This document shows positions 1 through 64,000 of a DNA stretch of 64,000 nucleotides, piece by piece. The translations under genes and the position numbers were made by a program. The DNA is from Selaginella moellendorffii. Taxonomy: Eukaryota; Plantae; Lycopodiophyta. The stretch's first letter is position 1. The number at the start of each line of letters is the position of its first letter. The stretch spans positions 1,356,461 through 1,420,460 of the forward strand of contig NW_003314297.1 in assembly GCF_000143415.4 (NCBI RefSeq), written 5' to 3'. Under the pieces are notes generated by a model. The model made no database searches and was not told the DNA's origin. It worked only from the letters and a program-made list of their open reading frames with translations.

Positions 1-364
1 CGCCCAGCGCTAGGGTTCCCGCGGCCGCCACGGCGCCCAGGACGGTGACGAGCAGTACGGCGTCGGGGCGCGATCCCCCGTCGAGCGCCATGGCCCGAAA
101 GAGGAGGATCGCGTCGCCGCTGGATCCACAGTCGTGATACGCCGCGATCATCAGCGTCCAGGAGAAGAGATTCTTCCGCGCCAGGCGATCAAAGACTGCG
201 CGCGCCTCGCCGACGCTGCCGCAGCGCGCGTACATCTGGATGAGGAGATTCGCCAGGAAGGTGTCGCCGATGAAGCCACCGGCGAGGATCCGCGCGTGGA
301 TCGCCCTGCCCGCGATCGCGTCCCCGCATTGCCGCAGGGACGAGACGATGGAGTTCCGCGACAT
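1..364 (-). CDS. PLS-class pentatricopeptide repeat protein, 5' part (runs off window)
   Basis: Manual translation from ATG at 364: MSRNSIVSSLRQCGDAIAGRAIHARILAGGFIGDTFLANLLIQMYARCGSVGEARAVFDRLARKNLFSWTLMIAAY, which carries typical PLS PPR motifs. Confidence 0.9.
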   Translation of the reverse strand, partial: MSRNSIVSSLRQCGDAIAGRAIHARILAGGFIGDTFLANLLIQMYARCGSVGEARAVFDRLARKNLFSWTLMIAAYHDCGSSGDAILLFRAMALDGGSRPDAVLLVTVLGAVAAAGTLALG

Positions 365-443
365 TAGCAAGCATATCCTTATTTGAAATAAAACTTAGGG
401 TTTTAGGAGAGCATATTCTTATTTGAATTTAAATTTTTAAAAA

Positions 444-3400
444 TTAGGGCTTGAGGGGTGCCTTTATGTCGTCCCACTGTTTGAGTACCTCTAGCAAAAC
501 CAAGGCCGCCGAGTCCTTTGCTTTCTTCATGCTGGGCATCGCCTGGCCTTCGCATTCGTCAGTCCATCCGCGCTCCCTCGTATTTACACGCACTGTGTAA
601 GTAAATCTCTTGGCATGCGCCGGTCCACTCTCGCTCAGCAGCCTGTCAAAGCACGAACCAAAGTTCCAAAATCTCGTCAGAGAAATCGATCTAATCCAAA
701 GAGGAAGGAAATCGATAAGGAGGGAAGAGTGAAGAGCTTCACAGTACCTGTACTGCGGCATTGGCCACTGCCGCTGTAAGCAAATGTCGTTGAGCGTCTG
801 CCTTGTGAAAGCGTTGGCCTTGTCGTTCTCCATCTTGGTCACCTTGTTGCTCTCTTCCTCAAGCGAGTCCCTCTCCTTGAGCGCCGCCAACGCGTTCCTT
901 GCAGCCAGCTTTTGCGCCATCTTCTTCTGTGTGTTCTGTGCGCAGCCAATCTGGACGCCATCCACGAACACCTCCACTGTCGCAATGCTTCCTTCTCTCG
1001 AGGCCCGGTATTCCAGTCCCTCGGCTTGCTGCTGGCATCTCTCTTGGAGTTCTCTCACGGGATGAACCGGCAAGGTGTCTGGAGTTACCATTGGCTCGAG
1101 CAAGCGCTCGAAGACCTGGAAGACAATGCTAGTTTTCAAGCGAGCACCAGAGAATTGTAAACGAGCTTACCTTCCAGACTTCATCAGCGGCCAGACCAGT
1201 GTCGAGAAATATTGCACCGGCTATAGATTCTAGAATGTCCCCTAGGACTTTCGGAGCTTTGAAATCACCAATCCCGAAAGAGTTGATGCCAGGCTTGTCG
1301 AGCTCGGACTGTATGTCTTTCACAAAATCTTTGATCTGCCAAAACAACAAAGAGCACATCGTCAACACTTAGTTTCCAAGCTTTTGTCAGCTCACCTGTG
1401 CCTCTAACGCTGACGATCCATGGCGCAAGTGGAGGTGAAAAGAGTGCTTCACGGATATCCTTGCGAAGTTTTCGTTGTTTACAGCTGCTGCGCGTAGATC
1501 AGTTAAACGTCCCGGTGGCAAATCCTGGTAGCGGAAGAAGAGATACCGAGTTATAAGATGATCTAGGACGGCGTCACCCACAAACTCCAGTCTCTGGTAG
1601 CACGGCACTCCAGCTGATGGCCGAGACGCGTGAGATATAGCTTCCACAAGTACGCTTTTCATCTGGAATTTGTATCCAATGGCAAGCTCCAATTTCTCGA
1701 AGTCGATGCTGTTCATCACCGAGTCGGGGACAGAGCAGCCAGCTCTTGCCGCATTAGCCTCAGCCTCGTCATAGTCGATTGGAATGTTGATCCAATTCAT
1801 AAAATGAGCTGCTGCCTTCGTACCACCTTCGACGTAATAAACACCTATCAAGGCTTCCACCACATCAGCCAACGTTTTGCTTGATAAAACCCTGTAGGAG
1901 CTTGAATCCCATTCAGCCTCGCCATCTTCCAAGCTCGTTGAATCATCTAAAACTTCTTCCTCTCCACTGCTTTTGGTAGACCTCTCTTCATGCTCGTTAG
2001 CTTTGGGAACCTCTGCTGCTTCATTGTCTAAGTTGGCGTCCTTGAGATCTTCATCAAAGACAGGGGGAACTCCCGGAGCAGCCCAACGAGAAGGAGCAAA
2101 TCTGTCCGACTGAATGTAGCTCTGCAAGCTCTTCGAAATAGCGAACTCGTAAAGTACCATGTTACTGACAGTTTGTTGTCGCATCCTTGTAAGTTGACCC
2201 TCGTGTTTTCTAGGATGCTTAATGAAGAGTCTCCTACTGACGACCCACTTCAAATATGCATCTCCAAGAAGCTCGGCTCGTTCGTAGGAGAATGTTTCTT
2301 GGCAAGATGCGGCCGTCAAAGCTTCCAAAACCTGAAAAACATTGTCAAGAATTGTCAAGTTTGAAACAAAAGTCGGTCACCTTCGCAGCTGGAATGGGAA
2401 AACCAATCTCGTGCTTCAGCTGCACTGCGAGTAAAATGCTCTCCACGCGTTTCATCACTGAAGGCAATCGCTGCGCTCCTCGAACCAGGCAACCTGGAAG
2501 AGGATGCACAAGGCAAATCTCAGGAGGTAACATGACGTAGTACGTTTTATCTGAGAGTTCCTCCGAGCCTACAGCAGACCAAGAGTCAGCTAAAAGCGAC
2601 ACTGTAAACGAAGAAAACGTACTCTCTAGTAGTTTAAACCGAGGCGAGAGAAGATTTTTGCAATGCGAAACCCCACGACAGCGAAGCATAGGCTGGTGTC
2701 GGCAATGTAGACGAACTCCATACCTGCACACGCAGTTAGTTTCTAAGCTTAGAACATTTCACTGCTTACTTCTGCTCGTAATAATCTGCATACGAGCTGT
2801 ACTCCACCGACCCCAGGTAGCCTTCTTTGCGTGGAAATGGAGACTCGGCAGTCATCTCCCTCATCACGGATTCTACGTAGAACCGTTTCCCGGAATGAGC
2901 CGCAGTGACAAGTTTACCGTCCATTTCGTCCATATTAGCATAGCCATCGGCCAACAGCAACTGTCTTCCTTCAGGCTCCAGTTTTTCCCGTAAAGGAGCT
3001 ATCCCAGAAGCCTTGATAACGTCAAACTCAGCCACAGCTCCCCGAATCCCATAAGTAGGATGCTTCTGAACCCCGTTGGATCGAAGTTTGCTGAAGCCGT
3101 ATTCTCTTCTATCGCCACCCAAGGCTCTCTCGTTGGTTCCCAGGAAAACATCCGGCCTTGCTCTCTGAAGTGGACTTGACCATGCATGGGAACCAAGAAC
3201 TTTGTTCATTAGAGCCCAATCGATCTGTTTTGTGCAGCTTGATGTTAATGGAACGAAGAGGTATGCTTTATTTGAATCCCAAGGTGTCGATGCAGGTTCC
3301 ACATCCACGTCCAGAACGATACTCATAAGTCGAACGTGAAATGCCTTCAACAATGTGAGCTGCATCGAAGGAAGAAAATTGATGAGACTGGGAAGAGCTT

Positions 3401-6400
3401 TTGGCTCGTTACCTCTGACGATGTGATATGGTGAACTCCAGAAAAGACTAACGATGCTTGTGTAGTTAGTGTTCGTGCTACGAAAAGATCTACCGATGCC
3501 GTCAAAACCTGTACAAACGAGTTTTATGAATAAAACGACTTAAAACGTTGTTTCGTCTTACTTCTGGATCCATTTCCCTGCCGAAGAGGACCGCAAAATC
3601 AGAAGTTTGTGTTACAAGAGGATCAGTTGAAAATCCAACGTTCGAATATTGAATGATGTACATATATAGCGACGTAGAAAGCAAATAATTTGTGTTTAGG
3701 ATCCAATCGCCCTGAAGTTACTAGCTAAAAACACAAAATATTTGAAAGCAAGAAAAGAACCTTCAAAAAATCTGCAATCCCCTCAGGAAAATACTCTCGA
3801 TATCGAGCTGTTCCTGGAATGGGATCTGTAGTTTCGTTATCTTCGCCTTTGTCGGACTTGTCTGGTGTACCCGTGTCTGGCAAAAGCATATCTGTAAACG
3901 CTGCCATCTCGTGTAGCTTTTTGCATGCCTCCAAGCACACAGCCTTAAACAGGAAAACCGTTCACGTCATTTTTACAGCCAGCAACTTTCAAACGGATGC
4001 TTACCTGTTGTGCTCCCTTCATAGTTGAGCATACGGGCCCATCGAAAGACTCCACGGGAGCATTAGAAGGAAGCCGAAGCTTACAAGAAAAGTAAACGAC
4101 ATCTCCTGTCGAATGCTTTGTCAGAACGAATTCCGGTTTTAAAATCGAGTATCTACAAAAGAACGACGTTTTAAAAACTTGAACAAGACGTGTTTTGGAA
4201 TACCTGTCACTTGGAAGCTGAGAGCAATAGAAGTGGATCAGTCCAACTGCTGAATTGAGTGTGACCATTGCCCCAGTTGAAGGAACTTGATACGTTTCTC
4301 CTTTCCCATCTTCTAGAGATGCGACTATTGCCGCTTCTGTCCAAGGATCGAGTTTCGTTCTTTCCGTGGCCTCCTTTCGTAATGTTTCCTCACTGTTCCG
4401 AGCATTACGAAGGAAACTTTGATGAACCTTATTTCCTCTGAAAGAAAAAAGAGAAGTAAGCAACAATGGAACAAACAAAAGTAACATACTTTTCAAGCAT
4501 CAAAATGTAGTCTGATCCGGGCTTTCGAGCACGGCCACGAGATTGTATATAAGCCAGCACCGTTTTGGCAAGATCAAATCGAACAACTACATTGCACTGG
4601 CGAATATCCAGTCCTTCTTCCGCAACGCTCGTGGCAACCAAGACGTTAAGCTGTAAGCGTACACTGTAAACAGAAAAAAAACTAAAGCGAAACTTACACT
4701 TCCGTCACGAAACTTAGACAAACTGTCATGCATATGTCTGGTGGACACATCTTGAGAATTATTATGACCGACCAGACTTCCACTGCGCACATACTTCAGT
4801 GATGGCAACTCCGACAAAACCTACACAAGGCATGGTTGATATTTCGAGGAAAACCAATATCGCGCTATAAAGTGAAAACTTACGCAAGGTAGCGTCAGAG
4901 CAGCAACCACTCGATCTACAAAGATTATAGCACGGAAGTCCTCGACATGTTCGTATTTTCGAAGTATCTGGATCAAACTTTGAACCTTAGGCGTTACCTT
5001 TTTATCTGCAACAGCGGCCCCGAGAACCTCGTCAAAATGTTCTCCGCCTGAAAGAGCTGAAAAGACGAGAAATAGAAGTCATCCTTAATTTCGATGTCCA
5101 GTAGCAAATCAACTCACAGTTCGTATCAATTACTTCCCCTTCCTCGACATCTCCATGAACCGCTTCAAGCTTGCTGCTGCTCGCGGCACCTTGTTGGAGA
5201 TCACATTTTAACATGTCTACAATTTTCGTCAAATACAACTCCTGGTACTTCACATCGGCCGTTCTTTCATCGTGTCGAAGATTCCCCAAGGACGAAGATG
5301 CAACCTGTAAGCAAGAGTCAGCTACCGTTACAGGACGAAAGACCATACCTTGTACGCGCACCATTGTCCAAGTTCATCCAAACAAAAAATGATAGATCTT
5401 AGTTTCTGCAGTAAGTTGGCAGCGCCGTCACTTTCCTTGCGCTCAGCGACCCCGTAAACAAAATGGAGCTCGTCGCTTGCTCCTGCGTCTCGGGCTCCCA
5501 TAAACTGCCATTTGGTACGTTTGGAGCTCGCACTGCAAGCTTCCTCCACCTGTTCCTTCATCTGCTTGATCTTCTCACGAAGCGACCACAACACCGCGGC
5601 TTTGTCATATTCTACAACGGTTTCGGATGGCATAGGAACGTGTTTTTCTAGTTCCTTCCGATCACGAATGGTGCAAACCACGGAGTCCAGTTTAGTCTCT
5701 AGATTCCTGATTTTAACTGCGCAGTCCTCTTGATTTGAAACCCCTGGGCAGTAGGATAAGGATAACTTACGACTCAAGATAGACAAAGAATTAAGCCTCA
5801 CCTTTCAAGTTCACTGGAGAGGCGGTCATGCCAAAGATTTTAGGCCTCTTCTCTTTTGGAGCCAGATGATAAAACTCCGACATAACGAGAGAGTACGGGT
5901 GTTTCTTAACAGCGTGATGGCACTCGTCCAGTATCAACAAATCTATATCCTCCATTCTCACAATGGAGTGCCTTAGTATGTTGAGCAAGATCTGGGCTGT
6001 CATTACGAGAACCTGTGGAAGGTCTTGAGCAGAAGCACGACAAAACAAGACACTATAAACCTCTTTGGACTGGAACTCTCGTTGCCATCTTTTAGAATCC
6101 CAGAAATCCTGAACCATTTCACCGCAATAGTGTCCCACATTGAAGTTTGTTCTCTCGCGAATAACTTCTGCTTGCTGGAGAAGCAAAAGAAAGCAAAGCA
6201 CTTAGAAGCATCCTCAGGTTCCACAGAAACTTACCTGATACACAAGAGGCACTTTTGGGACGAGAAACACTGTAAGTATCTTGCGCTGCAGCAGCTCGGC
6301 CTTTCTCTTCATCAGAAGCACAGCGATGAGCGTCTTCCCAGCACCAGTCTCAAGAAAAGCAATCGTGTTTCCCTCCTCGGCCTGACTTAGAACTTCCAGC

Positions 6401-6699
6401 TGATAAGCTCTAGCTTGTTCCACGCAAACTTTTTCCTTGCCAGCTTTCCCAGCAGATCCATTCTGCGTGGACGGCTCCGTGACAGGACCAGCACCTCCTC
6501 TAGCAGCCGGCACACGTATCCCAAACTTGAGAACGTTCCTTCCATCGGCGTCCTTCTCAAGGTAAGCTCGTTTTTCTCGCCCCCCTTCTTCCTCTGGATC
6601 TCGCTCTCGTTCACGCTTGCAGCCGCCATGCCTTCTCCGTGTTTTATTCTCGTAGCACACCCTCTTAGCCGGCTTCCTTCTACGATCGAGAGGCTCCAT
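444..6699 (-). CDS. DCL1: Dicer-like 1 endoribonuclease (multi-exon)
   Basis: Ordered exons: helicase ([28 protein letters not shown]), DUF283 ([12 protein letters not shown]), PAZ region, RNase IIIa ([12 protein letters not shown]), RNase IIIb ([12 protein letters not shown]), two dsRBDs ([12 protein letters not shown]; [10 protein letters not shown]...GPAHAKRF). The [11 protein letters not shown] and PPEIC motifs are DCL1-type. Confidence 0.95.
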
Positions 6700-6985
6700 G
6701 GTCCTGCAGTAGAACTAAGACAACTTTGGTGAAGATTTTAAGGGGAAAACTCACGAAATCTGTGAAGCAACGAGCCCTCCAGCTCCAGCTCGCCGATTTT
6801 TACATCAGAAGGAGCCGATCGCGTCCGGCCGCGACGCGATTGGCAGCTTCCGAGGTAAGAATCGGCACGATACCGGGCGGATCAAGAAACTCACCTACAT
6901 TCGTCGCCGGCGCCCGAGCTCCCGGATCCACAGCCCTAGCAAAGAAAGAGGAGAGGAGCGTTTCAAACAAGGAGGGCTTTATGAT

Positions 6986-6994
6986 AAACCCTAA
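6986..6994 (+). promoter_or_regulatory. Telo-box (AAACCCTAA) in the DCL1/ARMC7 divergent region
   Basis: Exact motif just upstream of the ARMC7 ATG. Confidence 0.55.
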
Positions 6995-6997
6995 ATT

Positions 6998-7881
6998 ATG
7001 TTTACCGATGCTCAACGGCAGAAGCAGCGCCAAGGAAGGTATGGCACTCCGCGGCGGCAGTACTTGCAGGTTAGAACATCGAGAATGTGGAGCGATTGGT
7101 TCTTGATCTCGTGTTTTCCAGGATCTTGTGACGCGATTCCAAGGAGGGAAGGGTAAGAGTCAGATTTGAGATAATGAGACTGTGGATATACATTGCGTGT
7201 CAGGCTCCAAGGAGCAAATCGTGGCTCACCTAGCGAATTTTGCGTATGATCCATTCAACTATGACTACTTTCGAGAGGTAAAGAGTGTGTTCTCTGGATC
7301 TCTCTTATTCTGTTTCTTGGACTTTGTTTGCAGCTCAATATTGTGGAGCTTTTCTTGGATTGCTTGACGGAACCGAACGAAAGATTGGTTGAGTTTGCGC
7401 TCGGTGGAATTTGCAACTGCTGCCCTGGTGAGCTGAGCTTCGTTTCTCTTTCTGCTTTGAAGGAAACCGAACAAGAAAGAGCGTGTTTGCGCAGACTCTC
7501 AAATCGCTTCGATGATCATTGCTTGCGAAGGCATTCCTTTGATCGTTGCATGCCTCTCAAGCCACGTAGAGAACACGGTGAAGTGACGAAACCGTTCTAT
7601 TTCTGCGTTTTTTAATCCAATCCAGAACCAAAACAGGTCTTGTCTGCGATCGTTTCTCTATACTACCTCTGCACGCCTTCGACAGAAAAAGGTGAGCCTC
7701 AAATCCGAAACTTCCATCGGCTTAACGCAAGCTTCTTTCGTTTCTACCAGAGATCTTAACTCCTCCAGTTATCGAGATCATGAAAGCTTACGCAGCGCTG
7801 GAATGTGTCAATGTACGTTTCCGAAACGCTGCACAGGCCTTTCTTGACAGACACATCCAAGGCAAATCTCCAGAGCAATAA
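6998..7881 (+). CDS. ARMC7: Armadillo repeat-containing protein 7 (minor-spliceosome factor homolog)
   Basis: Spliced reading [24 protein letters not shown]|DLVTRFQ...[23 protein letters not shown]|[30 protein letters not shown]...[20 protein letters not shown]; NFAYDPxN is the family signature. Confidence 0.88.
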
Positions 7882-8085
7882 CCTTCAACGATGCTAGTAA
7901 AAAAACGCTCAAGGTAAGCAAGCAAGTGACTCTTGGGTCTTGATACAAGCCCAGTTTTTGGCAGGTTTTTTATTTTCTTTGATGGAAGGTGTTGCGATCA
8001 CAGTCAGCGATCATGATCATGGATTCCAGTTTCCAGCTACCAATTAAGTGCAAAACTTTCTCCAAACAATGCTTTCGGATTGATA

Positions 8086-8430
8086 CTAGAGGTTGCAGTC
8101 GCTGAGAGACAATTGACAGAGATTTGGCAAGCTCAGCAGTAAGTCGGGGTTAAGCCAAGGAACTCTGGTGGTGAGGACAAGGCACAAGCAGTCAGGACTG
8201 AGGCTTGCCATGGATCGACAGCAGAAAGGCAAGGCTTCCCTGTAGTTGCTCGCGTTTGGAACCATCAGAGGCAAGCAAAACACAGCCACGGGAATAATCC
8301 TCTCGTTGGAACACGGTGCCCGATCGCTCACGGCCGCCACGGTGCGCTGTGAAGTTCCTTCCAAGCACGTAAACACGAGGATTAGAAACAGCGGCAGGAC
8401 GAAGATCCAACCCGAAGATCTGAGCTCCAT
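8086..8430 (-). CDS. Secreted 8-cysteine-motif protein (nsLTP/prolamin superfamily)
   Basis: Signal peptide from MELRSSGWIFVLPLFLILVF, followed by a C..C..CC..CLC..C..C pattern. Confidence 0.8.
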   Translation of the reverse strand: MELRSSGWIFVLPLFLILVFTCLEGTSQRTVAAVSDRAPCSNERIIPVAVFCLPLMVPNASNYREALPFCCRSMASLSPDCLCLVLTTRVPWLNPDLLLSLPNLCQLSLSDCNL

Positions 8431-8450
8431 CCCCGAAGAAGAACTAAAGT

Positions 8451-8503
8451 TCCATAAGTTTTCCCTGGAAGCTGGGATCCATAAGTTTCCCCTGGAAGCT
8501 GGG
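8451..8503 (+). repeat. Two-copy ~27 bp tandem repeat upstream of the LTP-like gene
   Basis: tccataagttttccctggaagctggga / tccataagtttcccctggaagctggga. Confidence 0.8.
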
Positions 8504-11500
8504 AAACTTTTAAAGGAATCAATCCCGTCGCAAGCAACGGACGCATTGGCACGCCATACTTTTGGCGCGCGCGCGTGTTTCATTGAAGCGAAAGAGGTGG
8601 AGCATGATTTTAGAGTGACCTTGCTTAATAAGCGAGAGATTCCAACAATTTTTATATTTTTTTATATTTTTTGTTTCTTGCATATTTTAAATGGCCTGTG
8701 CTGCGAGGCGGCACTTTTGCTCGTGTGTCCGATCGGGTTGCTGGCCGCTGACAAATGTAGAGATGAGGCGCGCTTTAAAAAGAATTTGGCTGAGCGTGGT
8801 ACCACTGACCAGGGCAGTGCAGGTGCCGCGGACAAAACAGCGTGGGGAAGATTTAGCGTTGTCACTAGATTTAGATGATCTATGTAGCACTGGCGGGTTA
8901 ACAAGCTCATGCACGAGTTTACCCCCAGGTTTTGACCTCTGCCATCGCCTCGTGCGCAAGAACTCAACTCACTGGTAAAACTGCGAGCTTTACCCCAGTG
9001 AAATTCCACCCAGGAGGTTGGGGGTTCGAGTGTCCACAAGGGAGAGCTTTCCTGGCGAATATAACAAGAGGGATGGCAAAGGCAAGTACTACCTAAATTG
9101 ATTCCAAATCATTAGCAAACTTGGTTCCTCCTTGGTACGCTCTCTTTGTCTTGCGTCATGTTGTTCGTCCGGATTCCTCGCGATTCCACGGGCATCTTCC
9201 ATCCATAAGGATTCTTCGATTCCCCAGCGTCGCTTTCTTTTGCAAGTGGCAAGCCAGAAAACAAATGCCCCCCCCCATGTGCAAACCCTAGATTTATATA
9301 TAAAAGGTTTGTAGCATATCTAATCGACTGTTCATCGCATGTTGCTCCAACAACATGGAGATTATTCGGATACGTATTACGGGCACATGTTTTATACGAT
9401 ATTTATTTGCGCCACAAAGATTTTAACGTTCCGCCACCCTAAAGACCCCTCACATGCGGACAAAGAGTACGAGTTAAACTTTTGCAGCCAGCAGCGTTGC
9501 ATTGCAATGTTTGCATTTACCCTATAAAAAACCGGATCCGTGGATCTCCTCCGCGACATCAACAACAGAATCAGCGAATTAATTGAATATCAATGGCCGG
9601 GATTACGATTCATGATTCATGAATGCCAGAGATCATTGCCTGAAAGTTCATACGAGGAATATTCTGGAGATTCCAAAAATGCCCCGGATTCTTTTTCTTC
9701 TAGCTACTCCCACTTTAAACTCTCACTTCAAACTCCAGTGGGCTTTTGCTGGTTGATGTCACTCACATGCACTAAGCAACGGTTCGATTCGAACGTTTGA
9801 ACGGTCAGATTTGCTTTTTGGTTGGGTGGCCAGCTATCCACCTTTAAAGTTGGTGGATGCCGGTGATAGCAGTTTGACCTAAAAAATCTGGCTAGCTAAC
9901 GTAGAATAACTCTTCAGTCGCGTACAATACAATACAAGTGGATTGTAAACGCAATCTTATAGCTAAGTATTGTGACAATAGGAACAGATCGAACTGCTTC
10001 TTGACAATCATAGGATACATTTAGATACTTATCCATATTTATTAGCTCCGTTATCAATTGGTATTGTAAATTATATGCAGGTGCACATGATTGACGGATG
10101 CATGGTGTTTGTATTCTTGTGATCAGATCGCTGTGACATGCCAGTGATGGAAAACTTTAAAAAACATCAGGGTGAAATTGAAATGCCCCCTCTTCCCAGG
10201 CGCAGGCGATCGCTTGTAAGAAACCACACGGAAATCGCCCTGTCCTCCACAAACAAATGGCAGCCTTTCCCTGTGGGGGTGGGTCCCCACGCAGTGGAAT
10301 ATTCACCGCCGTCGGCATGGTAGATTCCCCGCCACCGCTGGCAAACAAGGAGTGTAGTCGACGCCATACGCTAATATAGCGCTACAATCTCTTTGTTCAC
10401 ATGGTCCGGTCGCCATCCACGATGAAAGATATACTGACCGATAACACGTGGACGGCCGCTAAATTTATCCAGCAGTCAAAAAGAATGTCAATATAGCTTG
10501 AGAACGACCCGGGGGATTAAGCTAAGCAAAGAATGTCTACGTAGAAGTTACGCATTGGAACTCCCTCCGGTTTCTTCCATTCCTCCATTCGTGGAGATGG
10601 ACATCGGTTAGATCTCACGGGTGAAAGGTAAAACGGGGTGGATGGCATGCGGACCGTCCGATGCCCGCACTTTGCGGCAGTTTAATTCGAGCTTACGCAA
10701 AGCAGCTTTATTGTGTAGTGTTTCCGTTTTTGTCTTGGCTCTTTTTCGAATTAACGGAGTTCGTCCCTCCCGGCTATGGCGATAGCGATGGGGATCGCGG
10801 CAGTGGTGGCGTAGTCTCGCGGAGCTTCTTCGCGATTCTCGACGGTCCAGGCGTTCCAGATCTCTCGCGGCGCCGCCGAATTTCGATCGCGATCCGGGAT
10901 ATCGGGCGCTGTGGAAAACGGAGGGATTTCGCGACGGGGGAGCGCTTTCGTTCTTCCGTGGCTGTTACGGAAGATCAGCGAACGGCGTTGCGATCTCTCG
11001 GGGTGTGGTGTTTCCCGTAGGAAATCTTTGGCAGGTGGGGGCGCTAAATCACTCCAGGGTTTTGGATCGAGCTCGTTCTTGATCCAGGGAGGGAAAGGAG
11101 AATTTTTGGCGAGGTGGGGGTGTGGAATTCGAGGCGTGTCTCGTGAGTTTCTGGGGATCGGCTGAATTCTGCGAGGCGTGGGCAGGCAAATTTTGAGAAA
11201 CAGCCAAGGCGGCTTTGTCGCAGAGCCAAGAGTGAGGAGAATTGACGACGACGAGGGAGAGAGCAAAGCTGCCACGGCACGAAAAAATTTCTCGCTCGTC
11301 TCGACTCTCCTCGTTGCTCTGTTCGCTCGTTCGTGCTACTTTGATCTCACATTTCTCTCTTCCCAGGCGACAATTCGATCTTTTCCCAAGCTCTCCAAAT
11401 CCACCTTTTCTCACTGTTTCTTCCGCTAGCTGTGTAGGAGAAAAGGCTACGAACAGAGAAAAGCTCTCCTCGATTTCTTTCTTTTGCTCGGCGCCATAGT

Positions 11501-11585
11501 TTTCGAGCGTGCTCCAAAAGGTAGCCTTCTCGAAGACCACCAATTCCCTCAGCCTGGCTCTAGATCCGGCGAGTGGCGGTCGAGC

Positions 11586-12155
11586 ATGGGAAAATTCTTG
11601 CGCAAGAGGAGAAGGGCCGACGTTGCAGTGCTCGAGGGGTGCCTGGGAGTGAGAACTCGCGCTACGAAGAGTGCCGCTTGCAAATCCGTGAGCTCCATGA
11701 AGAAAGAGGACGAGTCCGGTGGCCAGGAGGCATGGAATCCACGGCCGGATCAAGAGAATTCGCAGAAAGAAGAACTCCACGATCCTTGCGAGGAGCCAAC
11801 GATGACGGTGGACAGCTCCTCTGTCCAGGAAAGTCGCAAAGCTATGGTGGTCGTCGAGGAAGAAGAAGAAGAAGAAGAAGAAGACGAAGAGCTTGGGCGG
11901 GCGAAGAGATCTAGCTCCAATTCCTCGCCACACTTGCGGGAGTCCCACAGCGATTCATGCCTGAGGAGCAGGATCGTTCCAATTGGCGTGGCTCATTCCC
12001 GGAGCAATTCGGCGTCTTTCTCGTACGACCAAGCAGCGACTTTGATGGATCATCCTCGAGTGGAAGAAGCGGCCGAGGCAATCGATCTTCGCAGCAGCTC
12101 GTTGGTGGACAACAGCACCCCGGAAGCGAGCACCACCATCACCACTAAAGAGGTG

Positions 12156-12192
<37 letters not shown>

Positions 12193-13032
12193 TTGGAGTT
12201 TTTGTTTCGTGGTTCCTCTTCTCCGGTGATTTGCTTTGCTTTGTTTGCGTTGCTTTCTTTTCCTTGCGTTGCTTTCTTTCCTTGGTTTTTTTGACAAGGC
12301 CGGGAGAAACGAGCCAATTGATGAGCGAAGGCTTGCCTGTCAATTCGATCGTTTGTTTTTTTTCTCTCCTGATCGAGGCTGTGTATGTGTGTCTCACGGG
12401 AGCTTTAATTTCGCAGGTAGAGCCCTCCAGTTGCTGCGGTGACAACACCATTGTCTTATTTGCGAGGTATGCCACCAGCTCGTAAGTTCTATGTTTTTTT
12501 TTCGCTCGTAAACTTTTACTCGCGCTTGGTTCTTTCGGTTCTCAAAGTTTTCGCGGTGTTTTCTCGTCTTTTCTCTGTAGCCAAACTTCGAGCGTCTCTT
12601 GCCAAGATGGCGCTTCGGTACCGGCCAGTGTCGTGGAATTAAAGCCGCAGCCTTGTTCGTCCGGTTCCAGGCTTACGGCGAGGAGGCCACGCTCGGGTGC
12701 TGATTGCGGCCCAGCATGGCGTCACCGTGTGGCAGCCAGCGCCCCGACCCGCGACGAGATCGAGGAGTTCTTTGCGGGAGTGGAGGAGAAGGATGACAGC
12801 AGCAAGCGTTTTGTAGACAAGTAAGCTCGCCCCTCCTTTTCTGTTGCCTGGCTGCCGCTCTTACTTGGTTTTTTTTCTCTGGTGCTTACTTCGTTCTTTT
12901 CTGTTTACGTGCTCGGTTGTGCTTGACGTGCGTGCTTGCTCTCCGCAACGCAGGTACAATTTTGATGTTTTCAACGACGTTCCCCTGTCTGGTCGTTTCG
13001 AATGGGTACAGTTCCACCCTCGTTGCTCCTAA
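11586..13032 (+). CDS. KRP: Cyclin-dependent kinase inhibitor (KRP/ICK)
   Basis: N-terminal MGKFLRK and GVRTRA motifs; C-terminal PTRDEIEEFFA...RFVDK|YNFDVFNDVPLSGRFEWV CDI domain; four exons. Confidence 0.92.
12157..12186 (+). repeat. (CT)n microsatellite in KRP intron 1; also (GAA)n at ~11858-11883 and (AG)n at ~13130-13149
   Basis: Seen directly. Confidence 0.9.
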
Positions 13033-14024
13033 ATTATTCGCACGCTACTCGCTACGATGCGGCTGTAAGAGGAAAACTGGAAAAAAAAGAAGAAACGAAA
13101 AGAGCAAAAAAAACCCGTCTTGTTAGACTAGAGAGAGAGAGAGAGAGAGCTCCTAGAGGAGACCATGTATTGATGCAATCATGTAACATACTAATGCCGT
13201 CATGATGTATAGAAAAAAGATGAGAAGCAAGGCAAGCAAGAAAAAGAGATGTCATACTCCTACCTTCATCCACCTTTGAGCCAGTGTACCTTAAAAAGAG
13301 TCGATTCCTTGCCATCGTTGTTTTGTTTTTCTTTTCCTCTTACAGCGGGATCAGCCTTTCCTTGAATCGGAAGCGTTGAATTCCTTACTTCACAGCGATG
13401 GTTGCGTGAAACTGTCCAGTTATAAGTCGGTCGGTCCGGGTACGTACATGACTCTGCCCCTGCCACCACTACTCCTGCCGCTGCCGCTGCTGCATGTACT
13501 GGTGTTTAAAGAGATCGCTTCCGAGGCCTTCCATTCCGAATTTTTACAAAGCGTTGAATCGCCTCCTAGCAAAAACACGCAACGGGGTCAAGGACGAGAA
13601 AGAGTGAAGCAAAGTTTACTTGAGTATTACTCGAGACCGGTGGCCATGGCGGTGCTGCTCTTTCCAGATTGGATGAACGAACAAGTAAAGTAGCTGGCCG
13701 CTGTGCCGCTGCTGGCTCCTGCTTTGCTCTCTCCCCCCTTGGACCTCTTTCCTTCTTTTGTATTTGAAGACACAAATGTATGTCTCCTGTCCGATCCGAT
13801 CTGATCAACTGCTCCTTGTGAGTCGCGAGAAAAATACAAAACAAAAAGCATCTCAAACATCTTGTCGTGGCTGCTGAGCCGGGAGCGAAATTAAAAATCG
13901 GGAGCGGTGGTTCCTCTCCGCCTACAACAAGAGACGCATTTTCGGTTAGAAAAGCGAAAAACTGCGTCGTCAGTACCTGAGCTCTCGTGCGTGGCTCCCC
14001 TCCCCCCACTCTCCTGGCTTAGAT

Positions 14025-16673
14025 TTACGTAAAGATTTCTCCTTTATCATCCCAATCTCGTGCTGTTGCATAGATGTTTGATAGCAACACCTTTCCAGCC
14101 AAACTGTCAGGATCCAGCTCCGCGACACGTTGGGCCGTACGCAGTGCCCGATCAGCGTCACCGTGGATCCTGCACGCCCCGAGCAGTGTCATCCAGTCCA
14201 CTGAGCAAGGCTCGGGCAAGTTGGCGACGAGAATTTCAGCTTCGTCCAGGTTGCCTGCCCGGCCAAGCAGATCGATGACGCAGTTGTAGTGGTCCACCGT
14301 AAGTTCCATGGAGTAGTCCGCGGTGATGGAGCCAAAGCACTTGCAGCCATCCTCAAACAACCCGGCGTGGCTGCAAACGAAGAGCATGCTGACGAACGTG
14401 ACATCGTTTGGCTGGATGCCATCCAGCTTCATCTGCATAAACACCTCGAGCGAGATCTCGTCGCGGCCGTGGTGTGAGTAAGTCGTGATCATGCTGTTCC
14501 AGGTAACCAGGTCTCTGCAGCGCATGCAGTCAAAGAGGCTTTCTGCGTCTTTCAGGCTCCCACATTTGCCATATAAGTTGATGAGCGAATTTTTGAGTCC
14601 CGTATCAGAGTCCAAGCCCCTAGAGACGATGCTCGCATGAACGGCCCTTCCCTGTTCCAGAGCCGTCAGGCTTGAACAAGCCTCAAGAACGCTCAAGAAC
14701 GTGACCCTGTCAGACTTCATCCCTTCTGGCTCCAGTCTGAAATACAATTCTAGCGCTTCCCGGTGACAGGCATGAAGAACATATGCGGAGATCATGGCCG
14801 TGCAGGAAACAACGTCTCGTGGGTGTATCCTGTCAAAGATATCCCTGGCAGTGGAAAGCTGTCCACATTTGCCATACATGTTGACCAGAGCGGTGGCCAC
14901 AAAACCCACGGACTCGAGTCCAGCAGCAACAATCTCAGCATGAATCTCCAAGCCCGCGGATAGCTGCCCCGTACTCGCACAGGCATCCAGCAGGGTGATA
15001 AATGTGATATCATTCGCCTTCACACCCTCTTCCTTCATCCCCTGGTAAAGTTGAAGCGCCTGTAAGCCATGCCCATGCTGGGTATGTGCACCTATGAGAG
15101 CACTCCAGGCGACTACATCCTTGCTCGCTAGCTTGTCAAACACAGCCTTTGCATCATCCAGGCTCCCGCACTGGCCGTACATCTTGACTAACGAGATTCC
15201 CACCGTCTGGACATCAATGCCGCAAGCAGCACTCCGGGCATGGACCGCTTTCCCCTCGCAAAGAAACCTGGCCGATGAAAATGCACCAAAGATGCTGTTG
15301 AAAGTGACTCCATCGGGCTTCACACCTTCGCAAGCCATCCACCTGAAAACCTGTAGAGCCTCGTGACTGTCCCCCTGTTCTGCATATCCGGCTATCAGAG
15401 CGTTCCAGGACAGTAAGTCGTTCCGGTCCATCTTGTTAAAGACGCTTCTTGCCCCAGTCAGACTTCCACACTTCCTGTACATGTTGACGAGCCCACTTGC
15501 TATCGAGTTGTCTATGTCGAATCCACCGGCGTGAAGCCTCTCATGCACCCGCATGCCTTGTCTGAGATCACCCAGGCAAGAGCAAGCGTCGATAAGGCTG
15601 ACAAACACGATCTTGTCCGGCTTGATCCCCTCCTGTTCCATCCTCCAGTACAGTTCCAGAGCATCCAGACTTTCACCGTGCTGGACACATGCCGCGATCA
15701 TGGCTGTCCACGAGACAACATCCTCTTTCTCCATTCTGCCGAAAACGCTCCGGGCATCGCCAAGGCTGCCACACTTCGCGTACATGTTCACAAGAGCAGT
15801 GTCGACAATGTGTGAGAGACTTGAGCTAGTAATACGAGAATGGATTCTCTTACCTTGAGCTAAGTCACCCACGCATGCACAAGCGTCGAGAGCACTCACG
15901 AGCGTAACTTCGGTTGGCTCAAACTCCATCCTCCAAAACAGCTCCAGCGCCTCACTTCCATACCCCTGCTGGGCGTAAGCACTGATCATCGCGTTCCACG
16001 AGACGTCGTTTCTCTTCTCCATCCCGTCAAAGACGCGCCGGGCATCCTCCAGGCCACTGCATTTACCATACATGGTGATTAGCGAGGTGCTCAAAACAAC
16101 AGTAAGTTGACGTACTTCGGCAAGAACTCGCGAGTGAATCGTTCTCCCTTCACTCAGCTCTCCAATGCCCGAGCAAGCGCCCACCGCTCCAACAAACGTC
16201 ACAACATTTGGCTTCACTCCTTCCAGATCCATCCTCTTGAAAATCTGGAGAGCTTTCACCGGCTGGGAATTGAAGACGTAAGCCGTGATCATGATATTCC
16301 ACGAGAAAACGTTCTTGCAAGAGATTTTCTCGAAGACCTGGACCGCTTCCTGGACGCTCTGGCACCTGCTGTACATGTTTACCAGATGATTCGCGAGAAA
16401 AATATCGCCGCCCAGCCATCGCTGAGCGATCAGGCGATGGATCCGCCTCCCGATCGACAGCAGCCTACAGGATTGCAGCAGCGAGGCGTAGAGAGATTTG
16501 TCCGCCCCGGGTTCTTGCTCCAATCGAGCTACCTGAGATTCTAAACTCCTCTTGCGATCGTCTCCATCAAAATATCCACATCCAGAGCTAGGAATCGACG
16601 CATACGACGCGAAATGGCGCTTACCGGTTACCACATTGCCCTCCTTCCCTCGCCAGCGGCAGCGTCTCATCAC
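14025..16673 (-). CDS. PLS-class PPR protein with E domain, no DYW (organellar RNA-editing factor type)
   Basis: Intronless 882 aa ORF with repeated LVNMYxKCG / VSWNAMI / PDxVTF motifs, ending WMTLLGACRIHGD...VLLSNIYA. Confidence 0.95.
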   Translation of the reverse strand: MMRRCRWRGKEGNVVTGKRHFASYASIPSSGCGYFDGDDRKRSLESQVARLEQEPGADKSLYASLLQSCRLLSIGRRIHRLIAQRWLGGDIFLANHLVNMYSRCQSVQEAVQVFEKISCKNVFSWNIMITAYVFNSQPVKALQIFKRMDLEGVKPNVVTFVGAVGACSGIGELSEGRTIHSRVLAEVRQLTVVLSTSLITMYGKCSGLEDARRVFDGMEKRNDVSWNAMISAYAQQGYGSEALELFWRMEFEPTEVTLVSALDACACVGDLAQGKRIHSRITSSSLSHIVDTALVNMYAKCGSLGDARSVFGRMEKEDVVSWTAMIAACVQHGESLDALELYWRMEQEGIKPDKIVFVSLIDACSCLGDLRQGMRVHERLHAGGFDIDNSIASGLVNMYRKCGSLTGARSVFNKMDRNDLLSWNALIAGYAEQGDSHEALQVFRWMACEGVKPDGVTFNSIFGAFSSARFLCEGKAVHARSAACGIDVQTVGISLVKMYGQCGSLDDAKAVFDKLASKDVVAWSALIGAHTQHGHGLQALQLYQGMKEEGVKANDITFITLLDACASTGQLSAGLEIHAEIVAAGLESVGFVATALVNMYGKCGQLSTARDIFDRIHPRDVVSCTAMISAYVLHACHREALELYFRLEPEGMKSDRVTFLSVLEACSSLTALEQGRAVHASIVSRGLDSDTGLKNSLINLYGKCGSLKDAESLFDCMRCRDLVTWNSMITTYSHHGRDEISLEVFMQMKLDGIQPNDVTFVSMLFVCSHAGLFEDGCKCFGSITADYSMELTVDHYNCVIDLLGRAGNLDEAEILVANLPEPCSVDWMTLLGACRIHGDADRALRTAQRVAELDPDSLAGKVLLSNIYATARDWDDKGEIFT

Positions 16674-17272
16674 ATTGTGGAAAGAACCCTAAAACCCTGG
16701 ACAAATAGAACTTTATGCTGTGGCGCATCGTGGCCGTTCAAATCCCAGCAATATGAGGGGACATCGCATTGCTGGGAATTGAGGCGAGCGCTAGGTCAAA
16801 TATTTCGCGCGCGAGGCGGCGAATCCAGGCTCCCAGGGGGCGGACGGCAGCGAGCGATTTGCTGGATTCGAGCGTTTTCGGTCAAAGTCTTGTGATTCGG
16901 GAAGAATGTGTTGGATTTCGAGGTACTGATCGGCGAGAACAGTGAGGTAAGCGCTAGTTCTGAGGTTTTCTAGCGGCGCTGTTGCTTGCTCTGGATTTTT
17001 GAAACCCTGTTCCTTTAGCGTTCTTAGAATGTGGCTTTACTTTCATTTTGTTCTGAGAAGCTCGAGTCTTTTGCTTATCCACTTTCATAGAGTTTTTTTT
17101 TCGTGTCTCTGTGCTTTTCTCTTCCTTTGACAGTTTCAACCAGTATTTCTCTTCTGTTCGTATGATTCTAGATGTAACTTTCTCGTTTTTGGCGTGAGGG
17201 TCCACAATTCTCTGTGCTTTTATGTACTTGTCATCAAAGATCTAAGGTTTCTTGTTTCTTTCACAGGGGAGA

Positions 17273-18040
17273 ATGGTAATACCAGTTAGTGCAAGGCCCA
17301 ACATCTGGAACTCGACACTTCCGGCCCAGGAAACCGAGCTAGCTGATCAAGAAGTGGACAGAACCACAACACTCTTCTCTTATGACGAAGGCCAGTATTT
17401 GTCCGAGGACGAAGATGGCGCCAAGGAGCAGGCACGCAAAGACACCCTCAAGCTCCAAGAGGAAGCAATGCGGTGTGCTCAGTCACTAGAAGACACTGAG
17501 GGGCTGGAAGAGGTGGCCATGTTTAGCGACAAGATGCTCAGCTATGGCAGCGGATTCGGCTCCTTCAGATCAGCTCCAGGGGATCACTTTCTGGCATCCA
17601 GCAATGGAACTCAGGCGGACGAAGCCGAGGAAGAGCGGCTAGTTTCGGCGTCCAGTGCTACGTCTCCAGCATGGTACCGAGGGGATTTGTCGAGCCACTG
17701 TGGCCGGGGCTGCTGTGGAAGTCCGTGGCAGACGTATACACCGACGAGAAGCTTGCTCGGCGGCGTCGAGTACGTCGAAGAGGAGCTCCTCTCGGCGAAG
17801 AAGCCGTGGAGGGGCAGCAGCGCATCCCAAAGCTCGAGGGATCTGGTGAGTGCGAGCGCCGTCCAGAGTTTGCTGGTTGCAAAGCTCAAGCAGAGGAGCG
17901 GTATGGGCGGCGGCGGCGGCAGCAGCGACAGTGGCACCAGCGTCTCGAGCATCGTACAAGAGATTCTAGCGAGGGAGATTAGCGAGCAGACCGCAATAGT
18001 TCTGCAAGCTCTGGAGCAAGCGCAGCATTCAAGCTTCTAA
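17273..18040 (+). CDS. Hypothetical acidic/Ser-rich protein, preceded by a probable 5' intron (~16946-17266)
   Basis: ~255-codon open frame with coding-like composition; T-rich upstream segment bounded by GTAAG and TTCACAG; no family recognised. Confidence 0.6.
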   Translation: MVIPVSARPNIWNSTLPAQETELADQEVDRTTTLFSYDEGQYLSEDEDGAKEQARKDTLKLQEEAMRCAQSLEDTEGLEEVAMFSDKMLSYGSGFGSFRSAPGDHFLASSNGTQADEAEEERLVSASSATSPAWYRGDLSSHCGRGCCGSPWQTYTPTRSLLGGVEYVEEELLSAKKPWRGSSASQSSRDLVSASAVQSLLVAKLKQRSGMGGGGGSSDSGTSVSSIVQEILAREISEQTAIVLQALEQAQHSSF

Positions 18041-18185
18041 AAGAGTTAATAAGTTTATTATTTCAAAGCTTTCAATTCTAAACATTGGTTAGTAGCTAAA
18101 CCAATAGAGTTTATCTTTAAAACAATAGCATATGCTCGCGTATATTCACTTCCCCCCCTTTTGAGAATTAGGGCTTTCAGGTGAA

Positions 18186-18797
18186 ATGGTGATAGTCTAC
18201 GCCGGGCCAGAGATGGAGGAGGCGGAACGGAAGTTACACAGGCATGCCCTTATTTTTTTCTTCTGGAGGAACTCCGGCATCACCATAACCTGCGATCTTG
18301 TCAAGGAGTGGATCAATGCGACAATCGGCATCAAAACAGAGGCAATTCTTTTGTGTCGCGACCAGGGTAATGGCTTCTTTCTTGTCTACTTCGATCGGAA
18401 GCGTTCCCGCGACCTAGTCCTCGCAACGACGGCCCGGCCGATCGGGATTGCCGTGAAAGCTTGCAGCTTCCCGTGGTGCGCCGCCGCAGTCAACGATAAG
18501 GGCGAGGAGTGCTGGCCACGGATGTTGGAGCTTTCGGGGCTTCCGGATGTGTGGCTCATGCTTCTAGACGTGATCGGAAACGCGCTGGGGACCTACGTTG
18601 GAGTGCTGGATCCGGACACGCCCCGGATAGCCGTCATGCTGCCCGTCTCCCGGAGGCTACCATTTCACGTCAAGCTGGAAGTGAGAAAGGGCGTGTTTGT
18701 GAGGCAGCCCGTTGTCGAGTTCCGGGAGGATTGCTTCGATCAGGGGCTTCGACGAGGACGACGGGTATCTCACAGAGCACGAAGATCATCATCATAA
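18186..18797 (+). CDS. DUF4283-like (LINE ORF1-type) domain, probably the N-terminal part of the downstream F-box/Kelch gene
   Basis: GNGFFLVYF, LELSGLP...LDVIGNALGTYVG, PRIAV, LPFHVKL...VRQPVVEF follow the DUF4283/plant L1 ORF1 pattern; overlaps the next ORF in the +1 frame. Confidence 0.7.
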   Translation: MVIVYAGPEMEEAERKLHRHALIFFFWRNSGITITCDLVKEWINATIGIKTEAILLCRDQGNGFFLVYFDRKRSRDLVLATTARPIGIAVKACSFPWCAAAVNDKGEECWPRMLELSGLPDVWLMLLDVIGNALGTYVGVLDPDTPRIAVMLPVSRRLPFHVKLEVRKGVFVRQPVVEFREDCFDQGLRRGRRVSHRARRSSS

Positions 18798-19980
18798 TCA
18801 GCCGAGGCATCCGAATCCTCAAGACGGTCGTGATCATCAATCCGGCGGTGCCCCGACTTCTTCTTCAGAGCTCATCCCCGGCCTCGGACACCAGGAAGCC
18901 ATGCTGTGCCTCGCCAGACTCCCGCGATCCGAGCGCTTGGTCTTCTACACGGTGAGCAAAGCGTTCTATCAACTGGTGCGCAGTGGGAAGCTCGAGAGCT
19001 GGAGGCGCAGTGTCGGCGTCGTTATGGAGCGGCATTGTTTTGTTTGCCTCACCACTCCAGGAGGAGGTTGCTGCTGGAAGGGCGTCTGCCTGGATACAGG
19101 GAAATGGTGGCCGCTTCCGCCTCGAGCTCAAGACGGTGACGAGCTTTTCGGGAGCGTTATGACTGGAACGCAGCTCCTGGTGCTGGGACGCCACAGCCTG
19201 TGGACTTACTGCTTGAGATCTGACAAATGGCTCGCTCCTGCCACCCCTCCTGCGTACGAGTGTGCCTTTGGCAGTAGCGAGCACACAGCATTTGTTGCGG
19301 GCGGGATCGACGAGCAAGGCTTTGCTTCCACAGCCGCTGCAGTGTATACAAGCACCACGTCGTCGTGGAAGTTCCTCCCAGACACGAATAAGGCAAGACG
19401 ATCTTGCTCCGGAGTGTGTATGGACGGGAAGATCTACGTGCTTGGAGGGGTCTCCCAAACAGGCCTGCCAATGTACTGCGGGGAGGAATTCGACCCGGCG
19501 CTCAAAAGCTGGACAGTGATCGACAATATGGTGCCTTGGTCTGAGCATCACATGCGCCCTCTCGTCACGGTGCTGGACAACGAGCTGTTTGGTCTGAACA
19601 CTAGAACTAAGAGCCTCGTGATTTATTGCAAGCGAAGCAATACATGGAAAGCTATTTCCAGAGCTCGGAGTTACGCTGAGCTTCAATACAGAGCGAGGGG
19701 TGAGTCCAACAGCTGGGACGTGGCTGGAAATACACTTTTTACTTCTATAAATGGGAGTTTGATCATCATAAATGGAAGGTACACTTTTTACTTTTATAAC
19801 AGGGAGCTTCATCATTGTCCTGGGAGCCACCGGAGGATGTCCTCCAGCCTCTGCTGGAAGGAGGCAGTGACCAGGAGGACGAGGAGGAGGAAACGCTCCC
19901 TGGGCAACGATGGAGATTCCAGGCGGGTTGTGCAAGCTGTGTGCTGTGATGGCTGGATAGTGTTCTGCAAGCTGTGCTGA
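18712..19980 (+). CDS. F-box/Kelch-repeat protein (SKIP11-like)
   Basis: F-box LIPGLGHQEAMLCLARLP; Kelch motifs AFVAGG, WKFLPDTNKARRSCSGVCMDGKIYVLGG, CGEEFDP...W; no in-frame ATG upstream of the F-box. Confidence 0.88.
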   Translation: MSSSGRIASIRGFDEDDGYLTEHEDHHHNQPRHPNPQDGRDHQSGGAPTSSSELIPGLGHQEAMLCLARLPRSERLVFYTVSKAFYQLVRSGKLESWRRSVGVVMERHCFVCLTTPGGGCCWKGVCLDTGKWWPLPPRAQDGDELFGSVMTGTQLLVLGRHSLWTYCLRSDKWLAPATPPAYECAFGSSEHTAFVAGGIDEQGFASTAAAVYTSTTSSWKFLPDTNKARRSCSGVCMDGKIYVLGGVSQTGLPMYCGEEFDPALKSWTVIDNMVPWSEHHMRPLVTVLDNELFGLNTRTKSLVIYCKRSNTWKAISRARSYAELQYRARGESNSWDVAGNTLFTSINGSLIIINGRYTFYFYNRELHHCPGSHRRMSSSLCWKEAVTRRTRRRKRSLGNDGDSRRVVQAVCCDGWIVFCKLC

Positions 19981-22598
19981 TGGCTGTATAGTCTATCTAT
20001 TTTTTACTATGCCACTTGTTGGGGTTGTATGGTCACCATGATACACGGAGCGAGAAAAAACAGACTACATTTACCTTTGCCAAATTTCACCAGAAATATA
20101 TGTATGGTTGTTTTTCTCCTCCATCAGTCATGAATTTCCAATGAAATCTATATTGTTTTATTACTGTTAGAAACCGCTTTTGGAAATTAATGTGAAACCA
20201 CATCTAAAACTATGCAAATATTGCCAAGAGATATTATAGTGAGGGAAATCTACAAACTTCCCTTGATAAACTCTTAGTAGAAAGAATGTACGTATGATCA
20301 AAATGCATATGTGCTATCTAGTGTGTTTGTTTATCTCTGGCCTACCACTAGAAATGTGATGTCTAAGGGAAAAAAAAAAAAAAACAAAGTAAACACCAAG
20401 TTTGAACATTATATTAGTAATACTTTACTGTGAAATAAGTTTTAATATAGCCATTAACTTCAAGTGAGAAGATCTTTTTTAGTAATGCATAACATACATT
20501 TCCTGAGAACCAAAAATATAGAACATAATGGAAGTTATATAGTTTTAATATACCTGGATTATTCATATCTATCACCACACATTTGTATTTGCTTTAGAGA
20601 TGGAGCCATTCATACAAGAACTTCCATATGAAGTGATGCTTTCATCTATTATGTTTAGTGAGTTCCCATCTTTGAAACCAAACACACTTTTTAAGGTGAG
20701 GATCCATATCTACTTTATTGTTGCCAGAACTTGATTGTGAGAGCAAAACAACAATACCTCAATCTATAGAAATATCTCTTTGTGTTGTTTTTAGTGCAAC
20801 AAAGTAGAATCCTAAGATTTTCTTCAGTCTCTCTAGTGGTAGTATCTCATCCTTAAGGTAGCAACTAAATGGTTGTGAAAAATGATCTATAGAAAAGTAA
20901 GATAAGTGGAATAATAATAACAATAGTAGTATAGAAATAAAAAATATTGATTTGTTAGGAGACATTTAGTGTTGGTGGAGTGTGGAAGGACATTGATATT
21001 TTAGCCAAGTAGGAAACTTAGAAGGATTAAGAGAATGGTGTTAAAAACATTCAAACTAACGTTTAAACTTTAGAGCTCAATGGTACATGAGTCTATTTTA
21101 GAAAAATACAATAGAATATAGAGATTCAAGGAAAGTCATTATTACCAAAGCTCACAGAGGTATGTATTTTTGAAAACACACTTTTATAAGTATATAGTTT
21201 TCTCATTGAATTTTAAAATTTTTTTTTGCAAGCTCAATATTGGATGCATATATCATTGAACCAATACATGCTCTTACACTTAATAATTACAAGAAAATTA
21301 GCAAGGAAGTTTTTGGAGCCTAGAAAAAAACTAAAGTAGAAGCTACAGGTTAAGTTTCCTTATCATGGTATGCTTCATATCAATCAATGTAATAATACAA
21401 TTAAAGCTCATATCTATAATTACAACAATGTTTTGTGAATATACCTATAGTATTTATATTGGAGTATAATTTGGGATAAGGCCATCTCATTAACAACTTC
21501 ATTTATGAAGAGTGTGGAAATTTCTAGGTATATAGTGTTGAAAGTGTGTTCCAGACTTTGTATGATATCCCAATCAATAGCATAGTTATGAAAATAATAT
21601 GGTTGAAACATTATATAAAATGTATATTGATTTTTTGTATGATTTATATTACTTAAACTACCACTATTTTTCACACATTTATTATGTTTAAACTCTCACC
21701 TCTCTAAAGTGTAACGCATGTGATCATAAAATGAGATTTGGATACATTGTCATCATAAATTCTTAGAACCTTGAGGGATATATGAAGTGTTTTTTATTAA
21801 AGTAATTGCCCCTTTTTCAGATGGCTTAAGGGAAGAAGATGGTATAAATACAATTTCTATTGATTAGTGGCTATTTATAAATATAATATACCTTTGAGTA
21901 ATGTATGTATAGGGCATCTTATATTGTTAAGAAAATATTGCTCTTAAATATAAATGACAATTACAAAATTTAAAAAAATAATGGTTTTTTTATCCATAAT
22001 AGAACAAGTCACAACTCTTAGTATTTCTAAATTTGGATTATCTCCAAGTTTTTTGCATATACTACAATAAGTAACAAGTATTAGTGGGGGACAAAAAACA
22101 AGATAACTTACCAGCATTGAGTTAGTCTTTAAGTGGTTAGAAGTAATCATAATAGCAACAAAAACCCTTGCAAGCCAATGGAATCCCTCCCAATTGCATC
22201 ACCCTCATCGAGATCATCCCAACCTGCACAACTCTCCACTCCATCCACTTGGGCAATTGTATCCACGAGTGGAACATTGGTTTGGGCCTTCACTGAGACT
22301 CTACCCTTGGCACCATACTCGGTTTTACTTCCAGTTTTAGTTCTAGGAGATCTTTTATTTCCAATTCTAGTTAAAGGCATTTTAGTTTTCAAGCTAGTCA
22401 TCTTGGGATTTGAGTGAGCTCTGAAATGAGAGTTCAGCCATCATCCAGGGGAAGAGTATGAGGAGGAGCTCGCAAACTCAGTATCAAGGAAGAACTAAGG
22501 AAGAAACATGCTCTCAATTGGATAAGAGGCTTTGATTGAGCTCAAAGCTATGGAGTGTGCAAAATGGAGGGTTATGACTTGACAAAAGAAAAATTCTA

Positions 22599-23178
22599 GA
22601 TAGTGTTCATAATATGCAAGTATGGCAAAAGTCTACTATTCGACAGCAAATAGAGTCTTGTTTGGTGTTGCAAGAACCAGAAATTAATGTGACTGGCCAT
22701 GACATCCAGCCTTAGATAAAGCATATCAACTTAAAGCTTTTATGATGACACCATTCTTATGATAAAAGTCTTTTATGTAGCTTCTCACTTTCATTTTCTA
22801 GAGTTATCATTATCCTTTGGTAAGAAGGAATTCAATAAGCAACACCATTGAGTTTGAGTTATTGTGGAGCGGTGTTTTGGACTCTTGAAGTAAAAATTCA
22901 AGTGTCTTGTCTCTTGATTATGAATGAAATCAACATGTTTACCAAACGTCATGAAAGCATGTTGTGTTTTACACAACCTTCTGATAGACCTTGAAGATGC
23001 AGATACAAATGGAAAACTCATGGCACTTGAGCACAAGATGACGCAAAGAGAGGAGAATAGAGAGCATATTGAATATGGAGATCCTCAACATGCTCATACT
23101 GAACCAGACGAAAATCTGATAACACCTACTGGAATTGAAGTACAAGACACTCTAGTGCTGTACCTTTGTAGTATTTGA
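22599..23178 (+). mobile_element. PIF/Harbinger (HARBI1, DDE_Tnp_4) transposase C-terminal remnant
   Basis: DSVHNMQVWQKS..., DKAYQLKAFMMTPF, KEFNKQH, VIVERCFGLLK*KFKCL, ACCVLHNLLID, with stops and frameshifts. Confidence 0.85.
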
Positions 23179-23236
23179 AAGATCTGAATAATATTATCTA
23201 TTCACCTTTCTTTCAATTACAATGATTTGTATTTTA

Positions 23237-23623
23237 TTAAGACTCTGGAAACTTAATCTTGTAGGCAAATCTGTGAGCTATTGCTTTTGTTGTCTCTAGA
23301 ATGATCTCGTGCACTATAGCCTCTCCAAACGCAAACTGCTCAGCAAGCTCATTGTAGTTGAGGTTCTTCATTAGCTTATAGAGCATGACTGCAAGGTGAA
23401 TGGGAACCAGAACCAAATGCCTATAGTGTGTGTTCTGCTTTTCCATGTCACTCTTGATTTTCAACTTCCACTTCCAGTGTGAGTCATCATAGGTGTCGAG
23501 CATGAAAAAGTCCCACCACACAAAGCTCCTTGGCTTCACCCACCATAAACCAAGATTCCTGTATATGGGCAGCTGCAAATGAGCAGTTAGTAGCCTAATA
23601 TGTAGCTCATAATGCACTTGCAT
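23237..23623 (-). mobile_element. PIF/Harbinger transposase N-terminal remnant (HTH_Tnp_4 region)
   Basis: WWVKPRS..WW, QNTHYR...LAVMLYKL...YNELAEQF...IKFP. Confidence 0.8.
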
Positions 23624-24374
23624 TGCCTAACCACATAACAATCCTCCATTGCACCTAGTCACTAACTCTTTCCACATAAGAAAGTTAAGATGAAAAACCA
23701 CTTGCAATGTGGTACAAATATGAAAGACTTTTGAAGTGAAGAAAAGGTTGATCATTTTTGGCTGTCCTTTATAGAATTGTAGGTGCTGGTCAATAGAAGT
23801 GTGCCACGTGATATGTTAATACTACCAAGATTGCTATGCAACAATTAAAAAGTTTTGAGCACTAATCTGCAAAAAATTTTTCATCTTCTTTAGTGTAATT
23901 CACAAGAGGCTATTAACTAAGAGAATCCGAGGTCAGGATAGAGCCATCAATCTCTTCCATAGCAATTCTCTATATCTCTAGAAGGTCCACCAGCAGCTCA
24001 ATAAAGTTCTTTTCCTTTAATTTAAAGTATGAGCTTGTTTCTCTCTAAAATTACTATACCCTTCTTATCCTCTAAGATTTCTGCCTAATCAATCTTCCCA
24101 ACAAGTTAGTAAGTTGTTCTAACAACCTAGTAATCCTTTAAATCAAAATATTTAGGCTTGCCAATGTCCCAAAGATCTAAATCTTGTGTAAGAAGAGAAG
24201 GAATCCATTATTGTTAAATGAGGTTGTGGTTTTAAAGTTCTCTCATGTAAATGATAAGAGAAAAAATATAAATATAAGCAATAAAAAAGAACAACTTGAG
24301 AAATAATCCATTAGAGAATACAGAGTAAAGAGAAGACAAATACATGACATAATTGGTCTAACCAGAAATCCTTT

Positions 24375-24614
24375 TTAATGCTTCAAACTCAAAAACAAGA
24401 GATTGTAGCCTACCTTCTGCCATATGATACATAACTTATATAGCTTCTTGTCATTAACTTCACAACATTGCACAATTGATTGTTGAATTGTTGTAAAACT
24501 ATATCCAAACTTATGAGCAATTTCTTCAAAGTTAGTATTAATTCTCAACCTAGTCAAAGCAATTGAAAGCTTTGTCTTTAAAGGGATTATTTTCCTGAAT
24601 CTGTTTATATACAA
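24375..24614 (-). mobile_element. Second Harbinger-type HTH_Tnp_4 remnant
   Basis: NRFRKIIPLKTKLSIALTRLRINTNFEEIAHKFGYSFTTI. Confidence 0.7.
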
Positions 24615-24978
24615 CTATGAAAATCAAATGTAGAAGACACACACTTACTAGCACTGTAAAAATGCCTTAAAGTGTGATCCATGAAAGCAGTAGACTTTTC
24701 GTATGACCAAACCTTCGGCAAAGCTCTTCCTTTCTTCTTCTTTGCAACCTCAATAGCTGCTTCTGACTTCTCAAATTATAACTTTGCCATCAAGATATTA
24801 GTATTGTTGAATCAGCATAAATTTACTCTCTAATGGATTCACTCTTTCTAAAAAACTCTCTCAACACATCCACTGAAGTTCGGGACGGTTCGGAAAATTC
24901 CGAACCTTAGCCTACTTTTCAATTGCCATATCCATTCGCTGCAAGCTGTGCATTGTGATGAATTGAATAATTTCTCTT

Positions 24979-27900
24979 CTACTTGTATCTGTTTTTAAAC
25001 AGATTATGCCGCTTGTTGGGGTCACGTGATTTTCCTCGTGAACCACCACCACCACCACCACCAGTGCTGCATGCAAAACATTCAGCAAGAAAACATAGAC
25101 TAGTTGATCTGGATTACCTGAATTCTGTATATAATCTGCCTTTGCCACCAGACATCGCACTCATGGATCCTGCACTGCGATGAATTTTCAAGTTGGTGAT
25201 ATCATCTGCATCGTGTTCCAGTTTCTCGACACCAACAGCATCTTCCCCCGCATTTAACACCTGTTAACAGCATTCAATCAATTTTTATGTTTGTGCAGCA
25301 AACCATACCTTTGACAATAGATCCATTTGATCTTGTAGCTTACTGTAACCCAAGTCTTCGCCACTATCAGGTGGTGGCAAATTCGTAAGGACCTGCATGC
25401 ATATCCTAAAAATAATGAAACAAGAGTAAACATAGGTGGATCTTCTAACCTTGAAACTATATCCCTGGTCGATTAGAAACTGCTGCCTCTTAGATGAATA
25501 GTACATCTCCTGCAATGCCAAGGGCTCAATTGCATGTCAGGTGCAGCAAAATCTCACCTGTGTATCTGTGGAGACCAAGGAGTAAAAGAAAGCATTGTAC
25601 TCTTCTGAGCCACCTCTTACTCGGTCACTTGGTTTTCCCTGACCATCATATTGAGGGGTGAAAACAAAAAAGAAATGGAAGGAAACCTTTGCTCTTAAAA
25701 TTCGTCCCAGCCGTTGTGCTTCCTGCCGTCTAGAACCAGCATGTGATGATATCTGGATGATCACATTTGCCTCTGGTATGTCGATTGAATTATCTCCAAC
25801 CTGTAAAACATATGTAACCAACCGGCCATGCAAACCGATATTTTAATACAAACCTTTGACAGAAAAATAGTGTTCACATCAGGACTGTGCTTGAAGGCAT
25901 ATAAAATCTTTGTCCGTTCGTGATGACTGGAAAGGAACACCACAAAGTCAACTTTGTAAAATGGTGTTGGTGATATAAGTACCTTGTAGGACCATATATG
26001 AAAGGCTTCTTCAGTTTAGTGGCATACTCTCGCAAAGCAAAAAGATTATCAGAGAAAACTATAATCTTATCACCACGCTGCTGCTCATGAAAGCGAACAA
26101 GAAATTCACAAGCTCGAAACTTGTTTGGGTTCATGACATATAAAGCCTGTTACAAAATGATTGTAACTTAGTATTATATGTGATTAATAAAAAGAAAAAA
26201 ATGACATAACTACATTTTAAGAACATTACCTGCTGTTTCTTGTTTTCCTTCTTCAGATACTCTGCATAAAACTCTTTCGTCATGGGACACCAGACCTCCG
26301 CGCACTGAACGTTGGCAATGTAGCCATTTTTCACGAGGTCTAGCCAGTTTGCTTCGTAAAGTTTTGGACCAATCAGAAAGTTCAAATCAGTAATACGCTC
26401 ATCCTCTCTCACAAGGGTGGCTGAAACAAAAACACTCAGGTGAGATTCACAGTAAGATAAGCTATGCGCAAACCAGTTAGTCCAAGCTTGCAGTGCGACT
26501 TGGTGATGCTAATCACTTTTCGAAACATATGGGCTGGCACGACATGCACCTATACGAAATATTAGCAATCCTTGCAAAAGATGGATTTCAACTCTACCTC
26601 GTCCATAAGAAGCAAGCCCCATTCACGGCTTCTTATGAGCTCAATCACTTTCTCAGACTCTTCCGATCTCTTTCCCTTGAAAGCGACCATATTGTAAGTG
26701 GTAACAATAACGCATGCGTTTCCTTTGAATTTGTCTTTGCTGTCTGATGTGAATCTGCAAATCTGATCGTCACGAATGGTCGACCAGAGCTTGAACTGAA
26801 ACGCCCATTGATCCACGGACACGGCGTTAGTGGCCAAGCAGAGACAGCTCCTTCGAATGCGGCATGCTGCAGATACTCCAACGAGTGATTTACCAGCTCC
26901 ACAAGGAAGAACAATTATTCCCGACCTCGCACGACCTACAAAAGACAGATCAATACCGGGCAAAAAAGAATTTCAAAACTTCTGTGCACCATTTCCAAAC
27001 ATCTTGCTCAGGCTCTTTTCTTGATACGGCCGAGGTTGAGCCTGAGGTTTGAGCTCGATACTCAACTCAGGATTTACCTGGAAGCGCAAAAGTTAGCATC
27101 AAATGCAAAAAGAGAATGAAGTTTTGAGTACCGTATCATTTCTAAAGTCGTATTCTTCAAGCAATGGATAACTCAAATCAGGTGACAGGCAGCGCTGTTT
27201 TACAAGCTCCACCTGCAAATGGACGGCACATCGTGAGATCTTGTCATGAGCAGAAACAACCTCACCTGATCTGGATCGATTTCAAAAGAGTGAACTTTTC
27301 GCTCCTCCGCTACTTCACCCGTCAGAGACTCCAAGTCTGTCGGTAGGCTCTCGGCAACAACAGATATCTGCGACTTTGAATTTCCTGAGCCATTCTGATA
27401 CAGGCCAAGAATCTAGCTCACCTGAGTCGTGTTGAATATCCTCGCTCGGGCGATAACAGGGTCGTTCAAGAATTTCTTAAATATCTGTAGCAGCCGTTTA
27501 CGAAAAAGATGAGAGTGCCTGAAGGCTGAACGTTCAGCATGTACCTCTTCATTCGGCGACTCAATAAAGTAGCGATTTTTTTGAAGAACGAGCTTGGCTT
27601 TTCCACAATTGAGAGTTGCTTTCCGGATGAAATCCAACACTGTCGATGGCAACTTGGCTTTGGACAGGCGCTCGAGCACGGTGATCACGGCGGACGTTTC
27701 CAAACCAAACGATACGGCAGCGTAGAGAGAATGTGGAGTGAGGTTGTACTCGTGCATATGCTCTGGCCTACAGAAATCACAAAAAATAAATAAATAAATA
27801 ACAGTTCGTTCGCTCACTCCCACAGGCTGAGAAAAAAAGTTTTACCTGCACACTGGCTCCGCAACCGCAATGAGAAAATCGTAAGCTTGCTTGTAGAGCG

Positions 27901-28175
27901 GGGAGAAAGTCTCGAGAAAAATTCGACCATCGCAGCCGACAAGGATCGGCCGCCTGTCATGGTCCGATTTCAGCTCGAGCGCGCTGAAATCCTTTTGTTT
28001 CGTGTTTTCTTCTGGCTCTTCTGCGAACAAGAGCAGGAATTAGAGACGCAACACCGATGAAAACACCGGAATTACCCTCCTCCGCCTCGATGTACTCGAC
28101 ATCATCATCGGCTGCGATCGGCGCCGCGATTTCTTGTGACGCCTTTCTCTGTTTCTTGCTGGGGCGATCGCTCAT
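24979..28175 (-). CDS. XPB: TFIIH DNA helicase subunit XPB (ERCC3/RAD25)
   Basis: [46 protein letters not shown] (RED motif), [19 protein letters not shown], last exon [15 protein letters not shown]. Confidence 0.96.
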
Positions 28176-28323
28176 CAAGAACCCTAAGCTAAGGTTTATC
28201 GCTCCTTTTATACGCATTTAAAAAACAAACCATTTACCATCCGACGGCTGTCACTAGCTAGATCCTGCGGCCCACAAAGCTACAAATTTAAAAAAGGTCT
28301 AGGAATTCCTCTAATTCTGGTTT

Positions 28324-28395
28324 TGCTTGGCTGGGAATCGAGCCGGGATCAATGGGTCTTGAGGGACATGTGATAGCCACATAGAACAAACACTA
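28324..28395 (-). pseudogene. Degenerate tRNA-like sequence
   Basis: Minus strand ...TGGCTATCACATG...GATCCCGGCTCGATTCCCAGCCAAGCA resembles a tRNA T-arm/B-box, but the stems are broken. Confidence 0.35.
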
Positions 28396-28468
28396 AAACC
28401 ATTAATAACTGTGTCAATGCCAAGGACTTAAAAGTAACTGAGACGAGTGTAAGGAATATTCGTTTCTC

Positions 28469-28482
28469 TAGGGTTTAGGGTT
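28469..28482 (-). promoter_or_regulatory. Tandem telo-box upstream of NOP53
   Basis: TAGGGTTTAGGGTT; similar motifs at ~16685-16698, 35816-35824, 37165-37173 and 47800-47808. Confidence 0.6.
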
Positions 28483-28492
28483 GTGCGGAAGA

Positions 28493-30263
28493 ATGGGCAA
28501 GGCAAAGACGTCGAGGAAGGGGAAGAAGGCGTGGCGGCGTAACATCCCCACGAACGATCTAGAAGAGCTTGTTGAGCGGTCTGGGCGCGAGGAGCGTAGC
28601 GGCGGCGCTCTTCTCGGCTCTGTTTCCAACGATTCTCTCTTCTTTGTCGACAAATCGGGAGGTAATAGCTCGGGGATTATGCCGCATTTTGCTTCTCGAA
28701 GCCTTGTGTAGATGAGAGCGTGCGAAGGAAGATCGATCGGCACAGGGACAAAGTTTTGCACTGTGACAGCGTGCTCCAGAGAAGCTCGCTGGTGCCAGCG
28801 CTTCCAGCATCGAACAAGCGCAAGCTCAAAGATAGGGATTTAGCAAAGCGTCCTCAAAAACGCAACAAGGTTCCTCGTAGCGAAGTAAGTTTTTTTTCCT
28901 ACAGTAAGCACTTGATAGAATGAAGTTTACTCTTAGGCAGGAAAAGATGCAGCAAAACAAAATGGTCCCTTTGATCTCTGGGAAGGTAACTTGGTTTCTC
29001 TTTGTTAGCTTGTTTTGACGTCTTGATTGATTTGGCAGAGGATGAAGCTATCAAATCCAAATGGGCGAAGGTGTGTAGCTCTTTCATAACAATGTGAAGC
29101 TTTTACTTAGTCTTGTGTGTATACATTGCAGCATCTGGCTCGTTTCGGAAACACAGCTTTACCAAATGCTCCAGCAGTGGAGATCGATGCGCCCGGATGT
29201 TCTTTCAATCCGACGTATGAGGATCATCAGGTTGATATCACTCTTCCTTAATTTTATTTTTATTTTTAAGTTCGGTTTTGTGTATTAGGAAGCATTAGGT
29301 GCAGCTGTTGCTCAAGAAATGCAACAAGTCTATAAGAAAGAATTGGAACCCGAACCAATACCTTTGCAAGTCCCTGGCAGTGTAATCGATGAAGAGGACA
29401 TGTATTTCATTGAAGCTGATCAGGACGATAACGATGGAGACACTGTTCAAGAGGATGAAGATGCTGTTTCCAGGTTGAGAAAATACAGATTTTTCTTGCT
29501 CAAACATTGATATTTTTCAGGGCGATCAAAGTCAAGAAACTCACAAGAACTGATCTTAACAAGAAAGCAAGGAAGAAAGAGATGCTAAAGCAGGAAGCCA
29601 TGAGAAAGGAGCAGGCCAGGTTAATGGAGGAGATAAACAGGTTTTTAAAATGCAAGTTTAGATCTCTCTTTCTAAGTTTGTTCTTGTTCTCAGACTTCCA
29701 GAAATCAAGGAGGCCATCCAAGTCGAGGATGAAGAGAAAAAAAAGATATGGACTCGACGCATGGTTTCGAAAAAGGAACGGCAAGCCAATTGTCCACCAC
29801 GACTGGGAAAGCACAAGTAAGTCCCTTGAATGGAAGCTTTCTTCTCCAGCAGTAGCACTCACTAAAATCTCTTTGACAGGTTCAAGCCAGACTCTGTGAA
29901 AGTCCTGCTTTCTGAGGAAGTCACTGGATCATTGCGAAAACTAAAGGTAATTGTTGCAAACTGTAGTGGGACTAAATTTTCTATCGATGCCAGGGATGCT
30001 ACTCTTTGCTTCGAGAGAGATACAAGAGCTTGCAGCGGCGAGGACTCGTGGAACCTCGGGTTCCTGTCAAGTAAGATCACTAGAAAATAAAATTCTTGGT
30101 ACTCACATTTTGTTCTCATTGTTTTTCCAGGAAGAAAGTGGCAAAGATGTGGGTGAACTACGAGAGTGGCACGAAGGGAGCCAAAGAACGAGAAACACAC
30201 GCAAGTATGGTGGCCGAAAGAGAAGCGAGAAAACACGCTTTAGCTGTTCTTCCTGTAAAATAA
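28493..30263 (+). CDS. NOP53: Ribosome biogenesis protein NOP53 (GLTSCR2)
   Basis: SRKGKKAWRRNI, LFFVDK (AIM-like motif), PGCSFNP, PPRLGKHK, VLLSEEVTGSLRKLK, RYKSLQRRGLVEPR. Confidence 0.92.
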
Positions 30264-30399
30264 AAAAGTTTTGGGATTGTTGCCCTAAAGTTTGGGAGAT
30301 TTGCCGGTGAGTCCGTCTCTTCGCGACCGCAATGGCGCTCGTTTCGTTTCCCTCTGGGATCAATGCTCGGCCTCGCAGGTAGCAAGTGATCCTCCAGGC

Positions 30400-31062
30400 A
30401 TGGCGCAAGTCGCGATTGACGCCAATGGCGTGGAATCCGCGAAGAAGAACCGGATTCAGGTGTCCAACACCAAGAAGCCGCTCTTCTTCTATGTCAATCT
30501 CGCAAAGGTACACAGATTTCTCGCTCTTTGTCTCGCTTCCTCGCGATTTAGCGCTCCAATGCGATGGGAAATTCTTGTTCCTGGCAGAGATTTATGCAGC
30601 AATACAATGAGGTTGAGCTCTCGGCCCTGGGAATGGGTATGTTCTCTCATACCCTCTTTTTTTTCTTGATTCTAAATCGTTTTGTTTCCATGTGTTTGCA
30701 GCAATCGCTACAGTGGTCACCGTGGTGGAAATTCTCAAGAACAATGGTCTCGCCGTGGAGAAGAGTAAATTCCTCTTTAACCTTTTCCTCCTCGGTGTGT
30801 TATTCAAACAACGCTCTTTCAGGAATATCGACCTCCACTATCGACATAGGCGATGAAACTCGGGGACGATCGGTCCAGAAAGCGAAGGTATGGAAGTTTG
30901 TGCTTGTTTCTCACGCTAAAACTTCTTCTTTTCTCTCGTCTCTCTGCGATTTTGTCACAGATGGAAATCGTTCTCACAAAGTCTGCACAGTTCGACGAGA
31001 TCATGGCGGCCGCGGCTGCGGATGAAAACGGAGGTGCGCCCGAGCACATGGAAGGAGAGTGA
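30400..31062 (+). CDS. Alba DNA/RNA-binding protein (Rpp20-like)
   Basis: KKNRIQVSNTKKPLFFYVNLAK|RFMQQYNEVELSALGM|AIATVVTVVEILKNNG...VQKAK|MEIVLTKS. Confidence 0.93.
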
Positions 31063-31210
31063 GAAGAAAACGATCCAAACAACCAAAGAGGCTTTGTATT
31101 TTGAATTTTGTGTGGTAACTTTTTGCTAATAGCTGTTTTTCTTCGATCATTCCTCTTCTTAAGCTTGAAAGATAATTTTTTTGACAGGACTTAAGCTACA
31201 ACGAGATAAC

Positions 31211-32430
31211 TTAATCTTGGAACATGAGTGAAATCCCGGCCAGTGTCAACCACACTGTGACAGCCACCCAGAAGTATGGGCTCTTTTCCCATTTCGGAGG
31301 ATTCCACTCGATCCAATCCTCCGATTTTTTCTGGGACTTTTTGCCGCTGCTGCTCGCCAGGCGCTGCTTACGCTCTCGGGCCATCTGGCTCCAAGTTTTT
31401 TGCGAGCTGCCAAGGATCATTCATCAGTAACGAGGAAAAAAGAGTGGCCAAACCTTTGAGAGTACGCATCAATCAGAGGGATTGTCACTCGCTCATTGCT
31501 GGAGATTTTGAGCTTGGGTGCTTCGAGAATGTAGCGGAGATCAGCAGCTTGTCTCCGGATCGCCTTGTTGGGATGAGAGCTCTCGAGCCGCTTGTAGAGG
31601 CTAATGCAGTCGTCGTGACGATTGTGAGCCTCGTATGCCATTGCCAGCCAGATTTGGATCTGTCTTAAAAGAGTTCCCGAAAGTTAGTTCCAAAGTTCAC
31701 GAAAGTTCACGCAAGAACAAGCTTCCAAAGTTCGCGGAAGAAAGTTTAGCTTGAAGAAACAAAGCCAAAGGAGATTTACCTCGCCTCCAAGGTTGGATGC
31801 CTTGGGAACGTTTGTCAATGCAGCTTCCAGAAATTCCACTGCTTTGCCATAGCTTCCTTTGCCATAAGCTCGTTGTCCAAGATCAAACATCACCGCAGCT
31901 TGCTTTCGCTGCTGGGCCTGTTCTTTAGCTCTCTGGAGAGGAACCATAGAAAAATCAAACATCCTTAAAAATAAAATCTGAGAATGACTTACACGAGCGA
32001 GCTCCTCTTGGAACTTTGCAGCCCTCTCTTTCGTGTCGCCCTCCAATTCCTTTTCCAGCCTCTCGGCCTCCGCCACGAGCTCTTGCATTTGCTGGATTTC
32101 ATCCAGCTTCTTCTTGTTCTCCTCACTCTCCCAGAACCCGGGAGCGTTCTCATCCGCCTTGGATTCTTGTTCCTCCTCCTCGCCATCGCCATCGCCATCG
32201 CCATCGCCATCGTCATTGCTCGGCGAATCTGGTGAAAAGCCGCTGCAATGCAGCACGAAACCTAGTCTTCTCGTCCTCCTCCCTCTCCGGCTGAATGCGT
32301 TCCTCAATCCAGCGCCACGGGAGATTGGCGCCCTGCCCGAGCAACTGGGCGAAGGATTGCATTCGTCCAGCAGCGCATCGGGAACCCTGGCGTAGAAGCT
32401 GTGACACGCCGGAAGGACCAATATGCCCAT
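31211..32430 (-). CDS. Plastid-targeted TPR-like protein with C-terminal membrane anchor
   Basis: Transit-like N-terminus; MFDLGQRAYGKGSYGKAVEFLE...LGGE|IQIWLAMAYEAHNRHDDCISLY...ILEAPKLKIS; hydrophobic C-terminus. Confidence 0.82.
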
Positions 32431-32903
32431 CCTCCGAGTGAATTGAAGAGCCCTAATTCCAGCAGTACCTGCAAGAAAGAGAAGTGGATCTCGCCAAGAG
32501 GAGGAGGCGATCGATCCATCGATTGATCCATCGCGTCGCCCCTGCCGCCGCGCAAGATCATCCAGCGATGGATTTTCAAATGCCCAGTTGGGGCATTTGC
32601 CCACCGAATATGCTTGGAATGTTACTTTCGCCTAACAAGTATATTCCTCGTGTTTCGTTGAATGGAGGAAACAGTGTGGGAAAGGAGGCGCAGTACGCGG
32701 CGTGAGTGGTAGAATAGGGTGTGATTCGATTTGCGGGCCACCGACGCGGCGCTCGATCGCCTGCGTTGGATCCAGCTCCCGCGCATTGTCCTCCTTCGAT
32801 CTTGCCGGGCCGCGCGATCGATCCGGGCGATTGGCGATCTCGCCTCGTGATCCCTGCCAGGGTTTCGGGTTTCGAGGTCTGTGACCCTTGGAGCTTTTCC
32901 GCG

Positions 32904-34969
32904 ATGAGGTACAATTGGCACAGAGTCGCCGAGAGTGGGCCTCTTCCATTGCGATTCCGCCACGGCCTGGTTGGCACCACAGACAACTCCGCGAGGATCT
33001 CTATGGTGAAGTTTAGGCTCCAAATTTCGATGCGCTTGATATTTTCTTCTCTGATTTTGTCATTCTTTCTCTTTTTGCCTTTTTTAGGTGTATGCCATTG
33101 GTAGAAATGAAGAGAACAAGGATCTGGAAGTGTTTGAACTGGACAGCAATCTAGAAAGCTGGAACAAAGTTCCTTTTCTTTTTGAGAACGAGCTCGCTAG
33201 GAAAGCGTTGACAAGTAGACAACAAGAGTTTTTACTTGCAGGTTCTTCTTTCGAGAAGTGTCTCATCATAAATTTGCTGACTTCTTTTTTGCCTTCTCTA
33301 GGAGCTGGATCTTCCATCTACATGATCGAGAGAACTTCGAGCTCTGGCAAGGTGAGCAAGAATGCTACTGCATTTTGATAGAGCATCCGAAGCTTGCATT
33401 TCATGTGCTTCAGGCTGGAAATGTTTCAGGGTGCCACGCTACTCAAGTTCGACACGGTGGAGCACAAGTGGTGCACGAAAAATGTATCTGGACGCTCTGC
33501 GGAGGCATCAGAAGTTGTAGCAGCTGCAACTGCCGGTGAAAAGATTGTAAGAGTTTGGAGTTGTAGCTCTGATCTTTATCGTGAGTTTGTGTCAGGTTTT
33601 GCTCGGTGACAACGAGCTTTCGACTGACGTTTATTTATTGGACACCATCAACAATCGATGGACTGCTCCAAAGATTTTAGGAACCCCGCCCTGTCCACGG
33701 GATGGGTTCTCGTGTCTGACACTGGAAAAGGACAGGTTGCTTGTTTACGATGACAAGGATAACTGGCTTCTAAAGGTACGTGTAGAGTACAATGACCAGA
33801 AGTGTCCTGTTCATGATCTATCGCTTGCTTGCAGATCGGTACACCACACGGACGAGCTGGGGAGGAAGTAATTTCTTGGGGTAAAGCCAGACGCGACACA
33901 CTGCCTATCGTCATCTGTGGTCCGTCCGGCGTTGGCAAAGGAACTCTGATAGCGAAGCTAATGCAAGAGTTCCCGGACAAGTTTGGATTCTCAGTCAGTC
34001 ACACAACAAGAAAGCCGCGAGAGAAAGAACTTGATGGTGTACACTACCATTTCACAAGCCGTGATAGCATGGAGCTTGCTGTCAACGAGGGGATGTTTCT
34101 GGAGCACGCCAACGTGCACGGGAACATGTATGGCACTAGCATTTCAGCGGTTGAAGCAGTCTCTGATGGAGGAAAGGTTGGACTTCTCCTACTTAAAGCT
34201 CTAGTTTTGGTGATTTGTTTTAACTCTGAGTTTCTCTGGCAGCGATGCATCCTGGACATTGATGTACAGGGAGCTAAGTCTGTGCGACAGAGCTCGATGG
34301 AAGCATTATTTATCTTCATATTGCCCCCATCTTTTGAAGAGCTGGAAAAGCGTCTTCGCGGGAGGTAAAATGGTTTTTAAGTTTTCGAGTGAACTCATAC
34401 TTTGAGAGTGTTTTCCAGGGGAACGGAGACAGAGGAACAAGTAATGAAGCGGCTTCAAAACGCAAAGCGAGAGCTTGAGCTCGGTAAAGACCCCTTTCTC
34501 TTTGACCATGTCTTAGTGAACGACGACCTTGAGTCCACCTACAAGCAGCTGAAGGTAACCGATCATCTTTCTTGCTAAAACAAACTGGCAACATTTCATC
34601 GCAGGGTATCCTTGGTCTCGTTGACGATGGTGCCGAAATCCCAGGTAGAAGTTTCCTTTTCTTTGTCTCTCGTCTGACAATCTATTCTTCCTTCTTGCAG
34701 CCTCCCGCAAACTCGTAACTGGACTCAAACCAGAAAATGACCATATGAAAGTGTAAGCTTTCTTCAAAGCTTGAAATTTTTTCCACTCAAAAAACTCTGC
34801 TTTCAGGCATTTGGTGGATGTTTCGCCCGGTTTTACCAAATGGCAGCCGGTAGAAGCCAGCGAAAAACAAATACCCTGCAAGTACACTAACGCGCTTCAC
34901 CTCAGCGACTTAGAGATTCTCATGACGGCAAACGATGGCGAGAGCATCGTTGTGAGGCTGGGGAAGTAG
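32904..34969 (+). CDS. GK: Cytosolic-type guanylate kinase with N-terminal Kelch-like region
   Basis: [53 protein letters not shown]; Kelch-like exons ([16 protein letters not shown]); start codon tentative. Confidence 0.9.
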
Positions 34970-35008
34970 CAAACTTATATTCCGCTTCTTGCTAGGAACC
35001 AATTTTGT

Positions 35009-35716
35009 TCACTGACCAGTTTCCTCGTGACCATTCACAACAACAGGCCGAGAATTTGCGTATCCTAGCAGCAGTCTCCTACTCGGTGGCCTCTCACGAG
35101 TAAAAGCTCTCGTAGGAGGTGGTGGCTTCTTCCTCCTCGCAACATTTCTCTTCCCAGGTGATGTTCTCTGTAGCTTCCCAGGATCAGGCTGCTCGAGCAC
35201 CTCCGAATTCTCTTGGTTCTCGCGCCGCTGGCGAGAAGCTCGGATTTTTCCAGGCGAGAAGGACCAGTCGACCCGGCTGGGATCGAAGAGGTTGGCTCGG
35301 AGCTTGGTGTTGGCGACGCGGAAGCTCCGGACGAGCCACATCGTCTCTTCGGCGTCCTCCATGGTGGGACACTCGCAGTAAGCGTAGCCCACCGATTGCT
35401 GGGATGGCCCCCTCGAGACGAAGTCCCAGCGCTCCACGCCCGGGAGGCGCGCCATGAGGAAGTTAAACTCGCGGCGCTTCACAGTGAGAGGGATGTTCCA
35501 GACGCAAATGAGAATGGAGCCACACTCGCTCTCGTGGCCCTCTTTGTTTGTTCTACGCCATGGCGCTGGATCCTTGGCAGACCTGGAGCTGCTTGAATCG
35601 TCGGGAAATCTCTCCAGTCGCTGGCCCAGCGAGGCCGTGGCGACTCGAAATCGACGAGGATTGGCGATGATTCGTCCGCCCGGCAGAGCATTCGCGTGAA
35701 GAACTATTCCGAGCAT
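35009..35716 (-). CDS. Single-RRM protein with putative plastid transit peptide
   Basis: RNP2-like ICVWNIP and RNP1-like VGYAYCEC...EDAEE; basic C-terminal tail; intronless. Confidence 0.7.
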   Translation of the reverse strand: MLGIVLHANALPGGRIIANPRRFRVATASLGQRLERFPDDSSSSRSAKDPAPWRRTNKEGHESECGSILICVWNIPLTVKRREFNFLMARLPGVERWDFVSRGPSQQSVGYAYCECPTMEDAEETMWLVRSFRVANTKLRANLFDPSRVDWSFSPGKIRASRQRRENQENSEVLEQPDPGKLQRTSPGKRNVARRKKPPPPTRAFTRERPPSRRLLLGYANSRPVVVNGHEETGQ

Positions 35717-35835
35717 AGCTAGGGTCTTATACTGCAAAGTAAAACAAATTGTTATGGCTAATAAGACACAACTAATTTTCCAGAGACCTCTCCAAAAGCC
35801 CTAGAATTTCCCGAAAAACCCTAAATTTTGGAGCG

Positions 35836-36250
35836 ATGGCCAAGTCGCTGCGATCCAAGCGCAAGATGCGACTGAGGACGATCAAGCGGGAGATTGCGGA
35901 GCCGCACTTCGAGAAGAAGGAGCTAGAGAAGCAGGCGGCGCTCGAGGCGGCCATGGCGGCGCCCAAGGTGGAGGTGCGCCGCCGCGAGAGCAGCGCCATG
36001 GGTGAGTCTATACCGCATTTTGTAGCTCTTGCTTGTGCTCACAGCTGGGGATTTCTGGGGTTTTGTTTTTGTCTCTCCCGCAGAGATAGAAGAAGAGAAA
36101 GTGGAGGAGCAGGAGAAGAGCGGCGGTGGCGCAATGGAGACGGACATGATGGCGTCGTCTCTCAAGCCCAAGAAATCGATCAAGAAGAGGAGCAAGAGCA
36201 GAGGAAGGCTGAAAAAGGAGAAGCACAGGCAGAAGAAACTTAAGTTTTGA
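35836..36250 (+). CDS. LLPH: LLP homolog (Laps family), small basic nucleolar protein
   Basis: MAKSLRSKRKMRLR signature; one intron; Lys-rich tail. Confidence 0.8.
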
Positions 36251-36579
36251 AGGCTTAGCTCTCGGGATACTAGCGGTGACAAAATGAATCTTGGTCGGCT
36301 AGCTAAAAGTTTCTCCTTTTTTGTTTCTTCGCTATGGAAGTAAACCGAGAATTGTAATGACAAAATCATGTACTTGAAATTGTCATCGATCGGGTAATCT
36401 GTGACGGCAATGGCACCTGCTCCAAAAATTGGCAGCGCAATGAAACTACAGAAAGTTTAATACGAATTCTGCTAGACTTCTGGTTTTGACAAGATCGGGA
36501 CCAACGAAGTATCTCTAGAAGACATGTACAAAACCAATCCAAGGTGAGTGGCAACTCTCAACTGGAGAGTTTTCTCGTA

Positions 36580-36690
36580 CCTTGCAGAAGCGATACATGC
36601 ACGGCGCCCATGTATAAAATGTACACCTTTGGATCATCAAAACCTTGAGTTGCAATGCGTGCCAAGAGCAAGGAGGAGATAAGGAGGCGT
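36580..36690 (-). pseudogene. Possible subtilase N-terminal remnant (signal peptide + start of inhibitor I9)
   Basis: RLLISSLLLARIATQGFDDPKVYILYMGA resembles the VYIVYMG motif; no in-frame start and no catalytic domain. Confidence 0.35.
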
Positions 36691-37173
36691 TATCATTCAT
36701 GATATGAAAGGTTTTCTTGCAGGGAGCTCGGGATTGGCAATTGAGATATTCTGACAGCGCCATGGTTTTCTTACTCCGGGATTTCTTACTCTGGACAACT
36801 GGATTGCTTGCTTTTGTCAAGAAGAGGAAGTTGTGAAACGATGGGTCACTAAATCCCTGCGCAAGGCTCGCAAATCGCGGAAATAAGCAGCTCTCGAACA
36901 AAAGTATACAAAACACTTATTGGATCGGAATATGACTTATACTTCGAGACACACAGACGGGTCATCAGATGCATACTCTACAACCCAACAAGTTAACAGG
37001 TGTTTATTCACCACACTATTTAAATAGATAAAGTGCGCTTACGCTTGGGCAAGTGGGATAAGTGCATTGCCCTAGGTTTTGCCCTACTTAGCTTAGGTCA
37101 TGTTTAAATTTTAATTAACGAAAACAAAACAAAATACAAATACAAATGATAAAACCCTCGGGTTTTAGGGTTT

Positions 37174-38321
37174 ATGGCTATGGCGTTGCGCGCGTGCTTG
37201 CGCAGGAGATTATGGGCGCGGCACGCGTTCCCAGTGCGCCCAATGTGCACTGCGCCCACAGACGCGATTGAAATGCCAGGTAAATCGGAAGAATCTTCAG
37301 CAGCCCCAGCAGAGGATGGCAGATCGCCGGAGCTCGTCTTCGCCAGCGCAATGTTTCACTCCTCCACGAACTGGACCCTCCGCGCCCTTGTGGAGGATTT
37401 TTGCAGCCTGCTGGAAGGGAAGAAGCTGATGAACAAGCTGGGCTTGCGCTACCTGCGAAAGAGGTGAAAGACGAAACACTTTGATCGCTCCAGGAAAAAT
37501 CTGATGGAGATGTTTTCTAGGATCGCAGTGGGCTTCGGCAAGCTATCCTCGGTGGCAAGCGAGAGTATCCGCTGATCCTGGAGAAGGAGTCCAAGATCGG
37601 AAGGAAGCCAGTGCCTGTTCCAAAGGGAGTCACTGTGAAAATCGATGGACAGCTGGTGGAAGTCACGGGTCCGCTGGGGAGCTTGTCGTGGACGTTCCGA
37701 GACGAGGTTCGCATCACGCTGGAGAACGATACTCTCATCCTCAAGAGAGTGATGGAGACGAAAAAATCTCGAGCCATGCACGGTCTGTCACGGTAAGCTC
37801 GACATTCTCATTCTTTTCCTTTCTTCTTCTAGTTTGGTTTGTTTCAGTTTGCATTACTTTCTCTCTCTCGTAGTTTTGAGTTGTGGTTTCTCAGAGTTTG
37901 GTTTCCTTGTTTTTCAGTTTTTTTCATTTCGTGTTTCGTTTGCCCATCGATCTCTGATTTTTCTCTCTTTGATTTCTCCAGGCAGCTGCTGAGCAACATG
38001 GTGGTGGGAGTTTCACAGGGATTCGAGAAGAAGCTGATCATGGTCGGAGTTGGCTACCGAGCGGTGGTGCAGGGAAACAAGCTGCTGCTCAACATCGGCT
38101 TCAAGATGCCCGAGGTGGTGGCCATCCCCGACGGGATCACGGCGGTGGTGGAGGAGAACACCAAGATCACAGTCTCGGGGCGCGACAATGTGCTCCTCGG
38201 AAACTTTGCGGCGCTCGTTCGATCCAAGCGAAAGCCCGAGCCATACAAAGGCAAAGGCATCCGATACGCTGACGAGAAAGTGAGAAGAAAGGAGACCAAG
38301 AAAGACAAAAAGAAGAAGTAG
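37174..38321 (+). CDS. RPL6: Organellar ribosomal protein uL6 (full-length, plastid-type) with long N-terminal extension
   Basis: ESKIGRKPVPVP...GPLG...AMHGLSR|QLLSNMVVGVSQGFEKKLIMVGVGYRA...PEPYKGKGIRY; frame is kept if intron 1 is 37464-37528. Confidence 0.9.
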
Positions 38322-38339
38322 CTCTTGAACGAAGAGAGA

Positions 38340-38470
38340 TTTGCTGCTTCCACACTTGGCATACAAATTCACCAAAGCATTCCCCACAAAGGTAGGAGCT
38401 ATTCAGTGACCTTTGAGCCCGTGATCTTAGCTCGTGCATGGATTCCATTCCCTCCTCTAGGATATAGCTC
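38340..38470 (-). pseudogene. Isolated PPR-motif remnant
   Basis: GIHARAKITG...VGNALVNLYAKCGS with frameshift/stop. Confidence 0.65.
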
Positions 38471-39195
38471 TTGTGTTCCTTGTTCTTGGAATTCTCATGA
38501 GAGCCGCGAAAAAGGTTCTAGCGATTACCTAGCACCCCTCCCGCTGGAAATCCCACGTACGCCATCGTCAAGGAATTCCACGACACGATGTTGTGGCACA
38601 TCAGGCATGTCCGGGCATTTCTCTAAGGCATTCACAGCACTGTTGTCAAGGAAGAGTTTCGAGTAGAGGCCGCTCTCCACGTCGACCCCTGTGGAAATTT
38701 ATGTGTGGAGAGCCTTAGATTATAGTTAAAGGCATAAAGCACAAAATAAAACAAATTAAAGTTACACAAAAAACAATGCCAGTATTTAGCAATGTGAAAA
38801 TCTTTGTTTCCTCATAACTTCAATATAATATAGTGCTTTTTTCTCTTGTTGCGAGGTCTAGAGATGCAATCCCAAGTATTGTTCCAGCAAGCAAGCTCCT
38901 AGGGTGTAAGGTGGAGTTTTACATCCTTTAAGAGTGGGTTGTGAATGCTCTCCATATTATTGTCTTGATCCATATGCTGTTTGTAATTGTGTTGGAAATT
39001 GTTCTTGTGCTTTTTACTATTAACTAGAAACAAAGCATACTTATGTTAGTATCAATCAAATAATAATAAATAATAATCTAAAAGCAAGTTTTGCTCGTTG
39101 AGGCCCGCCGAATTGGGAGCTTATGGGATCGTGTAGTGGCGGGCGGCATTGGGAGTTTAAGAAAAAATAATTAAACTTAAACAACTTAGCAAAAG

Positions 39196-39268
39196 TTCCG
39201 TTGCCGGGAATTGAACCCGGGTCTCTCGGGTGAGAGCCGAGTATCCTGACCGACTAGACTACAACGGA
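39196..39268 (-). tRNA. tRNA-Glu(CTC)
   Basis: TCCGTTGTAGTCTAGTCGGTCAGGATACTCGGCTCTCACCCGAGAGACCCGGGTTCAATTCCCGGCAACGGAA; full cloverleaf followed by a T-run. Confidence 0.97.
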
Positions 39269-40008
39269 ATTCTATAGTAAGCTCCGAATTCTTTTCATCA
39301 TATAGGCTTTGTGACGTGGTACGTGGCAGCGCCGCAGCCGTTTGCTGCATCTAAACGCGGCCAACGTATCCAAGGGCTCACAGTTTCCTTTCCAGACAAC
39401 CAAGTGCCCTTCTTTGCGTGAATCGTGGAGATTTTTCCCGAGGCGCCGGATTGCTCGATCGATCCATCGCGGGATCGCACTCGAGCGGATCAATTGCTGG
39501 CGTTAGGTATTAGCGCGGCGGCCAGCGAGCAATGACGGTATGCGCTCGCTCGAGGCCAAAAGAATCTTGCATTGACTGGTGGTGTGTCGTGATTCGCCAA
39601 TTCCAGCGGTCACAGCCAGTTGTGTTCTTCCTTGCTTGCCTTTTTTCCTTCTTCTTGCTTGAATCTTTCTTCGTGTGGCCGCCGTGCATGGATCGCAATC
39701 CCGCAATCCTGAAATATCGACTTCTTGTGCCAGATTGCGAGCGCCGCGAGGAATGTGGGTCGGGCGCCTGGGATTTCAATGGAGAAGGAGCGATCTTTCC
39801 GTCGCCGATCGAGCCGGTGAGTGTCGCAGCTCTTTGTTGAGTGAGGGAAGCAAGAAAGGAGGGAGAGAGATAGATCGCAGTGATTTTCTCTCGAGGGGGG
39901 ATAGATCGCGCTGGGAGGAGACGAAGAGATGGCTCTTTCTATTTATTTCGGAGAGGAAGAGTTAGCGCAGTCCTAGTTGGAGGGAAGAGAGTGGGTATCG
40001 CTAACGCT

Positions 40009-40923
40009 ATGCCTTTGGAGCCTCTTCCAGAGAGCATGAAAATTTTCACGCCGCCGGTCAATGCAGCCAGCCTTGTGGAAAGCTTTGGTGGTTTAAAGCC
40101 CGCAAGTAGGTCGAGTGAAAAGGACGTGCTTGTAAAAAAGCGAGGGGGGGACGAGGATAGAACAGGACTAGTCGTGGAGTCACTGGGATCATATAACACA
40201 AAGGCCAAGGATAAACTCACGGGAACTTCTTCCTCGCCGAGCGTCTACCACCACCACCACCACTCGAGCTTCTTGCGGAGAAGAGCAGTGGAAAGTAGTA
40301 GCGGCGGTGCTGCTGGAACATCATCTCTGGAGGTGGAGGAGGACGACGAGGAAGAGGAGTGCCGACGGGTCGTGAGGATCTTTCCTCCACCGCTGCCATC
40401 GCTGGCGAGGAAGGGGCCGTCGCAGTTCCCGTGCCAGATGCCGCTGGTGGCGCTTCACCCGATCAGGAGTCACGGCCGGTTCGTGCTCCAGGAGCTCAAG
40501 GTCCCCAAGCAGCTCATGTTCCGGCCCATCCGGACGAAAGGCAGGCTCATCTTGCAGCTCAAGTATGACGAGGACGAGGATGGCGAGGCGGAGCACGGGT
40601 TGATCGGGGGTGGTGGTGGTGGTGGCGAATCCAGCAGCGGAAGCTTTGGAAGTTCTGATATCTCCGATGCCGCTATCAAAAGCCTGTCGTCCACTTCGAG
40701 CGATTCGTCGTCACTGCTGTCTACAGGCCCGGGTTCTTCGTCGATCATACCTCCAGCTACGAGCCCGACTTCTCCGTCGCTCGTCTCAGCCCCGGCTCCA
40801 GCTACAGCTCCAGTTCCAGCTCCGCCGCCCCAAATCATCGACGTTTTCTGTCAAGGCCCGTGTGGCGGGCGAAAGATGGTCGTTGAAAGCGCCGCGGGGC
40901 TGGAACAGGGAACAAAGGCGTGA
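40009..40923 (+). CDS. FAF: FANTASTIC FOUR (FAF/DUF3049) family protein
   Basis: FPPPLPSL...PIRSHGRFVLQELKV...FRPIRTKGRLILQL. Confidence 0.88.
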   Translation: MPLEPLPESMKIFTPPVNAASLVESFGGLKPASRSSEKDVLVKKRGGDEDRTGLVVESLGSYNTKAKDKLTGTSSSPSVYHHHHHSSFLRRRAVESSSGGAAGTSSLEVEEDDEEEECRRVVRIFPPPLPSLARKGPSQFPCQMPLVALHPIRSHGRFVLQELKVPKQLMFRPIRTKGRLILQLKYDEDEDGEAEHGLIGGGGGGGESSSGSFGSSDISDAAIKSLSSTSSDSSSLLSTGPGSSSIIPPATSPTSPSLVSAPAPATAPVPAPPPQIIDVFCQGPCGGRKMVVESAAGLEQGTKA

Positions 40924-41446
40924 CGAGGTACTGGATTTACGTACGTAAAAAGTTTCGTACCTATCTCCTCTTTCGTCATGCCGCTCGCTTATCATCTCTT
41001 TTCACTTTTGTTCGTTTTGGATAACAAAAACTGCTGCTTCGAGCTTATTGAAATCTGCACAAGCCAAGAGCACAGCTAAATCGGAGAAGCGGACATTCCT
41101 GCTGGATTTGAGCGAGCAAATGGAAACAAGCCACATACCGGAAGAGTGGAGTAAAATGTCGTCACGAGGTAAAGTTGCATGGAGATGGGGACGTCAGCAC
41201 GACGTGTGCAGTCGTCGTCCCCGTGTCTTCGCGCATAAAATCCCCGCGAATATGCGCCCGAATCATTCCCCATTCAAAATAACCCGCTCGTGTCGGGCCC
41301 GTCTCTTTCTGTTCTTCGTGGGCCTTGGCTATGGACGCGGAGGACGATCCTGTGGATCCAGAGCCGGCTCTATAGCAAAAAAAAGAAGAGAGAAAGAGGA
41401 AAAGATTAGAGAGAAAGGAGAGAGAGAGAGAAGAAAGAAATTCACG

Positions 41447-42552
41447 ATGTTACCCAGCTCGTCGTTTCCTCCCGTCTATCAGCAGGACGAGGGAGGAGGC
41501 TTCGATCCCACCAAGTCGGACAGGTACTGGGAATCCCCGGCCACCGTCTCTGTTGTCGACGATGATCTTCGGAGCTGCAACCAAATGCCGTTCAAGAACG
41601 AGTTCCAGGAGCTCCTGCCGGTTCCAAACGGGGGCAGCGGCAGCGGCATCTTCACTCCCGGTTCCCACCACCAACACCAGCTCTTGCAACCACAGCTCCA
41701 GTTTGGAGACGAGCAGGCCGCTCCCTTTGGCTCGATCAACGAGGCCCAGGCGAAGCAGGAGATGCTGGCTTACCAGGCCCTGTGCCAAGCCGAGCTCATG
41801 AGGTCGGAGAAGACGCCCCACCGGACGCAATTCCAGAGGGAGAACCACATCCTGGCCGAGAGGCAGCGGCGCGAGGAGATGAACGAGAAGTTCACGGCGC
41901 TCAAAGCGTTGCTGCCAAAGTCAACCAAGGTAAAGCCGTGAGCTAATTATTCTCTAACGAACATCTACTCAGTTGCTTTACCCGCGTCTCAGAAAGACAA
42001 GGCGTCCATCGTTGGCGAGACAATCAACTACGTTCTTGAGCTGGAGAAGAAGCTCAAGGAGCTGCAGTCGACGGCCAACAGCAAGACTTCCCACCGTCAC
42101 AAGAGACGAGCACTGCCAGCAGAAGCAAATCCCGAGAGGAGAATAGCAACGTCGTCAAACGCAGATCAAGGAGAGAACCTGAGCGTAAGCATTTACTTCC
42201 GTCTCGATCACTAACGCCGTGCTTAAGAAGTTTGCGTTCAGGTGAAGCCTGCAGACATTGAGCTACAGTCAATAGGAGGACAAGCGATAATCAAGATGGT
42301 TTGCATGCGAAGTCCAGGACTTGCCTTACGAATTCTGGCGACCCTCGAGAGCTGCCAAGCGCAGGTGATCCAGTCGAACATTGCAACTCTAGGAAGCCAT
42401 GCCATTCTCTTCTTCACTGTTGAGGTAATATTGATCGAGAATATGATTTCGTACCTCTATTTTTCTTTTCGTTAATTCAGCTCAGCTCGAGCAATACCAG
42501 CACCGAGGAGTTGATCGCAACTCTAGAGCTCGCAGCTAGTCGCAGGGAGTAA
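41447..42552 (+). CDS. bHLH transcription factor with C-terminal ACT-like domain
   Basis: NHILAERQRREEMNEKFTALKALLPKSTK|KDKASIVGETINYVLELE; H-E-R basic residues. Confidence 0.92.
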
Positions 42553-42835
42553 AATACCACAATTTTCAGACCATTTGTAGCTTCCAGTGTATTCCATCTA
42601 CATAAATTCTCCTGGAGGGAGACTTGATAGCACCTTGCTTGCTTTGTGTTCTTGCTCATTCAGATGATTGACACAACAATGAATTATCGTGATTGACAAA
42701 AGTTTCTCCTGGAATAGAAACTCAGTGTCAAAAACAAATTGATTGTCAATATCTACAGACAGACATACCACTTATTTCCCATCCCGCGGCAATAAGTATC
42801 ACATCTTGCTGTAACTGACGACCTTCCAGAGAGTT

Positions 42836-45048
42836 TCAAGCCTGAACAGGTGTTTTCGGCTGGAACTCTTGCGTTGTCTTTACTGCTCTCGAAGACACAG
42901 AGCCCGTACTCAATCTGTGTACCAGCCCAGAGTTCCAGTACGCCGGGATTAAGACCGTAGGTAGCCTCCTGCTCTCCACCAAGTCTGGATAATCGGTGGT
43001 GTAATGTAGGCCCCGACTCTCACGTCTTGACAGTGCACTTCTAACAACGACGCGAGCGACACATATCAAGTTCCGCATCTCACAGACCTCCAGGTCCACC
43101 ATATTTGGCTTCCACCCGTGCCTGAATAAATGGTCCTGCCATGAAGTTTCTAGCTCTTCCAGCCGTCGCTGTGCGATCTCCAGCCGTTCCGTGGACCTCA
43201 CTATGCCTACGAAGTTCCACATTATCTGCTGCAGCGACTTTCTCTGAACGGCCGTGAACTTTCTGATCTCTTCCAACTGACTGTCTTCGAGGATAGCTGT
43301 CGACTCCAGCGGACGGGTCCATTCACGAGCCTCGTCCACTGCCCTGTATGATCCCTGTACCCGTTGAAAGTGATCATTTGACGGGTTGACGGCTCGTTGA
43401 GCGAACACAAGCGCTTCCAGCAGAGAGTTGCTTGCTAGCCTGTTGGCCCCGTGCAAGCCCGTGCATGTAACCTCGCCTGCTGCGTACAATCCTTCTATGG
43501 AGGTCTGACCGGACAATCCTGTTTGGATTCCACCGCACATATAGTGCGCGGCTGGTACGACTGGTATTGGTTCCTTTGTGATGTCTAGTCCACACTTCAA
43601 GCATTCCCGCGCGATGTTTGGAAAGTGGCCGAGAACCTCGCCCGCAGGCTTGTGGCTGATGTCGAGGTAGACAAATTTCTCGTTGTTCTTCTTGAGTTGA
43701 TCGTCGATGCTCCGAGCCACCACATCCCTCGGGGCCAACTCCCCTCGGGCGTCATACAGAGGCATGAATCTTTCCCTGGCCATGTTAAAGAGCTTTCCTC
43801 CTGCACCTCGGACAGCTTCGGTGATGAGAAAAGCATTCTCACGTGACTTTGGCTTGATCGGTAGACCGTCGTCAGCCAAGGCGGTTGGATGGAACTGCAC
43901 GAATCTGCGATTTGACTGGTTAGAGAACATTTGAGGACAAAGAAGAAAAACATACTCCATGTTAGAAATCACTGCCTGCGCACGATGCCCCATAGCGACT
44001 CCATCACCGGTTGCAACCTGCGACATAGAACGCGTAAGTTGTGAAGAGTACAGCATTTAGATTACCAGTGGATTGGTAGTACTAGGATAAATGTGACCCG
44101 CCCCTCCAGTAGCCAGCAGAGTCACAGCTGAAATAAATCGAACCACCTGAACAGAGCGTGATCAGCTTTGGATGAAAGAACTCGCTAGACTCCTCACCTC
44201 TTTGGTTCTGACATTCAAAGTATCCAAGCCGTGACACGTGATTGTGTTGCCATCCTGTAAAGTTGTCTCAGTCACAGTACAAAGAAATAGTTGACCAACA
44301 AACCTCGTGTGTGAGAAGGTCCAGAGCAAAATGATGCTCAAAGATTGAGATGGAGGCATTGTTTTTGACAGCGGTGAGCAACGCACGCTCAATCTCCCTC
44401 CCAGTCATATCAGCGGTGTGAACTATCCGGTGATGGGAGTGGCCACCTTCTCTTGCAAGATGGAGCTGGCCATCTTCGCTATGATCAAAAGAAGCTCCAA
44501 AGGCCATGAGCTCTTTTACACGCTCGGGGCCCTCCCTGCACACTACCTGTCATTCGTAGAAACGACGTGTCTACCAAAACGCTGATTGACAACTAAGATG
44601 AACTTACCTCCACTGTTTCTTCGTCACAAAGAAAGGCCCCAGCCACGATTGTATCTCTCATATGATTCTCCACTGAATCGGACGGGTCTAGAACAGCACT
44701 GACTCCCCCTTGGGCATATCTCGTATTGCTCTCCTGTGGCTCCGACTTGGTGATGATAGCCACCGATCCAAACTTCGCAACGTCCAACGCATACCGAAGG
44801 CCAGCAACACCGCTCCCAATCACCAAGAAGTCGAAATATTTCGTCGAGCTTCCATCCAGACGTGTTCTTGAATGGCGGCCATTCTGGTGTGAGGAAATCC
44901 TCCCATTTGCGGCAGCCTTGATTGTAAGGAAGCGATTCGAGGCTTGACACAGCGCCAAAGAGGCATCCACCGATCGAAAACTCGACAAGCCGGGAGCGAA
45001 ATACGCCGAGAAGCTGGCCCCTCGCAAGCAGGGAGCTCCAAAATCCAT
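42836..45048 (-). CDS. AO: L-aspartate oxidase, chloroplastic (NAD biosynthesis)
   Basis: VIGSGVAG, YAQGGV, REGGHS, QFHPT, TEAVRG, HYMCGG, GLHGANRLASNSLLE, RESRGLH. Confidence 0.96.
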
Positions 45049-45572
45049 GGGAGAGTGAGACGATCTGCCAAGATAAAGGGATCAGCAATCCCGAGACCAC
45101 CGGAACGCTCGATCAAGGTACCTGATTCCAGCGCACAGCTGCACAGACGCCATCTCCCAGCTGCGATCGCTCGCTCAAACCCTAGGCGCTAGACTCGGCG
45201 CCTTCTCTCTTCTTCCGCCCACTCTTAAGCAAAGGGATGGCGCGGCCCTATTTATATGAAATCCATCGATTAAAGAAATTTCCTTGAGCGCGAACAACGC
45301 ACGGCACCCATTTTAAAACTCTCCCCTTGCACACCGGTCCTCTGCGCCGTCGATCCGCGCGACGAGGTTCCATTCCGGAATGTGGCCATGGCGATTCAAA
45401 GAGGTCGAAGCTTCCGACCGTGGATGAAATTCCGTGGAAGGATCAACGGCCCTTTAAAAAAGCGTTTGACTAGCTCCAAAAAGCACGCTGATTCAATGGC
45501 GGGCGCGAGCCACTAGAGCCTAGTGGCGCCGGCGCCCGCCACGTCAGCACTCTCTTATTGGGCAAGAATATT

Positions 45573-47798
45573 CTACTCCCTAGTGTCTTTACATTCTCGA
45601 CTGCCACACTTGCACCTGAAAGCTTTGATGGGGTGGTTTTCGTCCGCAAAGTCGAGCTGATAGTCCTGTTTAAAAGAAGTTAAGATAGTTCTCTCCTTTT
45701 TTGTTTCTCACTCACCCATGTAAGTTCTTCCATGGCACTCACAGCGTGCTTGGTGAAGAGCGCAATCTAAAGATCAAGTCTGAGCAAAGAATCTCGAAGA
45801 GAAAACCGAAAAGAGATTGAAAAACTTACGTGGTAGAAGTGTCGATCGGGACACTCGATTTCGACAGGAATGTCGATGAGATTGGCATCTCCACACCTGG
45901 AGGAAACAACGTTGATACGAAAGATCGAGCGCTGGAAAGAAACGAGAGACGACAGTACCTGTGATTGATAAACCTGGCAACGTTTCCATAGTGTGTGCAG
46001 TCGAGGCACAAGAGGTGGTCGTCTTCCAGAATCCGCTCGGTGCAAACGTCGGAATCGAGATAGATTGGATAGAAATGCCTGGATTGCTTGAGAAAACGCT
46101 CCTCGTTCCTTTCGTCCAGCTCCGTGTTCGTGAGTATCTCCCCAATATACTCGCAGACGAACGCTCCCATGGGAAGATCTTCCGTGGTCCTCACTCCCCA
46201 TCCTTTTCCAGTTGGAGTCCAAAACACCTGCGAAGAACAACAAAGTTCACTTAGAACCGAAACAAAGTTCACGTAGAACCAAAACTGAAGGGTACCTCGA
46301 GCTTGTATCTCACTCCTTGCTGAACGATTCGATTCCCACAGAGCTTCTTGTGGCACGTACACTTGACCCAGCACTCCTTGATGAACCGGCGAACGATGTG
46401 TCCTCGGCATTTCTCGGTCGAGCCCCGCGCCACCTCCATGGGACACTCTTTCTCGCACGTAACTCTCCGGCACGCCTCGTCACCCTGGGTCTCCCGGACG
46501 GCCTGCCTCAAAAGCTCCTTTTTGACGCAGCCATCCTCGTTGTACGCAAACTCGCCGCCGGTCTCTCGCGCGCAGTGGCACGGCCACTTCTTCTTGAGGC
46601 AGTTCCCGAAGCAAGCCGTGCAGCAGTTGTCCTGCTCGATCTTGCACAGCCGGATTTCGATTTTGGCCTTCTCGTACGCGACGGCCACGGCGGTGTAGGT
46701 GAAGTCCTCCGGCAAACTCTCGTCGCCGCCTGGAGCTCGCACGAACGGTATCGGGACGGACTCCGCGCCCTTCGCGATGTCGTTCGGATCGTGCCTTTGC
46801 TTCTTTTTATATCGGACTGGAGCACAAGAGAAGAAGCTTCGTCTGTCAGTGCAAGTTCTCGAGTTTTGGTGTAAGAAAAACGACTCACCCGAGCTTTCTC
46901 CCGTGTTGATTACTTCCAAAGCTTGCGGGACGCTAGGAACTCCTGCGAAAACAGCGAAAGTTTTCATAGTGAAAAGGAAAAGACCATTTGGAACTTACCC
47001 AATGTCAAGTTTCTCGCGGCTGCTGAAACAAGCACGGAGCTGAGGAAACGAGAAACAGGAACGTATCCAAAGAAATTTACCTGGTGTATTCTTGCTGGAG
47101 GAGACTGGAAAACGAGTAGATCGGAATGTAGAGGAAATGAAAACGTAGACACAAACCTGTTTTTACCAACTTGCCGGAGCTTTTCGGCTCGGCCGATCTC
47201 GGCGAGTTTTTCTTGTCCGCTTCGCATTGCAGGCGCAATTTTTTCACGCATGCTACAGGATATAGTCATTAGTTCTAGAGAATGAAAAAGAACAAAGAAA
47301 AGACTAATGGAAAGTTTACCTGAAACGTGCTTGTTACTCTTCTCCAACGCTTCGTTATTCCTTCCCAACGGAATGAGAAACTCGTCAAGGCCTTTCCTCT
47401 TGACGCTGGGAGACGAGCTCGGACCAGCTGCGGATCGATATAGATCCAAAACGAAATTGAAAACGAAGGAAAGATATGAGATGAAATTACCAGTTTCCAC
47501 AACTGCATTGCCTCCTGGATCAAAAACTAGATAAGAAACGAAGGAAGATCGAAGAAGAAACGAGAATACCATCATCCACAAGCTCCATCACAAGAACTTC
47601 GAAGTTGTTCTCCTCAATGTGAGTCCAGCTCCCCTCGTAGACCTGGAAATCCACCGATGACCGCGAAAAGAATCCAAAAAAGAAGGATCTCACTCGCAGC
47701 AGCCTCCCAAGCACATCGAGCACCAGGCTTCTCTCAAAACCCAGCTCGGCCATTTTGCTACAGGCAGCGTCTTTTTTCTCCTCCATCGCTAAACCCAT
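45573..47798 (-). CDS. SUVR: SUVR-type histone-lysine N-methyltransferase (WIYLD, pre-SET, SET, post-SET)
   Basis: WIYLD (LLR|VYEGSWTHIEENNFEVL), pre-SET (CARETGGEFAY, CRGHIVRRFIKECW, CGNRIVQ), SET (KGWGVR, ARFINHR), post-SET FRCKCGSREC. Confidence 0.92.
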
Positions 47799-47816
47799 TT
47801 TAGGGTTTGAGTGAGG

Positions 47817-48498
47817 ATGAGCGGCCGGCGCAGGGGAATGCGGCAGGCGCTGGATTCGGGGAGCTGCGTCGATCCTCGCGCGAGCGGCTTGTCAATCATG
47901 CGCGTTGTGGCGCTGCGCGGATCTAATCTCGTGGAGGTACTTTGGAATCTAAGGTGCGCTCTCGATTTGCTCACTAATGCTACAGTAGGTTGAAGATGAG
48001 AAGCTCGAGAGGACGCTGTGCTTGCTTCCTGCCAAGTTCAGCAAATCTCTGTGGATTAAACGAGGTAAGCTTTGGAGGATCCAGACCGGCATTTTGATTC
48101 TTTGCTTGTTCTCTAGGGAACTACGTTTTAGTGGAGGAATCAGATCGCCAAAAGCTGCTCGACGCAAATGCCAAAGTGACAGGAATAATCTCGCAGGTTC
48201 TTTACAGGGATCACGTCAAAGAACTCCAAAAGACCGGGTGCTGGTAAGTGATTCGATCAAAGTTGCCAGGATGTCTCGCTCAAAAGCCAATTTTTTTTCC
48301 AGGCCTAAAGGCTTTCAGCTCACTGAACCAAAGGGTTGTTCTCAGCCAGCTTCGACCAACAAGGACCTGCAAGTAGAACCAGCTTCCGGAAATTCTAGTG
48401 ATGAAGAGGATGATTTGCCAGCTCTGGAGCAGAACACAAACCGATCCAGAGGCGGGACCTTGTACTTGTCATCTTCGGAAAGTGACGAAGACTTGTGA
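47817..48498 (+). CDS. EIF1AD: eIF1A-domain (S1-like) RNA-binding protein
   Basis: IMRVVALRGSNLVE|VED...CLLPAKFSKSLWIKR|GNYVLVE...SQVLY; C-terminal DDLPALEQNTNR. Confidence 0.88.
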
Positions 48499-49356
48499 CA
48501 AAGATCTTCCTCGGTACTTGAAGTTCCTCACCAAAGTTCACTTTTTTCTCTGTAGAATTCACTCGTTTCACTTTTAGGACAGAGGAACTCTGGAGAGCGA
48601 TCAAGGATTTTGTTCGAGACTCGGCTCCCGGTAAGTTTTTTTTACTTCGATCAATCAATCGCTTCGAGAGCTGTTTGGACCAAGGCCTAGTGATTATCAG
48701 AAAGAACGGAGATAAGATGGAGTCGACTTGTCGAAGCTCGCAGCAGCGGTAAAAACTCTGTTGTGGCTCCAAGTCAATTCCGCGCGACAAAAAACAAGAG
48801 AAGAGTGAAAAAACTCAGCTAAACGTATGACAATGAAGGCCTCCAAACAGACTCGAAGCATATCCCGCGCTAGATCCTCTGAGCTGAGCTGACTTACACT
48901 CACCCCTCTGATGTATAACAGCCCAGCAATTAAGCTAATTTAAAGGCGGACGAGGAGTCTTTCGAGCGTGCGTTAAATGCATCGTGTTTATATATTGTAT
49001 TCTTCTCACTAGTTTTTTTTTGTTTTTCCTCTGTGACCATCCATCGATCCAAAGGAAAAAAACAACTTTGCGCTTCCAAAGTCTTCCAATTTCTCTGTGA
49101 AGTTCCAGAGCCGATTTTAATGGCGCTTCTCAGAAGTTGGTAGCCAGATGAAGTCCAGCCAGGGAGAGAGAAGAATCTGCCGCGAATCTCCGCGCGAAAA
49201 CTCCGTATAAATACTTGGGCCATGCCTTCGTCTTGTTCTCAGATTGGAGCTTCTTTCTGGCGCCGAGCGTAAGCGCACTTCGCTTTGTTTGATCGAGAGG
49301 TGTGCTTATTGCTTTGCGCTTGTTTCCTTGTTGCTAGATCGATCGGCCCCGGCGCG

Positions 49357-50572
49357 ATGGCTTCCAATGCAGCAGCGGGATTGCTCGTCCTCTTGGTGGC
49401 GCTCATCGCTTCGATCGCCAATGCTGATGGTAAGGAAGAACCATCGTCCTTTTTTGTTTCATCTTTGCGAGATTTCCTTTGATCGGTGACTTCGATCAGG
49501 TGGTCGCAAGCTAATGAAGAGCCAGGTGGAGCAGTACTACGACACTCCATCCCCGGTTTATCCCTCGCCATCCCCGGTTTATCAAAGCCCCAGTCCGGTA
49601 TACAAGTCTCCTCCATCCCCAGTTTATTCATCGCCTTCTCCAGTCTACAGTCCACCACCATCTCCAGTTTATTCTTCTCCTTCTCCAGTCTACAGCCCGC
49701 CACCATCTCCAGTTTATTCCTCACCATCTCCAGTTTATCACAGTCCCCCTCCTGTTTATTCCTCGCCATCTCCAGTTTATCACAGCCCCCCACCATCTCC
49801 AGTTTATTCATCGCCATCCCCGGTTTACAAGCCCTCTCCATCTCCATCCCCGGTTTACAAGCCATCTCCATCTCCATCCCCAGTTTACAAGCCATCTCCA
49901 TCTCCAGTTTATCACAGCCCTCCTCCGGTCTACTCCTCGCCATCCCCGGTTTATAAGCCATCGCCTTCCCCAGTTTACCACAGTCCACCTCCAGTCTATT
50001 CCTCTCCATCACCCGTGTATCACAGCCCACCTCCGGTTTACTCGTCTCCATCGCCTGTGTATCACAGCCCACCTCCGGTTTACACTTCTCCATCTCCGGT
50101 TTATCACAGCCCATCTCCAGTTTACGCTTCTCCATCTCCTGTATATCACAGTCCCTCTCCAGTGTATCAATCACCATCGCCAGTATACTCCTCGCCATCT
50201 CCAGTTTACAAGTCGCCACCATCCCCAGTATATTCTTCTCCATCCCCGGTTTACAGGTCGCCACCCTCGCCTGTATATTCATCTCCATCCCCAGTTTACA
50301 GGTCGCCACCTTCTCCGGTGTACTCGTCTCCGGCGCCAGTTTACAGATCGCCACCATCGCCGGTATATTCGTCCCCGTCTCCGGTCTATTCGCCGCCACC
50401 ATCGCCAGTTTATTCACCACCACCATCGCCGGTATACTCATCGCCATCGCCAGTCTACAAATCGTCACCGCCTCCGGTGTACTCGTCACCGTCGCCAGTG
50501 TACAAGCCCCCGACGCCGCCGCCGGTTTATTCGTCTCCATCGCCGGTTTATTCTTCGCCACCTCCCTACTGA
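49357..50572 (+). CDS. Extensin-like hydroxyproline-rich glycoprotein
   Basis: Signal-peptide exon MASNAAAGLLVLLVALIASIANAD, intron 49430-49499, then dozens of SPSPVY/SPPPVY repeats; TATAAATA near 49206. Confidence 0.95.
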
Positions 50573-51105
50573 AGGATGCTTAGAATGTAAAGTTTCCATT
50601 CTCTGAAATTTCAATGAGCATTGTTTTCGGAAATATTGGTTTCCATTCTCCTAGAACAGTATGGGTTAACGTTTGAGCCGGAGAGGTTTTTCTTCGGCGA
50701 TGAGAGATCTTTCGCTTCAATTTAAGCTCTTCGCGTATGGTTTCCTGGACTCCGCGGATCGAGCAGAACAGCACCACCTTCATTCTTCTTTTTAGCTCTG
50801 GAGTTTCTCCAGCTAGATCTAAGTTCAATCCTACAGAAACTACTCTCCATCAACATATGCCGCACCTCCGCGCAGGATGATTTCACATATGATGTCAAAA
50901 CGGCCGCGGGTATTTAATCGACAATCGCAAAGACGGTGCTAGATCTGAAATTTAAAACAATGTGCGAAATCAGCTACTGAGAATCTTTAGCATAGCGGTA
51001 TATTCGCTTGAACCATAGACCCGCCGCATGGTTTTGAGCGAGGCATGCTGGCTCTCGGCGTCGATGGTATGTTCGATCCAAGGCTTCTTCGTTTCCTGCC
51101 CTGCA

Positions 51106-52870
51106 TGAATCCTCTAGAAAATTGTCAGCACTGCTTCGACAAATCTCGGCTCTTGGCACTCCACCAGGCCGGGAAAGCTCTGGCCGCCCTGTTCTAACCT
51201 CGACATTCGCTGGGAAGGGCAATCGAAAGAAGAAAGCTTCTTTCCCGGATCACTCCCAGCTCCGGCGCATTCTACTGCGCGATCTAGAGGATCACGGCCG
51301 AGTGATCTGTGGCACGCTCCATTCCGCGTCAGGGGCGTGATGACCGTGCTCGAATCGGAGGAATGCGAGAGCTTGGCGCTGAGGGTTGCCATCTACGACG
51401 AAGATCCGGCATGGCGCAGGAAATATGCCTCTGGGAAGAAAGGGGCCGTACTTCAAGCGCGGCGCCGACGGTGTTCTCTTCGTTCGCGTCGACAATCCCA
51501 GGTCCATTCAAGAGATCTCGAGCTTTGCTTGCGGTGACGATGATGCCCCCGCGAGTGACAGCGCTTCTTCTCCGCCAGGGAAGGACTACCCCGCCGCCAA
51601 CTCTCTCAAGACCGAAGGGAATCACTTCTTCGGCCTCAAGAACTGGAACAAGGCCATCGATCTTTACTCCCAGTGCGTGAAGAGGTGTGAGGCAGCGCTG
51701 GCGCGAGGATCCATCGCTGGCGACGCGGAGAACGCCCTCAAGGTAGAAGTTTTGCTGCCGGCGCTCTCCAATCGTGCCGAGGCTTTCCTGAAGCTCGAGG
51801 ACTTCGAGCACGCTCTGGTGGATTCAAACAAAGCGCGATGGTGGGCATATGAAGAGCACGCATCGCAAGGCGCAGGCACTGGAAGGCTTGCAAGAGTTTG
51901 AGAAGGCTGTGAGAAGGCGCTCGAGCTCTCTCCCTGGTCGTCGGCCGACCTCGCTCCATGCTTCGTGCATGCAAGGCTTGCGACCAGCAGAGCAAGACTG
52001 GGGAGTTCGAGATCGATGGTTTTTTCCAGAAGAAAGATCCGGCACCGAAATGCAGCGATTTCGTTGGGCCCGTGGACCTGATCGCTGCGGATGTCGACGA
52101 CAGTGGACGTGGTGTTGGGCTTTTTGCGACCAAGGACGTGAAAGTTGGCGAGCTTCTGGTCGTGAGCAACGCTCTTGCTACTGGGTACTACGGCACTCTT
52201 GCGTGAGCAACGTTTCTCTGGTTCAAGTTGGAGACGCCATGTTTGCTCACGCCGCTCGGGACATCAAGGCCGGGGAGGAGCTCTTTCTCAGCTCCTTCAA
52301 CACCTTGCAGCCTCTCGGGCGTCGGCAGGCCTTTGCAAGCGGCCTGGGATTCGCGTGCCGCTGCAAGCGGTGCCTGTTCGACAGCTCTCTCGAGATGCTT
52401 CTTCGGGACGTGGAGGATCGTTTCGAGGACGTTGTTCCTATGATCTAGGTCTGTTCAATCAGGACTGCTGCTGGAGATTTCACTCTGGCGCTGGAGAAGA
52501 AGCTCCAGCTGGTCGATGCTGATGAAGAGAAGTGCTGGCTGCGAGCTTCTTACACGCTTTCGTACCTCACTGCGGCTGTCAACTTGGAGCTCCTGGTGAA
52601 CTCTCCCGAGAGGATTTGCAGTGGCGAGGAGCTGCTGAAGTTCATCGAGACGACTTGCCCCGGCCACTCCGTGATGCTGGAATTCATGGCGAAGAAGGTT
52701 GGAACGATGATGTTTGGGAGGGGCGTAAAGCAAGGGCGGGCTTCTGGATAAGGAGCTTGTGATGCGAGTTCACAGGGCGGCTTTTGGTAGCAGGAAGTGC
52801 GATCTCAAGGGCGTGCTGAAGATCTGGTACAACCAGTGTGAGATGGTACGTTCGTTTCTAAGTTTTCACT
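51106..52870 (+). pseudogene. Disrupted TPR + SET-domain methyltransferase (ATXR1/SDG35-related architecture)
   Basis: TPR (LKTEGNHFF, LSNRAEAFLKL), SET-N (GRGVGLFATKDVKVGELLVV), SET-C (HSCVSN...AARDIKAGEEL...FACRCKRC) spread over several frames with stops. Confidence 0.85.
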
Positions 52871-53109
52871 TCGCTCTCATGTAACCAGTTTGTGTTGCAG
52901 ACTCCAAGCACTTTCGTTTGAAAGTTTCGTGACAACGAGTTCGTTCGATCTTATATGGTGTGGAATTTGGATTTCTAACTAAGGATTTTTTATTTACTCT
53001 TCTCTTTGCAGATCCAAGCACTCTTCGTGTTTTTTGTCTTCGATCTTATGCTTTCAATGTAAAGATATATCTATTTTGTCATGGTGTGATTCAATCTATG
53101 GTGAGTGAG

Positions 53110-53285
53110 CTTGTTTGGGAGAGGTGTGAAGCATGCCAACGGATGCAAAGGCGGGCTCCTTGACAAGGAGTTTGTGATATGAGGTCAAAAGGCGGCTTTT
53201 GGTAGCAGGCCGATCTCAAGGATGTGGTGAAGATCTGGTACAACCAGTGGGATGGTACGTTCGTTCCTATGTTTTCACTTCGTTT
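53110..53285 (+). repeat. Diverged duplicate of the TPR-SET 3' end (copy of ~52710-52873; shorter third copy at ~60766-60830)
   Basis: Shared ggcggcttttggtagcagg...gatctcaagg...tgaagatctggtacaaccagtg...atggtacgttcgtt. Confidence 0.85.
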
Positions 53286-53329
53286 TTTCGTTTGTTTTTT
53301 GAAAGTTACTTTATTGGTTCCTCGCCAAT

Positions 53330-53710
53330 GGGCTTGTCGCGATGTGGCAAATCAGAACGAGGAAATGCTGGTGGTCGGGAGTTTGACGATTGCTCGCTAC
53401 AGAGGGCAAGCTCAGGAAAATATGGGGAATTTCTTAACGCGGCGTGCTGGCAAGAACAAGGATTTGCGGTATTTCTCCTTCCTGTTTCTCAGGGTGAGGT
53501 TGAGCTCCGGGCGGAAGAGTCTAGCCCGACGACGCGATTGAGGAAGCGAAGAATCCGTCCAGGAGATGCAAGGAAGACTGCGAGTGACAAGGACGCGCCG
53601 GATGAGGGAGGAAACAGCTATGCCGCGATCAACGAAGCCAAGGAGGAGCTCAAGGACAACTGACCATCTCGAATGCCAGCGATGTGGAAAAATCTCGAGA
53701 AGGGATCTAA
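53330..53710 (+). pseudogene. Deleted copy of the LEA-like gene at 61011-61731
   Basis: Near-identical blocks gctcgctacagagggca.gctcaggaaaatatggggaatttctta and gcgatcaacgaagccaaggaggagctcaaggacaa, with internal deletions. Confidence 0.85.
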
Positions 53711-53731
53711 GGAAGCGAGTGAGTTATAATC

Positions 53732-53756
53732 ATTTGAACCTTCGACCTTGTGGTTA
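53732..53756 (-). pseudogene. 3'-half fragment of tRNA-Asn
   Basis: atttgaaccttcgaccttgtggtta versus intact attcgaacctctgaccttgtggtta at ~61814-61838. Confidence 0.6.
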
Positions 53757-54599
53757 GCTAAGTTATTGATAAAGGTTCCGCTCCTCTGTGTCATGGTCTT
53801 GGCATCGTTTCCTGGAGGGTCTTGTGCTCCGTTGCTCCTGGAGTTCGTTGATGATGAAGACTTCCATGATTTGTGCTCGTGCGTTTGTCGTCGGCAATCC
53901 ATGTTGGTGAGGTACCGCTAGCGGTGTTGCAAGTCCAGGGGCGGCTAGTAGTTGGGTGTTCCAGTCAGTGCAGAGGTGCATACTTCATGGAACTTTGGTT
54001 GGTTGTGCCTAATTCGAGTGGCTCCCTGTTCCGTATCATGCAATTGTTCTCTTGTTGTGCCATACATCTCGTCCGGGTTGATCTCCTGTGTATAAGTGGT
54101 ACTTGGTTTTGGCTTTCCTGTTGTTGATCCACTCGATCAAGGTTGTGTCTAAAGGTCAGTGTTTTCCTTGAAGCTCTTGAGCAAGTGGTCGAGATTGTGT
54201 CCAAATCTGGTCATCCATCTGACTACGTCGTGCCACCCTCCTGTCCCGTGTTGTTGATCCAGTTGTTTGGAGTCCTCAATGGCAAGTCCGCAAGCTTTCC
54301 TCCTCGTAGGAACCAGTTCTTCTGCACACCAACACACTCTGCTGCGTCTTTCAGACTCGATTCACGCTGGGTCTGCTGTGAGCGCCGGGAAACCGGCACA
54401 CGCACCCCCACCCCCTCGCTGGGTGTCCAAACAGTGAAGATAGAGGATAGTTCGGCTCCATGCCGTGGTCTCTATGGGCAAAAGGCCAGCTTTGGTCCCC
54501 ACCGTAAAGCACCACTGTTGTGCGGTAGTATACCTTTTTGGCTTCCCGGCAAGTGGTGACAGTTCTAGTGTAGAGCTTGTTCCACTGCCCTTCGTGCTG

Positions 54600-56500
54600 C
54601 CTAGCTAGGGAAATTGTCCATCAAATGTAATTCCATGCTTCTTTCCTGCGTTTTGCATAAAGCAACTTACATTGGTAATAACAGTGAGATTTTGCCATTG
54701 CAAGATACATTAGAGCATCAACAATATTTTGATAGTTTTAGGATTTCTCCCCCTAACTTTAGAAAAAAATTCTTCACAGTGTTGACATAACGAAGAGATA
54801 AATTGAGAAAAATACATGTATTCTATTGATGCAGAATAAACTTTCATGATAATCTATTGTAATGTATTTGCAAGACCAAGCCAATATGATATCTCACTGA
54901 GATCAGTTCATCCATATAGATAATAATGATTGAAATTGTAGCAAACATAAATATTCTTTGTCCTTATGAATCCAGGAAATTTATTAATTGTGGGAAAGAA
55001 ACCTTCATCAAATATCACACAAGAAGTGGAGTTAAAATATGTATAATTATAAGTGGGAGAGATGATATTTCAATAGCATTGTACTTATTGAACAAGATTA
55101 TGAAGGGTTGTTAATGCAAATGCATGTATAAGTTTTACAAAATCTTAATGAACATACCTAATTTGATCTATTTTAACATATTTAGCTCTGCACTAAATAA
55201 AAAACTTTAGAAATGAATACTATATTGCATAATTGACATAATTGCTAAAAAGTATTGTCATAATTATCAATATATCCAAAAGTGTATTTTGCATAAGTGG
55301 TGGTGCTCAATTATAATGTTGTACCTTGAAGATATATTGGAAACTTACATAGATATTGAACATCATCCTAAGAATTATAGATGGCAATCACTATAAAATG
55401 ATTAACTAATAGTACATATCATCTCTAAAATTCTTACAAAAATAATTCCACCAAAACTTAAATATTAGTAATAAAAGCAAAGAGTTACACCACATGTCAT
55501 GAATGTATTTTAATTGTTTAGTTGTAATGGCATAACATATGTAATTGCACTAATTATTGCTCTAGAATAGAAAGAAGAGGAGGCCACTATAAAAGAGTAT
55601 GTTACTTTATTATAAAGATGAGAAAAAAGAAGCAAAAAGAAAAAAAAGCAAAAGAGATCAAAGGCTAAATCTAAATTAAAAATAGAAATCGAAGCACACC
55701 TCAAGGACAATCATATTTTTCTTTAAATATAAGTGTATAAAATATAAAAATGTGCAATTTTGATTAACCCAAAAAAAACCTTAATTTATAAATGGTTCAA
55801 ATTAAAACCTTAAAAAAACTATAAAAAATTGTAGACCACATATTTCAAGTTTGAGTGTGTTAAATGCACCAATTCTAACATCTCGTCAAGTTGAAGCATA
55901 CAGCATTTAGAAAGAATACTTGTGATTCCAGTGATTGGGTGAGTTTAACTTATTTTCTTCTTTTATGTGTTGCTTTTGGAATTTCCTCATCACTAGAATG
56001 TTCTCCTTAGCAGCAAGGAACCTGAATGCGGTGGGAGCACTGCAATCTTATTAAAAAACAGCATTTCTAAAGTTTTAGTCTAATGCTTCATAGTCATGTA
56101 AACAATATATAATGAATACTTCAGTACCATTTGAATAGGCTCAACATTTGGCAGTAAGTCTACTGCAAATAAATTGGATCCATCCCCTTAGAACACTTAA
56201 AAAACTGATTACGACCGTTCTGGGTACGACCCCCAAACCATGTCACCCTTTGAATTGATCAGTCCGTTGAGCTGTACTGTGGGAAACTGAAACACGCAAG
56301 TTGTTCCAGCCATCCAAACTCATCTTCGCATTTGCTCACATATAAACATAATTCAAATGCAATTTGTTGGAAGGTCAAGGTTGTAATGTCAACAAAAACA
56401 TATTTTATGGAGTTAGAGTACGTATCCACATGGTTGTGGTTGACAATAAAGATTTAATGCCCATAAAATTGATCTATGAAAGATGTGTTGTATGACACCT
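54600..56500. other. AT-rich, CG-poor non-coding island (probable decayed TE)
   Basis: Composition like the 20-24.9 kb island; no recognisable motif. Confidence 0.5.
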
Positions 56501-56717
56501 TGAGCACGGTTTTCCATCGGGCTCCTCCCAAAGTCACATATTCTGATTTTAGAAGGCCTCAAAAAATCTTGAATCGCTTGCGTGAGGGGTCAGATGGATT
56601 CCGAACATCCTGTCAATCATCTCGCCACTCTCGTCCACGGGTCTGACCGCCCTCGCCTCAGGAGCGAATGATCAGGTGAGACGCCTAGAGATAGATCTTA
56701 GGCCACGAGCAAGAATC

Positions 56718-59700
56718 ATGGTGGATCCAGGCTTTGTCTCGGCGCTCATTGCAGAGATAGTGCACCTGGCGATAGTAGAAGCGGCTAAGGTTGTGATGTG
56801 CCGGGAATACTGTATGCAATTAGCAAAAATGGTGGATTCTTGTGTCAAGCCGGTCGTGTCTGAACTGGGGAGCCTTGGGAACAATCCGCAGCTCAAGAAT
56901 GTTGCTGACACCTGGCTTGCAAGCCTTCGGGCCTGCCTAGAAGATGCGCAGGCAGTGATCATCGAGTGCAGGAGCGTGCATTCCTTCAACGTTTTCGTCA
57001 AGTAAGATGCATTCTTCTTTCTTCTGAGTAACGCATCAATTGATCAGTGCATCGTTCTGCAGGTACAGGCTCTCGCGCAGAATCATGAGTATTCTGGTCA
57101 AGATAAAGGAACTTCACGAGGCTGCCAGTACTTGGAACGTGGCCCTGTCTGCCAAGGTTGTCACACAATGCAGTGAGGTACTACGGTTGCTTCAAGACAA
57201 TTACAGATACGTTTCACTTTCGGCAAAGACCTGTGGATGCACACAGTCTGAGAGTTATAGCAAAGATCGTGCGATTTTTGAGATAACGAATGAAGCAACG
57301 AGTCACTCGGCTGGTTTAGACGTGGTCGACGAGCCAACTACAGAACTTCAGCCGATTCCGAAGCTGGTGTTTGGACTGGAGGAATTGAGCAGCCGACTTG
57401 AAGCAGTCCTTCGAGATGGCACAGGACGATGGGTTGGTGTTTGGGGCAAGGGAGGTTCAGGAAAGACGCTGTTGACACAAACTGTCACTAACAGTTTATC
57501 GGTGAACAATCACTTTGGAGGAAAGGTATATTGGCTCACGGTTGCACGAAATCCCAACATTGCCAGGTTGCAAAGTAGATTACGCAAACACATCGGCCGT
57601 GGGGAGCAGCTCTTTTCATCCGAGGAAGCTGGCAGGAAAACCCTCATCAACTGCTTGAAGAACAGCAAAGTGTTGTTGATCTTGGACGATGTGTGGGATG
57701 GAAATGTGCTGCAGTGGTTTGATGTGGTGGATGCTCCAGGCAGCAAAATTCTGTTGACTTCCCGGAACAACAGTGTCTTTGACAAGGTGCCATCAACGGT
57801 CATCGAAGTGAAACTGCTTTCGGATGAGCATAGTTGGAATCTCTTCTGTGGCTGTGCATTTCCGGGACAAGACCGGCAACAGCTAGAACACGACATGGAA
57901 CCAATACTTGCCGAAAGAGTAAAGCAAGTGGTCTCTGAGTGCAAAGGACTGCCTTTAGCTCTCAAAGTCATTGGTGGAAGCATGGCAGGCAAGCAGCAGC
58001 TAGGCGACTGGGATTCTACATTACGCAAGTTGAAGAATGCCGAGGTTTTGAACGAGGAACAAGAGAACCAGGTGTATCACAGACTCAAGCTTAGCTATGA
58101 CGAACTCGATATGATTGACAAAGCCCGAGGCAGAGCACTGCAAGAGTGCTTTCTCTACTTCGCAGCCTTTCCTGAGGATGCAGTTATAGAGGTGGAGCAG
58201 CTCATTGGGTATTGGATTGGTGATGGCTTGATAGGATACAAAGACGATGAAGATCCTCAGGTTGAGGCTTATTACATTCTGGGCCAGCTTATAGGACGCT
58301 CACTCGTGGATCTGGAAGTAGGTTGGACATATAGCCAGAACACGAAGTTCTTGAGTTGCAAAATACACGATGTGCTTCGGGATATGGCGATTTACATATT
58401 GGAAAACCAGAAGAAGGCCACTGAGTATGCGTGCCTGTTTCTGTCTGGAAGGGAGTTTCCTGCAGGACTATGCAAAGGTACTGGCCAAGAGAAGTTCAAC
58501 GCTAAGAAGCTTTCTTTGATAGGAAATCAGGTGGAGAACGTCGATAAGCTTGGAACTCGGGCTCCGGATGTGGAAGTGCTACTCCTTAGCAACAACATTC
58601 AGCTGAAACATCTTACCGGACGGTTTCTGTGGAGCTTTAAAAAGCTCCGTGTACTGGACCTGAGCAGGACGGGCTTAATATCTCTTCCCATGGAGATTGG
58701 GAAGCTCAAAGAGTTGGTCGTCCTCGACATTAGTTATAGCAGCATCCGATCTGTGCCGGACTCTTTGGGCAGGCTGGTGAAGTTGGAACATCTGAACATG
58801 CAAAACTGTCCATTGAAGAGCTTTCCAGTGCACAAAGTATCGAATCTCGTCAACTTGCGTTATCTCAACACAAGAGGGTGTGGAGATATTTGGGACCAAA
58901 ACCGGCACAGTCCTTGCAGCTGTGTAACATCTGAACTTCCAATACAAGGCCTAAAGAATCTAGCAGCCTTGCAAATGTTGACCAGGTTATGGATCAGCAG
59001 CCGAACTACAGAACGCTTCCCTGCTATCTCTTCAACCAGGCTGGTACATCTCAGCCTTTACTTCGAACAACTTTCAGTCATTCCAGACGAGCTCCAGTCT
59101 CTGGCCGCTCTAGAGGTTCTCGATGTCAACACTTGCAGATTACTCCAGAAGCTACCGGACTATCTCGCCAAGTCCTTCTTGGGACTGCTTGCTCTCGACC
59201 TTCGTGGCTGCACGTCGTTGTCGCAACTTCCTTCAGATCTGCAGGAACTACAATGGCTTCAAAAGCTGGATCTTGAAGGCTGCTTGTCCTTGCAATCTCT
59301 ACCAGAGGCTTTCGGAAGTTCAGGTGCATTTCCTTCGTTACAAGAGCTTTTCATGACGGGATGCAGAAGACTAGAAGCATTTCCAGAATTGCAACCAGGG
59401 GCGCTTCCTCGTCTTCGTATGCTCAAACTGCCGTTTTGTGCGCGCCTGCAACACTTGGATATACATCCCAAGGCGCTGCCCAACCTTGTCCACTTGAACC
59501 TGGGTGGCTGTGCCGGATTGAAAGAGCTCCCTGACGAGGAAGCGTTGAGATATTTTTCATACTTGGAGGAGCTGGTTTTGAACAACACGCAAATATCTAG
59601 CTTACCTGCGAGTATAGGACTGCTTCCAAGGCTGAAGAAGCTGGATTTGAAGCAATGCATGCAACTGAGAGCGTTACCATGGGTTGATTTAAGCGGTGAC

Positions 59701-60747
59701 TACTTCATCAGCTTGGAAGAGATATCTATGCAAGGAATTCCCATTCGAGAACTGCCCAAGGTTTTGGCTGCAGCACCACAGCTCCGAAAAATGGACCTCA
59801 CGGACTGCGACTTCATAACCCTGACGGACGAGGTGTTCGGCTTGTTGAAAACCAGAAACGTTAATCTCATCAGAGCCAACGTTCAGATCATATCTGCTCT
59901 GAATGAAGCGGAAATGGGGCATGAGCACGAAGCAGACAAAGAACCGATAAAGCAGAAGCCAGAAACTGGGAAAGCAGCTGAGAACACTTCAGAGACGAAT
60001 ACCGACCAACATGAATCTGCTACTGTCTTGGATCCGAGTAGTTCAAAAACGAGATCTACAACCAACCAGCACAGTACCTCCTTTCCTTCATTCAACAATT
60101 TCCTAGACTGGTTAGCAGGATTCATAGACGAAACCAGTATAGATGAAGATGTAGAATATCAGAAGCTGGCAAAGGATGCAAACGGCTACGATCCTGGTCA
60201 TGTGCGGAGGGTCGATTTGCGAGACATGAAACTGCAACTCTTCAAGCGAGGATTGGAAGATCATCTGGTGCTGGGCTCATGCAGCGGAGACGTCATCACT
60301 GAGGAGGTCCTCAAAAACCTGGCCTGTACGAGCTGGAACGTGCACTCGTATGTTGGTGCTCGTTTCCTGGCAAACGGTTTCTTCGAGCTGGCATTCGCAA
60401 ACTCGCTGGATGTTCAGAAGTTGCTGGAGAAGCGGTTTGCGCAGTATGAAGATCGCGTGATCCTCTTCCAGCCTTTCCAGCAAGACTTCAACCCCAACGA
60501 GGTTGGGAATATCAAAGCAGCTGTTTGGGTGGGATTGCCCCTCCTGCCGACGGATTGCTTGCATCCCAAAGTTTTGAAGGCGGTTGGGAATGCACTTGGT
60601 AGCTACTTGGCATATGAGCTTGACGGTGGAAGGCTTCCCAGGGTTTGCTTCGCATGCACCATCCAACAAGAACGGGAGTTGCCTAGTGAACTGGAGCTGG
60701 TTCTCCCATCCGGCAAAGTCTGGCTGCAGCGCTTGGTATGGTCGTAG
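56718..60747 (+). CDS. RPW8-like CC-NB-ARC-LRR immune receptor with C-terminal DUF4283-like integrated domain
   Basis: Exon 1 RPW8-like helix bundle (...FNVFVK|YRLSRRI; intron 57002-57062); P-loop GKGGSGKT, LLILDDVW, KILLTSR, GLPLAL, CFLYFAAFPED, IHD; LRRs; C-terminal ANGFFELAF...VWVGLPLLP...VGNALG. Confidence 0.93.
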
Positions 60748-60915
60748 ACAAAAGGTGGGATTTTGAGCGTGAAGCATGCAAGGAGCTTGTGATGAGAGTT
60801 CACAGAGTGGCTTGTGATAAATGCGATCTAAACGAAAAGTGATGAGAGTTCACAAAGTGGCTGTGACGAAAGTAAATGTGGTCTTAGTTTGACGCGTGTA
60901 AGGCTGTGGCGTTGT

Positions 60916-60955
60916 AACGTGTCGTTCTCTCCAATGACCACGTGGTGACACGTGT
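60916..60955 (+). promoter_or_regulatory. Cluster of ABRE/G-box elements upstream of the LEA-like gene
   Basis: AACGTGTC, CCACGTGG and GACACGTGT within 40 bp. Confidence 0.65.
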
Positions 60956-61010
60956 ATTGGTCCACCTATTGGTGTTTAAAGGTTTTAGGGTTCTTCGGCA
61001 GGGCAGAGCA

Positions 61011-61731
61011 ATGGCGAGAGCGCAAGAAGGTGAATCGGGGCTTGACGCAGTCGTTCGCGATGCGGCAAATCAGAATGAGGAAAATGCTGGTGGCCAGGAG
61101 TCGGAGTTTGATACGATCGCTCGCTACAGAGGGCAGGCTCAGGAAAATATGGGGAATTTCTTAGCGCAGCATGTCGCTCGTCACGGCGAGCCGGGCAAGA
61201 ACAAGGGAATCGCGGTATGAAAAGGTTTTCTTTCCCTCTTCTCAAGTGGCGAAATCTCGCAGGGCAAGAGTGAGGAGCAACTCCAAGCTAAGGATGGATC
61301 GTCGATCTCTGACCAGCTTGGCAAGAGGTGAGTTTCTCTACAAGGCCTCCCGATTTCTCCTGTCCCATTCTTAGATCCTGGAGGATTTGAATCGCAGCTC
61401 GGACGAAGCTCGTGAAAGAGTCTTCCAGAGCGGGGATAGAACATACGACGCGATCGAGGAGGCGAAGAAGTCCGTCCAGAAGAGGTTTGAGGACGCGAGG
61501 AAAAATGCGAGCGACAAGAAGAAGGACGCACCGGATGAAGGAGCAGACAGCTACACCGCGATCAACGAAGCCAAGGAGGAGCTCAAGGACAAATACGATG
61601 CTGCTAGAGATCATTTCGATGAGAATGCCAGTGATGTGGATAAATCTCGAGAAGGACAAGATGGATCGAAGGAAGCCAGTGGCATTTCGTCGGTGACCCG
61701 ATCGATCAAAGAGGCCATCGCTGGAAAGTAA
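61011..61731 (+). CDS. LEA-like hydrophilic protein
   Basis: Highly charged A/D/E/K-rich helical repeats (YDAIEEAKK, AINEAKEELKDKYDAAR); two short introns; ABREs upstream. Confidence 0.65.
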
Positions 61732-61800
61732 ATCTCAAAACTTAAATTTGATATTATCTTAGTGCAAGGCTTATCAATTGATTAAAATGTAGTAGTCTTA

Positions 61801-61825
61801 CGCTGGAAAGAGGATTCGAACCTCT

Positions 61826-61867
<42 letters not shown>

Positions 61868-61874
61868 GTCCAGC
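61801..61874 (-). tRNA. tRNA-Asn(GTT)
   Basis: GCTGGACTAGCTCAGCAGGTTAGAGCGTGTGGCTGTTAACCACAAGGTCAGAGGTTCGAATCCTCTTTCCAGCG; full cloverleaf. Confidence 0.97.
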
Positions 61875-61966
61875 TTATATTAATAATAATAAACTTTAAA
61901 AATAAATAGTTAAATTTATTAACGCGCGGATCTCAACGCTAAACAGTTTTATCACATGCCTATAGC

Positions 61967-63534
61967 TCAGCTGCAAATTATATTTTGATCGAGCCTGATG
62001 GACGCGTTCACGAGCAAGTCAGCATTGAGCGTCATCGTTATACTTCTCGTGCGCTCTTCCATGTCGATCCCGCCCGGGTTAGCAGCACGCCAATTAAATG
62101 CCTGGAGCAAACTGGCCACGTAAAACGCGATCGATCTCATCGCCAGTGGATAGCCGGCACATACTCTCCTGCCCGATGAGAATGGAATGAAATCAAAGTT
62201 CTGCCCGTTGATGGCGCTGCTGGAGCCGAGAAAACGCTCCGGCTGGAACGCTCCTGGGTCGGGCCAGCGAGCGGGATCGCGTCCGATGGCCCATATGTTG
62301 ACGAGAACCTTGCAGCCGCCGGGGATGGTGTACCCGCCCAGGTTGACGGGCTTGAGATTCTTGTGAGGAACTCCCAGTGGGGCTGCCGGGTGGAGACGCA
62401 GTGATTCCTTGACAATGGCATCGATGTATGGAAGGTTTGGAAGATCGGACTCTTGCACCGCGCGAGCTCTCCCTACAACGCTGTCCAGTTCGGCTTGAGC
62501 CTTGGACACGACTCGGGGATGGTTTATGAGCTCCGCCATTGTCCACTCGAGCGTCACTAGTGAAGTTTCCAACCCTGCAACAACCATGTCCTGTCGCAAG
62601 AAGTGAAAAATACCAATATCTCGATGCTGGCAAAACTTACCCAGAGCAGTGCCAAAATGGAAATGTCTGGCAATTTATCCTTGTCCTCGAGAGATATAAG
62701 AACGTCAGTGAAGTCTCGAGGGACGAACCCGTCCCCAGCTTGATCTTTTCTGCGTCGATGCTTGTCGATTTGATCTTCCAGCAAGAGCTTCAGGCGAGGC
62801 ATGAGCTCCCTGTTGATTTTCTTGTAGACTCCATGGAGATCCAGCCCGTCAAGTGCCGGAAGCAGGGTACCGATGTTCAGGTGCAAGCTTAGAGAAGCTA
62901 TCTTCTGGCTGAGATCCATGACCTCCAGCCCCCGCTCGCTAAGAAGAACCAGGCATAGCGAATTCGACAAGAGACTACTGAAAACCTCGTGCAAATTGAT
63001 CGTTGTCTCGGATTGCTGGAAAATGGACTTGACTGTATGCTTCATCTCCGACTCACGGAATCCTGCGCTTGTCTTGAGCATACTGTTGCTAAACAGGTGT
63101 GTGCTGCAAATCCTCCTCATGGTCTTCCACTTATCACCTATGGGCCCGAGGATGAGACCGTTCCAGTCGTGGCTGATGATCCGAAAGAACTCGTCGTCCG
63201 GCCGGCTTGCAAACTCGAGATCGTGGGTCTTAAGAACCTGTGCGGCCATTTCGTTGTTGTTTACCACCACGAACGGGGCCATTCCGATCTTGAGGTAGAC
63301 GATCGGCCCATACTTCTTGCTGATCTTTGCAAAGTGCTGGTGGAGTGGCTCCTTGAGGGAGAAGAGCGCTCCAAAAATGGGGAAAGAGAATGGACCTGGA
63401 GGGAGGCGCCGTTGCTGCGACGATCGAATTCTCCCTATGAGGAGTGATAGTATGATCCAGCTGATGCCCAGGACGAACAAAGCCACACCTAAGTCCATCG
63501 CTTCAAAGGTCTGGATCTCCACGGCCATAGCCAT
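61967..63534 (-). CDS. Cytochrome P450, CYP71 clan (A-type), two exons
   Basis: TM anchor + LPPGP; AGLETS; KESLRLHP; PERF; FIPFSSGRRVCAG; intron 62591-62640; start may instead be 63498. Confidence 0.93.
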
Positions 63535-63934
63535 CAGGCTCAACGAAGACCCCGGTGGGCGGGGTTCGCAAGGCACCTTGCCGTCTCCGCTGGATGGCCC
63601 CGTGGAATGCATGCTCCCATAAAAAACTCGCAGTTAGCAGCCCACGACATGATTTAAATTTTTAATGATACCAGTCAAAGACATTTTTACAGGAGGTCGA
63701 AGAGATTCTCCAAGCCTTGGCCAATCTCCCATATAGAAACTCCAACGCCCGCGGAAACACTCTCTTCTAGCCCGGAAGAAACGCTCTTGGCAGTGGGGAA
63801 GTAGACCCTGTGCTTGTTTTGATCCTTAAAGTAGTGCAATCCCGGGATCAGAAGCTCCAAGAATTGGTCGCCAACAATAGCTCCACCACCTAGAATGAAA
63901 AGTAGGGTTAACAAATTGATCCTAAACAGATGTC

Positions 63935-64000
63935 TAAATGATATTTTGATCGAGCCGGGTTTACAAGCAAGGCGGCATTGAGCTTCATCGCCATACTTGC
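63935..64000 (-). pseudogene. 3' end of a tandem CYP450 paralog (runs off window)
   Basis: ASMAMKLNAALLVN parallels SITMTLNADLLVN; shared tattttgatcgagcc; a small deletion shifts the last codons. Confidence 0.65.

Follow-up and report, generated by a model that had tools for sequence, protein, structure and literature searches.

A DUF4283 domain at the end of a probably ADR1-like NLR gene of Selaginella moellendorffii, and a weakly similar reading frame beside an F-box/Kelch gene

Within a 64,000-nucleotide window of the Selaginella moellendorffii scaffold GL377601.1, an NLR gene at 56718-60747 (+ strand), already annotated as RefSeq XP_024538933, really does end in a DUF4283 domain of jumping-gene protein origin. 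In the L1 ORF1 proteins of plants (L1 ORF1p), DUF4283 is the dominant domain (PMC5203782, PMC11288735). A 203-codon open reading frame (ORF) with an ATG start (18186-18797, + strand), situated immediately upstream of an F-box/Kelch gene, probably belongs to the DUF4283/DUF7597 neighbourhood as a very diverged member, to judge from its motif order and its position in a protein-language-model atlas. On balance, the evidence favours two separate captures of LINE fragments over a system, one surviving as an integrated domain in the NLR tail and the other, the 203-codon ORF, deriving from a former chimeric frame.

A probably ADR1-like NLR gene ending in a DUF4283 domain

The translation of the NLR gene is 100% identical to XP_024538933. 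Exon 1 (56718-57001, + strand), whose translation forms the start of that protein, encodes an RPW8-like coiled-coil N-terminus and closes with the donor CAA/GTAAGA, and a 61-nt intron separates it from exon 2 of isoform X2 (57063-60747, + strand). Exon 2 is an uninterrupted 1235-codon ORF with a codon log-odds of +0.19 bits per codon, and holds the NB-ARC domain, a winged helix, leucine-rich repeats, a low-complexity linker and DUF4283. The NB-ARC domain spans 57412-58104 on the + strand (PF00931, E = 1.7e-43, ORF residues 125-355), and the leucine-rich repeat region 58573-59829 on the same strand (Pfam LRR_14, LRR_4, LRR_8 and others, E values from 1e-18 to 1e-28, ORF residues about 512-930). 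The N-terminus matched the Pfam RPW8 family at E = 2.6e-5, with 24.3 bits against a cut-off of 30.4, and the best matches in a sequence search of the PDB, which cover the N-terminus, were At5g04720 (known as ADR1-L2; residues 11-633), an RPW8-domain NLR, and ADR1. On these matches to the ADR1 family, and with an RPW8 score below threshold, we tentatively assign the receptor as ADR1-like with an RPW8-type N-terminus. A 2016 survey listed no NLR with an RPW8-like N-terminus in Selaginella (PMC5039405); contrary to that survey, the gene described here would mean that Selaginella does have one, at the sub-threshold score given above. The gene is one of few NLRs in this lycophyte, whose NLR repertoire is very small.

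The DUF4283 domain occupies 60307-60744 (+ strand), of which 60307-60618 are covered by the PF14111 match and the remainder runs to the stop codon. The match extends over model positions 5-108 of 124 and, at 53.3 bits (E = 2.8e-14), lies well above the Pfam gathering threshold of 27.2. PF14111 is also among the precomputed RefSeq domains of XP_024538933, all five RefSeq isoforms retain the tail, and its codon usage is host-like (log-odds +0.25). In the protein-language-model atlas its neighbours are DUF4283 clusters, along with a DUF7597 cluster. The NB-ARC domain, the leucine-rich repeats and DUF4283 share a single reading frame, as expected of an NLR with an integrated domain (NLR-ID). A preliminary description of this DNA had portrayed the tail as a LINE-ORF1p-type domain lacking its zinc knuckle, and the in-frame PF14111 match bears this out, as does the result that zf-CCHC_4 gave no match to the tail even at E ≤ 10. 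The same description held that the tail and the 203-codon ORF both stop where a zinc knuckle would begin. The NLR protein ends about 26 residues beyond the point at which the DUF4283 model is projected to finish, with the final residues ...WLQRLVWS, the 203-codon ORF runs into its stop codon or the F-box frame, and in neither was there a zf-CCHC match at E ≤ 10 or a CX2CX4HX4C pattern.

Relatives of the tail were sought by word-based searches, which returned only the protein itself among proteins of 680-2160 residues, with no orthologue bearing the same tail, and nothing among proteins of 198-630 residues; a PDB sequence search with the tail likewise gave no match. Single-sequence AlphaFold2 models of the two segments (203-codon ORF and tail) had pLDDT values of 34 and 33, too low for fold comparison.

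We propose that a LINE ORF1 protein contributed its N-terminal module, DUF4283 without the CCHC knuckle, to the last exon of an ADR1-like NLR. The acquisition would be old, since no close ORF1p relative was found. The tail is a constitutive part of the annotated protein. Integrated domains of NLRs are used to find host proteins that pathogens target. The most likely role of the tail is that of such a domain, and it may act as a bait that signals when a pathogen factor or a retroelement ribonucleoprotein binds or modifies it. Alternatively, the tail could be a passenger with no function, left by a LINE relic that became exonic and is tolerated at the C-terminus, which we regard as a possibility to be taken seriously though an unlikely one. 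Many plants have NLRs with retroelement domains to which no function has been assigned (PMC4759884), the tail comes after a long low-complexity linker, and the searches returned no orthologue sharing it, all as a passenger might behave; yet its frame has stayed open for about 250 codons whose usage is host-like, the family profile is still matched at 53 bits while no close ORF1p source is detectable, and the tail is present in every isoform.

Fusions of this kind are known from angiosperms, where DUF4283 has been recorded as an NLR integrated domain in Rosaceae and Fabaceae (Fragaria, Malus, Medicago), rice and Zea luxurians (Sarris et al. 2016 PMC4759884; PMC10257044; PMC11734081). Because the domain is thus a published NLR integrated domain, the lycophyte gene is a new case of a known fusion. 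Like its angiosperm counterparts, it is an NB-ARC-LRR receptor with an additional PF14111 domain of retroelement origin in the same protein. Unlike them, it belongs to a lycophyte with few NLRs and is built on an ADR1-like backbone whose N-terminus is of the RPW8 type, as in the helper NLRs of angiosperms; in addition, its DUF4283 lies in the LRR exon with no knuckle or RT remnant. If the assignment is true, DUF4283 on an ADR1-like lycophyte NLR would extend integrated domains, and the recurrent use of LINE ORF1p, far outside flowering plants, and one of the very few Selaginella NLRs would become a tractable case.

A second reading frame with weak similarity to the NLR tail

The 203-codon ORF is absent from all gene models, but its codon usage is host-like, with a codon log-odds of +0.25 bits per codon (the ORF being outside the training set) and a GC3 of 0.71. 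The preliminary description had taken it for a copy of DUF4283. Pfam does not recognise it as such: neither PF14111 nor PF24530 matched the 203-residue ORF at E ≤ 10, or its first 165 residues at E ≤ 1. A word-based homologue search returned no match, nor did a full phmmer search against 1.84 billion representative proteins, self included. Its neighbours in the protein-language-model atlas are DUF7597 and unnamed plant clusters at 0.93, with 197 of 256 features in common. Our literature search on DUF7597 found no publication.

Direct comparison of the ORF with the NLR tail gave a single BLASTP high-scoring pair (48 residues, 35% identity, 23.5 bits, pairwise E = 0.002), each side being the other's best non-self match in the six-frame translation of the window. 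At the level of the window the E value is 0.2-0.37, which is not significant alone. Shuffle tests of the pair gave p = 0.002-0.007, and the part upstream of the high-scoring pair on the same diagonal, tested separately, gave p = 0.015-0.04. The alignment of the two sequences extends to about 150 residues, few of them identical, with colinear motifs spaced at 55/13/17/12/14 residues in the ORF and 55/14/18/15/15 in the tail. Of the motif-by-motif alignment described earlier, the strings themselves are all found in the two translations and are colinear: GNGFFLVYF/ANGFFELAF, LSGLP/LPLLP, VIGNALGTY/AVGNALGSY, PRIAV/PRVCF, LPFHVKLEV/LPSELELVL and VRQPVV/WLQRLV. What does not follow from them is proven homology. 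Given a window-level E of 0.2-0.37 on one side, and shuffle p values of 0.002-0.007 together with an upstream p of 0.015-0.037 on the other, we regard common ancestry of the two segments as likely rather than proven. At such low identity the claim of the same module occurring twice is not supported, the sequences being highly diverged, and a recent origin of the ORF as a copy of the tail was ruled out on the same ground.

The resemblance might also be due to chance, the ORF being unrelated to DUF4283 and representing either an orphan or lineage-specific frame or an N-terminal extension that the F-box/Kelch gene had from the outset. The missing Pfam match, the missing homologue among the representative proteins, the window-level E value and the post hoc choice of the pair would all agree with this. 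The motifs, which are colinear and similarly spaced along about 150 residues, the independent similarity upstream and the language-model neighbourhood common to DUF7597 and DUF4283 clusters speak against it, so that we consider a chance resemblance rather unlikely and retain the ORF as a probable, very diverged relative.

A candidate chimeric frame upstream of the F-box/Kelch gene

The F-box/Kelch reading frame (18703-19980, + strand) is +1 relative to the 203-codon ORF. Its F-box-like motif starts with LIPGL at 18871 and its annotated start methionine lies at 18901; the frame opens at 18703 and has its first ATG at 18901, although the motif begins upstream of that position. The ORF matched Kelch_1 with 40.4 bits (cut-off 20.1) and F-box with 12.7 bits (cut-off 20.5). 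Public models of the gene, including a GenBank model of 359 residues and a second, partial one from 18856, begin inside the F-box motif or without a methionine. Plant Kelch-repeat F-box proteins of the KFB/KMD type form the comparison class for this ORF. It resembles them in being intronless, in its length of about 370 codons, and in its F-box-like start (LIPGL...CLARLP) followed by Kelch repeats, and differs from them in having no start codon ahead of the F-box motif, an F-box score below the Pfam threshold, and a foreign 203-codon ORF adjoining it in another frame.

The preliminary description placed the DUF4283-like segment on an SCF adaptor, that is, on this F-box protein. In the sequence as assembled the two frames are one base apart and do not support this placement. 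Codon usage in the linker favours the F-box frame. The likeliest history, in our view, is a former single frame comprising the 203-codon ORF, linker, F-box and Kelch repeats: the ORF directly precedes the intronless F-box/Kelch ORF, in which the F-box motif lacks its own start codon, and the single frame would have been broken in this assembly by a shift of one base at some point within 18703-18797. The frame change could mean that a chimeric gene was inactivated recently, or it could be an error of the assembly. Another haplotype was sought through the 90% clusters that contain the F-box/Kelch protein or the NLR; their members all lie on the same scaffold, and the GenBank locus retrieved is identical to the window, so the frame change is known from one assembly. 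Programmed frameshifting was rejected, no evidence for it having been found.

The two ORFs might instead be exons of an intact gene that is expressed under conditions other than those sampled and encodes a DUF4283-like-F-box-Kelch protein. A weak candidate intron (18681-18870, + strand) is the only GT-AG interval with a near-consensus donor (GAA/GTGAGA) that joins residues 1-165 of the upstream ORF in frame to LIPGL. A pyrimidine-rich tract precedes the acceptor, the junction falls exactly on LIPGL, and both ORFs are stop-free and coding-like. However, to stay in frame the splice would have to use the second AG of CAGAG, and GAG acceptors are disfavoured. At 190 nt the interval is also roughly three times as long as the single intron confirmed here, that of the NLR (61 nt), and throughout 18681-18870 the F-box frame contains no stop and has a weakly positive coding score. 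Moreover, the model was made by no gene predictor, and the reads contain no splice joint at a place where their depth is zero. RNA reads were examined over 17000-21000 in two sampled RNA-seq runs; none fell on the 203-codon ORF in either, and the Kelch part was covered by just two tiny contigs, in a run merely guessed to be RNA. The reads therefore contain no sign of a joint transcript. On all these points together, the spliced gene appears improbable.

Overall, the locus looks like a LINE-fragment chimera, possibly one in decay. In joining a LINE ORF1 fragment to a host gene it resembles the melon gene CmHSP70-16 (PMC13704437) and DUF4283-rich pseudogenes (PMC7935947); these are angiosperm cases detected by Pfam, whereas the Selaginella ORF is too diverged for Pfam. 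The F-box half is chiefly an example of the short-lived chimeras to which LINE fragments give rise, and adds little unless it is expressed and in frame.

Two separate captures are favoured over a paired system

The 203-codon ORF and the NLR tail share with plant L1 ORF1p (DUF4283 plus zf-CCHC_4, e.g. poplar Celine, PMC11288735) the DUF4283 profile match in the case of the tail and, weakly, the same motif order in the case of the ORF. They differ from L1 ORF1p in having no CCHC knuckle, no ORF2 nearby and host-like codons. They would be captured domains, not LINE elements.

Repeated recruitment, as the preliminary description put it, is a claim that the upstream locus does not sustain: the 203-codon ORF fails Pfam, does not share the reading frame of its presumed host, is part of no gene model and drew no reads in the RNA runs sampled. 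Nor do the loci look like a decoy-target pair or other system. They are 37 kb apart on the + strand, with a FAF gene, a bHLH gene, a gene for a FAD-binding (fumarate-reductase-type) flavoprotein and a SET-domain gene between them, none related, whereas paired NLRs are adjacent, typically head-to-head, and co-regulated. No two-gene system is shown, because the upstream ORF resembles the tail only weakly, lies in a different frame from the F-box/Kelch gene, has no annotation and drew no reads in the RNA data examined. A special affinity of the module for surveillance proteins likewise finds no support in the published cases: DUF4283 has been found not only on NLRs but also on an HSP70 fragment (melon CmHSP70-16) and is strongly over-represented among pseudogenes (PMC4759884, PMC13704437, PMC7935947). 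This distribution fits promiscuous capture of LINE fragments.

Two adaptive scenarios can be set against separate captures. According to the first, a lineage-specific mobile ORF1 module was added repeatedly and adaptively to proteins that recognise substrates, with the NLR and the F-box protein acting together as a decoy-target pair or in surveillance of retroelement ribonucleoproteins. Both hosts are indeed recognition-type proteins and neither DUF-like segment has a zinc knuckle, but the strong divergence of the segments, the state of the upstream ORF (out of frame, unannotated, silent in the sampled RNA), the unrelated genes in the 37 kb between the loci, and the DUF4283 chimera on HSP70 along with the enrichment of the domain in pseudogenes (PMC13704437, PMC7935947) make it very improbable. 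According to the second, a knuckle-less RNA-binding-type module of LINE ORF1p would have been captured independently by the ADR1-like NLR and the F-box/Kelch adaptor and kept as a bait for retroelement ribonucleoproteins or for pathogen factors targeting them, which we hold to be very unlikely. If this bait reading were true, the two genes would provide an early-diverging example of transposon-derived integrated domains in two different surveillance chassis.

Genomic surroundings of the two loci

Further ORFs flanking either locus encode a PPR protein, a LEA-like protein, a P450 and a product without a Pfam family. Among the neighbouring ORFs scanned on both sides of both loci (PPR, the gene without a Pfam family, LEA-like, P450, SET, bHLH and FAF), none matched an RT or endonuclease family, in agreement with the earlier observation that no such sequence adjoins either segment. 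The AT-rich, CG-depleted islands reported beside each host gene were likewise both found, one at 54560-56450 upstream of the NLR (GC 0.31, CpG o/e 0.29) and one at 20000-24800 downstream of the F-box/Kelch gene (GC 0.33, CpG o/e 0.17). The former contains no ORF with a Pfam match. The idea that the islands are LINE bodies was rejected, as Pfam gave only faint PIF/Harbinger-like signals; these relics lie in the latter island and match Plant_tran at E = 0.18 and HTH_Tnp_4 at E = 0.075, both sub-threshold.

A DUF4283 domain at the C-terminus of a probable ADR1-like NLR

The NLR gene at 56718-60747 (+) carries a C-terminal DUF4283 domain. Its long ORF (57040-60747, 1235 codons) matches XP_024538933 of RefSeq ("probable disease resistance protein At4g27220 isoform X2") at 100% identity and combines NB-ARC (Pfam E 1.7e-43), winged-helix, several LRR families, and DUF4283 (PF14111), the last located at ORF residues 1090-1193 and scoring 49.8-53.3 bits (cut-off 27.2). 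This domain, already annotated on the protein in public data, is present in all five RefSeq isoforms, which vary only in the N-terminus, the first-intron acceptor, and one internal 15-residue stretch. Codon usage in the tail is host-like (+0.25 bits/codon vs. +0.19 in the remainder of the NLR). Neither a zf-CCHC match at E ≤ 10 nor a CCHC pattern in the translation was found. In a word search of a 5.8-billion-protein set, the tail had no close relative among proteins of 680-2160 aa or 198-630 aa; it is thus not newly copied from an annotated ORF1p. Its nearest language-model neighbours are DUF4283 clusters, with a DUF7597 cluster at 0.89.

Upstream of the long ORF, a short exon (56718-57001) is RPW8-like (Pfam E 2.6e-5, 24.3 bits, under the Pfam cut-off), and for this exon with 57063-58700 the closest solved structures by sequence are At5g04720 (ADR1-L2, aligned from residue 11), an RPW8-domain NLR, and ADR1. 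Taken together, this exon and these relatives point to an ADR1-like backbone with an RPW8-type N-terminus. They contradict a 2016 survey in which RPW8 was stated to be absent from S. moellendorffii (PMC5039405), and concur with PMC12512272; only two NBS-LRR genes have been counted in this species (PMC5039405, PMC11126693). Diverged copies of a LEA-like gene segment (53337-53721 and 61055-61681, 73-88% identity) bracket the NLR and its upstream AT-rich island, the downstream copy starting 33 nt past the NLR stop codon, with further copies at 52750-52789, 53165-53204, and 60780-60819. An old local duplication may be involved, with the NLR inserted into it or carried within it.

DUF4283 predominates in the ORF1p of plant L1 elements (PMC5203782, PMC11288735). 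As an integrated domain of NLRs, it has been listed for Fragaria, Malus, and Medicago (PMC4759884) and for Fabaceae (PMC11734081), as well as for rice and Zea luxurians (PMC10257044). The architecture is thus of a kind already known in angiosperms, to which this gene adds a lycophyte example. The domain also occurs on a melon HSP70 fragment (PMC13704437), and is strongly enriched in plant pseudogenes (PMC7935947).

A probable diverged relative upstream of an F-box/Kelch gene

The preliminary description paired the NLR tail with a second copy of the trimmed LINE ORF1 module, recruited onto an SCF adaptor. The ORF in question (18186-18797, +; 203 codons, ATG start), hereafter d1, precedes an F-box/Kelch gene. 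The half of this pairing that stands is the NLR tail, a DUF4283 domain (53.3 bits) without a knuckle, whereas d1 fails the formal Pfam membership test for DUF4283. All motifs quoted for d1 are present in its translation, and its codon usage is clearly coding-like (+0.25 bits/codon, GC3 0.71, with both other frames negative; d1 was excluded from the training set). Pfam yielded no match at E ≤ 10 for the whole ORF or residues 1-165, and the word search none either; a phmmer search of 1.84 billion representative proteins did not return even d1 itself, hence no public gene model contains it.

Direct comparison of d1 with the NLR tail gave a single BLASTP HSP (48 residues, 35% identity, 23.5 bits, pairwise E 0.002), and when the window is searched in all six frames each is the other's best non-self match, at E of only 0.2-0.37. 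The local score exceeded that of shuffled d1 sequences (p 0.002-0.007), as did the region upstream of the HSP when scored by itself within a band along the HSP's diagonal (p 0.015-0.037); this upstream similarity corresponds to the NGFF...F motif, spaced identically (55 residues) in both sequences. By language model, d1 lies nearest to plant clusters, among them a set with DUF7597 (0.93, 197/256 shared features). AlphaFold2 single-sequence models of d1 and the tail failed (pLDDT only 34 and 33). Overall, d1 is probably a true, very diverged member of the DUF4283/DUF7597 neighbourhood. Directly past the DUF-like part, its own frame (18725-18765) reads ...VVEFREDCFDQGLRRG..., by eye like the start of an ORF1p knuckle (CFxCGxxGH) in which the second Cys is substituted. 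This likeness, if real, would mean that the captured piece formerly reached into the zinc knuckle.

The F-box/Kelch ORF lies in frame +1 relative to d1 and scores above threshold for Kelch_1, with just 12.7 bits for F-box. It is open from 18703 and lacks an ATG before 18901, its F-box-like motif (LIPGLGHQEAMLCLARLP...) starts at 18871, and public models either take Met 18901, which falls within that motif, as their start (359 aa) or run incomplete from 18856 and have no Met; the gene would therefore require upstream coding sequence. The sole coding-like ORF upstream is d1, which starts ~150 nt past the 3′ end of an expressed gene (exon 17265-18030).

Two routes could join them. A one-base frame change inside the 18703-18797 overlap of the two frames would restore a single reading frame, and linker codon usage prefers the F-box frame (+0.06 vs. 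−0.39 bits/codon). We give roughly even odds to such a former single frame, now shifted in a pseudogene or by assembly error. The corresponding GenBank locus (GCA_000143415.2, scaffold GL377601.1) agrees with window positions 14856-23980 at every base. Alternatively, a 190-nt GT-AG interval (18681-18870), its in-frame acceptor being the second AG of CAGAG, would place the junction exactly on LIPGL, the start of the F-box-like motif. This interval is ~3 times as long as the NLR's 61-nt intron, the only one confirmed in this analysis, and the F-box frame remains open across it; an intact spliced fusion appears improbable. In raw reads from two RNA-seq runs, each sampled to about 12%, no splice joints were seen at d1/F-box, where depth was zero over d1 and the F-box/Kelch ORF compared to 17-46 over the upstream gene; the Kelch part is touched only by two short contigs of 151 and 199 nt, both from a single run presumed to be RNA. 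The remaining probability falls to d1 being unfused, an independent ORF or a chance one.

Relationship between the two loci and their surroundings

The proposal that both genes form one surveillance or decoy-target system was not borne out: 37 kb separates the loci, which share a strand, and nothing links them beyond weak domain similarity. Between them are FAF, bHLH, FAD-binding (fumarate-reductase-type) flavoprotein, Pre-SET/SET, and extensin-like repeat genes; past the NLR comes a P450 gene. The most economical mechanism would be capture of LINE ORF1 fragments by host genes, one capture being old and fixed in the NLR, where it may serve as a sensor or bait or may simply be carried along as a passenger, and the other probably a decaying or mis-assembled chimera before the F-box/Kelch gene.

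As originally described, no RT or endonuclease family was matched among the ORFs scanned, and the AT-rich, CpG-depleted islands beside both genes are real (20000-24800, CpG o/e 0.17; 54560-56450, CpG o/e 0.29). Short ORFs in the first (22924-24614) show faint similarity to PIF/Harbinger elements (Plant_tran E 0.18, HTH_Tnp_4 E 0.075), which points to the remains of a DNA transposon and not of a LINE. We rejected the islands as LINE bodies; both look like decayed transposon relics, and are probably methylated. ORF fragments at 25500-27000 (−), beside the first island, look by eye like pieces of an XPB/ERCC3-type helicase whose introns would be AT-rich.

The expressed exon 17265-18030 (+), with its splice acceptor at 17265, is probably the last of its gene (276-aa product without a Pfam family); its RNA reads carry ~11 SNPs, one 3-nt insertion, and one 3-nt deletion, allelic differences showing two haplotypes ~1.4% apart. 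The extensin-like gene includes a long array of 21/42/45-nt repeats (49500-50570) coding Ser-Pro-Pro-Val-Tyr-type units, open on both strands and without Pfam matches. Finally, a continuous 882-codon PPR ORF (14025-16673, −; PPR_2 E 3e-100) appears in GenBank's annotation as two separate models (586 and 280 aa).

Follow-up and report, generated by a model that had tools for sequence, protein, structure and literature searches.

The locus described here raises the question of whether a domain related to the ORF1 proteins of LINE retrotransposons, read in frame with the C-terminus of a plant NLR, is a genuine part of that receptor and, if so, what it may contribute to it. It lies toward the end of the window, the 64,000-nucleotide stretch of Selaginella moellendorffii DNA that was analyzed, and the earlier note on this DNA had proposed an RPW8-type NLR whose DUF4283 domain was co-opted as a decoy or as a nucleic-acid or ORF1p sensor. 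With regard to anatomy, we are highly confident that this is one expressed gene encoding a complete NLR, an acidic disordered linker and a folded DUF4283 module that is cut at the zinc-knuckle boundary and has no ORF2 behind it. For this anatomy taken jointly with a role of the module as an integrated bait in a singleton sensor-type CC-NLR, the functional part of which we infer, the chances are about even.

The gene is read from the forward strand and consists, according to spliced RNA contigs, of two exons (coding parts 56718-57001 and 57063-60747) that together encode a 1322-aa protein. The long ORF at 57040-60747 (+) is open throughout, and the ORF upstream of it (56676-57005) gives a weak RPW8 match in Pfam. 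Contigs of run X1 (record 1) and run X2 (record 8) begin at about 56507-56561, leaving a 5' UTR at 56507-56717 before position 56718, the first ATG of the RPW8-like frame. The coding part of exon 1 opens with MVDPGF and holds the start of an N-terminal helical domain of the RPW8-like or MAEPL-type CC kind, with 24.3 bits to Pfam RPW8 for the exon alone. A phase 2 intron of 61 nt with GT..AG borders (57002-57062) follows, and the frame is restored across the 57001>57063 joint, which each of the four runs shows in its RNA contigs. The second exon then encodes the rest of the helical domain to about aa 150 (57063-57228), the NB-ARC domain (aa 212-442) with a winged helix (aa 464-537) at 57412-58389, the LRR region from aa 599 to about aa 1037 (58573-59889; Pfam LRR_14, LRR_4 and LRR_8), the linker of about 120 aa (59890-60246), the DUF4283 domain (60247-60744) and the stop codon TAG (60745-60747). 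A short 3' UTR (60748-60852) is delimited by contig ends at 60838-60852 (X1 record 6, X2 record 13). The spliced model agrees in length and sequence with database protein P0091 (1322 aa; RefSeq XP_024538933), which RefSeq names 'probable disease resistance protein At4g27220 isoform X2 [Selaginella moellendorffii]'. The five RefSeq isoforms, X1-X5, differ near the N-terminus only and have the C-terminus in common.

Transcript evidence consisted of contigs (Logan unitigs) from four public runs belonging to four studies. Because these contigs carry the GT..AG joint, all four runs are RNA, and the two ORFs are fused in frame. The end of the LRR, the linker and the domain are bridged by contigs from X1 (59889-60852, record 6), X2 (59889-60838, record 13) and X9 (59702-60440, record 25), and no splice joint was found between 57063 and 60852 in the contigs of any of the four runs. 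Contig depth is even along the gene and falls past about 60850, ahead of the start of the next gene at about 60993. Two short allelic bubbles in the LRR (59373-59483 and 59791-59918) are the only interruptions of the contigs, with a k-1 overlap across them; no unitig covers the whole mRNA, and single molecules are not provable from unitigs. As far as the contigs show, the domain belongs to the NLR mRNA. The claims that domain and LRR occupy one uninterrupted exon in the same frame, and that they share a transcript, are thus upheld by the open ORF, the in-frame Pfam match and the bridging contigs, and neither splicing nor polyadenylation before about 60200 was seen in the four runs.

The same contigs provided some information about variation. 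At the two bubbles, X1 and X2 show five differences in the first patch (one synonymous, four nonsynonymous) and four in the second (two of each), with the variants at about 30-40% of the depth, which suggests two expressed alleles differing mainly in LRR patches. Run X6, which is labelled as another organism, has a contig gap at 59953-60010 and then five differences within 36 nt of the linker, up to 60076. Of all parts of the gene, the linker varies most from one RNA sample to another.

The identification of the C-terminal domain as DUF4283 was confirmed. Pfam DUF4283 (PF14111) scored 49.7-53.3 bits against a gathering cut-off of 27.2, with a match at aa 1090-1193 of ORF 57040-60747 (E 3.6e-13) and, for the last 215 aa alone, an E value of 2.8e-14 at 53.3 bits. 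A profile of our own, built from 50 relatives with the query left out, scored the domain at 128 bits over 60247-60741, so the position originally given for it, 60202-60747, was correct to within about 45 nt. A sequence search of the PDB matched only the zinc knuckles of the relatives, the DUF4283 core being without a match.

An RRM-like core had also been ascribed to the domain, and structure prediction agreed. The AlphaFold2 model of the domain, made from our own alignment, has a mean pLDDT of 85.9 and exceeds 90 across most of the core. Model residues 40-117 (aa 1159-1236) form a canonical RRM, for which the best match was U2AF65 RRM1 (Z 10.9, rmsd 1.5 A over 74 residues) and many further RRMs matched at Z 9-10. 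The top Foldseek ranks were tandem RRM proteins (U2AF65, PABP, HuR and hnRNP A1; E from 2.6e-5), and since PABP RRM1-2 aligned over model residues 42-203, the second half of the domain (aa 1246-1322) is taken as a second RRM-like lobe. The predicted beta-3 strand of the RRM bears an RNP1-like NGFFELAF. Of the 33 core columns that at least 60% of relatives conserve, the NLR domain is identical at 20, including W1250 and P1257 (both invariant; the W1250 column at 100%), W1186 (a 93% column), G1274 and the GFF..F motif. Two of the four tryptophans typical of the family have given way to other residues (W>A at 1221, W>F at 1233), some R/D columns are altered, and the 50 bits scored in Pfam are about half of the 75-106 bits that LINE relatives reach. 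Both the domain (pI 5.4, net charge -4) and the low-complexity linker before it (pI 4.9, net charge -10; AF2 pLDDT 56-76 at the linker end) are acidic. GC3 is 0.64 in the domain, 0.54 in the NLR core and 0.45 in the linker, and the offset of the domain from the core may mean that it is not fully assimilated.

In plant L1 elements, DUF4283 is the domain that dominates among ORF1 proteins, usually together with zf-CCHC_4 (Ivancevic et al. 2016, PMC5203782). The nearest relatives of the Selaginella domain include P0002 and P0012, each of which is followed on its own contig by an ORF2 with Exo_endo_phos and RVT_1 domains; with an endonuclease and reverse-transcriptase ORF2 downstream, these two are true LINE ORF1 genes, and the LINE-ORF1-like origin claimed for the family is thereby supported. 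In the alignment, the relatives carry CxxC...GH...C straight after the domain, and the NLR protein finishes at W-S, about six residues ahead of their first Cys column. A tblastn search of 60748-61300 with all 88 relatives gave no significant remnant of a CCHC knuckle or ORF2, and the 250 nt past the stop consist of 3' UTR and intergenic sequence, followed by an unrelated spliced gene. The description of a clean end at the stop, with neither knuckle nor ORF2, therefore stands. 5'-truncated LINE insertions retain their 3' ends, so a piece holding ORF1 alone is atypical of such an insertion; recombination, or a LINE-derived host gene as the source, would be a more likely route of capture.

Several other features were observed in the window. 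In and just beyond the 3' UTR (60789-60866), near the site of polyadenylation, there are two copies of an imperfect direct repeat, 'gtgatgagagttcaca[g/a]agtggct', spaced by about 50 nt; TRF, run at score 30, listed no tandem repeats in the 3' region. In run X2, 2 nt are deleted at 60798, and loose letters repeat 60781-60793. The next gene (60993-61500, +) starts about 140 nt past the end of the NLR transcript, has two GT..AG introns of 48 and 70 nt, encodes a small hydrophilic product and reaches a depth of 846 in run X6, compared with about 11 for the NLR. It is followed on the opposite strand by a cytochrome-P450-like gene (61967-63612, -) in two ORF pieces, recognized by eye from the haem-binding-type FSSGRRVCAG. 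Farther upstream lie a PPR protein of 881 aa with an E motif (14025-16673, -; PPR_2 3.4e-100) and a diverged DUF4283-like ORF (18165-18794, +), which scored 24.7 bits with our own HMM (E 4.5e-7 over 684 six-frame pieces) and has no Pfam match. The latter has only an 'IGNALGTY...LP' stretch in common with the NLR domain, 35% identical over 48 aa, and just downstream of it begins an F-box/Kelch ORF (18712-19980; Kelch_1 2.1e-10, with a weak F-box match).

The receptor itself carries the canonical parts of an NLR-ID, NB-ARC and LRR, together with the non-canonical domain in the same frame and mRNA. Pfam identified the NB-ARC domain at 1.7e-43 to 1.8e-43, the winged helix WH_DRP (1.4e-09) and several LRR families, and the NB-ARC motifs are intact, namely the P-loop GKGGSGKT, LLILDDVW (Walker B), GLPLAL and IHD. 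No second NB-ARC or partner NLR was found by tblastn in the 64-kb window.

The receptor had been framed in the earlier note as an RPW8-type NLR, a type known in seed plants from the ADR1/NRG1 helpers, and this framing did not hold. A tree of 39 NB-ARC sequences gives the clade of nine seed-plant RNLs (ADR1/NRG1) a support of 100/100 and places outside it the Selaginella NB-ARC, which groups with P0097, P0098 and one Ceratopteris NLR at moderate support (92/57). This group adjoins Marchantia NLRs of the Mp3g091xx type (chromosome 3) inside a non-seed clade (83/63), which in turn joins angiosperm CNLs (92/77); an AU test did not reject the non-seed clade as sister to the RNLs (p 0.25). QHD was present in 7/7 seed-plant RNLs checked, and K[IV]HD in the Selaginella protein and its non-seed relatives. 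An ADR1/NRG1-type RNL helper was accordingly rejected as a candidate, given the position of the NB-ARC and the IHD in place of QHD.

The RPW8-like character of the N-terminus is borderline. An N-terminal profile aligned better with ADR1 N-termini (hhalign 98.2%, E 6e-14) than with CNL coiled coils (96.1%, E 3e-9), but scores to RPW8 (PF05659) lie on both sides of the Pfam cut-off of 30.4, aa 1-200 reaching 33.7 bits and the full-length protein 29.6, and the class is probably a non-flowering CC type. The AF2 model of this domain is helical and of low confidence (pLDDT 57 from a 9-sequence alignment), too poor for a fold search. The protein begins with MVDPGF and its relatives with MADPGF, MVEPM, MADPL or MAELV, so that by their sequences the receptor N-terminus and its relatives look like the non-flowering CC 'MAEPL' class, with MVDPGF as a putative variant of the motif. 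The MAEPL motif defines the CC class most frequent in non-flowering plants; it is required for cell death, which CC-MAEPL domains such as those of MpCNL1 and CrCNL1 trigger (Chia et al. 2024, PMC11218826). By analogy, the N-terminal region of the Selaginella receptor is probably a helical bundle that executes cell death.

If the domain is part of the receptor, it may still be without a role. A LINE ORF1 fragment could have landed or recombined in frame and been tolerated on the disordered linker as a passenger, which we regard as a real possibility, although a somewhat unlikely one. The distribution of the fusion is in keeping with such an origin. The last 215 aa, searched with phmmer in a library of 1.84 billion representative proteins, gave 88 weak matches, none of them in an NLR; the query's own protein was not returned either, so that the library's coverage of S. 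moellendorffii is uncertain. Among these protein representatives, the best identity to the domain was 34% (Cryptomeria proteins) and none exceeded 38%. In a word-index search of the 5.8-billion set, the C-terminal region matched no protein of 675-2147 aa other than the query, and the domain alone gave no match in the 123-390 aa range; for lengths of 390-675 aa, coverage came only from the phmmer search of the representative library. Neither an orthologue nor a paralogue with an NLR-DUF4283 fusion, and hence no conservation of the fusion beyond S. moellendorffii, was found in these protein database searches. Alignments with the closest NLR relatives, P0097 and P0098 (42% and 41% identical; both from transcript contigs), stop at aa 1026 and 1037, respectively (tblastn), and since both proteins end just past the LRR (P0097 about 17 aa on), the extension of about 285 aa is an addition in this lineage.

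A passenger would also agree with the variants read from RNA contigs, which are too few for a selection test: six synonymous and seven nonsynonymous in the NLR core, two and four in the linker, and none and two (V1242A and G1284E) in the domain. The lowered Pfam score, the two replaced tryptophans, the changed R/D columns and the GC3 offset point the same way. In addition, DUF4283 is fused in plant annotations to unrelated families, among them an ABC transporter (P0048), TBL, HSP70, 14-3-3 and others, and as it is joined to so many of them, the base rate of meaningless fusions must be high. Retrotransposon domains have been reported on NLRs 'ubiquitously', with no evidence of function (Sarris et al., PMC4759884).

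Against a passenger, the 285-codon extension stays open and every isoform ends in it, the predicted fold is confident, and the hydrophobic and fold-defining residues are retained. The cut falls cleanly at the boundary between domain and knuckle, where the stop also lies, and neither ORF2 nor poly(A) debris follows, which is unlike a 5'-truncated LINE insertion. Moreover, at no more than 34% identity to its relatives, the domain would be expected to have lost its reading frame over a long neutral history, an argument that fails if a Selaginella LINE of equal divergence was the source.

Under the integrated-bait reading, an ORF1-type coding fragment, from a LINE or a LINE-derived host gene, would have been captured into the final exon, at its 3' end, after the split from the closest known NLR relatives, and would serve as the integrated domain of a singleton sensor-type CC-NLR. 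At rest, the module might lie on or near the LRR. A pathogen effector normally aimed at RRM- or ORF1p-like host proteins could then bind or modify the module and so release autoinhibition, with a nucleic acid or retroelement RNP as a less likely trigger. The NB-ARC would subsequently exchange nucleotide and oligomerize, and the MAEPL/RPW8-like helical bundle would cause cell death at the membrane, as in the related Marchantia and Ceratopteris CC domains. The bait function, the release of autoinhibition and the N-terminal cell death are taken from the biology of NLR-IDs and from the experiments on CC-MAEPL domains. A protein bait is favored over RNA binding because the domain is mildly acidic and its linker acidic, because the knuckle is missing, and because two of the four tryptophans are gone.

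A second alternative gives the domain a role of another kind, that of a tandem RRM that still binds RNA, or co-assembles with LINE ORF1p, with RNPs or with viral RNA, and thereby activates the NLR. The RNP1-like motif on beta-3 of the RRM fold and the kinship with LINE ORF1p would suit such a sensor, but the CCHC knuckle is missing and both domain and linker are acidic. Direct activation by RNA is not known for any plant NLR, and we consider this sensor improbable. A similarly low probability is given to the broader proposal that the ORF1p module is a sensing head that watches retroelement or viral RNPs, or effectors hijacking them, and that this would be the first receptor with an integrated domain in the MAEPL-type class. 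Least credible by far is a gene-model artefact, with the domain on a separate transcript or lost by splicing or early polyadenylation, for although the unitigs break at the two bubbles and none spans the full mRNA, the k-1 overlaps, the three bridging contigs, the lack of any joint in 59400-60850 in the four runs and the depth profile all speak against it.

With the integrated bait retained as the preferred reading, some consequences can be considered. Because the NB-ARC-LRR genes of S. moellendorffii amount to no more than a handful, each of its NLRs is weighty for pathogen detection in an early vascular plant. This gene is compact, expressed and almost intron-free (a single 61-nt intron), and it indicates that integrated domains, here a retroelement-derived one, reach non-flowering MAEPL/RPW8-like CC-NLRs. 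If the domain is functional, a transposon protein would have been recruited into plant immunity; if not, the locus would be a clean example of how fusions originate. The protein is already in RefSeq with precomputed domains, and what is new is the lycophyte host, the MAEPL/RPW8-like CC-NLR that carries the domain, and the transcript support. No publication mentioning the XP_024538933 protein was found in our literature search.

Among known systems, the closest in architecture are the DUF4283 NLR-IDs of angiosperms. DUF4283 is a recurrent integrated domain of NLRs in Rosaceae and Fabaceae, as in Fragaria vesca, Malus domestica and Medicago truncatula (Sarris et al. 2016, PMC4759884), and NLR-DUF4283 proteins appear in surveys of maize and of legumes/Fabaceae (PMC10257044, PMC11734081); a functional characterization of them was not found in the literature surveyed. 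These proteins resemble the Selaginella receptor in joining NB-ARC-LRR and a retroelement-related DUF4283 in one polypeptide, with a putative role in both cases. The Selaginella protein differs in coming from a lycophyte, in carrying the domain on a MAEPL/RPW8-like CC-NLR, in its spliced transcripts and in the trimming of the domain to the RRM-like core.

The type I ORF1p of plant L1 (DUF4283/RRM with zf-CCHC_4, as in P0002 and P0012) belongs to the same Pfam family as the NLR domain, has an RRM-like predicted fold and shows the same motif order (GFF..F, QP.., DFNP, VWV.LP.LP, IGN.LG). In contrast, the NLR domain is at most 34% identical to it, lacks the knuckle, ORF2 and a start of its own, sits behind an LRR, has two of the four tryptophans replaced and is mildly acidic.

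Seed-plant RNLs of the ADR1/NRG1 type share with the Selaginella receptor a weak RPW8 match and an N-terminal profile nearer to ADR1 than to CNL coiled coils, whereas the Selaginella NB-ARC lies outside their clade with IHD instead of QHD, its LRR is far longer, and it bears a C-terminal integrated domain. Two earlier counts are in disagreement with the present gene: RPW8 was reported absent from S. moellendorffii (Zhong and Cheng 2016, PMC5039405), and the summary table of Chia et al. 2024 (PMC11218826) gives S. moellendorffii v1.0 without the (RPW8)(NBARC)(LRR) architecture. We attribute this disagreement to newer gene models. For CC-MAEPL NLRs, Chia et al. 2024 (PMC11218826) report no integrated domains. 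The Selaginella receptor resembles these NLRs in its M-[AV]-[ED]-P N-terminus, common to Sphagnum, Ceratodon, Calypogeia and Marchantia relatives, and in an NB-ARC that groups with those of Marchantia and Ceratopteris, and it differs from them in the putative motif variant MVDPGF and in carrying an integrated domain.
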